Positions 1 through 64,000 are shown, counted from the stretch's first letter. The stretch is DNA of 64,000 nt from a virus (IMGVR_UViG_3300021399_000102:32001-96000); one strand, 5' to 3'. Numbers and translations: made by a program. Notes: generated by a model from the sequence alone, not told the origin.

Positions 1-105
1 TCATAAAGTACGACCCAGCAATATCTGCTGCCCTTGAATACAGTGTTGATGACATTTAATCCCTTTCATTGTAAATACTTCTACACACCAAAGAGGTATT
101 GACAC

Positions 106-573
106 ATGAAATGGAATAGACTTTACAAGGAGTCCACAAATCCTGAGTTCGTGAATGTGAGCAGGTTCCGTCAGGAAATCAAGGAAGTTCTTGAGGAGGC
201 TACCGAAAAGTGGCCAGAAGGATACATGAAGGATTGCGCTGACGACTACATCGACGAATATGTTGATATGATTGTGGAGGATGCAGTAAGGAGCTTCAAC
301 AAGCTTGTCCATAGGGACGATACCTCAATGTCTGGCAACTTCAAGGACATTCGCTATGATTGGGACGGGTTCCATAGGGAATATCCACATGGTTGCAGTT
401 TGAGCGAAGTTGTGGAGATGATTGACGCTGGCGAGGACAACGAATTCACCAAGGAGTTCAAGGATTGGGCAATTGATTGGTATTTCGAGGCATTTGGCAC
501 ATACAATTTGACATACAAGTGGACAGAATTCATGGAAGAAGCCACATATGACGAGGAGGACGATCAGATATGA
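106..573 (+). CDS. Acidic hypothetical phage protein
   Basis: 155-aa ORF; GAGGT RBS; GTAAATA at 71-77; ATGA overlap with next gene. Confidence 0.8.
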   Translation: MKWNRLYKESTNPEFVNVSRFRQEIKEVLEEATEKWPEGYMKDCADDYIDEYVDMIVEDAVRSFNKLVHRDDTSMSGNFKDIRYDWDGFHREYPHGCSLSEVVEMIDAGEDNEFTKEFKDWAIDWYFEAFGTYNLTYKWTEFMEEATYDEEDDQI

Positions 574-1325
574 AACGTATTATGAAGAAAAGCAAAAGGA
601 TGGTGAAGGAGAGCTATGAAGTCTCTCCTGAACTTGCAGACAGGTTGAACTCAATTCTTGCTGACGAGTTCTTGGCAGCAGAGTTCTATCGTTTGGCCGA
701 GCTTGCGATGAAGGGCAACAAGCAACATAGGCTTTCTGAGATTGCTGACGAGAATGGCGAGGACGAATTGGAGGATCACTTCAAGAACCTCTCTGAGTGG
801 ATGCAGTCCAAGGGAATCAAGGTTGTCACAAATCACGACCAGATGTTGGACATCACTGGGGCAACCGTATTCACTGTGGAGGATGGGGATTCCACCAAGG
901 ACATAGTGGATAAGTTGATTCAGTCTGAGGAAGAGGCTATTGAGGCATATGAGGATCTGATTCCAGACACCGACCTTGACCTTCATACGATGCTTTGTGG
1001 CTTCTTGAAGGATGAACGTGAGCATCTCAAGGCGTTGCAGGACGCAAAGGACGAGATGGGTGGTGGTCTTGAAGAGAGCAAGCCAAAGCACACCATTTAC
1101 GAGGGTATTGACAAGGGAAGACCAAAGGACTGGAATCATCTTAAGGCTACAAACATTCAGTGGGATGTGGATGATCCAGACGACCTTAAGCATGTGCCAG
1201 ACGAGATGTGGGTGGCAATCCCACCAGATGTGGAAGCAGAGGGACCAGAGGCAATTGAGGAATATATGTCAGATTACATCACTGACAATGGTGGCTTCTG
1301 CCACAAGGGATTTGACATAGAATGA
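570..1325 (+). CDS. Ferritin/Dps-like di-iron protein with an extra C-terminal small domain
   Basis: Four-helix-bundle motifs LADEFLAAEFY, DELEDH, EEEAIEAY, DEREH; separate C-terminal module NIQWD...DYITDNGGFCHKGF. Confidence 0.75.
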   Translation: MKRIMKKSKRMVKESYEVSPELADRLNSILADEFLAAEFYRLAELAMKGNKQHRLSEIADENGEDELEDHFKNLSEWMQSKGIKVVTNHDQMLDITGATVFTVEDGDSTKDIVDKLIQSEEEAIEAYEDLIPDTDLDLHTMLCGFLKDEREHLKALQDAKDEMGGGLEESKPKHTIYEGIDKGRPKDWNHLKATNIQWDVDDPDDLKHVPDEMWVAIPPDVEAEGPEAIEEYMSDYITDNGGFCHKGFDIE

Positions 1326-1639
1326 AGAAACTGCTTGCCATATTGGTTCTTTGCATTTCATTCACGGGTTGCGTGAATGTATGCACGAGAAATCCTTGGT
1401 CCAGAACCAGGATTGAGGACACCTATCAATGCACATAGGAAGCAGCAGGAATCTCTTGGATAATCATGTTTCCCCAGACGATGGGATATGGCAACAGCAA
1501 GGGGTTCATGTGGGAGAACATCTTCACGATTCCATTGGGGTTGGTGGGATTCTGCGATACGGCATGTGAAGCCGTATTGGACACCATATGCTTGCCATAT
1601 GATTGGTCAGTGTCCAACCATAGAAACAAATACAAGTGA
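1322..1639 (+). CDS. YceK/YidQ-like lipoprotein (1 TAG=Gln at 1436); absent from the ORF track
   Basis: MKKLLAILVLCISFTGC lipobox; C-terminal DTACEAVLDTICLPYD matches the D..S...DT.LLP.D signature; ATGA overlap with previous gene; ends TGA. Confidence 0.7.
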
Positions 1640-1656
1640 GATGGGGAAGATGATTT

Positions 1657-2880
1657 ATGAAGGTAATCGTTGAAAAGGACGATGAAAGCCTCATTGTAAA
1701 AGGGGCGAAGATGGCATATGGCGCTGTCAAGAACAAGCTTGTATCCATCATAACTGGCCACGCTGCATTGTCGTAGATTGGAACAATTCTCTCCATTCTT
1801 TCCTTCCTTCCTGGGATTGACAAGGATGCAGTTGAGAAGAAGATGAAGGAACTTTCTGGATTCCTCAATTCCAAGATTGAGGATTTCGATGAGTTCATGA
1901 AGTCCATTCCAATGTTGGAGACTTTGTTTGGGGACGAGAAAGATTGTCTCAAGAACATAATGCGTTTCGAGGTGTTTGTCCAACAGATTTCCTTGGGACA
2001 ATATCCAGCAGAGAACTACGACTTGTCGAAAGTTACGGTTGTGCAAACAACTTTCATGGCTTTGATTGCAATATGGGTTGCATTTGGTGCTGGCGTGGTT
2101 GGAACAGGTGGAATTGCGCTTTGTGTTTCTTGGATCATAAAGGATTTGAGCGTTCTTTGCTACAACAAGGTGTTTCCTACGATTGAGGAAGACCTCAAGA
2201 AGTTTGAGGAGTGGGCAAAGAGCAACAACGTGGATGTGGAGAAGAACGCAAAGAGCATCGGGAATGGAAAGACCCCTCAGAAGGGGGAGGCGAAGCCCAA
2301 AGAGGGTGAAAAGGAGGAGCAATCCAAGGAAAAGACAGATGAAAGTTTGCTTGGTGCGATTGCCAAGGGTGCAGCGAAGATGCTTGGAAAAGGTGCTGCA
2401 AAGGCCGCAACGAAGGGTGCTGCCAAAGGTGCTACGACCATTGCTGGCAAGGCAGCATCCAAACTTGCTCCAGCAGCAACCAAGGGATTGACGAAACTTG
2501 GGTCAAAGGTGTTGAAGCAGATAGCAAAGTTGAGTCCAAAGACAGCACAAGTGTTGAAGAAGGGTTCAGTTGAACTTGGCAAGGTGTTGAAGAAGTCAGG
2601 AATAACGATGGAACAAGCCCTTGGAAAGACTGGGGACTACATAGCGAACGCATATGAAAAAGCCAGTGAAGAGGACAAGAAGATTCTGGACGTGATGAAG
2701 GAGGACTTGAACTCTGCAACTGACGTGGATAATTTGATGGAGAAGCTTAAGGAGATGTTTGACATAATTGGGGGAGATGGACAAGAGTCTGATGGCAATG
2801 AAGAGGTTCAGAACGCCAATGAATCCACAAAATGGATTCCATTGAAAAGGACCAGGTGGATTTCGTTGGCTACCGTGTAA
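1657..2880 (+). CDS. Hypothetical protein with hydrophobic segment and Lys/Ala/Gly-rich repeats (1 TAG at 1774)
   Basis: ATG 1657 in frame with track ORF 1843-2880 across one TAG; KGAAK repeats; ends TAA. Confidence 0.7.
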
Positions 2881-2966
2881 ATAATACATGAATTGAACAT
2901 TCGATGCGAGGACTAGTCCATAGAATTGTTCACAACAAACAAATTACTCTATAGAGGAAACGCAAA

Positions 2967-4130
2967 ATGAAGAAACTAAACATTACGAAGAAGCAGTATG
3001 ACGAGTCCAAATACTTCAACAAGAAGTATGGTTCTCTGAAGTACGTTTCTGAATCAGGTAAGCTCTTCAAGACGGACAAGGGCGTAGTCCTTGCTCTTGA
3101 AGGAACTGAGACACAGGGTGCAGATGCACAGGGTGCTGAGGGAGATGGTCAGCAGACCGACGAGTCTCTCAAGGACATTGGAGATGCCATCAAGGGTACT
3201 GCCAAGGAAATTGGTGGCAAGATCAAGGATGGTGCGAAGAAGGGTGCGAAGGCAGTGAGCAACTTCTTCAACGGAAACTTCCGCAAGAACGACACAGTGG
3301 AGATTTCCGGTGGAGAGGACAGCGATGGCAAACCAGTCACGCTGAAGGGCGTTGTCAAGGACGCCGGAAAGAACGAGGTTACGATTGGTATCTCCAGGGA
3401 GGCAGCTGAATCCGACGATGGCGACGCTACTGAGGTTGGAGAGGAAGTGACCCGTGGCGAGCTTACCGACATTCTCAAGGACGTTGTTTCTGAGGTTGAG
3501 AAGGTTTGCGATTCTCAGGATATTTCCTTCGAGGAAGTTGCTGGCATTGAGACCCCAGAGGGTGAGGCTGACGAGACAGCTGACGCCGATGAGGTTGTTG
3601 CCACCAAGGAAGATGTTGCAGATGCACTTCAGGGCGTGATTGACGCCGTTGAGAAGGTTGCGGACGCCAATGACATCGAGCTTCCTGAAGAGGAAGAGGA
3701 CGAGGAGGGTGATGCTTCTGACGATGAAGATGGTGAGCAGTACGACGAAGGTTGCGATTGTGGCAAGAAGGATTGCCCAGAATGCAATCCTGATGGAGTC
3801 AAGGGCGAGTGCGGTGGTCAGGCTTGCGAGTGTGGAGACAAGGTAATGGAGTCCCGTAGGGCCCGTGCCAAGCTCGTTCGTGAGGCAATTGCCCGTCGTG
3901 CAAGAGCCCGCAAGATTCGTGAGAGCCGTGAGCGCCGCGCGAAGATTCGCAAGGTGATTGAGTCCATCCGTCGCCGTAGGGTTGCCAAGAAGGTGTTGGA
4001 GAGCATCCGCCGCCGTCGCGCAGCGAAGAAGATGATGGAGTCCAGGAAGCCAGCATTCAAGAAGATTGCTTCCAAGAGTGTTATGGAGTCCCGCAGGCTC
4101 CGTGCCCGTAGGGCCAGAATGGCAAAGTAA
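2967..4130 (+). CDS. Probable head-internal/scaffold-like protein: acidic core, Cys cluster, Arg-rich C-terminal ES-RR repeats
   Basis: 387 aa; GAGG RBS; GTAAATA 2877-2883; CDCGKKDCPEC; repeated ESRR/ESIRRRR units. Confidence 0.7.
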   Translation: MKKLNITKKQYDESKYFNKKYGSLKYVSESGKLFKTDKGVVLALEGTETQGADAQGAEGDGQQTDESLKDIGDAIKGTAKEIGGKIKDGAKKGAKAVSNFFNGNFRKNDTVEISGGEDSDGKPVTLKGVVKDAGKNEVTIGISREAAESDDGDATEVGEEVTRGELTDILKDVVSEVEKVCDSQDISFEEVAGIETPEGEADETADADEVVATKEDVADALQGVIDAVEKVADANDIELPEEEEDEEGDASDDEDGEQYDEGCDCGKKDCPECNPDGVKGECGGQACECGDKVMESRRARAKLVREAIARRARARKIRESRERRAKIRKVIESIRRRRVAKKVLESIRRRRAAKKMMESRKPAFKKIASKSVMESRRLRARRARMAK

Positions 4131-4160
4131 GTTCAATTTGAACTGAAATGCAAATAAAGA

Positions 4161-4200
4161 GCGAGGTTGCCTTTACAGGCAGCCTCGTTTCGTTTATAAT
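4161..4200 (+). terminator. Intrinsic terminator overlapping a sigma70-like promoter
   Basis: Stem GCGAGGTTGCC/GGCAGCCTCGT with TTTACA loop and T tail; TTTACA(4172)-17 nt-TATAAT(4195). Confidence 0.7.
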
Positions 4201-4206
4201 ATATAT

Positions 4207-4725
4207 ATGGAAATTGAAGATTCCAAATTGGAGTTCTTGAACGAGAACAGAAATCGGCTGCTTGAAGGGTTTGACCATATCGACCAGAACATATTTAAGC
4301 CCAACATGATTTATGCCCTCAATGGAATTGGCTACAAGTTCATCATCGTTCCAGATGAAGATTGGACTCCAAGCAAGTGGTTTCCAACTGAGACATCTTC
4401 CCAAGACAGGGAGGTTAGGGTGATACATTCGTATATCTCCAAAAATTCTGGAATGTTGAGATATTCTGACCAATGTGGTTGGTCGTTTCACGAGTTGGCA
4501 CACGCTACGATATTTAGTGGCAATTTTACAGAGAAGTTCATATCGTTGGTTTCTCCATATGAATATCCTCTGAATAGAGATGAGCTTTATTGCTATGGCT
4601 ATCAGATTTGGAAGATGGCTCAAGTTGGAAAGTTGAAGAATTTTGTGAAGTTTGTTGTAAAGAAGGTTCCTTACATAGGAAATGACTTGGATTTGTTGGT
4701 AAAGGTAATTGCTCAAAGGCATTGA
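4207..4725 (+). CDS. HExxH-motif (metallopeptidase-like) protein
   Basis: FHELAHA and downstream NRDELYCY; ATG 6 nt after TATAAT. Confidence 0.55.
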   Translation: MEIEDSKLEFLNENRNRLLEGFDHIDQNIFKPNMIYALNGIGYKFIIVPDEDWTPSKWFPTETSSQDREVRVIHSYISKNSGMLRYSDQCGWSFHELAHATIFSGNFTEKFISLVSPYEYPLNRDELYCYGYQIWKMAQVGKLKNFVKFVVKKVPYIGNDLDLLVKVIAQRH

Positions 4726-4737
4726 AAGGAAAAATAC

Positions 4738-5826
4738 ATGTATAGTTCATCAGAGTTCGTTTCGCAAGGTCATCCAGACAGAACATGCGACAGTATCGCG
4801 TCCTATCTTCTTGACATGTACTTGAAGCATGACCCCCATGTAAGGTTTGCCATGGAAATCCAGTTGAAGGGACAATATTGCAATCTTGCTGGTGAGGTTA
4901 CATCCACTTGGACGCCAGATAACGATATGGTTGCAGAGATGGTGAGGGATGCCATTAGAAAGGTTGGCTATACCCACGAGTATGCTTCTAAATGGCCGAA
5001 GAACGCTACCTTGGATGCTGATAATGTCATCGTAAACGATTTTGTTGGGCAGCAGTCCCCTGACATCGCCAAAGGTGTTGATAGGGAAGGTTGGGGAGAT
5101 CAGGGTTGCTTCATGGGCATGGCTACAACCGAACAGGAATATGACTATATGCCTATGGACAAGTATTTCGCCAACAAGATTGGAACATATCTCTATCATT
5201 CAGCGTTAAGGGGGGACATCAAGATTGGTCTTGACATCAAGGTTTTGGTCTCCATCAAGAACCCTAAAACGGTTGAGCAGGTGATTGTAGCGGCACCAAT
5301 GCTCCCAGAAAACGAGAAAGAAGCGAAGGAAGCCATCACGACCATAGTGAGAAATGTCATATTCAATCATGGTGTCGAGAATGGGGAAATCATCATCAAT
5401 GGCACTGGCGCTTATGTCATACATTCTTCCATTGGGGATGCTGGCGTTGTTGGCAGGAAGTTGGCTGTGGACTTCTATGGATTGAACTGCCCTATTGGGG
5501 GTGGAACGACTTGGGGCAAGGATGGCACGAAGGCTGATGTCACATTGAACCTTGCTGCACGATACAATGCCATGCTTCAGATGTTTCACACTCAGAAACC
5601 CACCTTCTGTAAGATTAGCTGCTGCATTGGAAATCCTGAGTGCCTTGTGTCCTTCTTTGAGAAGAACCATGACGAGCCTTATGCTGAGGATAGCGTCACC
5701 CTCCTTCCTTCTATTCTGACGCACAAGTTTGGGCTGGATGGTTCTGTCCCCAACATGTTCTGGGCGATGTGCGAGAATGGGTTGTTCTGCCGTGTGGACG
5801 AATTGGCGAGGTCTGAGGGTGAATGA
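4738..5826 (+). CDS. metK: S-adenosylmethionine synthetase
   Basis: SEFVSQGHPDRTCD, QQSPDIAKGV, GWGDQG, GDAGVVGRKLAVDFYG, GGG..GKD.TKAD. Confidence 0.95.
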   Translation: MYSSSEFVSQGHPDRTCDSIASYLLDMYLKHDPHVRFAMEIQLKGQYCNLAGEVTSTWTPDNDMVAEMVRDAIRKVGYTHEYASKWPKNATLDADNVIVNDFVGQQSPDIAKGVDREGWGDQGCFMGMATTEQEYDYMPMDKYFANKIGTYLYHSALRGDIKIGLDIKVLVSIKNPKTVEQVIVAAPMLPENEKEAKEAITTIVRNVIFNHGVENGEIIINGTGAYVIHSSIGDAGVVGRKLAVDFYGLNCPIGGGTTWGKDGTKADVTLNLAARYNAMLQMFHTQKPTFCKISCCIGNPECLVSFFEKNHDEPYAEDSVTLLPSILTHKFGLDGSVPNMFWAMCENGLFCRVDELARSEGE

Positions 5827-5851
5827 GCCGCAAATGGTAAATACCATTGTT

Positions 5852-8800
5852 ATGGATTCAGAATTGACAAGACCGCAGTCCCTTTAGGAACTATATAAGA
5901 CATATTTCGCCTTTGCGAACAAGTGCCAATTCACTACCCTTCTGAGGAACTACATTCAGAATGAGGAGTGGAAGGACAAGTCGCAAGAGCCAGTTTGGAA
6001 TATACTGTCCAAGATTTCAGACGACATTGGTGCCGTCCTCACAGACGACATAGTGAACTACACGAGAAACGTAGTTGACATAAACACTTGCAAGGTTCCG
6101 CAGTTCATAGAGCAGGGAAAGATGCTTTCGTATGGGCTTGACCACATCAAGAACTCATATGACTTTCTGCCAAAGCGCATACAGTGCCTTGTGGACATCT
6201 TCTCTGTGAATCCAGAGTTCTTGATTGGAAACCACAAGAACCACATTCTCTCCGACAAGGTAATCAAGGAAATCTTGGTCTATATCAAGGATAATGCCAC
6301 ATCAAATGTGGCATTCACCAACGAGGATGTAATCGACAGGTTGATAGATGATCCACATGGTCTCACTGACGCATAGACCTACAGGAACTTCGTATTGACT
6401 TTGTTCTACACAACCATAGTCAATGCCTTGTCTGCTCCATATTCTGACGAGAACAAGCAACCTATAGTGTTCAATTTGCTTTGGAAGGAAAGGCAGAATC
6501 AGAAGAACATCATCTCCCATCTCAGGGAATACAAGACTTGGGTTGACAAGTACATCTCCAACGAAATTGAGCATCCTCTGAACGATGGAGATTTGCGCAA
6601 CACCATCTATGATGAGGTGGAGCGCGTGAAGAATCAGAAGAAGATGTCGTCGAAGTTCAATCCATTCAAGGTTGCTGACCACATCTATTTCAATGGTCTC
6701 AATCCAACGAACAAGTTGTCTGACGATGAGTTGGACTTGGTTGAGATGGTGATTGACTATCATTCCAGGACGAAATACAACTACGAGGCTCAGGAGTTTG
6801 AGGACGACCAAAGCACACAGTACGCCTACTACAAGGAATTGGAGTTCTGCGAGTATGTCAAGATGATGATGTTCGTGATGAACAACCTCAAGTATTTCGA
6901 CCTTGACAACTTGTCCTACGATCCATCAAGCAACAAGTTCATACAAACGAAAACAGATGAGGAGAAGTGCTTGCGCGTTGTGGAGTTGTTCTGCGATGGA
7001 GAACATCTCGTGGAGGATGCGCAAGGGAACGTTGTTCTAAACCACAAGGACGTGGTGTTCAAGGTGGCAAAGTTCCTTTGCGACTATGTGTTCAACATCC
7101 AATTCATGAGAGAGAACATCAAAACTGTTGCGACCAAACATGCCATGAGGGGAACAGCTGGATTGCTTGTGCATATAGTGAACGACTATCTCATCAAGGA
7201 ATTGGGGTCTGTAAGGGACAGGATCCCCTTGGAAGACGCCAAGAAGAAGGGAATAGACATAAAGTTTGGTTGGGAGATTCAACCTGACAAGTTCCTCAAC
7301 TATGGCAACGCAACTGTCCTTGAATACGAGGACGACAACGAATACTTCAACATAGAGCCAGAGAAGGATGTTCGGTTCACAGAGCGCACCAACGCAAGAT
7401 ATTGGGAGAAGTTGGAGAACATGGGAGACGACGACAAGCTCGGCGTTCTCACAAAGGCTCAAATAAGGGATTTCTACAGAAAGACCCTGGGAATGGGGCG
7501 TTTGCAGCCAAAGAAGCCAAAGGACTATGACGATGTTTGTGATTTCTTGGTTGATTTGTTCAAGATTGGCGCGAATCCAATCGCTTGGAACAACGACAGC
7601 AAAGAACTGAACAACCCAATAGACAACATAACATATGATTCTGAGGAGAAGTATGGCTACACCAAGGCTGAGAGGATGGAGGTTCAGACCAATACTGCTT
7701 TGAGGGCAAACCAAGAACGTCAATTCCTGGAATACAGTGGCAACGAGGATTTGATTGGCGAGAGCATGTACGAGTTCGTCAATAGCAAGATATTCTATTG
7801 GAAGAATACTGACTTCTCCTCGCACGTCCTTCATCCATTCATGTACAATCTGAAGCTGTGGAACAAGCTCAACAACATCATCATCAATGGCTACAAGGAC
7901 TATGTGGATAACGACCTCATAGAGTACATGTCCTCAAAGATGAAGTTCGACCAGCTTGTTGGCGAGTTTGGGGAATGCAAGAACTTCTGGAAGTACAATG
8001 TGATGGACTTGACGGGATATACCACCAGGTACGAGGCTGCCATCAAGGACGAGCATAGGGACGACGACAACAAGACCACAAGCGAGTTGACAGGATATGA
8101 TGGTTTGTTCTACCCACAAGCAGCGGAGGAATTCCTATATTTGGTCAGAAACAGAGTCCACATAAGGGATGATATTGACGACGTGGAACAGGATTTCACC
8201 TTGACAAATGGATTCTTTGCGCAACATGGTTTGGAGGTCACTGATTCTGAAGATGAAGATGAGCAGGATAAGCAGAATAAGATGAAATATATCACATCTA
8301 ACCCATTTATTGAGGCGATATATTCAATCTATTGGCAGATTAAGGAGAATCCTGTATATGAATACAAGAAGGTGAACGACAATCCAGAGGAATGGAAGTG
8401 GGTTGAAACTTCAACCAAGAAGTCTTTCTACCTCAAGTGGTATTCCCATCTGAACTACACAAGAGCAGAGTATCAGAAGATCGCAATGCAACTTTGGTAT
8501 TGGCGAAAGAGGATTTGCGAATTGATTCGCACTGACTACGACATCTCAAAGTACTGCCTGGACATATAGGGCAATTCACTCATCTTGATGCATACGTTCC
8601 ATGACGAGGATTACGAGAAGAACCCATATCTCATAGACCTTGCCATAACGCAAAGCAAGTTGATGGACAATGCTTCTGGAAACAAGAACACGCACGTTCC
8701 ATTCTGCGAGAGCAAACTTGTCCGACCAAACGAGCTTTGGGTGAGATGGAAGTCAAACCCAATTGCTATTCCAGCATTTGACGTGAATTGGCAAGAGAAG

Positions 8801-11800
8801 ACAGGGGACTACGAGTTCGACTACCACTATAGAACTGACGATTTCGAGGAAATGGGTCAGGTAACGCATTCCAACAACGATTGCAACGACGATTTCCACG
8901 TTGTCATCCGAGAGTGGAGAGACCAGTATAAGAACCTCATCCATTGGAACGAACAGGGGTTGGACGACAACAGGTTGCCGGTGTTCTTCGACATGGAGCA
9001 GTCGGCGAACGTATTGGCGTTGGCATCTTGGCGTTGCTTCACCTACACTGAAGATGGAATTGAAATAAGAGATGAGGATGGGGAACCAGTAAAGGCTACA
9101 CTTTGTGGCAAGAATCCCCTTCACATACTGTCGATTGAGCGTACAAGCACATCCACATTGGAGTACAATTGGACAAAATATACTGAAGGGACATCCAAGT
9201 TGTTCAACTTGAATCACTTGCTAAATTGGATGTTTGATGCATATCATTATTGCCCAGCAAATGGTTCGTTGTTGATACCCCTTTACAGGTTCGATTGCTT
9301 GGACGCACAAGGAGATGTTGAGCAAAGCGGACGAGATGGTTTAGAACGGGATTCTGACACCGAAGTTGAGGAGGATAAGGAAGAGCCAAGGCAAATTGCC
9401 CAAGTTGATATGTTCGTTGTCCCTGCCCAAATGCTCAAGTAGGACAACTTCTCGGCAATGGACAGGGTATATGAGTTGCCAATAGAGAAAATAGACCTCA
9501 ATGCCATATCCGACTTCTCTGACAAGTTCCTCAAATACAGGTTCGACCATCCAATCAAGGTTTGTAGAAACACGAACATGGTGTTCTCCCCTTACAGCAG
9601 CAATGGTCAGAACAAGGTCAAGTGCGCGTTCTTGGGTGTGTTCATTGATGACGATGAAGAACCCCACAAGGAGAAGAACAACTACAACAACAAGTCAATC
9701 AGGTTCAGCACTTGCGATGCAGCAACAAGATACGAGCATGATTCCCAATCAGTAGTTGATCTTGGGTTGACCAAGGGTGGATATTTCAAGCCTTGGGTTG
9801 ATGCTGATGGGAACTTGATTGTCGATAAGGATGGAAACCCATTGAACAGGGGGAATGTTGGAGATGCCAACTACATGGATGATTTCGTCAATGATGAAGT
9901 TCTGAAGAAGGATGCGTTCAATTCCTACGATTCCAACGACAAGTATGTGTTCATCATAGACTTTCAGACCACCATAGACAATTCAACGCTCTTCTTGAAC
10001 ACCAAAGAGAACCTGATGTTCTATTCCTACAACATTCTGTCTGATGCTGGGTACATTCCACACTTCGCATATCAGTCCCTTGTGAAGTATGGCGATGATG
10101 TTGATGGCACGGCATATACTTGGAGGAACAAGTATCTCAAGACCAAGAACCATCTCCAATTCGAGCTTCTTGGGCTTGACGACCAACGCATCCCAAAGGC
10201 GTTTGACGCAATGCAGAAGATGGTTGTTGAGGACACCACTGACGATTGCAAGACCCTCATCAACCCTGCAAAGATGATGGATGACATCTACAGGATATGG
10301 TGCGAGACCAAGGGCAAGAAACGCAAGTTGCTTCCTGGCGAGGAGGACAAATACGGCTATAAGGTCAAGTACGATGCCTATTTCGAGAACGAGTACAAGG
10401 ACTATTCCAATCCAAAGTGGGATTTCAATGAATAGGGCTATGAATGGGATGTTTGCAAAGACCATCCAGACGAACGGTTTGAGATTTCATTGCCTCAACG
10501 AAATGGTTCAAGAAGCCTTGTTCCAGAGACGTTGTCAGAGTTCAAGTCCATATTGGATGAATACTATGTGTCCATCCTCAGAACAGATAATGGGCAGTTC
10601 CTGAACGAGAAACGCTACATCCTCCCTCCAACCAAGGTGTCGGAGTTCGTGCTTGAACTTACTGATGACAAAAGCACACTTGACGAGGAACAAAAGAAGA
10701 AGATTGATGATGGCTTTGTGGAATGCAACCTTGGGGAGTATCTTTCCTCCCAAGTCCAGGACGACCACTTTGTTCCTGAGCAAGTTCTGTTCACCGGAAC
10801 TCAAAATCCGTTCAACTACGACAACGATGGCAGAAGGATATGGTCGAAGTCAGAGACGTTGCAATATGGCAATGGAATACTCGGCTTGGATGGAATAAAG
10901 CTCAAGATTGGCATAGAAAGCGAAGAGAGCGTAGAGCCTTTGAGGGACGTGAAGGGCAACATTGTCGCCCACGAGGAAGTTCAGGACGTGGGTGGCGTGA
11001 AGAAGATAGTTGTTGTCCCAGATACCAGAACAGTAACGAGGAAGTTCTTGCGTCCTTATGTCAAGTTCATCAAGACGGCAAGGAATTCCACTGACCTCAT
11101 AGACAAAATCCACAATGAAACCAATGTGATTGGCGAGGGTCAAATAACCATAGTGCTTTCGCATAGGAATTTGGACAACATAGCGAAATATCACATCCTC
11201 AATACTTCATCCAATCTCTACTACAATGGCTCGTTGCCAAAGGATGGAACAGAGAGATTCAAGTTCTCTGACTTCAAGTTCAAGAAGACATCTAAACTAA
11301 AGTCAAGATAGAACTACATTTAGTATTATTCACCAGATGGGAATTATAAGTTTGTGACATTGGTTGAAAATGATGGTACAATAAGGACATCCGAAACCAG
11401 AGAATCTGCCATAGTGTATGATACGAAGGAAAAAGCCATTGATTTCATCAAGAACATATGCAAGAAACACAACAAGAAAAAGGATATGTTCTATGTCTAT
11501 CAGGATAATTGGGCTACAGAAGATGTTGATGAAGAGGGAAATCCATTGTTGGAGTTCACCAATGAGCAAATTCAGGGTGAAGTTCCTCCATACTATATTG
11601 TGGGGGAAGATGAAAAGCCATTGTGGTTCTTGGAGCAAGACAAGCTTATTCCGAAGCCAAGCCAAAAAGCTTGGGATGAAGCTGCATCGAAGTGGTCGCA
11701 AGACGAGGATGATCAAACAGACTTGAAGAGAATTGGACATACGTTGGAGAAACGCGAACAAGTACCAATCAAGGAACGTGTTGATTCCGAAATAGAATAT

Positions 11801-13579
11801 CAATATGGGATTGGATTCCGCGAGAATGGCGTGACATATCCAATCCCAACCACTGGCAATTTCAAGTGGGCGCATCTCGTGAAGTCAAAGCCCGAGAGGT
11901 ATCTGGATTATCTTTACGTCAATCGTGGCACGTTGGCATTCAAGGTAAGTGAGGAATCAGAGTCCTTTGCAGAGGCAATGTCAATGATTCCACCGTTCTA
12001 CGTTGATGAGGTCACGAAGAACAAGTTGAACGACTTGAATGATGTTCAGATTCTCAAGGACTATTCTACGTTCATCCATCAAAGCGAAGACCCAACTTCT
12101 GTAAAGGATTGCTCCAACTTCAATCCATATTCAGTTGATGCAATCCTCAAATATGGCGTGGAGCAAAAGGAAATCCACAATTCACACGAAGAGACTGACC
12201 CTGAAACATAGGAGAAAAGAATTGTCATAGATCCAGATGACACAACACCGATAGTCATTTGCGCCAATGAACTTGACTCAAGCAAATCCAGATTGATAGA
12301 GTTGAGCAATCTATCCAATAAGACCCGACTTGACCTTCAGTTCGAGGATGGTGAGTTGGACGACTATCTTAAGATATACACCAACTATGTCAGGGTTGAT
12401 GATGGACATGGGGATTTCCACTATGATCTATACTTCAACATCCAAAATCTGTTCAATTCTCCGTTTGAGTACATTTCAAGCGTGACGAACCAGCCAAATG
12501 TCCTCATAATCCCAGATTCGTATCTCTATCTCCCGGGGGACAAATACATAGACAAGGGAGACCACAACGAGGTCGATCATGAACGGAAGAAGAAAACCGA
12601 AACGCCAAAGATGGATGCCATCAAGAAAGGTGGTCAATTGTCCATCTATGGTCAGGTGAAGGTATATTCAGACGATACCCTTTCTGACGTCAAGACGATA
12701 AAGTTGTTCTCCTACCAAATCTACAACGTCTCTGACGACAAGCCAAAGTTCCTCATTGAGAAGACTTATGACGTGACCAAGGCTTCGCTCCACAACAAGA
12801 CAACGAAGCAAATCAAGTTGGAGTTCTCTGACGTGCTTTGGCAAATAGACGAGAACCAATTTGAGTTCTTGAATGGTACGGATGGGCATCCGGATGAAGA
12901 TCCAAACAGCTTCAGAATACTGAATCAGGATGTGGTTGTTGTGCAGCCAATTCAAGTGAAGTACAACTGGGACAAGGATGACGATTACAGAATCAGGGAG
13001 ATGTCGTTCGACATAACCAACGATATCATAGACTTTGGCGCCGTACCGGAGCTTTGTGGCTATTCCACGCAGGCGAGGACATTGAGAAACGAGTTCTTGG
13101 ATTCCGCAAATAGGGCTTGGAGAGAGCCATATTACGATCATTGGTCAGACAGGACGATGAAATTGGAGGTTGATCCAGTGACGACCGTGCCAAGACTCAC
13201 ATTGTCATTCCCTGATGGTGGGTACAATTTCGAGACCATCTATTTGAGGTGGAAGCTTCCAAAGGGATGTCGCATTATGGACACTTTGGATAGACTTGGT
13301 GGATATGTGTTCAGTTCCACGGCAAGCAATGTTGTGGTTGATTGTGGCAATTCCATGGTGGTTCAGGACGTCCATACAACGATTGGGCATATTGTCGTGA
13401 GGGTGAAGAAGCCGGGAACGATGTATCTTGGACTTGAACATTCCACCACCAAGAGGATGAATAGGTATGTCATAACCAACTTGGCAGATGAAATCAAGAA
13501 CGCCCTTCTTCGTGGAATATTCAACCCAACCCTTGATTCTGCCATAGAGGAAGTCGATGTGAAAGACGCTTCGGATTGA
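5852..13579 (+). CDS. Giant virion protein, possibly baseplate-wedge-like (2575 aa, 8 TAG=Gln)
   Basis: Seven consecutive track ORFs share one frame and are separated only by TAG (5885, 6374, 8567, 9440, 10433, 11309, 11321, 12209); ends TGA; GTAAATA 5837-5843. Function is inferred from context and N-terminal VVDINTCKV / MRGTAGLL motifs. Confidence 0.85.
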
Positions 13580-13611
13580 CAGACAATTTGATGGAAATAT
13601 CCAAAGGGGTA

Positions 13612-13640
13612 TTGACATTCTGACCCAAATATGCGATAAT
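13612..13640 (+). promoter_or_regulatory. Sigma70-like (early) promoter
   Basis: TTGACA-17 nt-GATAAT preceded by AAAGGGGTA. Confidence 0.75.
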
Positions 13641-13677
13641 ATAGGTGTTGTGAGACAAACAAGGAGAAGACACACCT

Positions 13678-14007
13678 ATGAAGACCTACATTGTTGATTG
13701 GCATAACAAGACCAGAAATGGCGCATGGCGCGATTATCGGAAGGTGGTTTGCACCGACGACATTGAATCCTATGTCAGGGACAAGATGAAGTTGGTTGTT
13801 GGATGCTTGGCGTATGGTCACTACAAAGGTACGTTTGACTCTGCCACTGAGGTGCGCGAATCCAAGTCCTTTGGCTACAAGTACGAGGGTATCAAGGGAG
13901 GTGAATATTGGTACTCCAAGGACAATAAGATGGTCAAGGGGGTTGCCACTTGGATGGACAAGTACGACTACAAGTTGAAGGGATGGAAGACCAATGACTG
14001 TATCTGA
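13678..14007 (+). CDS. Hypothetical early protein
   Basis: 109 aa; AAGGAG RBS; no TAG. Confidence 0.75.
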   Translation: MKTYIVDWHNKTRNGAWRDYRKVVCTDDIESYVRDKMKLVVGCLAYGHYKGTFDSATEVRESKSFGYKYEGIKGGEYWYSKDNKMVKGVATWMDKYDYKLKGWKTNDCI

Positions 14008-14401
14008 ATTGGAGAAGAAATACTCCGAAATACAGGGGGAGTCCATTGAGTTGCATGAGCAGCTCAAGCCCCTTCTCAAGAGGTTGAAGATCCTTGCCAA
14101 GAAGTCTCAGAAGTTGGGATATATGATTGACAACGATCAGAACCTCTATACGAAGGAGTTTGGTTCTTTCGTTGCAAAGGATTGGGATGATGGCATTATG
14201 TTTCGGCTCAATGACTTCGACTGCGTGGAAGATTCCATTGAGAGCATAGATGCTGTTCTCTATAACCTCAACCACACAAAGTTCTGGAGGAAGGGTCACA
14301 AGAAGATGGTAAAGGTTCGCATCTCTACTGGTCCGAACTCTACCGCCACAGTTGCCATTCCGGAGGAAGTTATCAAGAGACTTCCGCCTATGGACATGTA
14401 A
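13994..14401 (+). CDS. Hypothetical early protein
   Basis: 135 aa; overlaps previous gene; ends TAA. Confidence 0.75.
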   Translation: MTVSELEKKYSEIQGESIELHEQLKPLLKRLKILAKKSQKLGYMIDNDQNLYTKEFGSFVAKDWDDGIMFRLNDFDCVEDSIESIDAVLYNLNHTKFWRKGHKKMVKVRISTGPNSTATVAIPEEVIKRLPPMDM

Positions 14402-14413
14402 TGGAGAGACAAA

Positions 14414-14815
14414 ATGTCAGAGAAAAAGTCATTCATTGAGGATTTGCTTTCAACTCCACCTTGGAACAAGGAGCAGGAGAAGGTTTTGTTGGAGGATTTC
14501 CGAAAGGGAATCGTTGAAGAGGGTGAATATGAGAATGACGCAATCAAGTGGCAAGAGGGAAACGTCCTTGAGTTCGTTGAGTGCGATCCTGAATATTCAA
14601 CCATTGACAAAATCCCCTGCAAGTGCTGGCTCACTGGGGAAGGAATACTCCACGCCAGGGTAAATGCCGGCTTCTATATTGAGTTCATGCCGCCCCAGGT
14701 GCTTCACTACGCAAAGGATTGTGGCAAGAGGGTTGCGCGAATGGTCATTGACCTCTTTGACATGGAAATTGAACGTAGGGTAGATTACCTTGCGCAGATG
14801 AACTACGGACATTGA
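14414..14815 (+). CDS. Hypothetical early protein
   Basis: 133 aa; GGAG RBS; ends TGA. Confidence 0.75.
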   Translation: MSEKKSFIEDLLSTPPWNKEQEKVLLEDFRKGIVEEGEYENDAIKWQEGNVLEFVECDPEYSTIDKIPCKCWLTGEGILHARVNAGFYIEFMPPQVLHYAKDCGKRVARMVIDLFDMEIERRVDYLAQMNYGH

Positions 14816-14861
14816 TTTTGCTTCGCTCATTGGTTTCCACATTTGTGGAAACTTCCTTTCT

Positions 14862-14886
14862 GGCCGAGGAAATCCTCGGCCTTTTC
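14862..14886 (+). terminator. Intrinsic terminator
   Basis: GGCCGAGGA-AA-TCCTCGGCC followed by TTTT. Confidence 0.8.
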
Positions 14887-14935
14887 TGCTTGAATGGTAA
14901 ATAGAGGCGGACGATATAGGAAGGAAGCACATAAG

Positions 14936-17398
14936 ATGTACAAGAACCACAAAATAGTTGTTGCAATGACAAGCTGGACAAAGCGCATAGGTAATTGCGC
15001 ATAGGTGGTGAAATCTATACTTGAAAATACCCTTAAACCTGATATTGTGTACTTAAGCTTATCCTTGGAAGAATTTCCTCAAAGAGAATTGGCGTTGCCA
15101 TAGAACTTGATAAAATTGTCGAGACAGGAGTCTGCATTCAAAATCAATTGGGTTCCCGGAAAGAATACCAAATCAATGAAAAAGGTATTTCCTATTTTGC
15201 AATATATAGATGATGATGATATAATCATCACTTGTGATGATGATTTGGATATTCCAAAAGGACTTATCAAGTCCAGGGTATAGGATTATGATAGGTATAA
15301 ACAACCAATTACTGCAATATAGTCTCCCAATTCAAGACATGTTATGTTGCACGATATGATTGGAACATGCTATATGCCTGGGATGCATCCAACATCGTTA
15401 TATACTAAACGAATGTTGAAAGGGTTTGAGTGTTTTTATGTTCCTCCTGTGATAAAATACTCGAATGATGATTTGATCTATATGTTTTTGTTGAGACTAA
15501 ATGGATATAAGCAAGTTAGGTGTTCATATTATCCAACGTGGGACAAAAACAACAAGCAGAATGACCAAATTAGGACTTTGTTTCCAGAAGATGACTATTC
15601 TTTAAGAAACACTTATGTTGATGGAAAGACATATAATCAATCATTAAAGGAACAACTTGTTCAATTGATAGACATTGTTTATAAGGCAAAAATTTGGCAT
15701 GGAGACTTCTACAATTTATGTGCTGAATATAAAAACCGAGGAAACACTTGCCTCAATAGAAAAACACTATGTGTGGTCGCCATATAGAAAAATGAGAATG
15801 CCTACATAAATGAATGGATAGAACATAACTTAAATATAGGTGTTTCCCATATATTTCTCTATGACAATTCTTCAATCAATGAACAAATCAAATATTCCAT
15901 TTTGCCTAAATACGAGAATTTTGTTACAATTATAGAGGTATTTGATAAGAAGAAATATCAGCTGTCGGCGTACACAGAGGCATATTATAAATATGCTCCT
16001 GAATATGATTATGTTGCTTGTATAGACGTTGATGAGTTCATAACATTTAATAATGGGATGAATTTGGATAAACTATTGTCGTCTTTGCCAAAAGATTGCC
16101 AGTAGTATAGAATAAATTGGCAGTTGTTTGATGACAATGATATTGTCAATAGAGATGTAAGAAATTCAGTAGTTAAGGATTTCACCAGAAAAATCCCAAA
16201 TAGAAACACTGTAACAAAAAGCATTGTCAAAACTGGGATAAAGGATGTTGCATATACATCAACACATTATTGCTCGTGTAAGTCGAATGGCAGAAAATTG
16301 CCACTGACCACATATTATGGCAAAATGGAATAGTTGAGACAAAATCTTTTTAATGTGGATATGGGTATTTGTGATTATTCCATCGCATAGGTAAATCACT
16401 ATATCACAAAAAGTGCAGTTGAATATGTGGATAGAATAAAACGGGGAGATGCAATAATAGATTATGTTAGGTCAAAGGAAACATATTTTCAATACAATAG
16501 GTATTCCAAGGAGAAAGAACTGGTATTCAATGAATCTAATAGAACATTGACTTATGTGTATTGGGCGAATGATAAAATAAGGGATAATGCTGGCGATTGG
16601 TTTAATCATACTATAATGGATAAGATATATTTCTGCAAAAACAAAGATTATTTGTCAAGCTCAAATATGAATACAAAGATTGATATGGCAATGTGTGGTT
16701 CATTATTGGACAATTCACATACCATGGTTAAAAACTGTCAGTACATTGTTGGATGTGGAGCATAGATTCTCCATAGGAAGCCCAGCAACAATAAAGGTGA
16801 ATCTTATCTTGCTGTAAGGGGAAATATATCTAAAGAATTTCTTGAAAACAATAATGTACAAGTACCAAGTAACGTTGTTCTTGCTGATCCGGGAATTTTA
16901 TTGGGTTCGTTTTATGATTTTAGAAAGTATGTTAAGCAGAAATACGATATTGGAATAATTTGCCATTATATGGATGAACAGAAGGTTAGGGAAAAATATG
17001 GGGATGATCCGAACCACATTGTGATTTCAATGCGTACAACTGATATTCAGAAATTGGCATATACTATTTGTCAATGCAAATTGACGGTTTCCTCTTCATT
17101 GCATGGAATAGTTTTCTCTCATTCATTGGGTGTTCCATGCTATCATATATCATTATCTGAGTTGAACAACAAGTCCGGGGATATAAAGTTCAACGATTAT
17201 TATTCATCGTTTCCATTGGAATATGAGAAATTCGTGTATAGAGACTATAAGATAGATTTCCCAAGAATATTGGAATATGATTCCCATAATAGGGGAAAAT
17301 CAAATCCAACCATCGACATGGTTAAGAAAAAATAGAAGGAACTTTTGCGTGTGTTTCCATTTAAGAACTTGATTCGTAAACAATTCATTTCCAAATAA
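14936..17398 (+). CDS. Tri-domain glycan-synthesis enzyme: GT-A + GT92/Glyco_tranf_2_4-like + polysaccharide pyruvyltransferase (820 aa, 10 TAG=Gln)
   Basis: IVVAMTSWTKRI...IITCDDD; AI(Q)KNENAYINEWIEH...LYDN, IDVDEF, A(Q)VNHYITKS; NAGDWFN, AVRG, DPG, SSSLHGIVFSHSLGVP; ends TAA; GTAAATA 14897-14903. Confidence 0.85.
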
Positions 17399-17412
17399 AA
17401 GGATATACTAAA

Positions 17413-17841
17413 ATGTCGAAGTTAAATATATGCTTGATATTTCATCAAAACATGATATCGTTATGTGTATCAGCAATCAAAACCATACTTGATAGTTAGA
17501 TTGATGCTAATAGAATCTATCTCACGATGTCATATAAGGAATTTCCAAATTGGGAATAGGATTTACCAAAAAGTCTTTGTCATTTAATAATGACATCAAA
17601 TAAGATTATTCTAAATTGGGTGGATGACATATATGGATTCGAGAAAAATGCGATTGCCAAGATTAGGCAATATGTATCAAGTGATTCTGATGTAGTTATT
17701 ATCAAAGATCGAGATTGCGTATTAAAGGATTATATTTTAGAAAAGATGAAACATGTATCAAGAGGATGTGAGTATAAAAACATCAAAGCAAAGCCATAGG
17801 AACATAAAGTCCAAAATCATTCGACATTTTGGTTTCATTGA
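17413..17841 (+). CDS. Short, degenerate GT-A paralog (142 aa, 3 TAG)
   Basis: RIYLTMSYKEFPNWE(Q)DLPKSLCHLIMTSNKIILNWV aligns with the next gene; the DDD motif is altered to DRD; ends TGA. Confidence 0.7.
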
Positions 17842-17888
17842 TGTATAAGAATCTAAATGGTAAATATTCCACATGAAGGAGAATATGA

Positions 17889-19490
17889 ATGTCCACTATA
17901 AACATCTGCATGACATCTTTTCCAAGGCGCATAACGAATTGCGTTCCAGTAATAAATTCGGTACTTGATAATACAGTCCTTCCCGACAGAATATATCTCA
18001 CGCTTTCCCACCAGGAGTTCCCTGGTTTCGAGCAAAGTTTGCCAAAGGAATTATATCACTTGGTGATGACTTCCAACAGGGTAATCCTGAATTGGGTTGA
18101 GGACAACACAAAGTCCATGAAGAAGGTGTTTCCAATCCTGTCATATCTTGAAGACGACGACATCATCATTCCAATTGATGACGACATGCTTCTGCCAAAG
18201 GATTTCATAGAGGCAAGGCTCAAGGACTTCAGGGACAACAACTGCGAACATCCAATCACGTCCAATCTCTCCAAGACAATCAACATGGACAATATGGTGT
18301 TCACTGTCTATTCTCTGGTTCAGAAGAAGATGCTCAATGGTTGGGAGAAGTTGAATGTTCCATTGGTTCTGGACACATGCAACGACGACAGAACATATCT
18401 CTATCTTTGCCATCTCAATGGCTACAAGCTTGTTCCTTGCACTAAGTATTGCTACACGCCGGGAGATTCACATGGAATCGAGAAGCTTCCAATTGCTCCA
18501 AGAAGTGACTATCAATATCAAGTGGGGCCGTTGTATGACAGGATTCTTGCTCCATTGATTGCCAAGTTGTCTGGTGGCAAGACCATACGCGACTGCTTTG
18601 GATTGTTCAATCCAAAGGAAGAGGTTGTAAACGACAAGAAGCAGAAGAGGAATTTCGTGGATGTCAAGCAACTTTCATCTCCATCCACGAGACCAGAGAT
18701 AGATGTTGCAACTGCACGATTGTTCCAATACAACCTCAAGAATCCAATCAAGCACGATTTGGTGTATGTGCTTGGAGATGGAAGCCACTACAAGAACCTG
18801 GAGATAAAGATTTCCATAACATCCATGTTGAAGTTCTGCTCACATTGGATAAATGAAATCTACGTGGTTGGCGAGAATTCAGGAATCAAGAACCCAAAGG
18901 TGCATCACATCTACGCGCCAGACGTTTCAAGAAGCAACAAGGACGCGAACATCATCTACAAGTTGAACATGGCGATATAGAGGATTCCAAAGCTCACTGA
19001 GAACTTCTTGTTCTGCTCTGACGATATTCTTGTCACTCGGAAGTCTGATTGGGAGGATTTCATGCCAAGACAGGTGTTCGAGTACAACCAGAACGACGAG
19101 TTCAGAAAGAGATTGAGGGAGGATACCAAGGACAATCCTTGGGATGAACTCTTGATAGGGACTATGGACAGGTTTGTTGGGAACAGGGAGCATATCTACT
19201 TCTACGAGCCACATATCTTCGCTCCAATCAACAAGAAATACTTCAAGCGAATGTGCAGGGAGATTGACTACTTGAACAGCAAGAATGTCATCATAATGTC
19301 CCTTTGGTTCAACTGGCTTGGGTTGCCCAATCCCCCAAAGAAGTACGATCATATGTCAATATTTAATCAAAGTCAAGCAATGAAGATGAACAAGCTTGAA
19401 CGCCATTTGACATACAACGACAAGGCGTTTGGGGTTAAGGAGTTCAGGGATGGTCTAATAGAACTTGTCACTATGGACGAGTTCAAGTAA
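17889..19490 (+). CDS. GT-A glycosyltransferase fused to a Stealth-like sugar-phosphotransferase domain (533 aa, 1 TAG at 18978)
   Basis: MTSFPRRI...IDDD; HDLVYV, EIKISITSMLKF, I(Q)RIPKLTENFLFCSDD resembles Stealth conserved regions; GTAAATA 17860-17866. Confidence 0.8.
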
Positions 19491-19491
19491 A

Positions 19492-19741
19492 TCAATAGGT
19501 CTGGTCTTTCTTGATGAAGGACTCTACTGCAAGATGGTCTATGTCTGTTTGGCGTAGAATAATTACATTATTGGCAATCATGCATTGATGCTTGGCTTCT
19601 TCCTTCGCGCATTTCCATTCGTATTCTTCGTCTGAAAGTTTAGGGTCTCTCCAAGTCAAGTACATTTCCTCCTTGCCTGTCTCCTTATTGGTTGTGATTA
19701 GATGCTTCAAGGAACTCCCATTCTTTGGAGCATTGTTTCAT
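19492..19741 (-). pseudogene. Remnant of a probable free-standing endonuclease gene
   Basis: The ATG after GTAAATA (19743-19749) is out of frame with the 72-aa fragment; EAKHQCMIANNVIILR resembles C-termini of phage endonuclease-like proteins; ends KKDQTY like the upstream gene. Confidence 0.45.
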
Positions 19742-19759
19742 CTATTTACCATTTTTACA

Positions 19760-20359
19760 TCAATAAGTCTAATCTTTTTTCATCCAAGAGTCTATTTTAA
19801 CCTCATATTTTAGTTCCCGAGGACGAATAACTTTTGTTCTTGGAACTTGGGTCTTGAGTCTTGGACAAGTCTTTCTGAATCCATTTGCTTGAATCCCATG
19901 TTCTATTTCGTGCATGTCAGGCAATCCCTTGAAGATGTAATCAACGCAAGCTGCTGCCTGCTCCATGGCAATTGCGTCATAGACACGTGGATCAAAGTCA
20001 GGGAGTTTGTCCCACCAGTTCTCCGGGAGTTGGTTCTCCTCAATCTCCAGCTTGTACAATGGAGTCTTTGGGTTCTTGTGGCAAGCACCATCTGAAGCAG
20101 AGTATTGCCCAGAGCCAGCACCTCCTGCTCCACCTCCACATCCACCACCCTTGACTTTCTCCTTTATGGTGTCTTCAACCTGAGAGCCTACTTCCTCTCC
20201 TATTTTCTCGCCGATGTATTGCCCAATCATTCCACCAATTGGACCACCGTAGGCAGAGCCAATGGCAGCACCTGCTTGTCCACCTGCCTACGCTCCAATT
20301 TGACCCCCCATTTCCCCACGAGGAGTTTCCAATATGCTTTCTTTTTGTTCGTTGTCCAT
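19760..20359 (-). CDS. Glycine-zipper-containing protein (199 aa, 2 TAG)
   Basis: GGQIGA(Q)AGGQAGAAIGSAYGGPIGGMIG; TAG at 20288 and 19769; ends TGA. Confidence 0.75.
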
Positions 20360-20374
20360 GCTAGATATTCGCAC

Positions 20375-21724
20375 TTATAGGTCTTGTATCAAATCCCATT
20401 GCTTTATTACACACCATATGGAGTTTGTCGAAGGTTCTCGCATTTTCAATACGAATGGCGCGTTTGTTATTGTTGCATAAAGACCATTTGTGTATCCTAT
20501 TTCAGGTGATATTGCGATTTTTATGTTCTTCGATTGTGGAAGTTGGGAGAAAGAGATGATGAAATTGGAATCTTCTGGAACATTTAACAATTCACCTTTT
20601 GATTCATATTTGCATTGTGGTATCTCCATAAACACCAAATCAAAGTTTCTTTGCCCAAGGGGTGGTTCGACTCCAATCGTGGTACCTGCCATGAACACGC
20701 CATTTGTGTTTGGTTGGAGTTTGATTTCTGTGACCCCACGGAGCATTGGTTGGATATTTTGCATCTTGTCCAATTCATCTTCTTCGTGTTCGACCCCATC
20801 TCCAACAATTGTCGTGTTTCCATTTTTCATCATTATCAACAAATCGTTCAATACGCCATCACGCATTGCAGAGAACGCCAGTTCAAGCCGATTGGTTGGA
20901 ATCTAACCATTTTTGTTCACAATTTGCCATTGTCTGAATTGGAGTGTATTCATCTCTGAATTCTTTCCAGCACCTATCTGGACAGAACCTCTTGCAGTTG
21001 CTTCTGCATTGGTGTTTCCTTCATGAGACCCTATAGATATCGCATTGATTGCTGATGCTCTGGATTTTCCACCTATTGCGATTGCGATGTTTGTTACTGA
21101 TCTTGCGCTATACCCAAGAGCAATAGATTCACTTCCAGATGCATAGGTTGCATCCCCCGTTCCTTGTGTCACATCCTCGTTTGGATGCTAGGCTCCGTTT
21201 CCAATCGCTATTGCATTGCTTGATTTTGCTTGTGCATGCCATCCTATCGCAATTGCCTGCGATTTTCCACCAGGAACAACCGCATCAGCATAGTCTCCAA
21301 TGGCGATTGACACTGACCTCAATATGGTTGGCTTATCTATGCCATCTATGTACGATTGGGGGATTTTGGCCTTTGCTCTGAATCCAATTTCGATTGCAGA
21401 ATTCTAATCTTCGCCATTTCCATCTATGAATGTAACTCCAATCTATTCTTTTTCTGGCGAAAGCGATATTGGGGATAGATCAATGGAACGACCCAAATCT
21501 TGCACCACTTTTGGGATGAAATTGGTGTATGTCTGTCCAGAATCATGCCTGGTCATCACCACATTCAATTCGTTTGATTTGACGAATCCGTGTTCATGTA
21601 CAACCTTTTCAATTGTTTCATCCAAGTTCACATCCCACCATGTCTATTCTTGAATGGAGTATGCGTCCATTGTCAATACCATGGATAAAAGAACGAGTGC
21701 AATTTCTATTGATGTATTTTTCAT
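20375..21724 (-). CDS. Fibre/adhesin with YadA-head (Hep/Hag) repeats and signal-peptide-like N-terminus (449 aa, 5 TAG)
   Basis: Three track ORFs in one frame joined by TAG (21644, 21443, 21404, 21188, 20903); repeated SIAIG/AIAIG/SIALG/SVQIG; GTAAATA 21757-21763. Confidence 0.75.
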
Positions 21725-21756
21725 CTTGATTTTGGATTTATGTATGTTATATCATC

Positions 21757-21819
21757 TATTTACAAAATCCTATGGCAAGAAAGATTTCAAGCCCTTCTTG
21801 CATAGGTTTATGGTAAATA
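21757..21819. promoter_or_regulatory. Divergent pair of GTAAATA late-type promoters within an inverted repeat
   Basis: TATTTAC...CCTATGGCAAGAA...TTCTTGCATAGG...GTAAATA. Confidence 0.65.
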
Positions 21820-21855
21820 CCAACATAAGGTTTGTAGATAGGAAGAAAAGAAACC

Positions 21856-24800
21856 ATGAGGCATAACGTAGAAGACTTGAAGGGCAGGGCGTTGGTTGAG
21901 AGCAACATCCTCAAGCAATTCATATTGTCGGCGACAGCGAAGAAGAGAGGCGAGTTCAAGCCACAGTTGGACGATATCTTGATACATGACTATCAGATGG
22001 CGAATTCTGTGACATTGAACGTCATTCTTTCCAACTATATGGTTGACCTTGCCTATGCCATAGATTCCATAGAGAATCCTCTTTATGGTGGGAATAAGGA
22101 CTCATACTTCAAGTTGGTGCGCGACTTGGATGAAACCAACAACCATCTCGACGACCAAACAAGGTTGGTTCTGGACGTAGCCGATGGAGATGGTACGTTC
22201 AAGTCTCGTGACTTGATTCTTCAGATGAAGGAAGTGTGGAATCAAACTCTGAAGGTAAAGAAATTCTTCAATCTCGATTCAATCTGGTATTGCCAAAGGG
22301 ATGGGAATGCTGGAAATGACAGGATAGATATTGTTAATGAGATGAACGATTTCGTCCGTGATGCCAATCCATTTGGTGACAATCCGTTTGACAAGCCATT
22401 GTTTGGAGATGATGGCACATCTTTAGGATATACATTCAACAAATGGCTTACTGAACTCAATTGCATTATAGAAAATAGATTCTACAAGAATGTCCTCAAG
22501 GACGATGGCGCGAAAGGGACACATACCAATTTTGGGGACATGATTTCCAAGTGTAGGTATTTGCTTTGCGGACATGGTGGATTCTATGGATTGGAGGCAT
22601 ATTGGGACACGACAGGAGGCGAGAGGGCTTTCAAGGGCTTCAAGTTGCACGATATTGGGGCAACACTTCCAATTCTTGGCAAATCCTTGGAATACAAGTT
22701 CTGCAGTTTCCACGTCATAGGAAATGCAGATGAGACTACGTTGTTCTTGGCAGTAAAGGAGAAGTCAGGTGGTCTATATCACTATCTTTACTTGAATGAA
22801 AGTTCGATTGACGAAACCTACGGCTTCACTGAGATTGATTCTGTTGTCGTTGACCAATTGATTGTTCAACCTTCTGAGGTGTTCTCCTGGGTGGATAGCG
22901 TAAGGGAATTGGACACTGTCAACATAGCCCTTACTGACTATGGCTTCTGGGACATTGAAGCAAACCAAACCAACAACATCACCTATTCATACAGAAATGG
23001 AAAGTCCTATGAAAATAATGTGACTCCTGCGTTCAATGGAGACAACACCAAGCTGATTGATCCAACGATTTCCATTAAACCGACCACCAAGTATTGCGAA
23101 TATTCCCATGAGGAGGAATCTGGTGATGAAGAGACATATAGGATAGATAGGCTTTGGAACAAGAAGGATGGATACTGGTATGCCTGTCAGGAACTTGATA
23201 AGCCCTATAGAAGTTCCATAGTTGGAAACAATGGCAATACCTTAAATCTGGTTGGATGTACCGAACACTTTGCTGTATATGATTCCAATGGAAACGACCC
23301 CATCCATATCTTGGTCAATTTGTCTGAAGAGCAATTCAAGAACCTGTTGTTCTCTGATGCGCAATTGACAAACTACTTCATTGAATGGCTTTATGATGAG
23401 GTAATACACCCCCTCAGAGATGTGCCAAATGGCGATACCAGGGAGGAATGGTACTTGTACAACAACTATTCTGCCTTCATAGCCAATTTGGGAAGTTCTC
23501 TGGCACCATCTGACGCAAATGAAATCTCATATTCTGACCTTCATTTCCAATTGAGGAAGGAATATTCATCTTCTGACACGACGATAAAGATAGACCTTTC
23601 AGACAAGTTTGGCTTGGTGGTAGGGCCAGACGACAGCCATCATGGTGTTGTAGATATGTATGACGCATCTGCAAGCACACTGACACAATATTGTACTGCC
23701 CTCAATGATATAGTAAATGCTCTATATGGAGATATGGTTGATGGGTCAGGAAACCCAACGGGGAATCTGAATGTGAATTGGCTCATAGATTCTGGTGAGT
23801 CGTCCCTCATATAGAACATGTACAACCTCTTCTCCAATGTAACTTGGGGAACGAAGCGTGATGCATTTGTGGAAAAGACCATAAAATCCCTGATATAGGC
23901 GTTTCTCCCTTTGGAGTATTTCAATCCATATCTTACGGCACATCTCAAAGAAGACCTCAAGAAGTTTGATTCTGCAATAGAATCTCCTGAAACACACACT
24001 GATGCGGTCAAGCTTACCGAGAATGAGAAAAAGCGTGTTGTGAAAGCAGTATAGAACTATATAGAGGGCAAAGTCAAGACTTCCCTTGTGCTTGGAAAAT
24101 ATCGCAATTCTGACCCAGAGGACAATACAAGATATCCGGACATTGAAAAATATCTCCAAAATACTGAGCGTAAGATTAGCAAGCTTCAAGCAAGAGACAT
24201 TATGTCCTTGACAAATACGCTCAAGGAAGTCACATTTGCTGTACAATCCACGAAGTTCATCAATGGTTGCGATTCATTCGCCAAGCTCGCCAGAATACGT
24301 GATGATTCAGACCTGTTCGCAATGGCAGAGAATGCCTCATTTGTCGCCCTATCCAATCTCGTCAAGTCAGATGGAGAAACCTTGAACGTGAATTGGTCGC
24401 AAGATGGTGGCCGAGGAACTGACGTGAAGGGGTGGATGTTTGACCATGAAAATTGCTCTGACGAGAATATGCTCAAGGCATTCATTAGAACCCAAATCTA
24501 TCGTCCTCTGTTCTTCCAATGCAACAATTATAGCAATTTCACGAGCAATTCTGAGGCGTATTATTGCGTCACCGAAAAGTATTTCATTGACCATGTTGGA
24601 AACGAACACAAGGTGCTTTTCACCAATTGGCCAGATGAAGAAACGCTTTATATCTCCAAGGATGGGGCAGAAGATCCAAATGGAATCAAGGACATACTTG
24701 AATCTGATGAAATATCTCATGGCGAATATACTATTCCATCTGACAGCATTAAATATTTCCCAATCTCCAACAAGTTTGAGTATAGCATAAGCTACAATCC

Positions 24801-27800
24801 TGTTCAGATTGAAGACAACAAGTTTGTCATAAACGACGTTGAATATTATGTGGTAAGATCTGATGGTGAGGAAGATAGTCCAATCAACAGCATCTACTTC
24901 AATGAGTTCCAAAGCAACACTGAGGGGCAGAACCAAGTTGCGCAGGTGATTGATGGCAACAAGTTCACGCTCAATGGCTTGGAATATGTCATAGAGGGAA
25001 ATGAGATTTCCATACCTTCTGTGACCCAAGTATTTGACGAGAATGCCACTGATGATGAAGTCTCTGATGAGGACAAGGGAAGATATAAGGAGTGGAAGTG
25101 TGACATAGTGGACGACAGGTTCCAGTTTGATGGCATTTGGTATGTGCTTGTGAGGGATGCCAGAAACAATTACGCATCCGTTGAGTATGCTGACAACAAG
25201 GACAACAAGCTTATTCCACTTCTTGTGACAATAGATGGCGTTGCAGAATACAAACCTTGGGAGCTTAAGTTCCAGTTTGAGACCTATGGAGCCAATGCTT
25301 GGAAGATTGTCAGGGCAGTCAAGAAGCATCAATCAGATGTCATTGACCGATTGGCATAGGAATGGTGCGAGTTTGACGGCACAATTGACAGTCCATCTGA
25401 ATATGGATTTACCCCCAATAAGACCTATGATTGGTATGTCGCAAACGAACTTCTAAAGATTCAGCAGCAACATCCAATTGAATACAGGAAACTTCTGAAC
25501 CTTGGTTCTGGAAAGCTCTTCAATGGAGCATTGAAGCTCATCACAAGCACGGTTCCACCAAGAGATTGCATTCTCCATATGCGAAATGAACTTCAGAACG
25601 AGGATGTTGTCACTGTTTGCGAGCTTGTCAAGAAGTATGACGACAATGAACAGGTCCAGTTCATGGGAGTGCTTTTCGACAGGGACATGAATCTTGATTC
25701 TGTCAGAATGTTCCGTGGTGATCTATCCGGAAACATTGCCATAGAAGGATCATCCGGAAGGTTTGCATTCTTTGTCAAAGAACTTGGTTCTGGTCTGAAC
25801 AACGTCAATGTTGCTTGGACAGACTATTCAATATGGAATGCATCTCACCAAATTGTTCAGAATGCCGCAGAAGCGCAAATAGACGAAGAAACAAACCAGA
25901 TTGGGTTCTATTGGGATGCAAACCCAAATTACTCAGAAACCTCCAAAGTCATATTGACTCCAATATACAGACTTGACGATGAAGGAAACGAAACATCAGT
26001 AATAATCAAGTACAATGTTGATATAGACAATGGACTTAAACAATATACAGTTTGGGTCAATGGTCAATATGTGCATTTCATAGTCAATGAAAACAGATAT
26101 AGGTTGAATCTTTCAACAAACAAGGTCGATAGATTGGTCATAAACGACATTCACGTTCAGACCGTTGACTTCTCCACGTCATACAATCCAGAGCAATTGA
26201 AGGACAATTTGGCTCAGAACGTCAAGAATGCGATGCTCAACCAGATTGTATAGAAGGTCATAGACAGTGAAGCCACATCTGCTGGAGGGGAAATAACAAT
26301 TCAATTTGAGCGGCCACTTGCCCTATACTTGGATGTGTTCACTGATGCAGAATCGTTGGATAACTATGTCATTGCCAACAATCTGGAAATTGATTCTGAC
26401 GATTGCGTGAAGTTCTCCCAAGTGTTCAAGAACAACCTTGTTGACATAGATGAATCCAGAATGGTGGATGGCAATGTGTATCGTCATCTTTCAGACAACA
26501 TAACGAGGACGTTTGGCAGAAATTCCAACCTTCCGGTGGTTGATAGTCCATCCATATAGGTGAAGAGAATAAAGGTTGGTTCAAAGGACACTGACACATT
26601 TACGTACAATGTTCTTATGGACGTGTACATAATGCAGAACAAGGAGTGGATGAAGAAACATAGCACTTACGATGGGAAGTATGTCATAGCCAATGCCATA
26701 GTCAAGGACATGGAATGTTCAGTGACAATAACTCCAACATATCACAAGGCTGATGGCACAATATCATATGAAGCAAAGTATGTGGTGAACAAAAAGCCGA
26801 GTAATCGAGACACTTATGATGTGGAGTACAACCAAATCGTATATAACTACAATGGCAAGACCAAGCACATGACCACTGCAGCCACCCGCAAAGTTCAAGA
26901 TGGTGTGAATTTCTTGGATGTCATAGGTCTTAATTTGACATATTCCACGAAAGGTAATTTGAAGGTTAGAACCACTCCAACCACAAGAATCATAATAGAC
27001 GAAATCATCTCCAAGGAGATATAGAACATCTTTGTCCATAAACTTTCAGATAATACCTATGATTACGACTACATCAAGATGTTCAACAAAATCAACAATG
27101 CTATTTCTAGTCCTGAAATAGTGGATAATTCTGTTGTGGAAAATTATGGCTATGATGCGGACAAGATATGGCCGATAGGGGGAATTATTCATAGGGATGG
27201 TGGGGAACTTGTCAATGTAAATAGAGGGTAGACATACATTAGGGGTCAGTTATACAAGATTGATGACGACACCAAATTGCTTCCATTAACTGGATCTCAG
27301 GAATATGGCATCAATGATGTGAAGATACACGCATATGAAAATATTCCTGTGATGAAGGTTCTTGTTCCTGTTTCCGACACAAATCAACAGTATCTTGTAC
27401 AGTATCTTAAGACCTTTAGCTTTGGTTCTGAGCCACATTTGACCTTTACAACTGACATAAGTGAAGCACATCAATTCCAAGTTGCAGTGGTTAAGCCAGG
27501 GGATTGGACAGTATCTAATTGGATTGAAACAAACATAGGTGATTCAAGGGTCATAGATGGAAAGACATATACAAGGGACAATTTTGGGGAAGATTCGTAC
27601 TTGAAGCCAGTAAAGGCAAATCCTGAGCAGGGCACTGAGGAGGGATATGAATTCAAGCAAGTTGCAACAAGCGAAAAGGTACTTGTTTATAAGGACAACT
27701 ATATCACCACAACATCTGAACAAGGCAAGTTCTCGGTGAAAGCTCTTGGAACTGGAGAGAATAGAGATGTGTTCCTTTGCTACAATCCACGTTCAGGAAA

Positions 27801-30800
27801 GCCAAGCAGATTCCATGTCCAAAATTACAATACTACCCATACATTTGACACAACGAAGCTTGTCAATATTGCATTGTATGAAGGAAGCATTAGGAATAAA
27901 GACACTGACAACCCAAATGTTCTGAACTATGTATATTTGACCACCTCTCCTGGGTTCTATCCTATTTCCCCGTGGCTTGTCCGTGAGGGTTCTCATTCTG
28001 AAATCAAAGGTTTCTTGATTACTGAATACAATGGGAGAGAAGAAAGGAGACTTGGACCTGGGCTTAAAGATGGCGAAGTATTTTAGCAGTCATTTTCTTG
28101 GTTGTCAAATGAAACGCCAAAAACCGAAGAAACAGTGAGAATTAAATTCGGTGTCAATAGAGTTGAACAAGTAGCTTCGCTTCCGAAGGACGAGGACGGC
28201 AAGCCAACTGGGGAGCTTGGTGTCCTATACGTAGTGACGGACGGAAAGAACTACTATATGACCCAAGTCGGGGTTGACGGTCTTGGCTATCCAACATATG
28301 ACTATGTTGAAACTTACGACACTTGGGATGGGTTGGTCGGTACGCAGATTGAAATACCTGTGGCATTCTCCAAAATCAATACCGACAGTCCAACGGTAAG
28401 CATAGCCAATGGAAGTTATGTGTGCTATTCAATGGATTCCGTTCCAGACTCACGAACATAGAATTATGTTGTGGATGTAATGGAATACACTGTGCGTTCC
28501 GGAGACATAAACCAAAGCCCATTGATAGGAGATGAAACCAATTATGTTTCTTCTGAGGAGACGCAGGAAGCACAAGGTGAAGATGTCGTCCGAATCACCA
28601 AGACAATATCTTTCACGCCTATGGTGATTGTAAGGAGGAAGAAGTTTGCATTGGATCGTGGAAGCTCATACATAGCATCCAACAGTATGTATGTCAATTG
28701 TGGGAATGATGATCCTTTGCAAACCCAATACGTCATCAGAGCAACTGATTTCGGTGGAGATAAAGTTGGGACTTTGGAGTTTGGATTCTTGTCCTTGCCT
28801 TTGGATTTGGATGATGATGCTGATGAAACATATTACACTAAAAGGCTATCTGAAATAAATGCGCAAAGGAAGGACGGTGAGAAACTTCTGATGAATGAAA
28901 TCCAACATAGGTCAATAGACGAATACACCTGGAGCTATCCTGCGCATTTCGAGTTTCAGGGAAATGGCATCATAAGTGATGGAACTGACTGGCCAATTTC
29001 GCTTGATGTACTTCCCCCTGGAAAGCTCCCTGATGATGATGGAGACGTATATAACAGAGTGTATGAAGTCCAACAGAAGGTATATGCATAGCATGTGGAT
29101 TTCCCGGAAGGAGACTATCCTGGGAAGGATGATGCTTCAGGAGCAAATTCTGTGTGGATAGACAAGGCGAGTATGGCAGCATCCATAAGCGCAAAGGATA
29201 ATGTTGATGATTGGAAGAAACTCATATACAAATGCGTGGACGACAATCTGACATCCAACATAGATGATGCCGTTCCACCAAGGATGCGCGAAAGCGTGGA
29301 GAAGCTTATTTCCAAGACGACATTCTTGGACGATTCGTATTTCCATGTAGTTCTCACGCAGCTACAAACGTTTCTTGACATGATTGCAGGAGAGTTGCAT
29401 CAAGAGTTTGTGTTGTCAGACATTGCCAATCTTTGCAATTTCGAGTATTCCATGAAGGGAATAAAGTTCAAGAACCATGATGCAAATCAGAGAAATTGGG
29501 CAAATACGGGTGGCTTGTTTGGATATAATCGTTCTGGAATTGAATATACGTCGTGTTTGGAGAGTTTCAAGAACCACCTGCTTGACGAGTTCAAGAGCGA
29601 CTGGAGGAAGATTACACCAGGTGTTGTGGATGACGACGATGAGGACACCTATATAGGGAATAGGGATTACCACTATATTCTATTGTCTTCTCCAATTGAC
29701 TATACCAATGCGGCCAATATTGCGAAATTGCGTAACGACACTCTTTGGGAGATGTGGAGAACATTGAACTATCCACCAGAAACTCCACCCGATATCATAG
29801 ACCAAATATTCCAAGAATCGTCCGACAAGGTCAGGTACATCAATGCGACAAAGACAACAATAAATGGAAACTTGATTGGCATGTTCGTTGCTGACACCAC
29901 ATGCAATTTGTTCGTGAAGACATAGACATCAGATGTGCAACCCAAGGACATTGTGAGATGGTACACATTCGACGCGCAAAAGCCGACCATGGATGCCATT
30001 GTTAGATATAGGGTTTCCTCTGATACTGGCGACTATGTGTTTGAGCCAAGGATGCGATTCACAGACTATTCAATATCGAACGATGGATGGCTGTTCAAGA
30101 TGCTCAACAGAGATTTCGTTGGAACTTCAAGGATTTCTGACGCATTTGCCATCCATTGCGAGCAGGAATCTGAAACAGAACAAGCATTGTGGTATGTTCC
30201 ACAACTGGATGCGTACATATATGGAGCAAACTCAACAAGACCAAACGCAAACATTGATGGCATATTCGACATGGTGTATGAGCAATATGGCGACAGGCTT
30301 TATGTCCTCTTCAATGGGGACAACCATCTCTATGCCTACGACAACATTGGTCAGACAAAGACGTTCGATGGATTCGTGATACTCAAGAAGGAGACTGCAA
30401 CGTTGAAGCTCAAGACGTTCAATTCAATTCAGATAACCAACGACAAACTTGAGTATGGCAGGTTGTTCCTCGACTACTTCAGGACGGAAGCTGATGAGGA
30501 TGCTGAATACCACAATTGGCGCATAATCCTCTATGGAAAGCGTATAGACAAGAATACACAAGCAGAAACATTCAACAGGGAGATTTGGTACTTCAGGCCA
30601 GGTTTGGATAGGAGGGGCTATCAGCAATACAACTCCATCATGTTTGGAGATTCGTTGTTCGACGAAGGGCAACTCCGATTCCACAATATCTCCAAGAACA
30701 AGGACATGTACGACATCCTCGACATAAACGAGGTTGATGGGAGATACTATGGATTGTTCAAGAACGAGAATGCTGGATCAGAAGTCAATGGGAAAGAGAC

Positions 30801-32697
30801 CTATACCGTATTCAAGGCTGAGAAGGAAGGTGGTGTGGTTCAACGCCTCCCTTGGCAGATATTGAACAAGCATATGTACAGAACCAACGACAAGCTTTAT
30901 TCGTTGTTTGTGGTATCCAACGAGCCAGAGGAAGGGGAGACGTATCATCCAGTGCTCAGGGAGATTTCTGTCCCAAATTCTGACGAATATCCAAATAGGG
31001 TCATAGACATCAACAAGCTCTTCAAGGACAACAATGGGGAGAACGGGTGGAAGAACGATCTTGACGTGTATGGTTTGCTGATGGACGAGTTCAAGCTCAA
31101 GAGCAGGGAGGGGCAGATGTTCGCCCTCACCAACAAGGGCTTCCACAAGATTGACTACATAGACCAATTCAAGCAATTGTCCATAGACAAGTTGGCAGAC
31201 TTCAAGGACAGGTTGCACGATACGTTCAATGCGACGGTAATTCAGAAGCACATGGATGATATGCACAACGGGGAGCAGGATTACTACTTCGCCGTGTTGA
31301 GGAACAAGATAAACCAGTTTGCTGACGATTTCACGGTGTTCGATCTCATTCCAACCGAATTCACTGAGACCCAGGACGTTGGCGTAATCCCCAATGGACC
31401 AGTGACCGACATTGATACGATTGAAGACCATAGGGATGATTCCATCTTGACTTCCACGGACATTCTTTGGACGGATGGAATGTTCGCGCAATCCGACACA
31501 AACCCTGGAATAGTCACTTGCGCAATCTCAAACCCTGCAACAATCTACGACGACAACAGCGTATTCACGAAGTTCCAACGCAACCCGTCGATAGAGGGGA
31601 CAGAGTTCTATGATTTCATCAACGACCAAGATGGAAACACCTTGATGGACTTGTATGCGATCCCGTTCATATACAGAATCAACTCCAACAACACATACGA
31701 CCTCTACATCAACGTGCCAACCACGAGGACGAAGTACCTCAACAGGATTGCTGGAACGTTGCAGGACAATGGCACGGTCCAGGTTCTTGCTGGCGATACA
31801 AGGACGCGCTTGAACTTCCTTGAAGAGCCTATGGCGAACAACTTGAATGAATCCACCACGAGGTTGCAAGTGTTCATGGACAAGAAATATCTTTCCATTG
31901 GCACCATTGATCTGGTGGAGATTTCTGGAAACTCAATTCCAACGCAAATCTACAGGGACGTTCCAAACAACGGTCTCTACGATTCCATAGCCCTTGAGAG
32001 CATATGGACAGGAGAAGTTACGCAGTTGAACGAGCCAAGCAAGGACATCAACAAGGTCATGCTGGAGTTCGAGTGCTATGGTACGGATTCCCAATCCATC
32101 CACATTCAAGGAAAGACGCTCATAAACAGGGCGTTGGACGATGGCGAGTATGGTTCTTCTTCTGAGAACGTTCCTTCTGATCCAATCAATCGCATCACAA
32201 TTGCATTCAATGCAAATGGTGGTACAGTTGAGGAAACTTCAAGAACTGTGGTTGTTGGAGAATTGATAGGCGAGCTTCCAACTCCAACGAGAGATGGATA
32301 TATGTTCGATGGCTGGTGGACTTCCTTGTCGGACGATTCTGGAATCAGAATATATGGAGGAGACGACAACAGTTTCATCACATAGGATATGGATACCCTT
32401 TATGCGCATTGGATCCCGATATTGAGGAAGTCTATGACAATCTATGGAGATAACGACTTGACATCTGGTCAAACGAGCGTGTATGATTGCTTCGCCTCGT
32501 TTGAGGATGGTTCTGTGGACAAGGTATCTCCAACATGGACTGTCCAAGAGGGTAGCATTGAATCAACTGGAATGTTTACTGCCCCAAATGTCACCAGTGA
32601 AAAGCTTGTGACAATACACGCTGAGTATGAGGATGAGAATGGGCAGAGGGCAAGTGGAGATTTCCAAGTGAGAATAACACCAAATGCGGGGACATGA
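21856..32697 (+). CDS. Giant virion/tail-associated protein (3613 aa, 13 TAG=Gln) with C-terminal InlB B-repeat and Ig-like domain
   Basis: Eleven track ORFs in one frame separated only by TAG; C-terminus FNANGG...LPTPTRDGYMFDGWW...T(Q)DMDTLYAHW then an Ig-like domain; ends TGA. Confidence 0.85.
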
Positions 32698-32698
32698 C

Positions 32699-33385
32699 AT
32701 GGCGACAACAGCAGATGTAAACAAGGAAATGGTTAAGAAGTACAAGGTGGATAACACCATCTTGGAATCCTACTTCAAGAATGCAAGCAATACGCCAGTT
32801 GCTGGAGTGGTCTTTCCACTTCGTCTGGACAACAGGCAATATTGCTCCCCAACTGACTATCAGGGGAGCAAGCCATCTTGTTGTGGCTATTCAACTGCCC
32901 AAATCTTGGAATCCTTGAATTGGATGGATACTGGCAACATCGTTCAGATGGATGCGGACCAAATATACGCCAAGGCAAAGGAAGTTGACAATCAAATGGG
33001 ACAAGGTGGAACATACCCAGACCTTGCCATGCAAAAGGGACTTGAACTGATTCCAGATGGAACAAAGAAGTACAAGGTGATGACTTCAACTTCCAGGGAC
33101 ATAAACGAGTTGAAGCGAATCATTCACAAGTCAATGTTCGCTTCTGTGAATATGGTTGTAACGAAAGACATCTACAATCTGGATGACAAGAACTTTGTCT
33201 ATGAGGGTTGGGACAAGAAGGCTGGTGGTCATTCCTTGGTGTGTTGCGGCTATGACGACCCCTCAAAGATGGTGATATTGCAGAACCACTGGGGTACTAT
33301 TTGGGGTCTAAAGGGCTTCTTCCTATGTCCATATGATGTTTGGAGGAGGCAATGCAACATCTTCTGTTGGTACGAGCGTATTTGA
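32699..33385 (+). CDS. Papain-family (C1) cysteine peptidase
   Basis: QGSKPSCCGYS, GGHSLVCCGYDD, QNHWG..WG.KG (Cys/His/Asn triad). Confidence 0.85.
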   Translation: MATTADVNKEMVKKYKVDNTILESYFKNASNTPVAGVVFPLRLDNRQYCSPTDYQGSKPSCCGYSTAQILESLNWMDTGNIVQMDADQIYAKAKEVDNQMGQGGTYPDLAMQKGLELIPDGTKKYKVMTSTSRDINELKRIIHKSMFASVNMVVTKDIYNLDDKNFVYEGWDKKAGGHSLVCCGYDDPSKMVILQNHWGTIWGLKGFFLCPYDVWRRQCNIFCWYERI

Positions 33386-33441
33386 ACCTATAATTGTAAA
33401 TAGATATACACAACTCAAAATCCAAACAAGGGTAAATTGAA

Positions 33442-36400
33442 ATGAGGATAGTCATAGACAAGGATATATCAGAGGTCAAGCTCCTTCAGGAGTCTTGGGA
33501 GAAGAGCAAGCCAACCTACAAGGTAGTTGCGGTAAATGATGTGGATAGGTTCGTGTATGCCAAGGGACTCAAGAGCATCAATGAAGCTGTGGATGCCACA
33601 TATGAGTCTGCTTGGGATGGTGCATTTGACGATTGCCACAAGGAGATTGTGGAGGTTGTTGGCGAGAGCGAAAAGACCATATTCTCCACCAACGACAAGG
33701 TTCAAGTTTGCGAGTCGGTTCTATTTTCTGAAGCTTCTGCACCAAAGAAGGGTGGTGGAAAGAATGACGCAAAGGATGCCAAGACTGGTCAGAACAAGCC
33801 TGGAATGTGGGACAAGATAAAGGGTGCTGCTGGAAAGTTGGCTGATGGTGCAAAAAAGGCACTTGATGGTCTCAAGAAGGGATTGAACATCGTTGGTGCG
33901 ATGACAAAGCAATTCTCCAAGGATATGCTTAAGAAGTGGCGTGAAGCTGGATATTTCAACAAGGATGGACGCATCACTGGGCTTGGATACAAGGTCATGA
34001 CAGGACAGGTGAAGAATACTGTTCCCGTGGATACCGGCAACGACAAGGCAGACGACATTACTCAGGCTTGGAAGATTGCGCAATCAAACGTTCAGAATGC
34101 TTGCAAGCAGCAAGGAATGAAAGTCACTGGCGAGGTCAAGGCTATTGTCAAGCAGGATAAAGACCCAATTACCCTGTCAGTTGATGTTACTGACAAGGAT
34201 GGCAACAATTCCACGATTGAACTCAACCAGGATGGAACTACAGTTGATGGTGACGCGCAGAATGCTGACCAAGGTGGTGGTGACAATGGAGGTGGCCAAA
34301 ATGGTGGAGGAGACAATGGTGGTGGTGCAGGAGGGGGCGCAAACATCCAGCAGATAACACCCGACCAGGCGCAGAAGAATCCCAAGGCCGCCCTTGGCAA
34401 CCTCGCCACTCGCGTTGCCAATCTCGAAAAGGAGGTTGGAATCGCAGCAGAGTCTTGGAACTTCAACAACGAGCAGTTCACCAACAAGGCTGGTCTTGAG
34501 CGTCTTACAATTCGCAGGTTCTTCAACGAGATGAACGACCCTTCCGTGAAGGAAATCGTGTTCGTCTCTGAATCTGGCGAGAAGAAGACCTATTACACCA
34601 ATTCTGGCTCCAGCGCATATGCGGCATTCAAGAAGGACTTCAGGGAATCCACAGACAAGTGCGCCAAGGTTTCCAACTTGGTTGGCTACAAGGTCACATT
34701 CGAGTCCTCAACGGCAAAGAGCAACAGAAGGGGATTCAAGTTCTCTGACTTCGGGTTGGATGACGACTTCGATTCCGAATCCAGAACGTTGGTCATCAAG
34801 GAAAGCGTCACGAGGGTGTCCAATGGTGGGGACAACAGAAAGTAGACTTCCACCAAGAAGGAAGTCGTGAAGGAGTCTTCGTCCAATGAAGATTCTGACG
34901 CCAGATTCTCTTCCACTACGGTTGATGCCAAGTCTCCAGAAGCAGACCCAGGAACAAGTGGCTTTGAACTTGAGATTGGGGAACTTGATCCAAAGAAGGA
35001 GGTTGAGGCTCTTCTCAAGTCAATGAACAAGTACAATGGACAGGAGAAGGACAAGCCAGCTGATGGAGATGGCACGATTGACACTGGTGTTTCCACTTAT
35101 CCAGATGTTCCAGAACCAAAGAAGCAGGAAATGAAAGGTGCCGAAACGGGGGAGGAAATCGTCAAGGAAGCCGAAGGGGACGAAGGTGGAGATGATGCTG
35201 GCGGTGACGACGCAGGTGGTGGAGACGCCGACCCATTTGCTGGAGGCGACGACGCAGGGGGTGGCGATGCTGGTGGTGGCGATGCAGATCCATTTGCTGG
35301 AGGAGACGATGCTGCCGGAGGCGACGACGCAGGGGGTGGAGACGACGCAGACCCCTTTGGTGGAGGCGATGATGCTGGCGGAGATGCAGGAGCTGAAGGG
35401 GGAGACGCTGGTGCAGAAGGTGGTGAAGATGCCACATCAGATGCAGGAGCCGCAGGTGGTGACGAGGCCACTGGCGAACCATCTCCAGAGCCAGCGGTGA
35501 ATACTGACGCCCAAGGCAATCCAAAGTCTCAGTACAACATCAACGTAACACGTCCATTCAACGTGGAAGATGATTTCTCCCTTACTGAGGACGAGCAAAA
35601 GGAGTTCTTTGGCAAGATTGATCAGTTGGTGAAGATTCCTGACATGGACAACTATTCGCTTTACCTCTATCAAATCACACCGGAGAACATGAATCTTGAC
35701 GATGTTCACTACATCCAAGCACTCTATGAACTCTCAGTGAAGCTGGGTCTGCTTGAGGATGTCTATGCTGACTCCAACTTGCTTGACAAGTACAACTCCT
35801 ACAAGTATTCAGTTGTGAAGAATGGAGAGGAGAACAAGGGAGAGGACTTCAACGTTCAGGAGCAGAAGAACCCAATCTGGGGCAACAAGATGATGCTTGA
35901 AGCCAAGGATAAGGACACCAAGAAGGTTCTTGGAATGCCAACGGTTCAGACCGACAACGAGGAGAAGAACAAGGAGTCCAGGGAGATTGGTGCGTCTGAG
36001 AAGGACGATGAACGCCGTGGCCCGAAGGACATGAAGCTTGACCTTGACAAGAACGGCGCCCCAAAGCCCAAAATCATCGACACCAGAAAAGATGGTTGGG
36101 AGAAGGAGGGACGTGAGAACAAGAAGTTGATTGATGGAACGGTAGAAGGTGCTTTCCACGGACTTGGCTGGGTTGTGACCTTCAAGGCAATGCAATTTGG
36201 TTCCCCAAGGTTCATGTCAATGTACATCAAGAGGAAAGGTGACGAGAAGGCAGAGAAGCAGTGCGAGGATTACCTCAAGAAGCTTTCCTACACTGAAATT
36301 GAAATCCTCAACATTGAGGAAATCGACCCCTACGAATACATCTATCGTCAAGGAGCTTCAGGGATGAAGACGCCAGAGGAATTGGCTACCGCAAAGGTTG

Positions 36401-36930
36401 CCAACAAGGACATGCCATATTTGGAGAGCAGCGAGGTTCCTGAACTTCCAACTGACATCAAGCGCGATGTCAAGAGGGTGATTACGAAACTCAATGCTGA
36501 GATTCGTGGCACAAAGCAGTTCAACTTCCTTGAGTCATGTGGAGTGGAGAAGCCACAGATTGTGGTAGAGGAGTTCCTTTCTGGCTACAAGAAGGCTCAA
36601 GTGAATGAAACTCTTTCTGAGACCACCTACAAGTGGGTGTTCAAGAAGAATGACGACTTGTTCTCCCGTATGTTCTATTCCAACATGAAGGAGAAGTTGA
36701 TGCAGTATCTTGGAAGTTTCGCTCAGAAGTTCAATTTGGAATGTGGTTGCGAGGTCACGCCTACTGCCATAAAGATTGACTTCATGCGTTCAGAACTTGG
36801 CAATCCAGGATATGACCTTGACACGATGATTGATGCTGACGTTGCGACCCAGCCTGTGGAAGAGCCAATTGAGCAATCCAACGTTGCTCCAACTCTCGAC
36901 CAGGCTATGGAGATTGCAAAGAGCCTGTGA
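33442..36930 (+). CDS. Large acidic, low-complexity probable head-internal protein (1162 aa, 1 TAG at 34843)
   Basis: Track ORFs 33442-34845 and 34867-36930 are in frame across a TAG; many ES dipeptides; GTAAATA 33396-33402. Confidence 0.75.
35186..35465 (+). repeat. Coding Gly/Asp/Ala tandem repeats (GGDDAGG, GDADPFA)
   Basis: Imperfect repeats visible in DNA and protein. Confidence 0.85.
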
Positions 36931-36955
36931 TTGAACAAGTCACATGACAAAGCAG

Positions 36956-36983
36956 AAAGACCGAGGTTTGACCTCGGTCTTTT
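36956..36983. terminator. Bidirectional terminator between convergent genes
   Basis: AAAGACCGAGGT-TTG-ACCTCGGTCTTT. Confidence 0.85.
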
Positions 36984-37005
36984 CGCCTTTATGGATTCCC
37001 TATGG

Positions 37006-37434
37006 TCAGTAGGACCAATGTCCAGGAGTCCAAATCCGTGTGGGGACTCCATTCACGTATGTGGTTGTGTACATCCCAGGGATCCACACCCTCTGAGGAT
37101 AGGTTGACACTACAGGAGTTGCCACAACTGGGCTTGTCACCACTGGAGCAACAACTGGAGCAACAACTGGCGGTGGAGCAGCAACAACCACTGGAGCAGG
37201 AGCAATTGCGCCCCCAACTACGCCACCCACAACCCCACCGACGAAGCCGGGCCAGAAGTGAGAACCCCCACGCCCCCAAACGCCGTGATGATGGTGATGG
37301 ATAGGACCGTGATGCATAATAGGTGGCGGTCTATGTCCTCCACCAAATCCCCCATGTGGTCCCCCATGCGGTCTTGCGAATACGCTGCATACGCACATTG
37401 CGATAGCAACTACGATTGTCAGTTTCTTGGTCAT
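37006..37434 (-). CDS. Secreted His/Pro/Val-rich protein
   Basis: Signal peptide MTKKLTIVVAIAMCVCSVFA; HHHHH; PVV repeats; W(I/T)PG repeats; GGAGGT RBS; both promoter types upstream. Confidence 0.75.
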   Translation of the reverse strand: MTKKLTIVVAIAMCVCSVFARPHGGPHGGFGGGHRPPPIMHHGPIHHHHHGVWGRGGSHFWPGFVGGVVGGVVGGAIAPAPVVVAAPPPVVAPVVAPVVTSPVVATPVVSTYPQRVWIPGMYTTTYVNGVPTRIWTPGHWSY

Positions 37435-37505
37435 TTCAGTACCTCCATTTACTTTGTTTGTTTGTTTATTTGGTATTTACAAGTGTCTTGTATCCCACTA
37501 ATGAC

Positions 37506-37535
37506 ATTATATCACAGTTGAACACCGAATGTCAA
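37506..37535 (-). promoter_or_regulatory. Sigma70-like promoter
   Basis: TTGACA-18 nt-TATAAT with TG extension; shares AAAGGGGTATTGACATTC with the promoter at 13603-13620. Confidence 0.75.
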
Positions 37536-37542
37536 TACCCCT

Positions 37543-37899
37543 TTATGTGGATGAGTTTCTTGGCTTGAAACCTGACTTGATGTAGGGAGTGAACCTGTTG
37601 TGCGTCTTTGGCACTATCTTCAGGAGCAACTTGTACATCAATTCTGGTTTGTCTGCCAACCCCTCCAATATAGTAAGGTGGCCGAGTATCAAATTCCTTA
37701 CAAAAATATTTGAGTTCAGAGACAGATATCTGAGAATCATGTAGGACGAGAACACCGATGGGAACAATTCGTTCTTGATGTGGTATTCGTATAGGGCATC
37801 GTCCTTGTCAACGAGAATGTTGCCAAGAATCATGAATATGTCCAAACTTGGCTTTGTCTCGTCTGAACCTTTCTTGGCTTTCTTGTAGTTAAATGCCAT
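37543..37899 (-). CDS. Clamp-loader small subunit (T4 gp62-like)
   Basis: FSSYMILRYLSL...MYKLLLKIVPK...FTPYIK pattern; about 118 aa. Confidence 0.6.
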   Translation of the reverse strand: MAFNYKKAKKGSDETKPSLDIFMILGNILVDKDDALYEYHIKNELFPSVFSSYMILRYLSLNSNIFVRNLILGHLTILEGLADKPELMYKLLLKIVPKTHNRFTPYIKSGFKPRNSST

Positions 37900-38941
37900 T
37901 GTACCCACCCCTCGTCAATCTCTCGCAAGTCGCTTCATATTCCTTCTCGTCCATATTCAACCTCTTCAACAGTTCGGACTTCGACTTTGCTGCCTCTGAT
38001 ATGTAGGTTGTCAATCGCTTTCTGGATTCAGATGGGATGTCTGTTATTATGGTTGAACACTTGTTGAACACCTTCTTGAACAGATAGAGGAAAATTTGCT
38101 TGTTATCATAGGACTTTTCGTTCTGCTCCACAATGGACAATAGGTATCCCATCATTTGCTTGGCTTTGTCTTTCTCTATGTTATCAATGGCATTTCCCTT
38201 GAATCCCTTGATTGTGTTGTAGAGGTCTTGGTTTGCCTTTGTCCTCAACCTTTCCATTCTTTCCGACCCAGTTTCGCTACCTTCTCCATCTGAGGGGGAA
38301 TGATAGTCGGGGGCAATTGATTCTGGCGTAAGCACTTCCTCCAACGTGGTTGTGTTTCCAGGGTCATTCACCACCAAGGGGGAGCTTAAGGAAGTATGGT
38401 TCTCCATTGCGCCCTTCTCCTGATTGGGCTTCCTCACCCTGTTCAACATCCACCAGGTTGCGAATGTGATGAACTTGTTTCCGCGTTTGGGGTCGAACTT
38501 CTCTGCGGCTATCACCAACCCCTCGTTCGCCATCTGCTTGAAATCGTCCAAGTCATACCATTTGGTTGGAGAGTCTTTCATGTACCTCTTGAAATAGACC
38601 TCAGCAAGATTCTCGCCCGCCTTGGTGTTGTGCAGAACGAGCAATTTGTTCAACTCCGGACGATTGTCCTTGAACAACTCAATCATGCGGAGTTCTGACG
38701 CCTTGTCCAAGGGTATTAGATTCGTCTTGAAGAAGAGCTTCCACTCATCGTCCGTGAAATCCTCTCCGGTCTCTTGTTTCCCAATCTTCTCTGCAAACGC
38801 CTTTACTGCCTTCTTGACTTCCTTGAGATACTTGTCTCTATATCCCTTCGTTGCCCTATTCACATTGACATATGAAACCTTTGCTGGCACAACCTTGCGC
38901 TTCTTCTTGGTCTTCTTTGATGTATTGGCATTCTCTTCCAT
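37889..38941 (-). CDS. Phage-encoded sigma70-family RNA polymerase sigma factor
   Basis: Region-2 motif DDFKQMANEGLVIAAEKFDPKRGNKFITFATWWM; SLSSPL...TLEEVL region-3-like segment; own promoter 38966-38995. Confidence 0.8.
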   Translation of the reverse strand: MEENANTSKKTKKKRKVVPAKVSYVNVNRATKGYRDKYLKEVKKAVKAFAEKIGKQETGEDFTDDEWKLFFKTNLIPLDKASELRMIELFKDNRPELNKLLVLHNTKAGENLAEVYFKRYMKDSPTKWYDLDDFKQMANEGLVIAAEKFDPKRGNKFITFATWWMLNRVRKPNQEKGAMENHTSLSSPLVVNDPGNTTTLEEVLTPESIAPDYHSPSDGEGSETGSERMERLRTKANQDLYNTIKGFKGNAIDNIEKDKAKQMMGYLLSIVEQNEKSYDNKQIFLYLFKKVFNKCSTIITDIPSESRKRLTTYISEAAKSKSELLKRLNMDEKEYEATCERLTRGGYNGI

Positions 38942-38976
38942 AGATATGTTCCTTCTTCCCAATATATTGTACCACA

Positions 38977-39792
38977 TCAGGCGTTGTTTGGTAAACCGTA
39001 GTTCCTCCAGAGGGTCTCGGTCTTCGTCTTGGGTCTTCTATTCCCATCTATGGTATTCACGTTGAAGAGAACCTTGGTGAAGCCATTTGCCTCAAGTCTG
39101 TTGTAGATGGGATTGTCGTAGCCAGATATCAGAATCTTGGATTTGGATTCCAAGCACTTGTCGATGAACCGTTCATGGAAAGCATCGTCTTGGTCTATGT
39201 CATATCTGGTTGCGCCACGGGTAGACCATACATAGGGTGGATCGCAATAGAGGAAGCAATTGGATTGGTTGTACTTGTCCATCAATTCCAATGCGTCCCT
39301 ATTGAATATGACAAGGTGCTTGAGACGTTCGTGAAGTTCTGGCATTCTGTCAACCGAGGAAAGGAAATCTGACACCGACTTTGCCATGTTCCTTCTGACG
39401 AGAGAGTTTGTGGCGAATCCCCCTATGCCATTGATTGAGAGCCGATTGCAAATGAAATACCAATATGCTCTGTCAAGTTCTGACAAGTTTGTGTCCTTCA
39501 ACTTCTCCCTTGCGTCATATCTCATGTCCTCGGAGTATGGCGTGAGTTCAACAAGTTTGAGGAATTGTGGAAATAGGGTTTCGTCCCTCAGAATCTTGTA
39601 TAGGCAATAGACGTTCTTGTTGAGATCGTTGAATATCTCTATTGGTGGGATGTAGGGCATGTGTAGACCAATGGTGTAGGAGCCAGAGAACAATTCTGCG
39701 TAGATGTCATAACTTCCTTGCTCAGGAAATTGAGCAATGATATTCTTGAACATTAATGATTTCCCACCAAAGTATTTAATAGGTGCATTCAT
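38977..39792 (-). CDS. DNA adenine methyltransferase (Dam/D12 class)
   Basis: PIKYFGGK, ELFSGS, NDLN, YCDPPY, ISGY, ETLWRNY. Confidence 0.9.
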   Translation of the reverse strand: MNAPIKYFGGKSLMFKNIIAQFPEQGSYDIYAELFSGSYTIGLHMPYIPPIEIFNDLNKNVYCLYKILRDETLFPQFLKLVELTPYSEDMRYDAREKLKDTNLSELDRAYWYFICNRLSINGIGGFATNSLVRRNMAKSVSDFLSSVDRMPELHERLKHLVIFNRDALELMDKYNQSNCFLYCDPPYVWSTRGATRYDIDQDDAFHERFIDKCLESKSKILISGYDNPIYNRLEANGFTKVLFNVNTIDGNRRPKTKTETLWRNYGLPNNA

Positions 39793-39862
39793 GCGCATAT
39801 TATACAATAAACAAGGTTGGTCCGTAAAGAACCAACCTCTATGTTTATGTTGTTGAAAGCAA

Positions 39863-40315
39863 TTAGCTTGGCATGTTCCAAGTGATGTTGTCAGAGAATG
39901 ATGTATCAGCAATTGAAGTAATTATCATCTGCTTGACATTTTCAGCATTTCCACCATTTGCTGTGATCGTTACGCTTGTAAAATAGTTGCAATACTATAA
40001 CGCACCTTCCTCGATGCTCGTCACGCTGTCCGGTATCGTCAAACGCTCAAGGTCGCTTTCTTGGAACGCATCAGCTCCGATGCTCGTCACTGTGTTTCCA
40101 ATGTCGGCTTGGGTTATTGTCTTTAGCCATATGAAGTTATCTACATCATAATACCCATTATCAACCATCCATTGCCGGTCAAGTGTACCTGTTATGTCGT
40201 GAGTTTCAACGGTTCCATCTTGAAGAGTGAATCTTGTTTCTGGATGTCCAGAACTTCCACCACCTGTTCCAATGACGATGTTTCCACCATTAAGTCTATT
40301 TATGTGTATTGCCAT
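39863..40315 (-). CDS. BspA-type leucine-rich-repeat protein A (150 aa, 1 TAG at 39995)
   Basis: IGNTVTSIGADAF, TIPDSVTSIEEGAL; continues through TAG to TAA; GTAAATA 40357-40363. Confidence 0.8.
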
Positions 40316-40430
40316 TTTGCTTTACCTCGTTGTTATCATATGCTTGTGCATATACATATTTACATAAAATCAGAACGGTTGCCCATTTCTGAGCAACCAT
40401 TCTTCCCGCTTTGAGGTAAAAGTGAGGTGA

Positions 40431-40706
40431 TTAGCGGGCAACAACCGTGACCGTACCCGAGGCGTAGCGGCGACCAACCTTGACGCGCTTCGCCGTGCCA
40501 AGGTACGCAATGACCGCAGAACCGGCAATCTTGCCACGACCATTCATGCCAGGACGGCGCGTAAGCGCGGTGCCCTTGGAGAGTCCGAGGATGGAGCGAA
40601 CCTCGTCCTTCGTGTACTGAGCGCTCGGCTTCACAAGCGTAGCCTTCGTGCTGATGGTCTTCGTCGTCTTCTTCGTGGTCTTCTGAACCTTCGTGTTCTT
40701 CTTCAT
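40431..40706 (-). CDS. Small basic probable DNA-binding protein
   Basis: Lys/Thr-rich N-terminus; YTKDEVRSILGLS helix-turn-helix-like segment; hairpin terminator 40372-40403. Confidence 0.65.
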   Translation of the reverse strand: MKKNTKVQKTTKKTTKTISTKATLVKPSAQYTKDEVRSILGLSKGTALTRRPGMNGRGKIAGSAVIAYLGTAKRVKVGRRYASGTVTVVAR

Positions 40707-41086
40707 TTTGTTTCTTCTTTCTTTTTACTCGGACTTCCCAACCATTGGGCTGTCCAAATTGTTCTTCGTTGATAACATATCATACAACTTGCTTCGCAGA
40801 ATGTTAAGTGCTTTTCCGAACTTTCTCAACTTTTTCTGTCCTTCGCTTCGTTGCATACATTTGCCTCAACAACATAGTATACGTCAAATTCCCATAACTA
40901 TAAAGATCATTGTGTCTCTTTCATCCAATCTCGTTGATCCTGCTTGTGGAAATTGCCCACCATTCCTCCGGGTAGGGTCCAGACACAATCGTGAACTTCT
41001 CGTGGGTTTCGTCCTCCCACCTCACTACGTACCATTGGTCTGAAATCTGAATCGTTCCCATTTTCAGTTATTCCCTTATGTTGTGC

Positions 41087-41422
41087 TCAATCGCAATCGC
41101 AATCGCATTCCATTTCATAGCAATCAATTTCTGGCTCCAACATTGCGGCGCGTTCCCTTGCTTTCGCTTCCATCTCCAATCTTCTCAGTTTGCGATAGTA
41201 TTCAAGGTTTACCCACTTTGGATTGTTCTTTGCCCACTCTCTACGGCGAACTGACGTTCTGATGTCAGAATATTCAACGATGCCCTTAAGCCGTGTTTCG
41301 CAAATGAATCGTCTTGTCAAATTGGAAACATCAGAATCAATGACAACATTGACAAGGGTCTCCACCGGCATCTTGAACCACTTGGAATATCCTCTAATGA
41401 ACTTTACGTTGAACGTAGCCAT
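41087..41422 (-). CDS. Hypothetical early protein
   Basis: AGGAG RBS; promoter TTGACT-17-TATTAT at 41453-41481. Confidence 0.75.
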   Translation of the reverse strand: MATFNVKFIRGYSKWFKMPVETLVNVVIDSDVSNLTRRFICETRLKGIVEYSDIRTSVRRREWAKNNPKWVNLEYYRKLRRLEMEAKARERAAMLEPEIDCYEMECDCDCD

Positions 41423-41525
41423 TTCGCTTCTCCTTTTTCACTCAACACCAATATAATAGCATAAGTCCGATGGAAAGTCAATGGGGTTTCTAAAGAGATA
41501 ACAAGGTTGTATCAAGTATGTTTGC

Positions 41526-41828
41526 TTACTTGGATTTCCAACTCAAAATGCACTCTTCCGCCCAATATTCCACAGTTATGACGCTCCCATTATCCATAAC
41601 CGAGTAGTCGAAGCAACCATTCTGCTCCAATAATACCTTTGCCTTGGAAACGTCCATCTTCTGGTACCAAGGAATATCAAAAGTGTAGAGGAACTTTCCC
41701 CTTCGTGCTTGCTTCAATGCTTCTTGCTCGTCCTTCCAAACTAGATATTTCTGAAGGGACTTGTCTCGGTAGAACTTGATGCCATCTACCTCTGCCACTA
41801 CGAATCTTTTCTTGATGAAGTCAAACAT
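41526..41828 (-). CDS. Hypothetical early protein
   Basis: AGGAG RBS; promoter TTGACA-18-TATAAT at 41863-41892. Confidence 0.75.
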   Translation of the reverse strand: MFDFIKKRFVVAEVDGIKFYRDKSLQKYLVWKDEQEALKQARRGKFLYTFDIPWYQKMDVSKAKVLLEQNGCFDYSVMDNGSVITVEYWAEECILSWKSK

Positions 41829-41916
41829 TTGCTTGTTTCTCCTTTTTGTCCATTACCCCTATATTATAGCACAACACTCCCTCTGTTGTCAAGGGGGTTT
41901 CTAAAGAAACAATGTA

Positions 41917-42741
41917 TTATTTGGTTCCGGATGAGCCAAATCCACCACCTCGGTCGCTTCCCTTGGTGATGTCGTCATAGACGCAATTGAGGCATTCGCT
42001 CAACTTGAGGTTTATCACTGGGACAATCAACCCTTGGGTAATCTTCATCCCGGGTTCAATCTTCACTGACCCGACATTGTGGTTGAAGAAGCAGAAGATG
42101 ATTTCATCCCTATATTCAGAATCAATCAAACATGCGCTATGGTCAAGTTTGAGTTTGGTGGCAACGCCAGACTTGTTCACCATCATCATAGCAAGTCCCG
42201 GTGGGATAATGGTCTTGATGCCAGATGGGATGGCGACATGTGCGTTTGGACTTACTTCAAGAACATTCCCATCAAACTTCAATCCATCAAATGTAGTCCC
42301 ATCCGGGTTGGGGGCTTCCATGTTCTTGGAATACTTCTTCACAGTATCCTTGAAGTCGTCGTTCCATGCCTTTGCGTCAGGGACAAAGAAGTCGATTCCT
42401 GCGTCGGTTGGATGCGCCTTGGCTGGCTTATTCACCTCTCTGATTCTCGTGAATATCAGGGGTTGGTTTGTGTGGCAATGGCATTTCTCCTTTTCACTTT
42501 CTTGTTCCATCATTTTTTCAATCTCCTTTTCCAAATGTGATTCCGGGAACGTGACCTTTGGCATTGGCACATTCTCGTTCTCTGCTTCCTCCATGTCCTT
42601 CTTCGCGCTTTCCTTGGACTTCTCCTAAAGACTGGTCATTATGTGGTCGATGGTTTCCTCTGTGGTGTTCTCGTCAGAAGCCGCTTCAGCAAGTTTCCCA
42701 ATCAAGTCCACAATGTTCTTCTCTCGTTCGTTCAGTTCCAT
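41917..42741 (-). CDS. dut: Trimeric dUTPase with acidic N-terminal extension (1 TAG at 42625)
   Basis: AGIDF, KSGVA, IDSEYRDEI, KITQG, RGGGFGSSG; upstream ATG 42741 in frame across the TAG. Confidence 0.9.
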
Positions 42742-42744
42742 GAT

Positions 42745-43068
42745 TCAGTTTCCTTTGTTGTTTCTCTCCACCGTACCGTCATTCAACAGCAATCCAAGGT
42801 ACTTTTCGGGATTCAGTGCGACAACCCTAATGTTCTCCCCATAGACAAACTCAATGAATTCAGCATCCAAGTTTGACATCTCTTCATCCTTGTCGTCTCC
42901 AATCAACACCCCATGGAATGTATCTGCGCAAACAACCTTGTCCAAGTCGATTATCTGCCTTCTATCCGAAACCAACTTGTACTTTGGTGGCAATGGCTTG
43001 TCCGATGTCGGCCCAAACCTTATTGGATAAGGTACTTTCTCCAAGTACGGAACTTCTATGAAACGCAT
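42745..43068 (-). CDS. Hypothetical protein
   Basis: 107 aa from MRFIEVPY; AAGGA RBS; TATAAT upstream. Confidence 0.65.
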   Translation of the reverse strand: MRFIEVPYLEKVPYPIRFGPTSDKPLPPKYKLVSDRRQIIDLDKVVCADTFHGVLIGDDKDEEMSNLDAEFIEFVYGENIRVVALNPEKYLGLLLNDGTVERNNKGN

Positions 43069-43100
43069 GACTTTCCTTTCAATATATATCTCAATTATAC

Positions 43101-43135
43101 AAAAGAAACCACCAAAGTTGATTGGTGGTTCTTTT
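43101..43135 (-). terminator. Intrinsic terminator downstream of LRR gene B
   Basis: AACCACCAA/TTGGTGGTT stem flanked by A/T tracts. Confidence 0.7.
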
Positions 43136-43157
43136 GATGTTATATGGGAAGTATCTG

Positions 43158-43724
43158 TTATGCTACGTTGATGATGCTTGTGTTGGAAATATCCCATGGG
43201 TAGTTGTCCATCTCTTGAACTTCTTCAAGAGTCTTTCCAAGGAATGTCACGCTCGTAAGTCCGGTGCAGGCCTCGAACGCAGACTCCCCGATGCTCGTCA
43301 CGCCGTTCGGTATCGTCACGCTCGTAAGCCCGCTGCAACCAGAAAACGCAAAATCCCCAATGCTCGTCACGCTGTTGCCTATCGTCACGCTCGTAAGTTT
43401 GTCGCAGTCACAGAACGCCAAAGACCCAATGCTCGTTACGCTATCGGGGATTATCACGCTCGTAAGTCCGGTGCAGGCCTTGAACGCAGAATCCCCGATG
43501 CTCGTGACATCTGAACCGATTTCAAGCGCAACGACATTATAGATATTTGGAATCTATGCTGTTGCACTTCCATCATCATCACTGATTGCTCCAGTTATGC
43601 TGACCGTTCTCCATTCAGTGTCGCCAGCATACTTGTACCAAGTGTCGGCATGAGTTGTTGGAGCAGAACCACTTGAACCAACCGTAATGTTTCCACCATT
43701 TAGTCTGTTTATTTGTATTGCCAT
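43158..43724 (-). CDS. BspA-type LRR protein B (188 aa, 1 TAG at 43554)
   Basis: MAIQINRLNGGNITVG start; TSIG..AF..C..LTSVTIP repeats; GTAAATA 43757-43763. Confidence 0.85.
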
Positions 43725-43755
43725 TTCTTTTCACCTCATTTTGTTTGTTGTGTTG

Positions 43756-44391
43756 TTATTTACACTTTCTTGTTTCTTCAATCTGCTGGCGTTCCATTTC
43801 CGCCATGCAGAATTGAAAGCTTCTTGGTGTCATTGCCATCCACGGCATCATTGAACCAACATTGAGAGAGTTCAGTGGATAGTTCTCGTTCTATGACTTG
43901 TACAACTCAGATTGGCACAACTTGAACGAGTCGTATTCCCAGGAGTTGTGTACATGACCATAGAACATTGGGTTGCCCTTGTATCGGCCATTCCAAGTGT
44001 AGAAGGGATAATGCGTCAGAACCAACCGAACGCCATCCCCAATGTTCTGCTCCTTGTAGTTCTTGATTTCCACGAACTAGTTTCTGAAATCGTTGTCGTA
44101 GAGGAACTGATAGTCGTGGTTTCCCAATATCAAGTGCTTCTGACCCTTCAAGTTCTTCAGGATGTTCACCGTGGTCTTTGTGTCGTAGCAAGACACGTCA
44201 CCTAGGATGAACACATGGTCAGTAGGCTGCACTATGGCATTCCAGTTCTTTGACATCCTGTTGTCGTAATCTTTCGGCCCATTCAACTTGTAGTGGGAGA
44301 ACGTCAGATTGTATGCTGACCTCCGAATGGGATTGGTGTCCGTTTGGTAGCCAAAGTGTATGTCAGATATGTAGAAATAGTTTGTCGTCAC
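43756..44391 (-). CDS. Calcineurin-like metallophosphoesterase (2 TAG)
   Basis: SDIHFG, LGD, GNHD, HYP, GHVH, NVG; TAG at 44077 and 43891; GTG start after AGGAG; GTAAATA 44432-44438. Confidence 0.85.
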
Positions 44392-44441
44392 GAGGCAATG
44401 CTCCTTTCGGCATTTGATGCCGTTGTGGAAGTATTTACAAT

Positions 44442-44549
44442 TCAGAGACCCAATTTGTCCAATAGCCAACCGGTAAGACTTGGCAGTGCAGACAGGAACA
44501 TAAGCAGGTCAAATATGTAGAGGACACCTATTACGCCGAGCCATGTCAT
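44442..44549 (-). CDS. 35-aa hydrophobic membrane peptide
   Basis: MTWLGVIGVLYIFDLLMFLSALPSLTGWLLDKLGL; ATGA coupling to the upstream gene. Confidence 0.5.
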   Translation of the reverse strand: MTWLGVIGVLYIFDLLMFLSALPSLTGWLLDKLGL

Positions 44550-45154
44550 GATTTGCTTTCTCCCTTGTCGTTCTTTTCATATGTCTTTGTGAAGAAGGGA
44601 TTGAGATAGAGTGATTTGGCTATGTAGCATTTGCGCTTCACCAATCCAAGGAACTTCTTGACAATGTGGGTCTGGATGTTTGCTTGAGGATAGCAAGTGG
44701 CAATCAACTCAAAGCAATAGAGTTTGCCCCGGTCAGTCTTGTAGTCGAAGTCGTATGGCATCCCAATCTTGCCTATGGCAGTGGCAATTGCAATCATCTG
44801 ACCATCCTTGGGGCGAAGAACCATAATCCTGTCAGCTTGGCAAAAGTCTAGCATGTGGCATTTCTCAACGTAAGGGGAAACTGCATGCACCATTTGGTTC
44901 TTCCCAATGTATAGGCCAGCGTGGGAATAGCCTTTTTCGTCGGGGATGAACTTGCCATCTAGATACTTGTTGTAGCCACGAAGCAACACGTCACCCGGTT
45001 CAAGTATCTTCATCAAATGCTCCAAGTCATACCCAGTAATGTACAATGGATCAGGGTCATATGCCAAAATAGGCAGGAAGCCGAAGGACAGAACCTTCAG
45101 CTTTCCGAATTGGGTCAAGAACTCTGACCAAATCTTATATAGTAAACTCTTCAT
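44546..45154 (-). CDS. Permuted papain-like NlpC/P60 (YiiX/YebB-like) enzyme
   Basis: PGDVLL, YSHAGLY, IGMPYDFD, LYCFELI (His before Cys); GTAAATA 45164-45170. Confidence 0.85.
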   Translation of the reverse strand: MKSLLYKIWSEFLTQFGKLKVLSFGFLPILAYDPDPLYITGYDLEHLMKILEPGDVLLRGYNKYLDGKFIPDEKGYSHAGLYIGKNQMVHAVSPYVEKCHMLDFCQADRIMVLRPKDGQMIAIATAIGKIGMPYDFDYKTDRGKLYCFELIATCYPQANIQTHIVKKFLGLVKRKCYIAKSLYLNPFFTKTYEKNDKGESKS

Positions 45155-45166
45155 ATTGAAGAGTAT

Positions 45167-45400
45167 TTACAATCCAGACCAGCGATCTTCCCTTGAAGTA
45201 AGGCCAGCAGAAACAACTGCAACCACAAGCAAGAGGGCTATTGCCCCAAGTGCCAATCCAACAGGAATCCAAAGGGGAGCTGTCACCCACCACCAAGACC
45301 AATTGATGACGTGGGTCAGTTTAAGCACAAGAAATGTCAAGAACAAGAGATTGCAAAAGCTTGTTCCACCTACTGTTACGGACGGCTTTGTGTTTATCAT
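45167..45400 (-). CDS. Small two-TM phage membrane protein
   Basis: LTFLVLKLTHVINWSWWWVTAPLW motif. Confidence 0.7.
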   Translation of the reverse strand: MINTKPSVTVGGTSFCNLLFLTFLVLKLTHVINWSWWWVTAPLWIPVGLALGAIALLLVVAVVSAGLTSREDRWSGL

Positions 45401-45449
45401 ATATGTATCTCCATTTGAGGGTTCACATTTTATTATACATAGATTTGCT

Positions 45450-46430
45450 TCAGAGACCCTTGATGTAGTCAATCCATTGCTCGAATGTCTGCTTCTCCAT
45501 ATCCATTCCTGCCTTTATCTTGTTGGCGCGTACTTGGTTGGATATGGATAGCTTGAACGCCTTGTCAATCTTGTCAAACCTCTCCTTGTAGGTCTCGTAG
45601 AACTTCTTGAACCTCTTTTCTGTCGCAATCCTATATGTCTGATTGTCTTGCTTGAGCCATGCGTCTGTGTTCATGAGATAGTAGGTGTCGAACATCTGGG
45701 TGCAAATCAAGATGTCTGCATTCCCATCCTTCTTCCTTTCAATCAATTGATCCACCAATGCACTGATGGAGTCGATGTAGTTGTTGTAGGTCTTCTGCAT
45801 GTAGAGGGGGTCGTGTCTGCATACAGACTCGTCACGCCACTTCCACAGGTAGATTGGCACATCAGAATACTTGATGGAGTTTGGATCGTCAGCAAGCGTG
45901 GTTGCCATGTAGTTGAAGTAGGAATCCTCGTGAACAGTCAAAGATGGATTGAACCGGATGTTCTTGTCAATCAGATACTGACGTTTGTGGAACTTGCCAT
46001 GTACGAATGTCCTGTCCTTCTTGTGCTCTGTGAACCAGACCTTGCCATCCCGATGGACTTCCTCGTAGAACTTTGTGGTGAGGGAGTTGAAACCCTTGTC
46101 CATTTCTGCAAAGATGATGTTAAGACCCACCATCGAGAAGAACATGTCGTCAGCATCGCAGAACATAACATAGTCAGCAGTAGCATGGTCAAGGCATGCG
46201 TTCCTGGTGGCAGAAACCCCCTTGTTCTCCTTCTCCATGTAGTAGTCAATCTTGAATGGATACGACTTCAAGAACTTGTCCGGGAGCTTTGCCTTTGGAT
46301 AGCCGTCATTCACTATGATGACCCCAACCTCGTTGAAGTCAATGCCTTGTTGAAGGGCTATTGAATCGAGAAGAGGTTTCAATACGTCCTTCTTCTCCTT
46401 GTATTGTGGTACCAGAATCTGCAGTTTCAT
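45450..46430 (-). CDS. Family 2 glycosyltransferase
   Basis: ILVPQY, IIVNDG, GVSATRN, FCDADD, HGK, HEDSYF. Confidence 0.9.
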   Translation of the reverse strand: MKLQILVPQYKEKKDVLKPLLDSIALQQGIDFNEVGVIIVNDGYPKAKLPDKFLKSYPFKIDYYMEKENKGVSATRNACLDHATADYVMFCDADDMFFSMVGLNIIFAEMDKGFNSLTTKFYEEVHRDGKVWFTEHKKDRTFVHGKFHKRQYLIDKNIRFNPSLTVHEDSYFNYMATTLADDPNSIKYSDVPIYLWKWRDESVCRHDPLYMQKTYNNYIDSISALVDQLIERKKDGNADILICTQMFDTYYLMNTDAWLKQDNQTYRIATEKRFKKFYETYKERFDKIDKAFKLSISNQVRANKIKAGMDMEKQTFEQWIDYIKGL

Positions 46431-46506
46431 TTTGGGTTGTTTCCTTCCATATGTCAATTATACAATGTTTGCTGTGTATATTTACATGTGGGGTTGCAAA
46501 AAACAA

Positions 46507-46528
46507 ACCACACGGAAATCCGTGTGGT
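46507..46528 (-). terminator. Intrinsic terminator
   Basis: ACCACACGGA-AA-TCCGTGTGGT with flanking A/T tracts. Confidence 0.75.
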
Positions 46529-46566
46529 CGTTTTAGATGTGGTTTGTTGCTATCAAACCATTCTCA

Positions 46567-48117
46567 TTAGGCGAGTGGTGCGCCTTCAGCATCCAACCAG
46601 AGTAGATCTGCCGTAACACCCGTAACCTTGCCATCAACCTGCGTCACGCCAACCTTGATGCTGCTGTTCTCGCTTGAAGAGACGCTTGCATCCAATCCAG
46701 CGAACAATGTGGAAGATGTGACAACCACATCCACGGAAGGAGCGAGTGTCGTAGCATCAACGCTCACCGTGACAGAAACGCCTTGGTCAGCGTCCGAAGC
46801 GGAACCACCAACATATGCGTCAGTCTTGGTCTTGAGCGCGTCAATTGCAGCACCAGCAGCATTCAACGCACCAGGAACCGTCTCAACTCCAGCATACACT
46901 GTAGCCGTTGAGCTGTACGCATTCAACGTATAAACAGCATTGTCGCCAATGAGTTCCCACGTTGTGCTTGGATCAGTGCCCGTGCAAATTGCCTCAAGTC
47001 CAGATGTGGAGTCAATCACGATGTCGCCAGCAACTGGGGTCTTTCCAGCTGGAGGTGTGACATTCACGCCACTTGCCGTCTTTTCAACCGTGCCAACGCC
47101 AAGGAAGTGCATCGCGTTTGCGAAGGACTCGGCATTGAGGGATACTGCCGTAACAGAACCACCCTTGGTTGTCACGCCAACCGTGATGCCAGTAGCAGTG
47201 CTTGTGACCGTGCTTTCAGCGATTGCAGCAATCTGCTTGTCAGCCAACTGCTCAACCGTGCTTCCACCAATCGTAAGGGTGTCAGCAGAAACAGTCGTTG
47301 CGCTGAATGTAGCGGTGTCGGTGACCGTCAAGTTCTCGAATGTACCAGACTCAGCCGTGATTGCGTTTGCGCTTACCGAGACTCCTGTGACCTTGCCACT
47401 CTGCGTTGTGACACCAACTTCGATGCCATTTGCAGAAGCCGTCACGGTTGAAGCCGTAAGACCACCAATCGCATTGTCGATGAAATCAGGGATCGTGCTT
47501 CCACCAACCGTGAAGCTATTCTCATCGCCTCCCACAGTCAAGGTGCTTGCCGTAACCGTTGTAGCGTCGAATGTGGCATCGCTTGCGTAGATGCTGTTCA
47601 CGGAAAGGTTTGTTGCATCAACCTGAACGCCCGTCACAGAACCAGATGTCGTGACCACGCTCACCGTGATGCCATTTGCCGTGCCTGAAGCAGCACCATT
47701 ACCAATTGCTGCCTTCACATCCGTGGAGAATGTGGAGGTTTGCGCCGTAACCTTGCCATCTTCGTCCTGGGTTATGCCAGTGATATACTTGTCTTCACCT
47801 TCAGTAGCAAGACCTGCTGTCCATGTGGAGATATCGGCTTGCCACATGCTTTGGAGGGAAGAAACATCCCCACCAATGCTCTGCCAAGCAGAACCATCAA
47901 AGACCCAGCCAGCGCCAGAACCAGTTACAACGATGTCGCCACGAGCCTGCCCAGCCTTGGAGGATGTGGAAGGAACGAATGCAGCATCAACGGTCACGCG
48001 GCCAAGCCCGAACCTCTGACCACCCTTGTAGAGTTCGCCATTATTGACGAAATATACGCCACCTGCATCTGGCGTCTCTGGAAGGTTAGCCACAGAGTAG
48101 AATTTAACTTGTGCCAT
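46567..48117 (-). CDS. Thr/Val/Gly/Ser-rich fibre-like structural protein
   Basis: Repeated GITVSVVTTSGSVTGV / GIEVGVTTQSGKVTGV / VGVTQVDGKVTGV units; no TAG; GTAAATA 48208-48214. Confidence 0.7.
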   Translation of the reverse strand: MAQVKFYSVANLPETPDAGGVYFVNNGELYKGGQRFGLGRVTVDAAFVPSTSSKAGQARGDIVVTGSGAGWVFDGSAWQSIGGDVSSLQSMWQADISTWTAGLATEGEDKYITGITQDEDGKVTAQTSTFSTDVKAAIGNGAASGTANGITVSVVTTSGSVTGVQVDATNLSVNSIYASDATFDATTVTASTLTVGGDENSFTVGGSTIPDFIDNAIGGLTASTVTASANGIEVGVTTQSGKVTGVSVSANAITAESGTFENLTVTDTATFSATTVSADTLTIGGSTVEQLADKQIAAIAESTVTSTATGITVGVTTKGGSVTAVSLNAESFANAMHFLGVGTVEKTASGVNVTPPAGKTPVAGDIVIDSTSGLEAICTGTDPSTTWELIGDNAVYTLNAYSSTATVYAGVETVPGALNAAGAAIDALKTKTDAYVGGSASDADQGVSVTVSVDATTLAPSVDVVVTSSTLFAGLDASVSSSENSSIKVGVTQVDGKVTGVTADLLWLDAEGAPLA

Positions 48118-48282
48118 TATTGTTTACCTCATTTGTATGTGTGTTTGGATTTACGTAAATCTCACAAGAACATACCTATCCTCATGAGAAATCTTCAATC
48201 TATGTTATATTTACATTAAATCTATCGAAAAGAAAATGGAATCTCCAAATAAATATTGGAAATTCCACTTCTTTTGCGAAAA

Positions 48283-48984
48283 TTAAGCAACATTGATGAT
48301 GCTTGTATCTTCAATTCCCCAAGAATAATTAGACATTGCTTGAACTTGAGCAAGTGTCTTGCCAATGAATGTCACACTGGTCAAGTTAAGGCATTCGTTG
48401 AACGCCTGAAGCCCAATGCTCGTCACCGAATCCGGGATCGTCACGCTTGTCAGCCCACTGCAGTCGTCGAACGCATTATCCCCGATGATCGTCACGCTGT
48501 CGGGGATCGTCACGCTCGCAATACTGCCGCAAGCACTGAACGCCCAATCCCCGATTTCCGTAACGCCATTGCCGATCGTCACGCTCGTAAGCCCGCTGCA
48601 TGCGGAGAACGCGCCCTCTCCAATTGTCGTCACACTGTCTGGAATTGTTACATTCAGAATTCCGCTACTAGAGAATGCACTAGACCCGATGCTCGTCACG
48701 CTATTCGGAATCGTTACACTCGTAAGAGCGCAATACTCGAATACATAATCTCCAATGCTTGTAACTGTATTTCCGATATCAGCTTGAGTTATGGTCTTTA
48801 GCCATGTATATTCATTGTCATCAAAATACCCATTGTCAACCATCCATTGTTGATCAAGTGTTCCTGTTATGTTATGTGTCTCGACAGTTCCATCTTGCAA
48901 TGTGAATCTGGTCTCTGGATGTTCTGAAGAACCTCCTGTTCCAACAGTGATATCTCCACCAACCAATTTATTAATATAAACCAT
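48283..48984 (-). CDS. BspA-type LRR protein C
   Basis: About six TSIG..AF..C..LTSVTIPDSV repeats; ends TAA. Confidence 0.9.
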   Translation of the reverse strand: MVYINKLVGGDITVGTGGSSEHPETRFTLQDGTVETHNITGTLDQQWMVDNGYFDDNEYTWLKTITQADIGNTVTSIGDYVFEYCALTSVTIPNSVTSIGSSAFSSSGILNVTIPDSVTTIGEGAFSACSGLTSVTIGNGVTEIGDWAFSACGSIASVTIPDSVTIIGDNAFDDCSGLTSVTIPDSVTSIGLQAFNECLNLTSVTFIGKTLAQVQAMSNYSWGIEDTSIINVA

Positions 48985-49030
48985 TTTGCTTTTACCTCGT
49001 TATTGCTTGTTATTTAATCGTGTGTTTCGA

Positions 49031-49423
49031 TTATATTTTCCATTCATCACCATTTTCCTAAAGCCAATCTGGGGATTCCTCGTCTCCAATTTCCATCCAC
49101 TTGAACTCGTTGTCGTCTTTGTCTTTTCGCCACATATATTCTTTCTTGCCATATACAACGACATCTTTCTCTTTTGGGGTTATCAATACATTATCAATCT
49201 TCCAAGTTTCTTTATCTGTGGCAACAAACCCATCGTCCATTATGCCAAGGTAGTTTATGCCACTTTGTGCTTCTGGCGTATAGCAAACCCTTTTTCCACC
49301 GTAATCAAGGTATATTTTGCCTATTCCAGAACTCACATCATGGACAAATAGCAATTGACCTTCGGTAAGCTATTCTGGCATTTTATCCTCGTTGCTGACT
49401 ACCTTGAATGTTACTTTCGCCAT
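49031..49423 (-). CDS. Small probable virion protein (130 aa, 2 TAG)
   Basis: MAKVTFKVV...GQLLFV...GKIYLD N-terminus resembles that of 46567-48117; TAG at 49370 and 49058; ends TAA. Confidence 0.65.
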
Positions 49424-49425
49424 GA

Positions 49426-49767
49426 TTAATTTCCTCCACTTCCCCCATTGAAATCTCTGTCATCCCATTCCAGGTCAGAACCTTCTCCACCACCTCCACC
49501 AGATTTCACAGCCTTGGCTATCTCATATATCCAAGGTATTGTCATGTTGATGTTCGGTTGGTTCAGAAAGCACTGAAGATCCTTTGCGATTGGATCATCC
49601 TCGCTTCCACCATCTCTTGATTTAGGTTTAGCCATGTTCTTGTAGATGTCGTATATCCACGGAACCACCATGTTGATGTTTGGCTGATTCAGAAAGCACT
49701 CCAAATCCTTCATCTTTGGGTCAAATCCAGTTTCCCCTTGCGTCTTTCTATTCTATTTCCTTGCCAT
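49426..49767 (-). CDS. Protein with a duplicated ~25-aa module (113 aa, TAG at codon 5)
   Basis: KDLECFLNQPNINMVVPWIYDI / KDLQCFLNQPNINMTIPWIYEI; GTAAATA 49801-49807. Confidence 0.7.
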
Positions 49768-49852
49768 CTTTGGTGTTTGTGGTTATGTGTTCTCTTTGTA
49801 TATTTACTTCAGTTCAGATAAAATAACGACCATATAAGTAAATATTGTTTGT

Positions 49853-50077
49853 ATGAAGAAGACGATATTTACATATGTAGGATGCTTTCTTTCTGGCGTT
49901 GCCACAGGAATTGCCTTGTGTTTCTTTACCCCAGTGGGGAATTCCAATATTGAGGAACAATCCACCAATGCAGTTGTCGTGGCAACTTCCGAAACCAATC
50001 GTGCAAGCACCACGCAGAATGTAGATTGGTTTAAGGACAATTCCAACTACATTTGGGATGGTTGGAAAATTAAATGA
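49853..50077 (+). CDS. Small membrane-anchored protein
   Basis: N-terminal hydrophobic helix; GTAAATA 49838-49844. Confidence 0.6.
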   Translation: MKKTIFTYVGCFLSGVATGIALCFFTPVGNSNIEEQSTNAVVVATSETNRASTTQNVDWFKDNSNYIWDGWKIK

Positions 50078-50120
50078 TTGATGGTTGGGTTTCCCCAACC
50101 ATCTTTCCATTCATTGCCAT

Positions 50121-50522
50121 TTATGGCTATTCTTCCCCTTCACCACCTTCATCTGGCGTCTCTTCCTATTCAACAATTGGCTCAGAATACAAGATGCCAT
50201 TCACAACATATACCTTGTGCAAACTCTCTTTACCGTCTCCAATGTCACGAAGAATGATGTAATCCCACGGACCGAAGTATTTGGAAATCTTTTGGATGAT
50301 TCCCTTGAGCATCGTGTAGAGTTGTCTAACACGAACATCTATGTAGGCGTTTATGTACGCCATGCACCCTTGGAAAATCTTGCCGTGTGAATGTGGGCAA
50401 GGTGGTGGTATTGGATTGGGTCCAGGAATAGGGCAAGGGGGTGGGCAAGGAGGAATAGGAGGAATAGGAGGCATTGGGTGGCATCCTTGACACGCATTCT
50501 AGTTAAATTTCTTGGTATTCAT
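50121..50522 (-). CDS. Pro/Cys-rich protein (133 aa, 3 TAG)
   Basis: TAG at 50499, 50166, 50127; PPIPPIPPCPPPCP; GTAAATA 50560-50566. Confidence 0.7.
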
Positions 50523-50577
50523 TGTATCGTTCTCTCAATAAATGAAGTTTGTCTATAGATATTTACCATAAACTCCA

Positions 50578-50898
50578 TCAAAATGCAGAGAACTCATTGG
50601 CTTCAAGATATTCCTTGATTGAGCCGTAAACCCCAATCTTGCCAATGTACTTGGAGAACTGTTCAAGGTTCAACATATATTCCTGCGTACCATCAGAGAA
50701 CTTCAATGTCACCATTTTCCTTGGTTCTATTTCAAGTTCCACGCCAGAAATCTTCTTGATGTCGCAGAACTCTTTGACCAATCGACGTTCGTGATCCCAA
50801 GCACGTGTCCACTTTGCCACTGTCATCCCAACGAGTTTGGATATGGTTTCCACGTTATGTCCATATTCAATCGTTCCTTCAAGTTCTTCCATTGTCAT
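50578..50898 (-). CDS. Hypothetical protein
   Basis: 106-aa ORF overlapping the upstream gene. Confidence 0.7.
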   Translation of the reverse strand: MTMEELEGTIEYGHNVETISKLVGMTVAKWTRAWDHERRLVKEFCDIKKISGVELEIEPRKMVTLKFSDGTQEYMLNLEQFSKYIGKIGVYGSIKEYLEANEFSAF

Positions 50899-51163
50899 TT
50901 TTCCATGTTCCTTTCAAGTATAGTTCCAATGCCCTTGCCACTTGGTCTGGACAAGATGTTTCCCTTCTTCCACACTTTATCCCTGATAGGGCTTCAACGC
51001 ATTCTGAAACAGACTTCCCTTTCAACAATCTCATTATTGCGGTTAGGTTTCCGTGGCAACCACCCAAGATTGCCACAGACTTTATGGTGTTGGTATCCTC
51101 GTTGATAAACACCTTGATGAGAGACGAGCAAATGCCTTTTGGTATGTATTCATAGGAAATCAT
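50879..51163 (-). CDS. TSCPD-domain protein
   Basis: PKGICS, GGCHGNL, GIKCGRRETSCPDQVARAL; GTAAATA 51173-51179. Confidence 0.85.
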   Translation of the reverse strand: MISYEYIPKGICSSLIKVFINEDTNTIKSVAILGGCHGNLTAIMRLLKGKSVSECVEALSGIKCGRRETSCPDQVARALELYLKGTWKNDNGRT

Positions 51164-51181
51164 GTCATTTCCTATTTACCA

Positions 51182-52198
51182 TTAGTCGCTCATCTGCTGA
51201 CCATACTTCTTCACCAAGTCCCAAATCTCGTTCCAGACTTTCTTGCCCTCGTCAAGCATCTTCTTGTAGTCGAGCATGTTGTATGTTCCCTCAATGAGAT
51301 ATACATGCATATCGTTTGTCAAGTTCTCCCTGGTGGGTTCTTTGTCGTCAATCTCTTGGTTGACGTAGAAGGTGTAGAGATCAACCAAATGGCAGATTCG
51401 CTCGTAGGTTTCCTTTTGCTTCTCTATTGCAAGGTTCTCCACTTCCTCAGCCTCGTCGCGGTTTGAGTTCATCATAATCTGATTCATGCGCTTCTCAATC
51501 TCGTCCTCAGATTCCTCGGAATGCTTGTCTCGCAATACGTCATACATGAACTCAGTGTTGATGGAATATCCCTCTTCGTTCAATTTCTTGAGGTTGTATT
51601 TCAAGTCCCTGAGTACGTGCATCTCCAATGCCCAGAATTCATCCAAGGAATGTCCAGTTTCCTTCCAGTTCTTGTAGTTCCTCTTGTCCCAACGCCAATT
51701 CTTGATTGCGTCCAAGGGACGCTCCCAACAATACCAAACGAGATTGTCCCAGAACTTAAGCCAGAGCCAAAGCAATCCACGAATGACCTTGCAAGCTGAT
51801 ATCCTTCTGATTCTGGCAATCTTCTTTATCCATTGCGTGTGATGTGTGAAGTCCTTGTCCTTGCGCATCTTTACTCTGGTACGCGCAATCCAATCAATGA
51901 ACACGCAATCAACGTCAGATGCGCCCCAAGAGCAGATTCCATCGCAATGCCAGAGACCGAAGTCCCCAAGGTCGTGGGAATGTCTCTGCCGCCAGAAGTA
52001 GGAGCAATTGTCCCCACTATGCTTTTCCCTGTACTTTCTCGCGTATTCAATGGCTTCATCGTATGAACTCACCTTGAAGGTGTCCACCACCCTCGCCTTT
52101 GGCTCGTCCAAGATTGTCTTGTTCTGCGATTCCTCGTCATCTATCACGTAGAACATTTCACAAACGAACCTTGTGTCCCTCCAATTCTTCTTGCTCAT
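51182..52198 (-). CDS. Hypothetical protein
   Basis: 338-aa ORF, ATGA-coupled. Confidence 0.75.
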   Translation of the reverse strand: MSKKNWRDTRFVCEMFYVIDDEESQNKTILDEPKARVVDTFKVSSYDEAIEYARKYREKHSGDNCSYFWRQRHSHDLGDFGLWHCDGICSWGASDVDCVFIDWIARTRVKMRKDKDFTHHTQWIKKIARIRRISACKVIRGLLWLWLKFWDNLVWYCWERPLDAIKNWRWDKRNYKNWKETGHSLDEFWALEMHVLRDLKYNLKKLNEEGYSINTEFMYDVLRDKHSEESEDEIEKRMNQIMMNSNRDEAEEVENLAIEKQKETYERICHLVDLYTFYVNQEIDDKEPTRENLTNDMHVYLIEGTYNMLDYKKMLDEGKKVWNEIWDLVKKYGQQMSD

Positions 52199-52527
52199 GA
52201 TTCGTATTTCTCCTTGAGATATTTCAACAAAGCGCGTTCTTCGACTTCTTTCTCCTTGGCTTCATTCACCAGATTTTCCTTGAACCTCTTGGCTTCGTCC
52301 TTCTCCCAATCAGAGATGACCCAAGAACCCTTGAGGTTTCCTTTCTTGTAGCCAGGGCAGAACTGCTGGCAATAGAAACCCTTTCCAACATTGCATTCCT
52401 GACAAGGAATGTCCTGGTTGTGGCACCAGTAGTATTTGCCAAGGTCGTCATAGTCGAACTCGTAGTGGTAGCACTCATATACCTTGGTCTTCTTTGGTGC
52501 TTTCTTCTTGGATTTCTTTTCAGCCAT
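52195..52527 (-). CDS. Cys-rich hypothetical protein
   Basis: 110 aa with several Cys; GGAG RBS. Confidence 0.7.
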   Translation of the reverse strand: MAEKKSKKKAPKKTKVYECYHYEFDYDDLGKYYWCHNQDIPCQECNVGKGFYCQQFCPGYKKGNLKGSWVISDWEKDEAKRFKENLVNEAKEKEVEERALLKYLKEKYES

Positions 52528-52530
52528 TGG

Positions 52531-52866
52531 TTATGTCTCCTCCACGTCAAAATCTCCCATGTCCCAGAGATATTCCCTGTCCTCTTCGTTCCTTCTATAC
52601 AAGGTTATCTTTCCAAGGCGAATGAATGGAAATGCCTTTGCTGGATATTTCCTCTCAATCTCCTTGGCGAGAGCATCCTTGATTTCATCAAAGGATTTCC
52701 AGTTGCCGAACTCAGGAAAGCCAAGTTGCCACATTCCAAACTCGTCATTTGGCAATTCAGTATAGTTCCTCACCCACACTGATTTACTGGCGTCAGAATA
52801 TCCACTTGCGAGATATACAACTTGTTTCGCTTTAAGTGTTCTGTGGATTTGCTCTTCTGTTGGCAT
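52531..52866 (-). CDS. Hypothetical protein
   Basis: 111 aa; GAGGT RBS. Confidence 0.7.
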   Translation of the reverse strand: MPTEEQIHRTLKAKQVVYLASGYSDASKSVWVRNYTELPNDEFGMWQLGFPEFGNWKSFDEIKDALAKEIERKYPAKAFPFIRLGKITLYRRNEEDREYLWDMGDFDVEET

Positions 52867-52915
52867 TTCAATTACCTCTTTGTCATTATATTTTGTTTGG
52901 AATTGGAAAGACTTA

Positions 52916-53323
52916 TTACCCTTGTGCTTCTTGTTGCTTCTTTTTGTTAAGTTCCTCCGCTACAAAATCTTCATTGACTTGAATTTCCGGATCCACCAAC
53001 AAGCTCTTTTTGCAACTCCACTTTCCACAGCACCAAAGCTCGTTCACTGCTATTCCAAGTTCAGAACATCCCATTGTTGTTGGACAATTGCCAAAATAAT
53101 TTCCATAACGGCCAAATGTCTTGAAGTGGTTGCAGGTTTTGCAACATTTAATGCAGAACGGATGGTTCAACGTTAAATTGTGCTTGCATTTTTCAACTTC
53201 ATTTTCAAGTTCGGTTCCAAGCTTATATTTGAGCAAGTCCATTGATGACTTTCGCATCATTCTTTCCCGTTCTATGGATTCTTGCGTAAATCCGCCTATT
53301 CTTCGATTAACCATGGTTCTCAT
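52916..53323 (-). CDS. Cys-rich hypothetical protein
   Basis: CCKTCNHF...CP...CCGKW; AGGAG RBS. Confidence 0.7.
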   Translation of the reverse strand: MRTMVNRRIGGFTQESIERERMMRKSSMDLLKYKLGTELENEVEKCKHNLTLNHPFCIKCCKTCNHFKTFGRYGNYFGNCPTTMGCSELGIAVNELWCCGKWSCKKSLLVDPEIQVNEDFVAEELNKKKQQEAQG

Positions 53324-53429
53324 TTCTCCTATTGTTATTATACGATATTTGGGTAAACTATTAAAGAAGTTCGGCGCAGAAACAATCTACGCCGAACCAG
53401 GAACACACGATGAATGAACGAACAACAAA

Positions 53430-54527
53430 TCAATCAAGCACCTCAATCAGTTTTGGTATAATCTCTCCGGACTTGAGGATTTTCACCTTCTTGCCTATTT
53501 CCACTTTCATGGACTCCATCCAGGATATGTTGTTGAGTGTGACGCGCTTGACAGTAGTGCCACAAAGCTGAAAGGGGTCGAGAATGCCCACCGGGGTGAA
53601 CTTGCCATTCGCAGAGGGAGTACCCCAGTCAATCCCAATGAGGGTGGTCACGCCAACGCCAAGGTTCTGCTTGTAGGCAACCGCAGCTTTGGGCCGATAT
53701 TCGTCCTCGTTGATCCAATCCACATCGCAGAGGATGATGCCATCAACCTCGTAGGGTAGTTCCTCGACATAGGTGGATGTTATCTTGAACAGAACATCGT
53801 TGATGGTGTTGAGGTTAATCTTGGACTTGTCAACCACGATGTTGTCGGCAACCTGAAACCCCATTTCCTTTAGCATCTTGAACTGCTCAACTTTCGTGTA
53901 GTCGTGTCCAAGGATTGTATAGGGGACGAATGTGATGAGGCCGAGTTCCTCGGCCTTGAACTTCTTATCTTCCTCCTTTCTGTTAACTGCTCCAGCAACG
54001 AAGTTTCTGGGATTGGCGTACTTGTCCTTGACTTGCTCAAAATCCTTCTTGAAGCAGACCAGTTCTCCCCTGATGTTGCCAGTGAAGCCATTTGGGAGAG
54101 TCGTTGGGATGCCCTTCACATGCTTGACTTTGGAGGTTGAAATCACGCCATAGTAGCCGTCCCCTCGGGTTGCTGAAAGAACCAACTTGCCGTTCTTGTA
54201 CTCGCATCTAAAGGAAATACCATCCACCTTTGCCGAAATTGACATCGCAGACTTGATGTTGGAAGCGACCCACTTCTTAACCTCTTCAGGTTCCTCAGCC
54301 TTGATTTTGGTCATGCTGCCCATAATGAAGGGATGCTTGACCTTGCCATCAATGTTCTTCTCAATAGTTCCCTCGTTCAAGGTGGCAACGAAAGCCTCAT
54401 ACTCGTCCTCGTCCATACGGGACTTCAGAGATTCAAGGAGGTCGTCATACTCCTGATCTGACATAAGTGGGTTGCCGGCTCGGTAGGCTTCATTCGCTTC
54501 TTTGACTTTGTTGATAAGGTCTTTCAT
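53430..54527 (-). CDS. ligA: NAD-dependent DNA ligase, N-terminal half (Ia, adenylation, OB domains)
   Basis: MSDQEYD, HPFIMGSM, KVDG, TRGDG..G, RGE, ANPRN, DGII, AVAYK, TLNN, SGEIIP; own promoter 54553-54581. Confidence 0.9.
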   Translation of the reverse strand: MKDLINKVKEANEAYRAGNPLMSDQEYDDLLESLKSRMDEDEYEAFVATLNEGTIEKNIDGKVKHPFIMGSMTKIKAEEPEEVKKWVASNIKSAMSISAKVDGISFRCEYKNGKLVLSATRGDGYYGVISTSKVKHVKGIPTTLPNGFTGNIRGELVCFKKDFEQVKDKYANPRNFVAGAVNRKEEDKKFKAEELGLITFVPYTILGHDYTKVEQFKMLKEMGFQVADNIVVDKSKINLNTINDVLFKITSTYVEELPYEVDGIILCDVDWINEDEYRPKAAVAYKQNLGVGVTTLIGIDWGTPSANGKFTPVGILDPFQLCGTTVKRVTLNNISWMESMKVEIGKKVKILKSGEIIPKLIEVLD

Positions 54528-54577
54528 CGTCTTGTTCTCCTTTACGCCATATATTATATCACATTGGGTCGATTATG

Positions 54578-54808
54578 TCAACCCACCTTGTAGATGCTTT
54601 GCGAAGTTGGCTTCATTGTCCTGATACCATCCTTAATCACAACGCAATCCTTGCCAAATGCCTTTGACAGACCAACGACTTTGCCAAATGCCAATTCTGC
54701 GCCACAATATACCCCCTTTTCAATGAACACAACCTTGTCTCCAACATGTACTGGAGTTCCGTTGAAGTCCTTGACCTCGGTAATCGCAGGTTTCTTCTTG
54801 CTTGCCAT
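54578..54808 (-). CDS. Small hypothetical protein (KOW/SH3-like)
   Basis: DFNGTPVHVGDKVVF motif; AGGAG RBS. Confidence 0.6.
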   Translation of the reverse strand: MASKKKPAITEVKDFNGTPVHVGDKVVFIEKGVYCGAELAFGKVVGLSKAFGKDCVVIKDGIRTMKPTSQSIYKVG

Positions 54809-54810
54809 TG

Positions 54811-55161
54811 TCAATCTCCTATCTTTCTGCCATAGACATTGAGAAGCATAGGCATACTGTTGATTTTGCTTCCATAGTGAATCCAATACACGAACTCGTT
54901 CAACTCGTCATTTGATGTTCCTGGAATCCCTATGAAGCTGTCTATCAACTCGTTTGCTTGCTTCCTCTTGTCCTTTGTCTCGTAGAATGTCTCTTCTTGC
55001 CCAACGAACCTGAACCCATAGTGGGACAGGGTTGGTTCAATTGTCATTTTGTACGGAAACATCCCATCCGTCATTTCGTAGATGTCAGGGTTGTTCTTCC
55101 TCTTCCACGTATTCCAGGATTGGAGGTTTCGTTTCGTGCAGATGTTGGTTGTGGTCTTCAT
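54811..55161 (-). CDS. Hypothetical protein
   Basis: 116 aa, ATGA-coupled. Confidence 0.6.
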   Translation of the reverse strand: MKTTTNICTKRNLQSWNTWKRKNNPDIYEMTDGMFPYKMTIEPTLSHYGFRFVGQEETFYETKDKRKQANELIDSFIGIPGTSNDELNEFVYWIHYGSKINSMPMLLNVYGRKIGD

Positions 55162-55595
55162 TCCAGTGAGTTGTTGTACTCGATTAGTTCATCAACCTTG
55201 AGGTTCAACTTCTGAATTTCCTCGAACGAAGCCGGTTCTCCACCCAATATGATGCTCGGCCATATTTGACCAAGCCAAATGTCATTGTCCGCAACATGCT
55301 CAAGTGCTACCTTGTTGTTGAGAACGAAATTGCGAAGTGCCTTGATGTCATTTATGCTTAATTCTCCGATATCCTTGCAATGGAGGTTTCCATCCAAGTC
55401 CATAGTTCCGAATCTTGAAAAGTTCATCCGATTTCCATGGTCAAGTTGAAACTTCACACGCTTGGAATGATGCCCCTTTACATAAGTCTTGGACTCATCA
55501 ATCCAGATGTTCATTGGTAGCAAAGTCTCGGACTTGTGCTTGTTCGCCATTTCGCAAACAAGAGCAGACTCGTCTATTGGAATCCAATCCGGCAT
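55158..55595 (-). CDS. Hypothetical protein
   Basis: 145 aa; GGAG RBS. Confidence 0.7.
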   Translation of the reverse strand: MPDWIPIDESALVCEMANKHKSETLLPMNIWIDESKTYVKGHHSKRVKFQLDHGNRMNFSRFGTMDLDGNLHCKDIGELSINDIKALRNFVLNNKVALEHVADNDIWLGQIWPSIILGGEPASFEEIQKLNLKVDELIEYNNSLE

Positions 55596-55607
55596 TTCGT
55601 TTCTCCC

Positions 55608-56399
55608 TTACAGAGCGTTGAACTCCGACTCGCTCATGATCTTGATGTTTAGTTTCATGGCTTTCTTCAACTTTGACGAAGGTTCTCCCTTCAACCCGGC
55701 ATCAGCAACAACCAACGTGCCAAGACCCTTTGCCACGGACTCGGAAATCTCATATCCAAGTTCACGAGCCTTTGTCTGCGCCTGGGTTCTGGTCATCGTC
55801 TCCAACTTGCCAGTGAAGCAAATGCTGCCTTTGGTGGATTCAACTTTGGGCTTTGCAACCCCAACCGGGGGCTGGTACCTCGCGTCCTCAACAATGAGCT
55901 TCCACATCTCACGAAGGTTGTCAAGGGAGTCCAGAACCAACTTCTCCTTCACGGAGGGATTGGATTCAACTGTGTTGATCCAACCTTCCTTAAGGCAATC
56001 CTCGCCCCCAAACTTGTCCCAGAACGCCTCCATCACGCGACGCCCCGTTCCATAGACGAAGGCAGAAAGCGCGATGAAGATGCTCTTCTTTGGAGCAATC
56101 CAAAGTTTCTTGTTCAACTCGTCCACGAAGTTCACCTCAGACTTGTATGCCGGATTCGCCTTGAACCCAACCACATCCTTCAGGGTCTTGACTCCCCAAC
56201 CCTCAAGAGTGGCGTTGGAGACATTCATGACATTCAATCGTTCAAGGAATGCAGATATGGTCTCGTTGAACCGAGAAGGGCAATTCTCGTTCACGCAAAA
56301 GAGGTTCTTGACCCCATCCTTGCTCTGAATGATCTTCAATTCGCCACCGCATACGGGGCAACACTCAGGAATTCCAATGTTCATCTCCCAATCTCCCAT
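55608..56399 (-). CDS. ligA: NAD-dependent DNA ligase, C-terminal half (Zn finger, HhH-like, BRCT)
   Basis: PECCPVCG...LFCVNENCP; ICFTGKLETMTR...SVAKGLGTLVV...SSKLKKAMKLNIKIMSESEF. Confidence 0.85.
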   Translation of the reverse strand: MGDWEMNIGIPECCPVCGGELKIIQSKDGVKNLFCVNENCPSRFNETISAFLERLNVMNVSNATLEGWGVKTLKDVVGFKANPAYKSEVNFVDELNKKLWIAPKKSIFIALSAFVYGTGRRVMEAFWDKFGGEDCLKEGWINTVESNPSVKEKLVLDSLDNLREMWKLIVEDARYQPPVGVAKPKVESTKGSICFTGKLETMTRTQAQTKARELGYEISESVAKGLGTLVVADAGLKGEPSSKLKKAMKLNIKIMSESEFNAL

Positions 56400-56650
56400 C
56401 AATCTACGATATAGAACTTGCCATTATCCCACTGTTCGCCGACAAAGGTGGTATCACCATCGTTGTCATCCACGACGAACACCATGTTGTATCCCTCGTC
56501 GTCGTTCTCCAGTTTGACGAATGTTCCATTTGGAAGCTCATAGAGATTTCTGTTGTAGACCGATCCATCAGGGATATGTACCCCAATCTTCTCAAGGTCT
56601 TGACCCACATACTCTCTTACCATTTCCTTCGCATGTTCGCAGTCAATCAT
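56399..56650 (-). CDS. Hypothetical protein
   Basis: 83 aa; promoter TTGACT-17-TATACT at 56695-56723. Confidence 0.7.
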   Translation of the reverse strand: MIDCEHAKEMVREYVGQDLEKIGVHIPDGSVYNRNLYELPNGTFVKLENDDEGYNMVFVVDDNDGDTTFVGEQWDNGKFYIVD

Positions 56651-56735
56651 TGTGTTTCTCGCTTTCTTGTTGTTTTTTTGTCGTTAACACCTATAGTATA
56701 TCACATATAGGATGTGAAGTCAAGTACCCTTTGGG

Positions 56736-56939
56736 TCAGTTGTATCTACTGTGGAACCCATCATATCCCATCAGAATGTAGTAGATGCCCTCGAAAATTG
56801 AAATTATGCATGGGATTCCGCTTGCAGAGAACAACATGTACAGTATTCCCCACCACGGTTGCCCCAAGTAGAACTTGTGCGCCCCAAACCAACCGAAGAA
56901 GAACGCCAATATTACGGCTATCCAACGTTCACGTCTCAT
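56736..56939 (-). CDS. TM2-domain membrane protein
   Basis: AVILAFFFGWFGAHKFYLGQ..WGILY. Confidence 0.85.
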   Translation of the reverse strand: MRRERWIAVILAFFFGWFGAHKFYLGQPWWGILYMLFSASGIPCIISIFEGIYYILMGYDGFHSRYN

Positions 56940-57235
56940 TCGATTGGTCTTATCTGATTGACAGGTATTGCCCTGTTTTCCCACTTCCTATAGGCATCCA
57001 AATAGTATAAGCCCTTGTGGTAGTCGTATGTGACTTCGTAGTACATTCCATCTGGAATTGTTGAGGATATGAGCCACTTTCTGCTTCCAAGTATGCAACA
57101 TTGCCAAACCACATACACTTGGAAGTCAATGTCCCCATCAGACTTGTCAAGGTGTTCCTTGATATAGTCCACAACCAACTTTTGTGCTTCAAAATTGTAA
57201 TCTGGAAGCCCGGATTTTTCATTGTCATCTGCCAT
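56936..57235 (-). CDS. DUF6275-like phage protein
   Basis: VYVVW...DGMYYEVTY...YLDAYRKWEN. Confidence 0.7.
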   Translation of the reverse strand: MADDNEKSGLPDYNFEAQKLVVDYIKEHLDKSDGDIDFQVYVVWQCCILGSRKWLISSTIPDGMYYEVTYDYHKGLYYLDAYRKWENRAIPVNQIRPIE

Positions 57236-57247
57236 TGTATTTTCTCC

Positions 57248-57619
57248 TTAAAGTGTCATCATTATTCCAAAGGTCAAGAGAATCTGCCCAAGGTGGAGCA
57301 ATTGGTCTTGGATAAGGTTTATCTTCATCCTGTTCGCCTTGAGGTCATCCACGATTGCATGTACGATGGTATTGCCCATCACTGCACAAAGAAACCAAGG
57401 CGATGCGTAGAATGGTGCGCAAATGAATATGCTCCAATACAGCGCATGGCAATAAAGTGCCGCAATATAGTCGTGCTTGTACTTGTCAGGGGTTTCTCCT
57501 CCACAAACTTTCTTCCACCAGGACTTTTGCTTTCCATCTGACAACCAACCTTGCAGGGTATAGTCGGCAACGAGATGCCCAAGCAGCATCAGAATCAAAA
57601 TGAGTTGCCAAGTCAGCAT
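57248..57619 (-). CDS. DUF3307-like membrane protein
   Basis: HLVADYTLQ, HAIVDD, DQLLH. Confidence 0.75.
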   Translation of the reverse strand: MLTWQLILILMLLGHLVADYTLQGWLSDGKQKSWWKKVCGGETPDKYKHDYIAALYCHALYWSIFICAPFYASPWFLCAVMGNTIVHAIVDDLKANRMKINLIQDQLLHLGQILLTFGIMMTL

Positions 57620-57870
57620 AGAAAGTCCCCATCAACACAACAAGTCACGATTGGCGTTCCATCCCAATTGCGTCTTCCCCAAGGCCAATCGGGGTTTGTT
57701 GGATAGTTTGGAACTTCCGGTGGCCAGGTTGGATATGTTGGTGTCTCAGATGGCCAGCATGGATATGGTCTGTTGATTTGTGGATATCCATTGTTTGGGG
57801 GATTCTCAACGATCCTGCGAATCTCCTCTTCTGAACCCTCGTATGTAATTCCATTTATGGTTGCTTTCAT
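57613..57870 (-). CDS. Pro-rich hypothetical protein
   Basis: MKATINGITYEGSEEEI; PTYPTWP repeats. Confidence 0.65.
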   Translation of the reverse strand: MKATINGITYEGSEEEIRRIVENPPNNGYPQINRPYPCWPSETPTYPTWPPEVPNYPTNPDWPWGRRNWDGTPIVTCCVDGDFLC

Positions 57871-57883
57871 AATAGTCTCCTGT

Positions 57884-58102
57884 TCAATCTAAATGCTTAC
57901 CCTTCTTTCCACGCTTTTCATATACTGCGGAAATGCCAATGAGTCTCCTACCCTTGTTGTCTTTGCCCTTGAAGAATGCAGTAAGGGCATCAACAGTCTT
58001 TTCTCCAGAAACCCGGACTATGCCACTTTCTTTTGTGACGTTCCCTTCAGAAGAAATCTCCCAGGTTATGTCCCACTCCATGATGCCGTCATTTGCCTCC
58101 AC
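57884..58102 (-). CDS. Hypothetical protein
   Basis: 72-aa ORF overlapping the end of thyX. Confidence 0.5.
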   Translation of the reverse strand: MEANDGIMEWDITWEISSEGNVTKESGIVRVSGEKTVDALTAFFKGKDNKGRRLIGISAVYEKRGKKGKHLD

Positions 58103-58784
58103 TTTGCTCTTTTCCCTTTACCTTGCCACAACCACGCTTCTCAGGGCAATAGCCCAGTTCCTGACACTTTGGCTTGAATACCTTGAGGTCGTAGGAAAGC
58201 TCCTCCCATTCGTCAGAATAGTTCTCCAACTGCCAAAGAATCTCCTTCATCAATTCACGATATTCCCAATATGCTCTGTTGCAAAGCCTCTGTCTAGTCA
58301 TGTCAATCAAGTGTCGAAGATTGGTTCTCACCACAACCTTTGTCGTGGATGCCAGAGGAAGCACGTTTGTGGCATCCTCGTTTGGGATTCCAAGTTGCTT
58401 CAACTTCTCAATCGTACCAGGGACTTGAGAAACCAACTCTGACCATACCTTCTTCGCTTCCATGTTGTTCTCAATGGACTTCGGCGTAACAACCTCAAAG
58501 CACTTGGAATAGTCGATGTATCGCGTGGAAGCCTGAAGTCTGGAGGGACCACCAGCAATGTGCGTGTAGAACTCGCGTATGACCTTCGCTGACCATCCAT
58601 CCAACACCATGTAGATTTGTGGGAACTCCATCGCACGTCCATGGTTGGACTGTATGCAATCAACCCCTCGCTTGTGGTTCTTCTCTGCGTCAGATATGTC
58701 GGCTCCCCAGCAGATTCCTGCTTCTTCGCCAATAAGTGTGATTGGATTCGTTGTCGTGTACTTCTGGATTGCTACTGTTCCCAT
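58089..58784 (-). CDS. thyX: FAD-dependent thymidylate synthase
   Basis: HGRAMEF, REFYTH, QASTRY, EDATNVLP, NLRHL, RLCNRAYWEYR. Confidence 0.9.
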   Translation of the reverse strand: MGTVAIQKYTTTNPITLIGEEAGICWGADISDAEKNHKRGVDCIQSNHGRAMEFPQIYMVLDGWSAKVIREFYTHIAGGPSRLQASTRYIDYSKCFEVVTPKSIENNMEAKKVWSELVSQVPGTIEKLKQLGIPNEDATNVLPLASTTKVVVRTNLRHLIDMTRQRLCNRAYWEYRELMKEILWQLENYSDEWEELSYDLKVFKPKCQELGYCPEKRGCGKVKGKEQSGGK

Positions 58785-58841
58785 GTTCTTTATCCTCAAT
58801 TGCCAATCCAATTATACAACTTTTTGCGCTTGAAGAGATAA

Positions 58842-59807
58842 TCAATATCCTGATGTGGTGTAGGATATGTCAGGTGGATCATTGGAAATGGTCAATCCAG
58901 ATCCAAAGTCAGATGGCAGTGTGAAATATTGGCCTGTGATATTGTTTATCAACGGAATCATGTCGCTTATTGAATCTCCGGAATATTCGTCCCATTTGAT
59001 GTTGCCATTCGAGTCGAACTTGACGCCGTGTTCCTCCAACAGGTTCATTGCGTCTGCTCCATCCTCATAGAGCTTGTTCAACTTTCCTTCAAGGTCAGAT
59101 ATTCGGTCTTGTTGTTCATTGATTATGCTTCTGGACTCGTTTATTTCTTCCTCAAGTTGGCTTGAACTCATCTGCATTCTGCTGATCTTGTTCATGGCTT
59201 CCTTCAGAAGCTCTATGTTACTGAATTCAGTTTCGTTGGGGAACTTGCGCCAATCGTTGTACATTGAGACAAGTTCATATACGATTCCATATATGTCCGA
59301 TGTTTCTGGAACGCCAAATGCGCCTCTCAACTCGCCATTTTCAAGTATTGTGATGTTGTCAGGAATGCCATAGCCCTTTCTAAACACCATGTTCGCATAG
59401 ACTGTGTTTATGGCCGGTATGGATGGAGAAGACGAATATATGTCCTTTGCCTTTGCCTTTTCCTCGCTCCTTTTTCTCAACTCCTTCCACATTTCCTTCA
59501 TCTTCCCAAATGGCTTTTGGCTTGATTTCTCCACTATGAACACACGTTTGTAGCCAATTCCCAGGGTGGTGTTTGGGGCATATGTGACTATCAGAGGATA
59601 GTCTTCGGCTTGCCCAAACTTCTCAGCAGTAACTGGATGGTAGTCCTTATCCATCTTTGACCAATCAGGAATCTTGACCTTGGTGATGAACTTGTTGTTG
59701 GAGTTGTGGATAGACATCTCAGGATATTCTTGGAACATATCGTTCCAATCTACGTCAATTTCGTCCTTCTGAACAGCCCACCCTGTTGCCCAACTGTCGT
59801 TGTTCAT
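58842..59807 (-). CDS. Coiled-coil paralog 3 of a tandem triplet
   Basis: YNDWRKFP...LNKLYEDGADAMNLLEEHG; AGGAGG RBS. Confidence 0.75.
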   Translation of the reverse strand: MNNDSWATGWAVQKDEIDVDWNDMFQEYPEMSIHNSNNKFITKVKIPDWSKMDKDYHPVTAEKFGQAEDYPLIVTYAPNTTLGIGYKRVFIVEKSSQKPFGKMKEMWKELRKRSEEKAKAKDIYSSSPSIPAINTVYANMVFRKGYGIPDNITILENGELRGAFGVPETSDIYGIVYELVSMYNDWRKFPNETEFSNIELLKEAMNKISRMQMSSSQLEEEINESRSIINEQQDRISDLEGKLNKLYEDGADAMNLLEEHGVKFDSNGNIKWDEYSGDSISDMIPLINNITGQYFTLPSDFGSGLTISNDPPDISYTTSGY

Positions 59808-59817
59808 GGAATCCTCC

Positions 59818-60903
59818 TTATTGGTCTGCGTTGTTGTACCCATTGAATGCCTTGAGTGACATATTCAGGCTTCTTGACAACTTCTGCAACAATTCTGTTG
59901 GCATCTCCATCTTTACATCCAAGTCCTTCTTCTGGAATTTCTCAATCTTCGTCAAGTCGTAGCCATATTCCTCAAGTAGATTCAATGCGTCTGCTGCCTT
60001 CTCGTACATTTCGTTCTGTTCGCGTTCAAGTTCAGCAATTTTCTCTTGACTTGACTTGATGCTTGTGCGAATGTCATCAATCTTGTTCTTGATTCTCCCT
60101 GAACTTTCCTCCTTCTGCATTTCCTCAACAGCATTCCACGCAAACGTCAATTTGGCTACAATGTCAGAGGATTCCACGTCAGGGAACCTTCTCCAATTCT
60201 CGTATTGCAAATAGAGATCGTCAACTGCGCAATTCACGAGATATGCGTCTGGGAGAAATTCGCCAGTCTTGTCACGAATCTTGCCATCCATTCCCATTTT
60301 ATATGGTCTATCCACAAACCTACCGTGTGCCTCAAGCTCGTCTTGGTTGTACTTGGCAACAGATGCGCAAAGGTTATTCATTTGCTTGAACGGAATGTTG
60401 TCCTCTGTGAACACAATCTTTGCGAAAGGATGTTCTTCAAATGCATCTGGCGAAGATGGCATATAGGTGACAAGATTCACTATGGTGTTGGTTCTTTGCT
60501 TGTCTCCAATGTTCCAAGCTGTTGCGCTGAATCCAGGATATTGCTCAACCCAACTTGGGAGAACTTCGTATTTCTTTGGCTTGGGACTGTTTTTGATGAG
60601 TGTGCTTCTTTGGGAACGTGGATCAAATGCAATTTTTCCAGGCGTCCCTTCCCACCAATAGTGTTGGTCGTCTGAATAATTGGAATTCTCTTGTCCCCAA
60701 TTTAATGGACGTTCTGTTGTTTGAGACCATCCAGGTGGAAGCTCACCTCCAATGTAATTCCCATTGGAAGATTTGTATGCAGAATCGTCAGAATCGCCAC
60801 TCTTCTTGTATATGTCCTCCAAAGAAGAGCGCATATGTGCGACAGCAAGATTCCTTTGCTGCTCAGCCTTTGCCATGTTGCTTTTCTTGAAAATGTTCCA
60901 CAT
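59818..60903 (-). CDS. Coiled-coil paralog 2 of a tandem triplet
   Basis: YENWRRFP...QNEMYEKAADALNLLEEYG. Confidence 0.75.
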   Translation of the reverse strand: MWNIFKKSNMAKAEQQRNLAVAHMRSSLEDIYKKSGDSDDSAYKSSNGNYIGGELPPGWSQTTERPLNWGQENSNYSDDQHYWWEGTPGKIAFDPRSQRSTLIKNSPKPKKYEVLPSWVEQYPGFSATAWNIGDKQRTNTIVNLVTYMPSSPDAFEEHPFAKIVFTEDNIPFKQMNNLCASVAKYNQDELEAHGRFVDRPYKMGMDGKIRDKTGEFLPDAYLVNCAVDDLYLQYENWRRFPDVESSDIVAKLTFAWNAVEEMQKEESSGRIKNKIDDIRTSIKSSQEKIAELEREQNEMYEKAADALNLLEEYGYDLTKIEKFQKKDLDVKMEMPTELLQKLSRSLNMSLKAFNGYNNADQ

Positions 60904-60926
60904 ACTACATTATACCACTTCAGGTG

Positions 60927-61895
60927 TCATTGGATTAATGTCCACTTGTTGTTTCCACAATAGACAGCTTGCTTGTTGTTATTTGGATTAACCACAATAT
61001 CCCCAATTTCAATGCTTCCTGGGATTGTGGAGAATCCAACTGATACTCCACCACTTGAATTGGCTGAAATGGACGCTGTTCCAATGAACTTTGAACCCCA
61101 ATAATGAGAACCACTGGATACTGACCCTGGGTACAACGAGCTAAAGTCAAGATTGTTTATTATGGAATTAATTTCCCGAGATAGGTCGGCTTTCCTTGGT
61201 TCTCCATCCCCATCCATGTCAGCCTTGATTCCATTTTCCTCAAAGAGGTTCATGGCATCAGCGGCTTGCTCATAAATCTCGTTCAGGGATTTCTCCAACT
61301 TGACAATCTTCTCTTGCTCGGCCTTGATTGTCTCTTGGGCTTCCTTGATTTGGTTGGCTATCCAATTGTGGGATTCCTCGATATTGAGCTTATTTATTGC
61401 CTCTTGACCTTCAATGAGCTTCCTTACGGTGTCCAACTCGTTTATGGTAGGGAAATCCTTCCACTGACTCCACATGGTGATTGCTTCCTTGAGGATTGGC
61501 CAGATTTCATTGGCTTTCACAATCATCTTGCAATGCGTCAATCTGCCTTCAGAATCAATCTCGTAGTCGGGTTGAGATTGCTTCGCAAATATCTTGCCAA
61601 GCTCCCTCCACATATCCTTCATGTAGGGGACAGGCTGACCATTCTTCTCCACAAGATACAGCCTCGTGAAGTCGCTCAAATGTGGGAAACCTGGCTTTGC
61701 CTTGTATTCGACAACAACAACCTTTGGATCTTGAAGGTTCATGTCGTAGGCAACATCAAGGTAGTTGTCCTCCCTCGGCGCCCAAAGGGGAGTCCCAACC
61801 ATATCCGGCTTTGTCTTGAAGACAGGGGGTCTCCGATTGAAACCTGATGGTGAAGGTTTCTTGAAGATTGGCAGGGGAAGAACGGAAAAGCTCAT
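60927..61895 (-). CDS. Coiled-coil paralog 1 of a tandem triplet
   Basis: WSQWKDFP...LNEIYEQAADAMNLFEENG; GAGGT RBS. Confidence 0.75.
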   Translation of the reverse strand: MSFSVLPLPIFKKPSPSGFNRRPPVFKTKPDMVGTPLWAPREDNYLDVAYDMNLQDPKVVVVEYKAKPGFPHLSDFTRLYLVEKNGQPVPYMKDMWRELGKIFAKQSQPDYEIDSEGRLTHCKMIVKANEIWPILKEAITMWSQWKDFPTINELDTVRKLIEGQEAINKLNIEESHNWIANQIKEAQETIKAEQEKIVKLEKSLNEIYEQAADAMNLFEENGIKADMDGDGEPRKADLSREINSIINNLDFSSLYPGSVSSGSHYWGSKFIGTASISANSSGGVSVGFSTIPGSIEIGDIVVNPNNNKQAVYCGNNKWTLIQ

Positions 61896-61927
61896 ATTAC
61901 CTCGTTAGGTTTCTCTCTCTCTTCTTC

Positions 61928-62290
61928 TCATCTTGCCATGAAGATTGAATAGGCGATTGCGTTGGATTCTCGGACTTTCAGTTCCTTGATTATCCATTCA
62001 TTGCCATTTGCGCATATGAATCCGTGCTTTGGCTTCTTCCTATCGCAGACGACCACCATCCCACCAACAGGAACGTCACATCCCATAATCATGTCGTCAA
62101 CGTGTGACAATTCGTTGTAGGAGAGCGCGTCAAGAATGTCCTGTTCGCTCTTGCAATTGGCATCATCCTCGCTTTGGGTGATGTGAGTCCAGTCCCACTT
62201 CACCTTTGACAGATCAACCTCCTTGGTCTTCAACGTGAGGTTGATTATGTCCTTTGGATTCTTCGCGGTTATGATGTACTTCTTCATCAT
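61928..62290 (-). CDS. Hypothetical protein
   Basis: 120 aa, ATGA-coupled. Confidence 0.7.
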   Translation of the reverse strand: MMKKYIITAKNPKDIINLTLKTKEVDLSKVKWDWTHITQSEDDANCKSEQDILDALSYNELSHVDDMIMGCDVPVGGMVVVCDRKKPKHGFICANGNEWIIKELKVRESNAIAYSIFMAR

Positions 62291-62541
62291 AGTTCAATCA
62301 TGTCAAAGTCATTGGACTTGGTGTGTGATGGCTGGGCAACCACAGAATACCATCCATCTTCTATGTCCCTGACCGCATCCTTGATGTGGTCTTTGACGAC
62401 ATAGGAATTGCCCTTGTATAGCATCGTCTTCTTGCCGAGTACATGTGCCTGGAGCAGAGCTGTCATGAAGCTCGTGTTGTATCTCGGACCGTCTGGTATA
62501 GTTGGCATAATCTTCTCCTGTTGTCTCTTTCCAAACTTCAC
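62287..62541 (-). CDS. Hypothetical protein
   Basis: Promoter TTGACA-18-TATAAT at 62546-62575; start codon uncertain. Confidence 0.6.
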   Translation of the reverse strand: MKFGKRQQEKIMPTIPDGPRYNTSFMTALLQAHVLGKKTMLYKGNSYVVKDHIKDAVRDIEDGWYSVVAQPSHTKSNDFDMIEL

Positions 62542-62619
62542 CTATATTATATCACAAACCGCCTCGGGCTGTCAATAGCCCTTTGCGGATTTGTTTGGGG
62601 TCAATATGTCCTTGATATA

Positions 62620-63153
62620 TTAGGTCAGAACGAACACAACCCTATAATCCTCGCCATATTCAGTATATTCGCTGAGAACAAGGTCGATTGCTTCCTTCTG
62701 ACCAATGCTTCTCATCTCCTCATATCCAAGCTGAAGATCCTCAACAAGTTGCTTGTTGATGGGGAACGTCATTTTGTCCTTCTCATCGTCTCCCCAAGGC
62801 TCAAGCTCGTCACCATCGTCAGAATAGACCCGAGGGCAACCCAACGCCTTTACAACCATGTTGAGCTTGGTGTAGGCATTGTGAATCTTGGAGGATACTG
62901 CATCTTCAAGCTCTTGTGTGGTCTTGGTATAGAAGCTGGCGTAGCACCTTGCTTCTCCTGTAGTGTCGTCCTTCTCCTGCGGATAGATTCCCTTGAGACC
63001 ATCAGACAAATCTTCCCACTTGAGCTTGGGATATTCGTTGTAGTCCTCAAAGATGTACTTCAGATAGCTGGAGATTGGCTTTTCTGTGACAAGTTCCCAC
63101 TTGTCAGTGTCCTTATTCTTGTGTTCAACGTATGCTGCAATGTTGTAGCCCAT
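62620..63153 (-). CDS. Hypothetical phage protein
   Basis: MGYNIAAYVEHKN start overlapping the upstream TAA. Confidence 0.7.
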   Translation of the reverse strand: MGYNIAAYVEHKNKDTDKWELVTEKPISSYLKYIFEDYNEYPKLKWEDLSDGLKGIYPQEKDDTTGEARCYASFYTKTTQELEDAVSSKIHNAYTKLNMVVKALGCPRVYSDDGDELEPWGDDEKDKMTFPINKQLVEDLQLGYEEMRSIGQKEAIDLVLSEYTEYGEDYRVVFVLT

Positions 63154-63548
63154 TAGTGTGTCCTTTCTTTTTCGTTGTTCTCTTTTGGAGGATTCCCAAA
63201 CCAATAACTTGGCGCAAGTTCATCTGACTTGTAGATGTAGTGGAATTCAGTGTTCCCATTCTCGTCCTCGACTTCTTCGCCACCCTCTATGTCTGCTTCT
63301 GCAACGAGAGTGTCCTTTGGGCCGGTTGGTGGCTTTGGGACTTTCGCTGGTTCTGGAGGGGGAGGTGGAGGGTCATCTTCAAGGTCGTCTGGCCATCTTG
63401 TATTTGACAGATTGATTCCGTATCCCATGCTTTTCTTTCCAAACAGGAGAAGAATGAATTCATATGTCATGTACACAAACCCCATAAAGCAAAGGGTAAG
63501 GATTACGAGTAGAACTGGGTGTTCCAATAATGTCAATAGGAATTGCAT
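63153..63548 (-). CDS. Membrane-anchored Pro-rich protein
   Basis: N-terminal TM helix; PPPPPPEP; promoter TTTACT-17-TATAAT at 63576-63604. Confidence 0.7.
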   Translation of the reverse strand: MQFLLTLLEHPVLLVILTLCFMGFVYMTYEFILLLFGKKSMGYGINLSNTRWPDDLEDDPPPPPPEPAKVPKPPTGPKDTLVAEADIEGGEEVEDENGNTEFHYIYKSDELAPSYWFGNPPKENNEKERTH

Positions 63549-63660
63549 AGTTGTTTGTCTCCTTTAGTATACTATATTATACGTCTTTTCGGAATTAAAG
63601 TAAAGGCGGGTCAGCTTTCGCCAACCCACCCTGTATCATTCTGCTTGAATGGCTTGTATG

Positions 63661-64000
63661 TTACCACTTCTTGCCATCAACAGTCTTGAGAATGAACGAT
63701 GCTGCGGCGCCATAGACTGTCATCTCGTCAACGGTCTCATCGGCATCAATCTCGCAAGAACCATCCCACTCAGTGAATGAACCACCACAAGGGCAGATGT
63801 ACTTGCCACCAACAACGCCCTTGAGCGTCTTGACGCGGGAGCAGGTCTCAGTAGTGTCGCCACAAGGGGTGCATCCACCTGTCGTCTTCGTCTTGAGCGT
63901 TCCCCACCCAAAGAACGTGAGCTCGGTAAGACCCTCAGTAGGATCTTCATTCACGAACTTGAGCGTAGTGGCGCAATCTGTTCCCTTCTTGCCAAACACG
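63661..64000 (-). CDS. C-terminal part of a Cys-rich, probably secreted protein (runs off the window)
   Basis: GCTPCGDTTETCSRVKTLKG, CPCGG; ends TAA. Confidence 0.6.
   Translation of the reverse strand, partial: VFGKKGTDCATTLKFVNEDPTEGLTELTFFGWGTLKTKTTGGCTPCGDTTETCSRVKTLKGVVGGKYICPCGGSFTEWDGSCEIDADETVDEMTVYGAAASFILKTVDGKKW

Follow-up and report, generated by a model that had tools for sequence, protein, structure and literature searches.

The DNA analysed here (the window, 64,000 nt) comes from a T4-like jumbo phage of the rumen or gut, in a clade with genomes of 414-434 kb. It lies on a fragment of 201.6 kb that covers about 48% of the phage's genome. The capsid gene is of the gp23 type; a gp20-type portal gene is found in the phage's complete relatives. 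Three complete relatives (G001, G002 and G003) were compared with the genome of the window (G000). Judging by sequence, TAG is Gln in this clade, by way of the phage's own amber suppressor tRNA, and in orthologue alignments TAG pairs most often with Q. Genes were classed as L (GTAAATA promoter) or E (sigma70-like or GTATAAT promoter), scored either directly behind the promoter or by unit.

The window contains 22 copies of the heptamer GTAAATA where 4.2 would be expected, and none of 100 shuffles reaches 22. All 20 sites of the initial annotation are present at the positions and on the strands that it gave, each 15-100 nt 5' of a co-oriented start. Two further copies lie at 27217 (+), within a gene, and 49866 (-). 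The 20 sites and their units are:

71..77, +: GTAAATA; heads 106-573, 570-1325, 1466-1639 and 1657-2880, with 1 TAG in the last gene
2877..2883, +: GTAAATA before 2967-4130, no TAG; motif and leader conserved in the G001 orthologue
5837..5843, +: GTAAATA before the giant gene 5852-13579, 8 TAG
14897..14903, +: GTAAATA immediately 3' of a terminator hairpin; heads 14936-17398 (glycosyl/pyruvyl transferase, 10 TAG) and 17590-17841 (1 TAG)
17860..17866, +: GTAAATA before 17889-19490, 1 TAG
19743..19749, -: GTAAATA before 19492-19710, no TAG
21757..21763, -: GTAAATA, divergent from the 21813 site; heads 20375-21724 (5 TAG) and 19760-20359 (2 TAG)
21813..21819, +: GTAAATA; heads the 3613-aa gene 21856-32697 (13 TAG) and peptidase 32699-33385
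33389..33402, +: fused TATAATTGTAAATA element before 33442-36930 (1 TAG); conserved in G001
37474..37535, -: tandem promoters, sigma70 TTGACA-18-TATAAT (37535-37506) then GTAAATA (37480-37474); head 37006-37434, no TAG
40357..40363, -: GTAAATA after terminator hairpin 40403-40372; heads 39863-40315, 1 TAG
43757..43763, -: GTAAATA; heads 43158-43724, 1 TAG
44432..44438, -: GTAAATA; heads phosphoesterase 43756-44391, 2 TAG
45164..45170, -: GTAAATA 9 nt 5' of the ATG of 44546-45154, leaderless geometry, no TAG
46485-46479, -: GTAAATA after a hairpin, with GTATAAT at 46463-46457; head glycosyltransferase 45450-46430, no TAG
48208..48214, -: GTAAATA after hairpin 48271-48233; heads 46567-48117, no TAG
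49807-49801, -: GTAAATA of a divergent pair; heads 49426-49767 (1 TAG) and 49031-49423 (2 TAG)
49838-49844, +: GTAAATA, other member of that pair; heads 49853-50077
50560..50566, -: GTAAATA; heads 50121-50522, 2-3 TAG
51173..51179, -: GTAAATA 9 nt 5' of the ATG of 50879-51163, no TAG

Eight of these 20 units contain no TAG whatever. The second promoter class consists of TTGACA or TTTAC, N17 and (TG)nTATAAT, with a -35-less form tttcGTATAATTGaa. Two mechanical scans recovered all 11 sigma70-like sites proposed earlier, three of which (37506, 41863 and 54553) match the consensus at 12/12 positions and have a TG extension. Together with the related genes and regions, those outside the tandem above are:

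4172..4200, +: TTTACA-17-TATAAT, 6 nt before the ATG of 4207-4725; heads 4207-4725 and metK 4738-5826, TAG-free
13612..13640, +: TTGACA-17-GATAAT; heads TAG-free island 13678-14815
38966..38995, -: TTTACC-18-TACAAT; heads the sigma gene
37889..38941, -: sigA, phage sigma70-family gene, 350 aa, TAG-free, strong region 2
39799..39828, -: TTTACG-18-TATAAT after a hairpin; heads DNA methyltransferase 38977-39753, TAG-free
41453..41481, -: sigma70-like; heads 41087-41422, TAG-free
41863..41892, -: perfect, TG-extended sigma70; heads 41526-41828, TAG-free
41917..42741, -: dut, TAG at codon 38, in a sigma70-type unit with promoter GTATAAT at 43100
54553..54581, -: perfect sigma70; heads NAD-dependent DNA ligase 53430-54527, TAG-free
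56695..56723, -: sigma70-like; heads 56399-56650
62546..62575, -: TTGACA-18-TATAAT; heads 62287-62508
63576..63604, -: TTTACT-17-TATAAT; heads 63153-63485
50578..63548, -: 13-kb TAG-free block of early/replication-type genes (ligase, ThyX and others)

As first described, this block, metK, the methylase, the sigma gene and the 13.7-14.8 kb island are free of TAG and end in TAA or TGA. The division into two separate promoter sets needs correcting at 37506 and 37474, where a perfect sigma70 promoter and a GTAAATA both head 37006-37434. Sigma70-like promoters head replication, nucleotide-metabolism and small unknown genes, the E genes including UvsW-like and DnaB-like helicases, a gp44-like clamp loader, ThyX, ligase, DnaJ and an Mre11-like protein. 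The L genes include the MCP operon, portal, baseplate wedge, tail sheath stabiliser and endolysin, and also adhesin-like genes.

De novo searches confirm that GTAAATA is enriched upstream of genes. It is one of the two most enriched upstream 7-mers in G000, with 38 of 62 copies within 80 nt of a start (GTATAAT, 36 of 55), and ranks first in G001 (93 of 118), where GTATAAT (79 of 124) is among the top five. The extended consensus is AAT(G/T)GTAAATA. The proposed lack of a -35 element also stands: positions further than 4 nt 5' of the motif are uninformative, a weak TT at about -15 excepted, while the sigma70-like sites show TTTAC at N17. The distance from heptamer to start is bimodal and alike for both classes, with gaps of 5-9 nt, a void at 10-17 nt, and then 20-40 nt; GTAAATA thus occupies the position of the -10 box, its distance from the start codon being equal to that of a true -10 box. 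Promoter class is kept in orthologues at 68% amino-acid identity (26 pairs L-L, 19 E-E and 2 mixed), while the flanks of orthologous promoters are only about 35% identical. These observations mark GTAAATA as a promoter-like element, and the structural and lysis genes that it heads support its behaving like a late promoter of the T4 type. It might instead be an RNA-level signal (for processing or stability, for example) or the target of a regulator that binds DNA, and a conserved antisense copy in the leader of the gp55 gene could indeed be an operator. We regard this as very improbable, given that GTAAATA shares the bimodal spacing of the sigma70 -10 box, including starts only 5-9 nt away, that several sites lie immediately 3' of terminator hairpins, that divergent intergenic regions hold back-to-back pairs, and that the element is closely similar to the T4 late promoter.

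The initial annotation placed 16 of 17 TAG-containing genes in GTAAATA units, with dut as the exception. A recount gives 16-17 such genes, 15 of them in the units, and dut is a real exception, the sole one in a sigma70-type unit of the window, its N-terminus being conserved in the orthologue. ORF 52531-52974 was rejected as a TAG gene, because its TAG at codon 4 precedes the conserved start M37 and is an artefact of start calling. Directly behind promoters in the window, TAG occurs in 10/16 L genes and 1/17 sigma70-like genes (p=8e-4), and by unit in 15/32 L and 2/33 E genes (p=2e-4). The rarity of TAG in sigma70-driven genes extends genome-wide and is repeated in the three complete relatives. 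For genes directly behind a promoter, the counts are L 21/41 against E (GTATAAT) 0/35 in G000 (p=1.4e-7), 47/89 against 10/80 in G001 (p=2e-8), 52/94 against 11/69 in G002 (p=3e-7) and 56/85 against 7/78 in G003 (p=1.5e-14). TAG therefore follows promoter class gene by gene in all four genomes, as had been suggested, even where units of the two classes are interleaved. Pooled TAG density is 3.69 per 1000 codons in L and 0.71 in E genes; L units hold 93%, 84%, 78% and 82% of TAG codons in the four genomes, the 93% in G000 falling within 48% of its codons. The confinement is strong and not absolute, since 23-27 E-unit genes carry TAG in the complete relatives.

L genes are longer (median 270 aa, as against 157) and slightly more AT-rich, and the gene caller, written in-house, takes TAG as sense throughout, so that gene length, base composition or gene calling might have produced the association as a by-product. 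This is hardly credible. The class effect survives length-matched tests and a logistic model including length, GC, Gln content and out-of-frame TAG (p=1e-6 in G000; in G001, p=0.009 for direct scoring and 4e-5 by unit). Out-of-frame TAG differs only 1.1-1.4 fold between the classes, whereas in-frame TAG differs by 3-fold (G001) to more than 10-fold (G000). If TAG is read as sense, E genes can gain TAGs but not lose them, which opposes the association, and orthologues conserve both promoter class and TAG status.

It had been proposed that late genes are under a double lock. The late promoter and the link between TAG and promoter class are supported, but a TAG lock on each gene is not supported as stated, being absent from more than half of late-unit genes, the capsid gene among them. 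A parallel lock, in which TAGs evolved independently in each gene alongside the late promoter as a guard against premature expression, would account for the strong association in four genomes and for the TAGs in an endolysin and in adhesin-like genes, and agrees with the lysis-timing idea of Borges et al. (bioRxiv 10.1101/2021.08.26.457843). Nevertheless we consider it improbable. Late-unit genes without TAG number 44/77, 93/170, 114/193 and 99/182 in the four genomes (54-59%), and TAG is spread over late genes much as it would be if about 10% of Gln codons had been drawn at random, the binomial expectation. In three genomes the capsid gene has no TAG at all. Gln sites written as TAG are conserved less well than the others and shift in position from one relative to the next: of about 61-64 aligned TAGs in G000, only 5-7 pair with a TAG in G001. 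Finally, the late promoter does not drive the suppressor tRNA. TAG that is tolerated in late genes and purged from early ones fits better than a lock designed for each gene.

The genes proposed to bring about the code switch were found in part. The amber suppressor tRNA(CUA) is present with its own GTATAATTGAA promoter, sigma70-like, -10-only and non-late, in 4/4 genomes; searches of the phage genomes for a release factor (including release factor 2) or GlnRS gene found neither. The phage sigma thought necessary for late expression is probably not the sigma70-family protein of the window, as the clade has a gp55-family late sigma. In the relatives this homologue matches phrog_234 with E=3e-17 over profile positions 4-178 of 181, and T4 gp55 with E=1e-6 to 1e-7; no similarity to T4 gp55 was found for sigA. 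Every relative examined has a clade-specific N-terminal extension of 35 residues that bears the TAGs, with a TAG at codons 24-26 in 10/10 relatives and 1-3 TAGs in each. At positions 24 and 26 the 20 Gln codons are invariant, and 14 of them are TAG; the 10 homologues are mutually related, so that binomial p-values overstate independence. There are synonymous changes on both sides of the TAGs, and a search for a conserved start codon after them found none.

The most likely reader of GTAAATA is the gp55 homologue. Each of the four genomes also has two sigma70-family genes (in G000, sigA and 126292-127065), and either protein could read the element instead. Both genes are TAG-free, stand behind sigma70-like promoters and are conserved in four genomes; Pfam finds only region 2 in sigA; and in our own reading of the alignment, sigA differs at the residues aligned to sigma70 Q437 and T440, the contacts of the -12 base. 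All the same, this assignment seems unlikely. A fold search matches sigA to full-length sigmaS/sigmaA across more than 300 alignment columns, so that it may well have regions 3 and 4. Moreover, the clade keeps a full-length gp55-family protein, in which the promoter-pocket residues of T4 (N13, Y97 and T99; PMC7892883) are conserved, and the promoter resembles that of T4, which is read by gp55 (PMC7892883).

Because the gp55 homologue keeps its TAG at codons 24-26 in 10/10 relatives, the two layers of control look serial rather than parallel. If the late sigma needs amber suppression, the code switch would precede late transcription, and probably gates it. We think it likely that TAG-free early genes, a code switch and then late transcription by a TAG-bearing gp55 homologue follow in that order. 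Genes needed before the suppressor tRNA accumulates would be kept TAG-free, and genes transcribed only from the late promoter could use TAG as an infrequent codon for Gln (about 10% of Gln codons), which would be avoided in the capsid gene, the most highly expressed late gene. GTAAATA would be read by a gp55-family sigma made only once amber suppression works, so that the code switch would both precede and license late transcription. As the gp55 gene is absent from the window's own contig, which covers half the genome, the gating in this phage is an extrapolation from relatives whose MCP is 77-87% identical to its own, and the gene would lie elsewhere in the genome.

T4 late transcription uses the late sigma gp55 at a single-element promoter, TATAAATA, with gp33 and the gp45 clamp (Geiduschek & Kassavetis PMC2988020; Shi et al. 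PMC7892883; PDB 7D7C/7D7D). Here too a -35-less promoter at the -10 position, sharing 6-7 of 8 bases with TATAAATA, heads structural and lysis genes, and the gp55-family protein, the capsid and portal types and the gp44-like clamp loader are further likenesses. Unlike T4, the clade has the consensus (T/G)GTAAATA, with G in place of the flipped A at -12, the TAG-bearing extension of the gp55 homologue, two additional sigma70-family genes, and many late and early genes starting at the predicted transcription start (leaderless); low-sensitivity searches detected no gp33 or gp45 homologue.

Phage sigma cascades are familiar, for example gp28 followed by gp33/34 in Bacillus phage SPO1, where sigma-like factors of the phage, made from promoters of an earlier class, redirect host RNA polymerase one after another. 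The present system would be similar in having successive phage-encoded sigma-like factors, and would differ in that one step is apparently under translational control, through a reassigned stop in the sigma gene.

In the code-15 gut phages (Lak, crAss-like and gemstone clades), recoded stops are enriched in late, structural and lysis genes (Devoto et al. 2019 PMC6784885; Borges et al. bioRxiv 10.1101/2021.08.26.457843; PMC13037316). Like them, the present phages read TAG as Gln, have their own tRNA(CUA) and large TAG-free early regions, and carry TAG in structural and lysis genes; the logic proposed, a change of code during infection, is also the same. They differ in belonging to a T4-like clade with genomes of 414-434 kb and, from Lak, in the lack of a detected release factor 2 or GlnRS gene. 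The word 'promoter' is absent from the Borges et al. preprint and from the jumbo-phage survey (PMC13037316), and our literature search found no publication on a link between TAG and promoter or on an amber-gated late sigma. What distinguishes this clade is that TAG use can be traced to a defined late promoter at the level of single units.

The window is positions 32001-96000 of G000 (contig C1), an IMG/VR virus record 201,557 bp long, with 252 genes and 90% coding in a simple code-15 gene model. CheckV estimates the contig to be 48% complete, and it begins part-way through a major capsid gene of gp23 type (PF07068, E=2e-33). Three relatives with terminal repeats are complete, namely G001 (414,060 bp), G002 (433,895 bp) and G003 (418,068 bp). 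Among these the capsid proteins share 77-80% identity, and the window's sigma gene is matched at 62% identity by that of G001. G001 has both a gp23-type capsid (PF07068, E=4e-72) and a gp20-type portal (PF07230, E=6e-68), and by these sequence matches the phages can be placed among the T4-like (Straboviridae-type) phages. The tail sheath family PF04984 gave no match, and the tail tube family PF06841 gave only weak matches below the cut-off. PHROGs, Pfam and NCBIfam left most late genes of the window without a function, and a tblastn search of 50,697 deposited phage records with one window protein found no match. The DNA runs in which parts of the window occur carry the labels sheep gut, bovine gut and rumen metagenome, which is only a lead towards a gut or rumen habitat; no RNA run is listed as containing the phage. 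The sequences at the contig ends (CTCTTCCGATCT at 1-12 and AGATCGGAA at 201549-201557) look like adapter remnants from sequencing, retained in the assembly.

The window holds 22 copies of the heptamer GTAAATA where 4.2 would be expected, and shuffled sequences never have as many; the 20 gene-start positions assigned to it in the initial annotation were all correct when checked on the sequence. Enriched 7-mers were sought in the 80 nt upstream of gene starts. The two top words in G000 were GTATAAT (36 of its 55 genomic copies) and GTAAATA (38 of 62), and in G001 the top word was GTAAATA, with 93 of 118 copies upstream of starts. The aligned late sites give the consensus AAT(G/T)GTAAATA and carry no information upstream of -4, in keeping with the earlier suggestion that the motif mostly lacks a -35 element. 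The GTATAAT sites have TTTAC, spaced by 17 nt. There is also a third and stronger class of sigma70 promoter, GGGG..TTGACA-N17-TGTGATATAATATAGG, which covers most of the 11 sigma70-like sites proposed initially, all of which were recovered by a scan and a consensus tool, three of them at 12/12.

Four lines of evidence, from geometry, context, conservation and function, indicate on sequence grounds that GTAAATA is a promoter. Over the four genomes, the gap between heptamer and start codon has the same bimodal distribution for genes behind GTAAATA (class L) and behind sigma70-like promoters (class E): gaps cluster tightly at 5-9 nt (L 68/342, E 47/296), the range of 10-17 nt is void, and a second, broad peak spans 20-40 nt. 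Since both classes share this distribution, GTAAATA occupies the position of a -10 box. Several GTAAATA sites lie directly downstream of terminator hairpins, and divergent intergenic regions hold the motif as back-to-back pairs. Promoter class is almost always kept among the 154 reciprocal-best orthologues of G000 and G001 (L-L 26, E-E 19, L-E 1, E-L 1), for which the median amino-acid identity is 68% and the promoter-flanking DNA is only about 35% identical. The class E genes include helicases, a gp44-like clamp loader, ThyX, ligase, DnaJ and an Mre11-like protein, while class L includes the capsid (MCP) operon, portal, baseplate wedge, tail sheath stabiliser and endolysin, together with adhesin-like giants and glycosyltransferases.

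It is worth adding that these promoters occur in several particular arrangements, as follows.

Window 45164-45170 (-), 49838-49844 (+), 51173-51179 (-) and 4195-4200 (+): examples of a short gap between promoter and start codon
Window 33389-33402; G000 25651, 28810, 183883 and 192701; G001 206293 and 230300: fused dual element GTATAATTGTAAATA
Window 40372-40403, 46506-46529, 48233-48271, 43106-43131, 39813-39839 and 53368-53398, all (-): terminator-promoter cassettes
G001 36052/36077, 86844/86869, 100260/100285 and 149283/149308: examples of divergent GTAAATA pairs at 25-nt spacing

Roughly one in five GTAAATA sites and one in six GTATAAT sites have the start codon only 5-9 nt downstream. Such a gap leaves no room for a Shine-Dalgarno sequence, which suggests that many mRNAs of both temporal classes may be leaderless. 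The element GTATAATTGTAAATA is a -35-less -10 box joined to the late motif; a late motif is nearby in 14 of 54 GTATAAT sites without a -35 element and in 4 of 79 with one. In the cassettes a terminator hairpin is followed at once by a promoter of either class, an arrangement that would insulate interleaved early and late units. At least ten of the back-to-back divergent GTAAATA pairs in G001 have a spacing of exactly 25 nt; those of G000 are 18 to 50 nt apart.

In-frame TAG, which this clade rereads as glutamine, was said in the initial annotation to be concentrated in GTAAATA units. This is confirmed, and is general to the clade. In the window, TAG is found in 10 of 16 genes directly behind GTAAATA and 1 of 17 directly behind sigma70-like promoters (p=8e-4), or in 15/32 and 2/33 genes respectively when counted by unit (p=2e-4). 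The two E-unit exceptions are dut, which is real, and 52531-52974, rejected as a TAG-bearing gene because its TAG is upstream of a conserved start. The same holds in each genome.

Genes containing in-frame TAG, by promoter type; only genes directly behind each promoter type are counted
Genome; GTAAATA only; GTATAAT only; p
G000; 21/41 (88 TAGs, 21.8k codons); 0/35 (0 TAGs, 7.5k codons); 1.4e-7
G001; 47/89; 10/80; 2e-8
G002; 52/94; 11/69; 3e-7
G003; 56/85; 7/78; 1.5e-14

By unit, TAG is present in 32 of 77 L genes and 5 of 139 E genes of G000 (p=3e-12), where L units hold 93% of the TAG codons and 48% of all codons. Pooled over the four genomes, with any sigma70-like site treated as E, there are 3.69 TAGs per 1000 codons in L and 0.71 in E; behind TTGACA-type promoters, only 2 of 99 genes have one. 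Composition does not account for this difference. In G000, 11% of the Gln codons of L genes and 0-1% of those of E genes are TAG, whereas out-of-frame TAG differs only 1.3-1.4 fold between the classes. The class effect persists in logistic regression that includes length, GC, Gln content and out-of-frame TAG, both in G000 (p=1e-6 direct, 1e-5 by unit) and in G001 (odds ratio 3.5-3.7; p=0.009 direct, 4e-5 by unit). The TAG codons align with Q in 16/64 and 21/73 aligned sites, Q being the top class, and the two giant ORFs of the window, of 2,575 and 3,613 codons, are open only with TAG readthrough.

In some genes a TAG precedes the terminal TAA or TGA by 1-9 codons, once as an adjacent TAG-TGA. 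Examples are the following.

Window 19760-20359, 49031-49423 and 50121-50363; G000 108636-109049: genes with TAG near the final stop

In the three complete relatives, the sole TAG lies within the last 12 codons in 17 of 74 TAG-bearing E-unit genes and 9 of 239 L-unit genes. These near-terminal codons look like old TAG stops with a back-up stop.

The initial annotation interpreted the association as a double lock, in which the late promoter and an in-frame TAG both hold back each late gene. This is partly supported. TAG follows promoter class in all four genomes, but several results argue against a separate TAG lock on each late gene: 54-59% of late-unit genes have no TAG, which is near the expectation for random placement at about 10% of Gln codons. 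The capsid gene is without TAG in three genomes, its Gln codon being almost always CAG. Individual TAGs are also poorly conserved, since only 5-7 of about 61-64 aligned TAGs of G000 are matched by TAG in G001, and conservation of the site itself is somewhat lower for TAG than for other Gln codons (34% vs 49%, p=0.04). The TAG-free late genes, the TAG-free capsid gene and this poor conservation together make the late TAGs look tolerated rather than placed. A concentration of TAG in fast-evolving late genes was considered and rejected, as orthologues that have TAG are 57.7% identical and those that lack it 57.8%.

Of the code-switch components named in the initial annotation, a search of G000 and G001 found a tRNA(CUA)-like gene, but no release factor and no GlnRS gene. 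In G000 the tRNA-like gene lies outside the window, 18.6 kb past the window's end.

G000 114727-114647 (-): tRNA-like gene with a CUA anticodon, having a cloverleaf-like fold, a 7-nt CUA anticodon loop and a GCCA end

This gene was not called by ARAGORN in G000 at default or relaxed settings, nor by Rfam, and very relaxed ARAGORN settings gave hundreds of false calls. The copy in G001 is syntenic and 85% identical, and in G002 and G003 ARAGORN calls a tRNA(CUA) in the syntenic position. In all four genomes the suppressor tRNA is preceded by a giant late gene and is driven by a -35-less GTATAATTGAA promoter of its own, with a terminator hairpin between that gene and the tRNA in G002 and G003. 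The tRNA is missed by ARAGORN and the Rfam tRNA model in G000 and G001 and is canonical-looking in G002 and G003, so that one syntenic slot holds two suppressor designs. Release factor 2 (PF00472) was absent from G000 and the complete G001, in a search whose control matched 10 of 14 genomes, and no GlnRS gene was found in either.

Three sigma-like factors are found in the clade. The 350-aa sigma70-family protein of the window has a strong region 2, and its predicted fold aligns with full-length sigmaS and sigmaA, these being weak matches (E about 2e-3). It was rejected as a homologue of the T4 late sigma gp55, to which it has no similarity by BLASTP or profile comparison. A second sigma70-family gene lies outside the window (G000:126292-127065, - strand) and encodes 257 aa with region 2 and a weak region 4; it is TAG-free and stands behind a TTGACA-type promoter in all four genomes. 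The third is a homologue of gp55. T4 gp55 finds no match in the 48% complete G000, but matches a gene of about 215 codons in each complete relative (E=1e-6 to 1e-7), and the family is present in these three and in seven further contigs. The homologue matches PHROG 234 (phrog_234), 'late sigma transcription factor', over the whole profile (3e-17), and keeps the T4 promoter-pocket residues N13, Y97 and T99, as defined in PMC7892883. On these similarities, the gp55 homologue is most likely the factor that reads GTAAATA.

The gp55 homologue has a clade-specific N-terminal extension of 35 residues, with invariant Gln at codons 24 and 26. TAG is found at each of these in 7 of 10 distinct homologues, every one of the ten has at least one TAG at codons 24-26, and TAG alternates with CAA or CAG at the invariant columns. 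Of these 20 codons 14 are TAG, where the share is about 10% for late genes and 1-3% for early genes; the nominal p=2e-10 overstates the evidence, the homologues being related. No in-frame start is conserved after the TAGs before M74, and the codon for Val43 is GTC, GTA or GTG. Synonymous changes flank the TAGs on either side, so translation passes through them. About 100 nt upstream of the gene is a -35-less GTATAATTG promoter, of the same type as that of the suppressor tRNA. Between this promoter and the start codon, about 65 nt upstream of the ATG, there is a GTAAATA on the opposite strand, kept in 10 of 10 relatives (L088-L094, L096, L099 and L100; for example G001:79237-79243, - strand). 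This copy may serve as a late promoter in antisense orientation or as a site of feedback.

The conserved TAGs of the gp55 homologue and the common promoter type make the two layers of control look serial. We propose, with slightly more doubt than belief, that the code change is the master timer, as would fit the shared GTATAATTG promoter type, a TAG-gated late sigma, late-gene TAGs that are merely tolerated, and possible antisense feedback. The suppressor tRNA and the late-sigma mRNA would both be made from the -35-less promoter type, and the late sigma would be completed only by readthrough of the conserved TAGs in its leader-like N-terminal extension. There would then be no transcription from GTAAATA before amber suppression was efficient, giving the order suppressor tRNA, late sigma protein, GTAAATA transcription. 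The TAGs scattered through late genes would be a tolerated consequence and not the lock, and synthesis of the late sigma may be subject to feedback through the antisense GTAAATA of its leader. The gp55 gene of the window's own phage falls in the half of the genome outside the assembly, so for that phage the order is extrapolated from the relatives.

The T4 late promoter is a -35-less TATAAATA at -13 to -6 (PMC7892883). The clade resembles it in having a single element at the -10 position, with no -35, heading late genes, and also has a gp44-like clamp loader as T4 does. It differs in its consensus, AAT(G/T)GTAAATA having G for the A of T4 at the aligned -12 and 6-7 of 8 bases identical (numbering of PMC7892883). 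Searches of six records for gp33 (T4 query) and gp45 (PF02916) gave no match, these being low-sensitivity searches in which the PF02916 control was empty. The clade is like other code-15 recoded phages in having in-frame TAG aligned with Gln, its own CUA suppressor tRNA, and TAG depleted in early and enriched in late genes. Unlike the Lak-type toolkit for switching code, G000 and G001 have no phage release factor 2.

It is already published that recoded stops are enriched in late genes and in those for structure and lysis (Devoto 2019, PMC6784885; Borges et al., bioRxiv 10.1101/2021.08.26.457843). Neither the Borges et al. preprint nor a 2026 survey of jumbo phages (PMC13037316) contains the word 'promoter', and Devoto 2019 (PMC6784885) mentions sigma factors once, not in relation to timing or gating. 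A search of the phage literature found no paper tying GTAAATA, late promoters and recoding together. The late-gene placement of reassigned stops was known before only as a regional trend. In this clade each transcription unit can be assigned to a promoter class, and TAG use tracks that class in four genomes. The parts of the switch can be named, each with its own promoter: the suppressor tRNA, the late sigma and the late promoter. Direct tests of the code switch against late transcription become possible. For the annotation of uncultured jumbo phages, GTAAATA is a marker of late genes, and code-11 gene callers would break the late genes and the late sigma gene alike.
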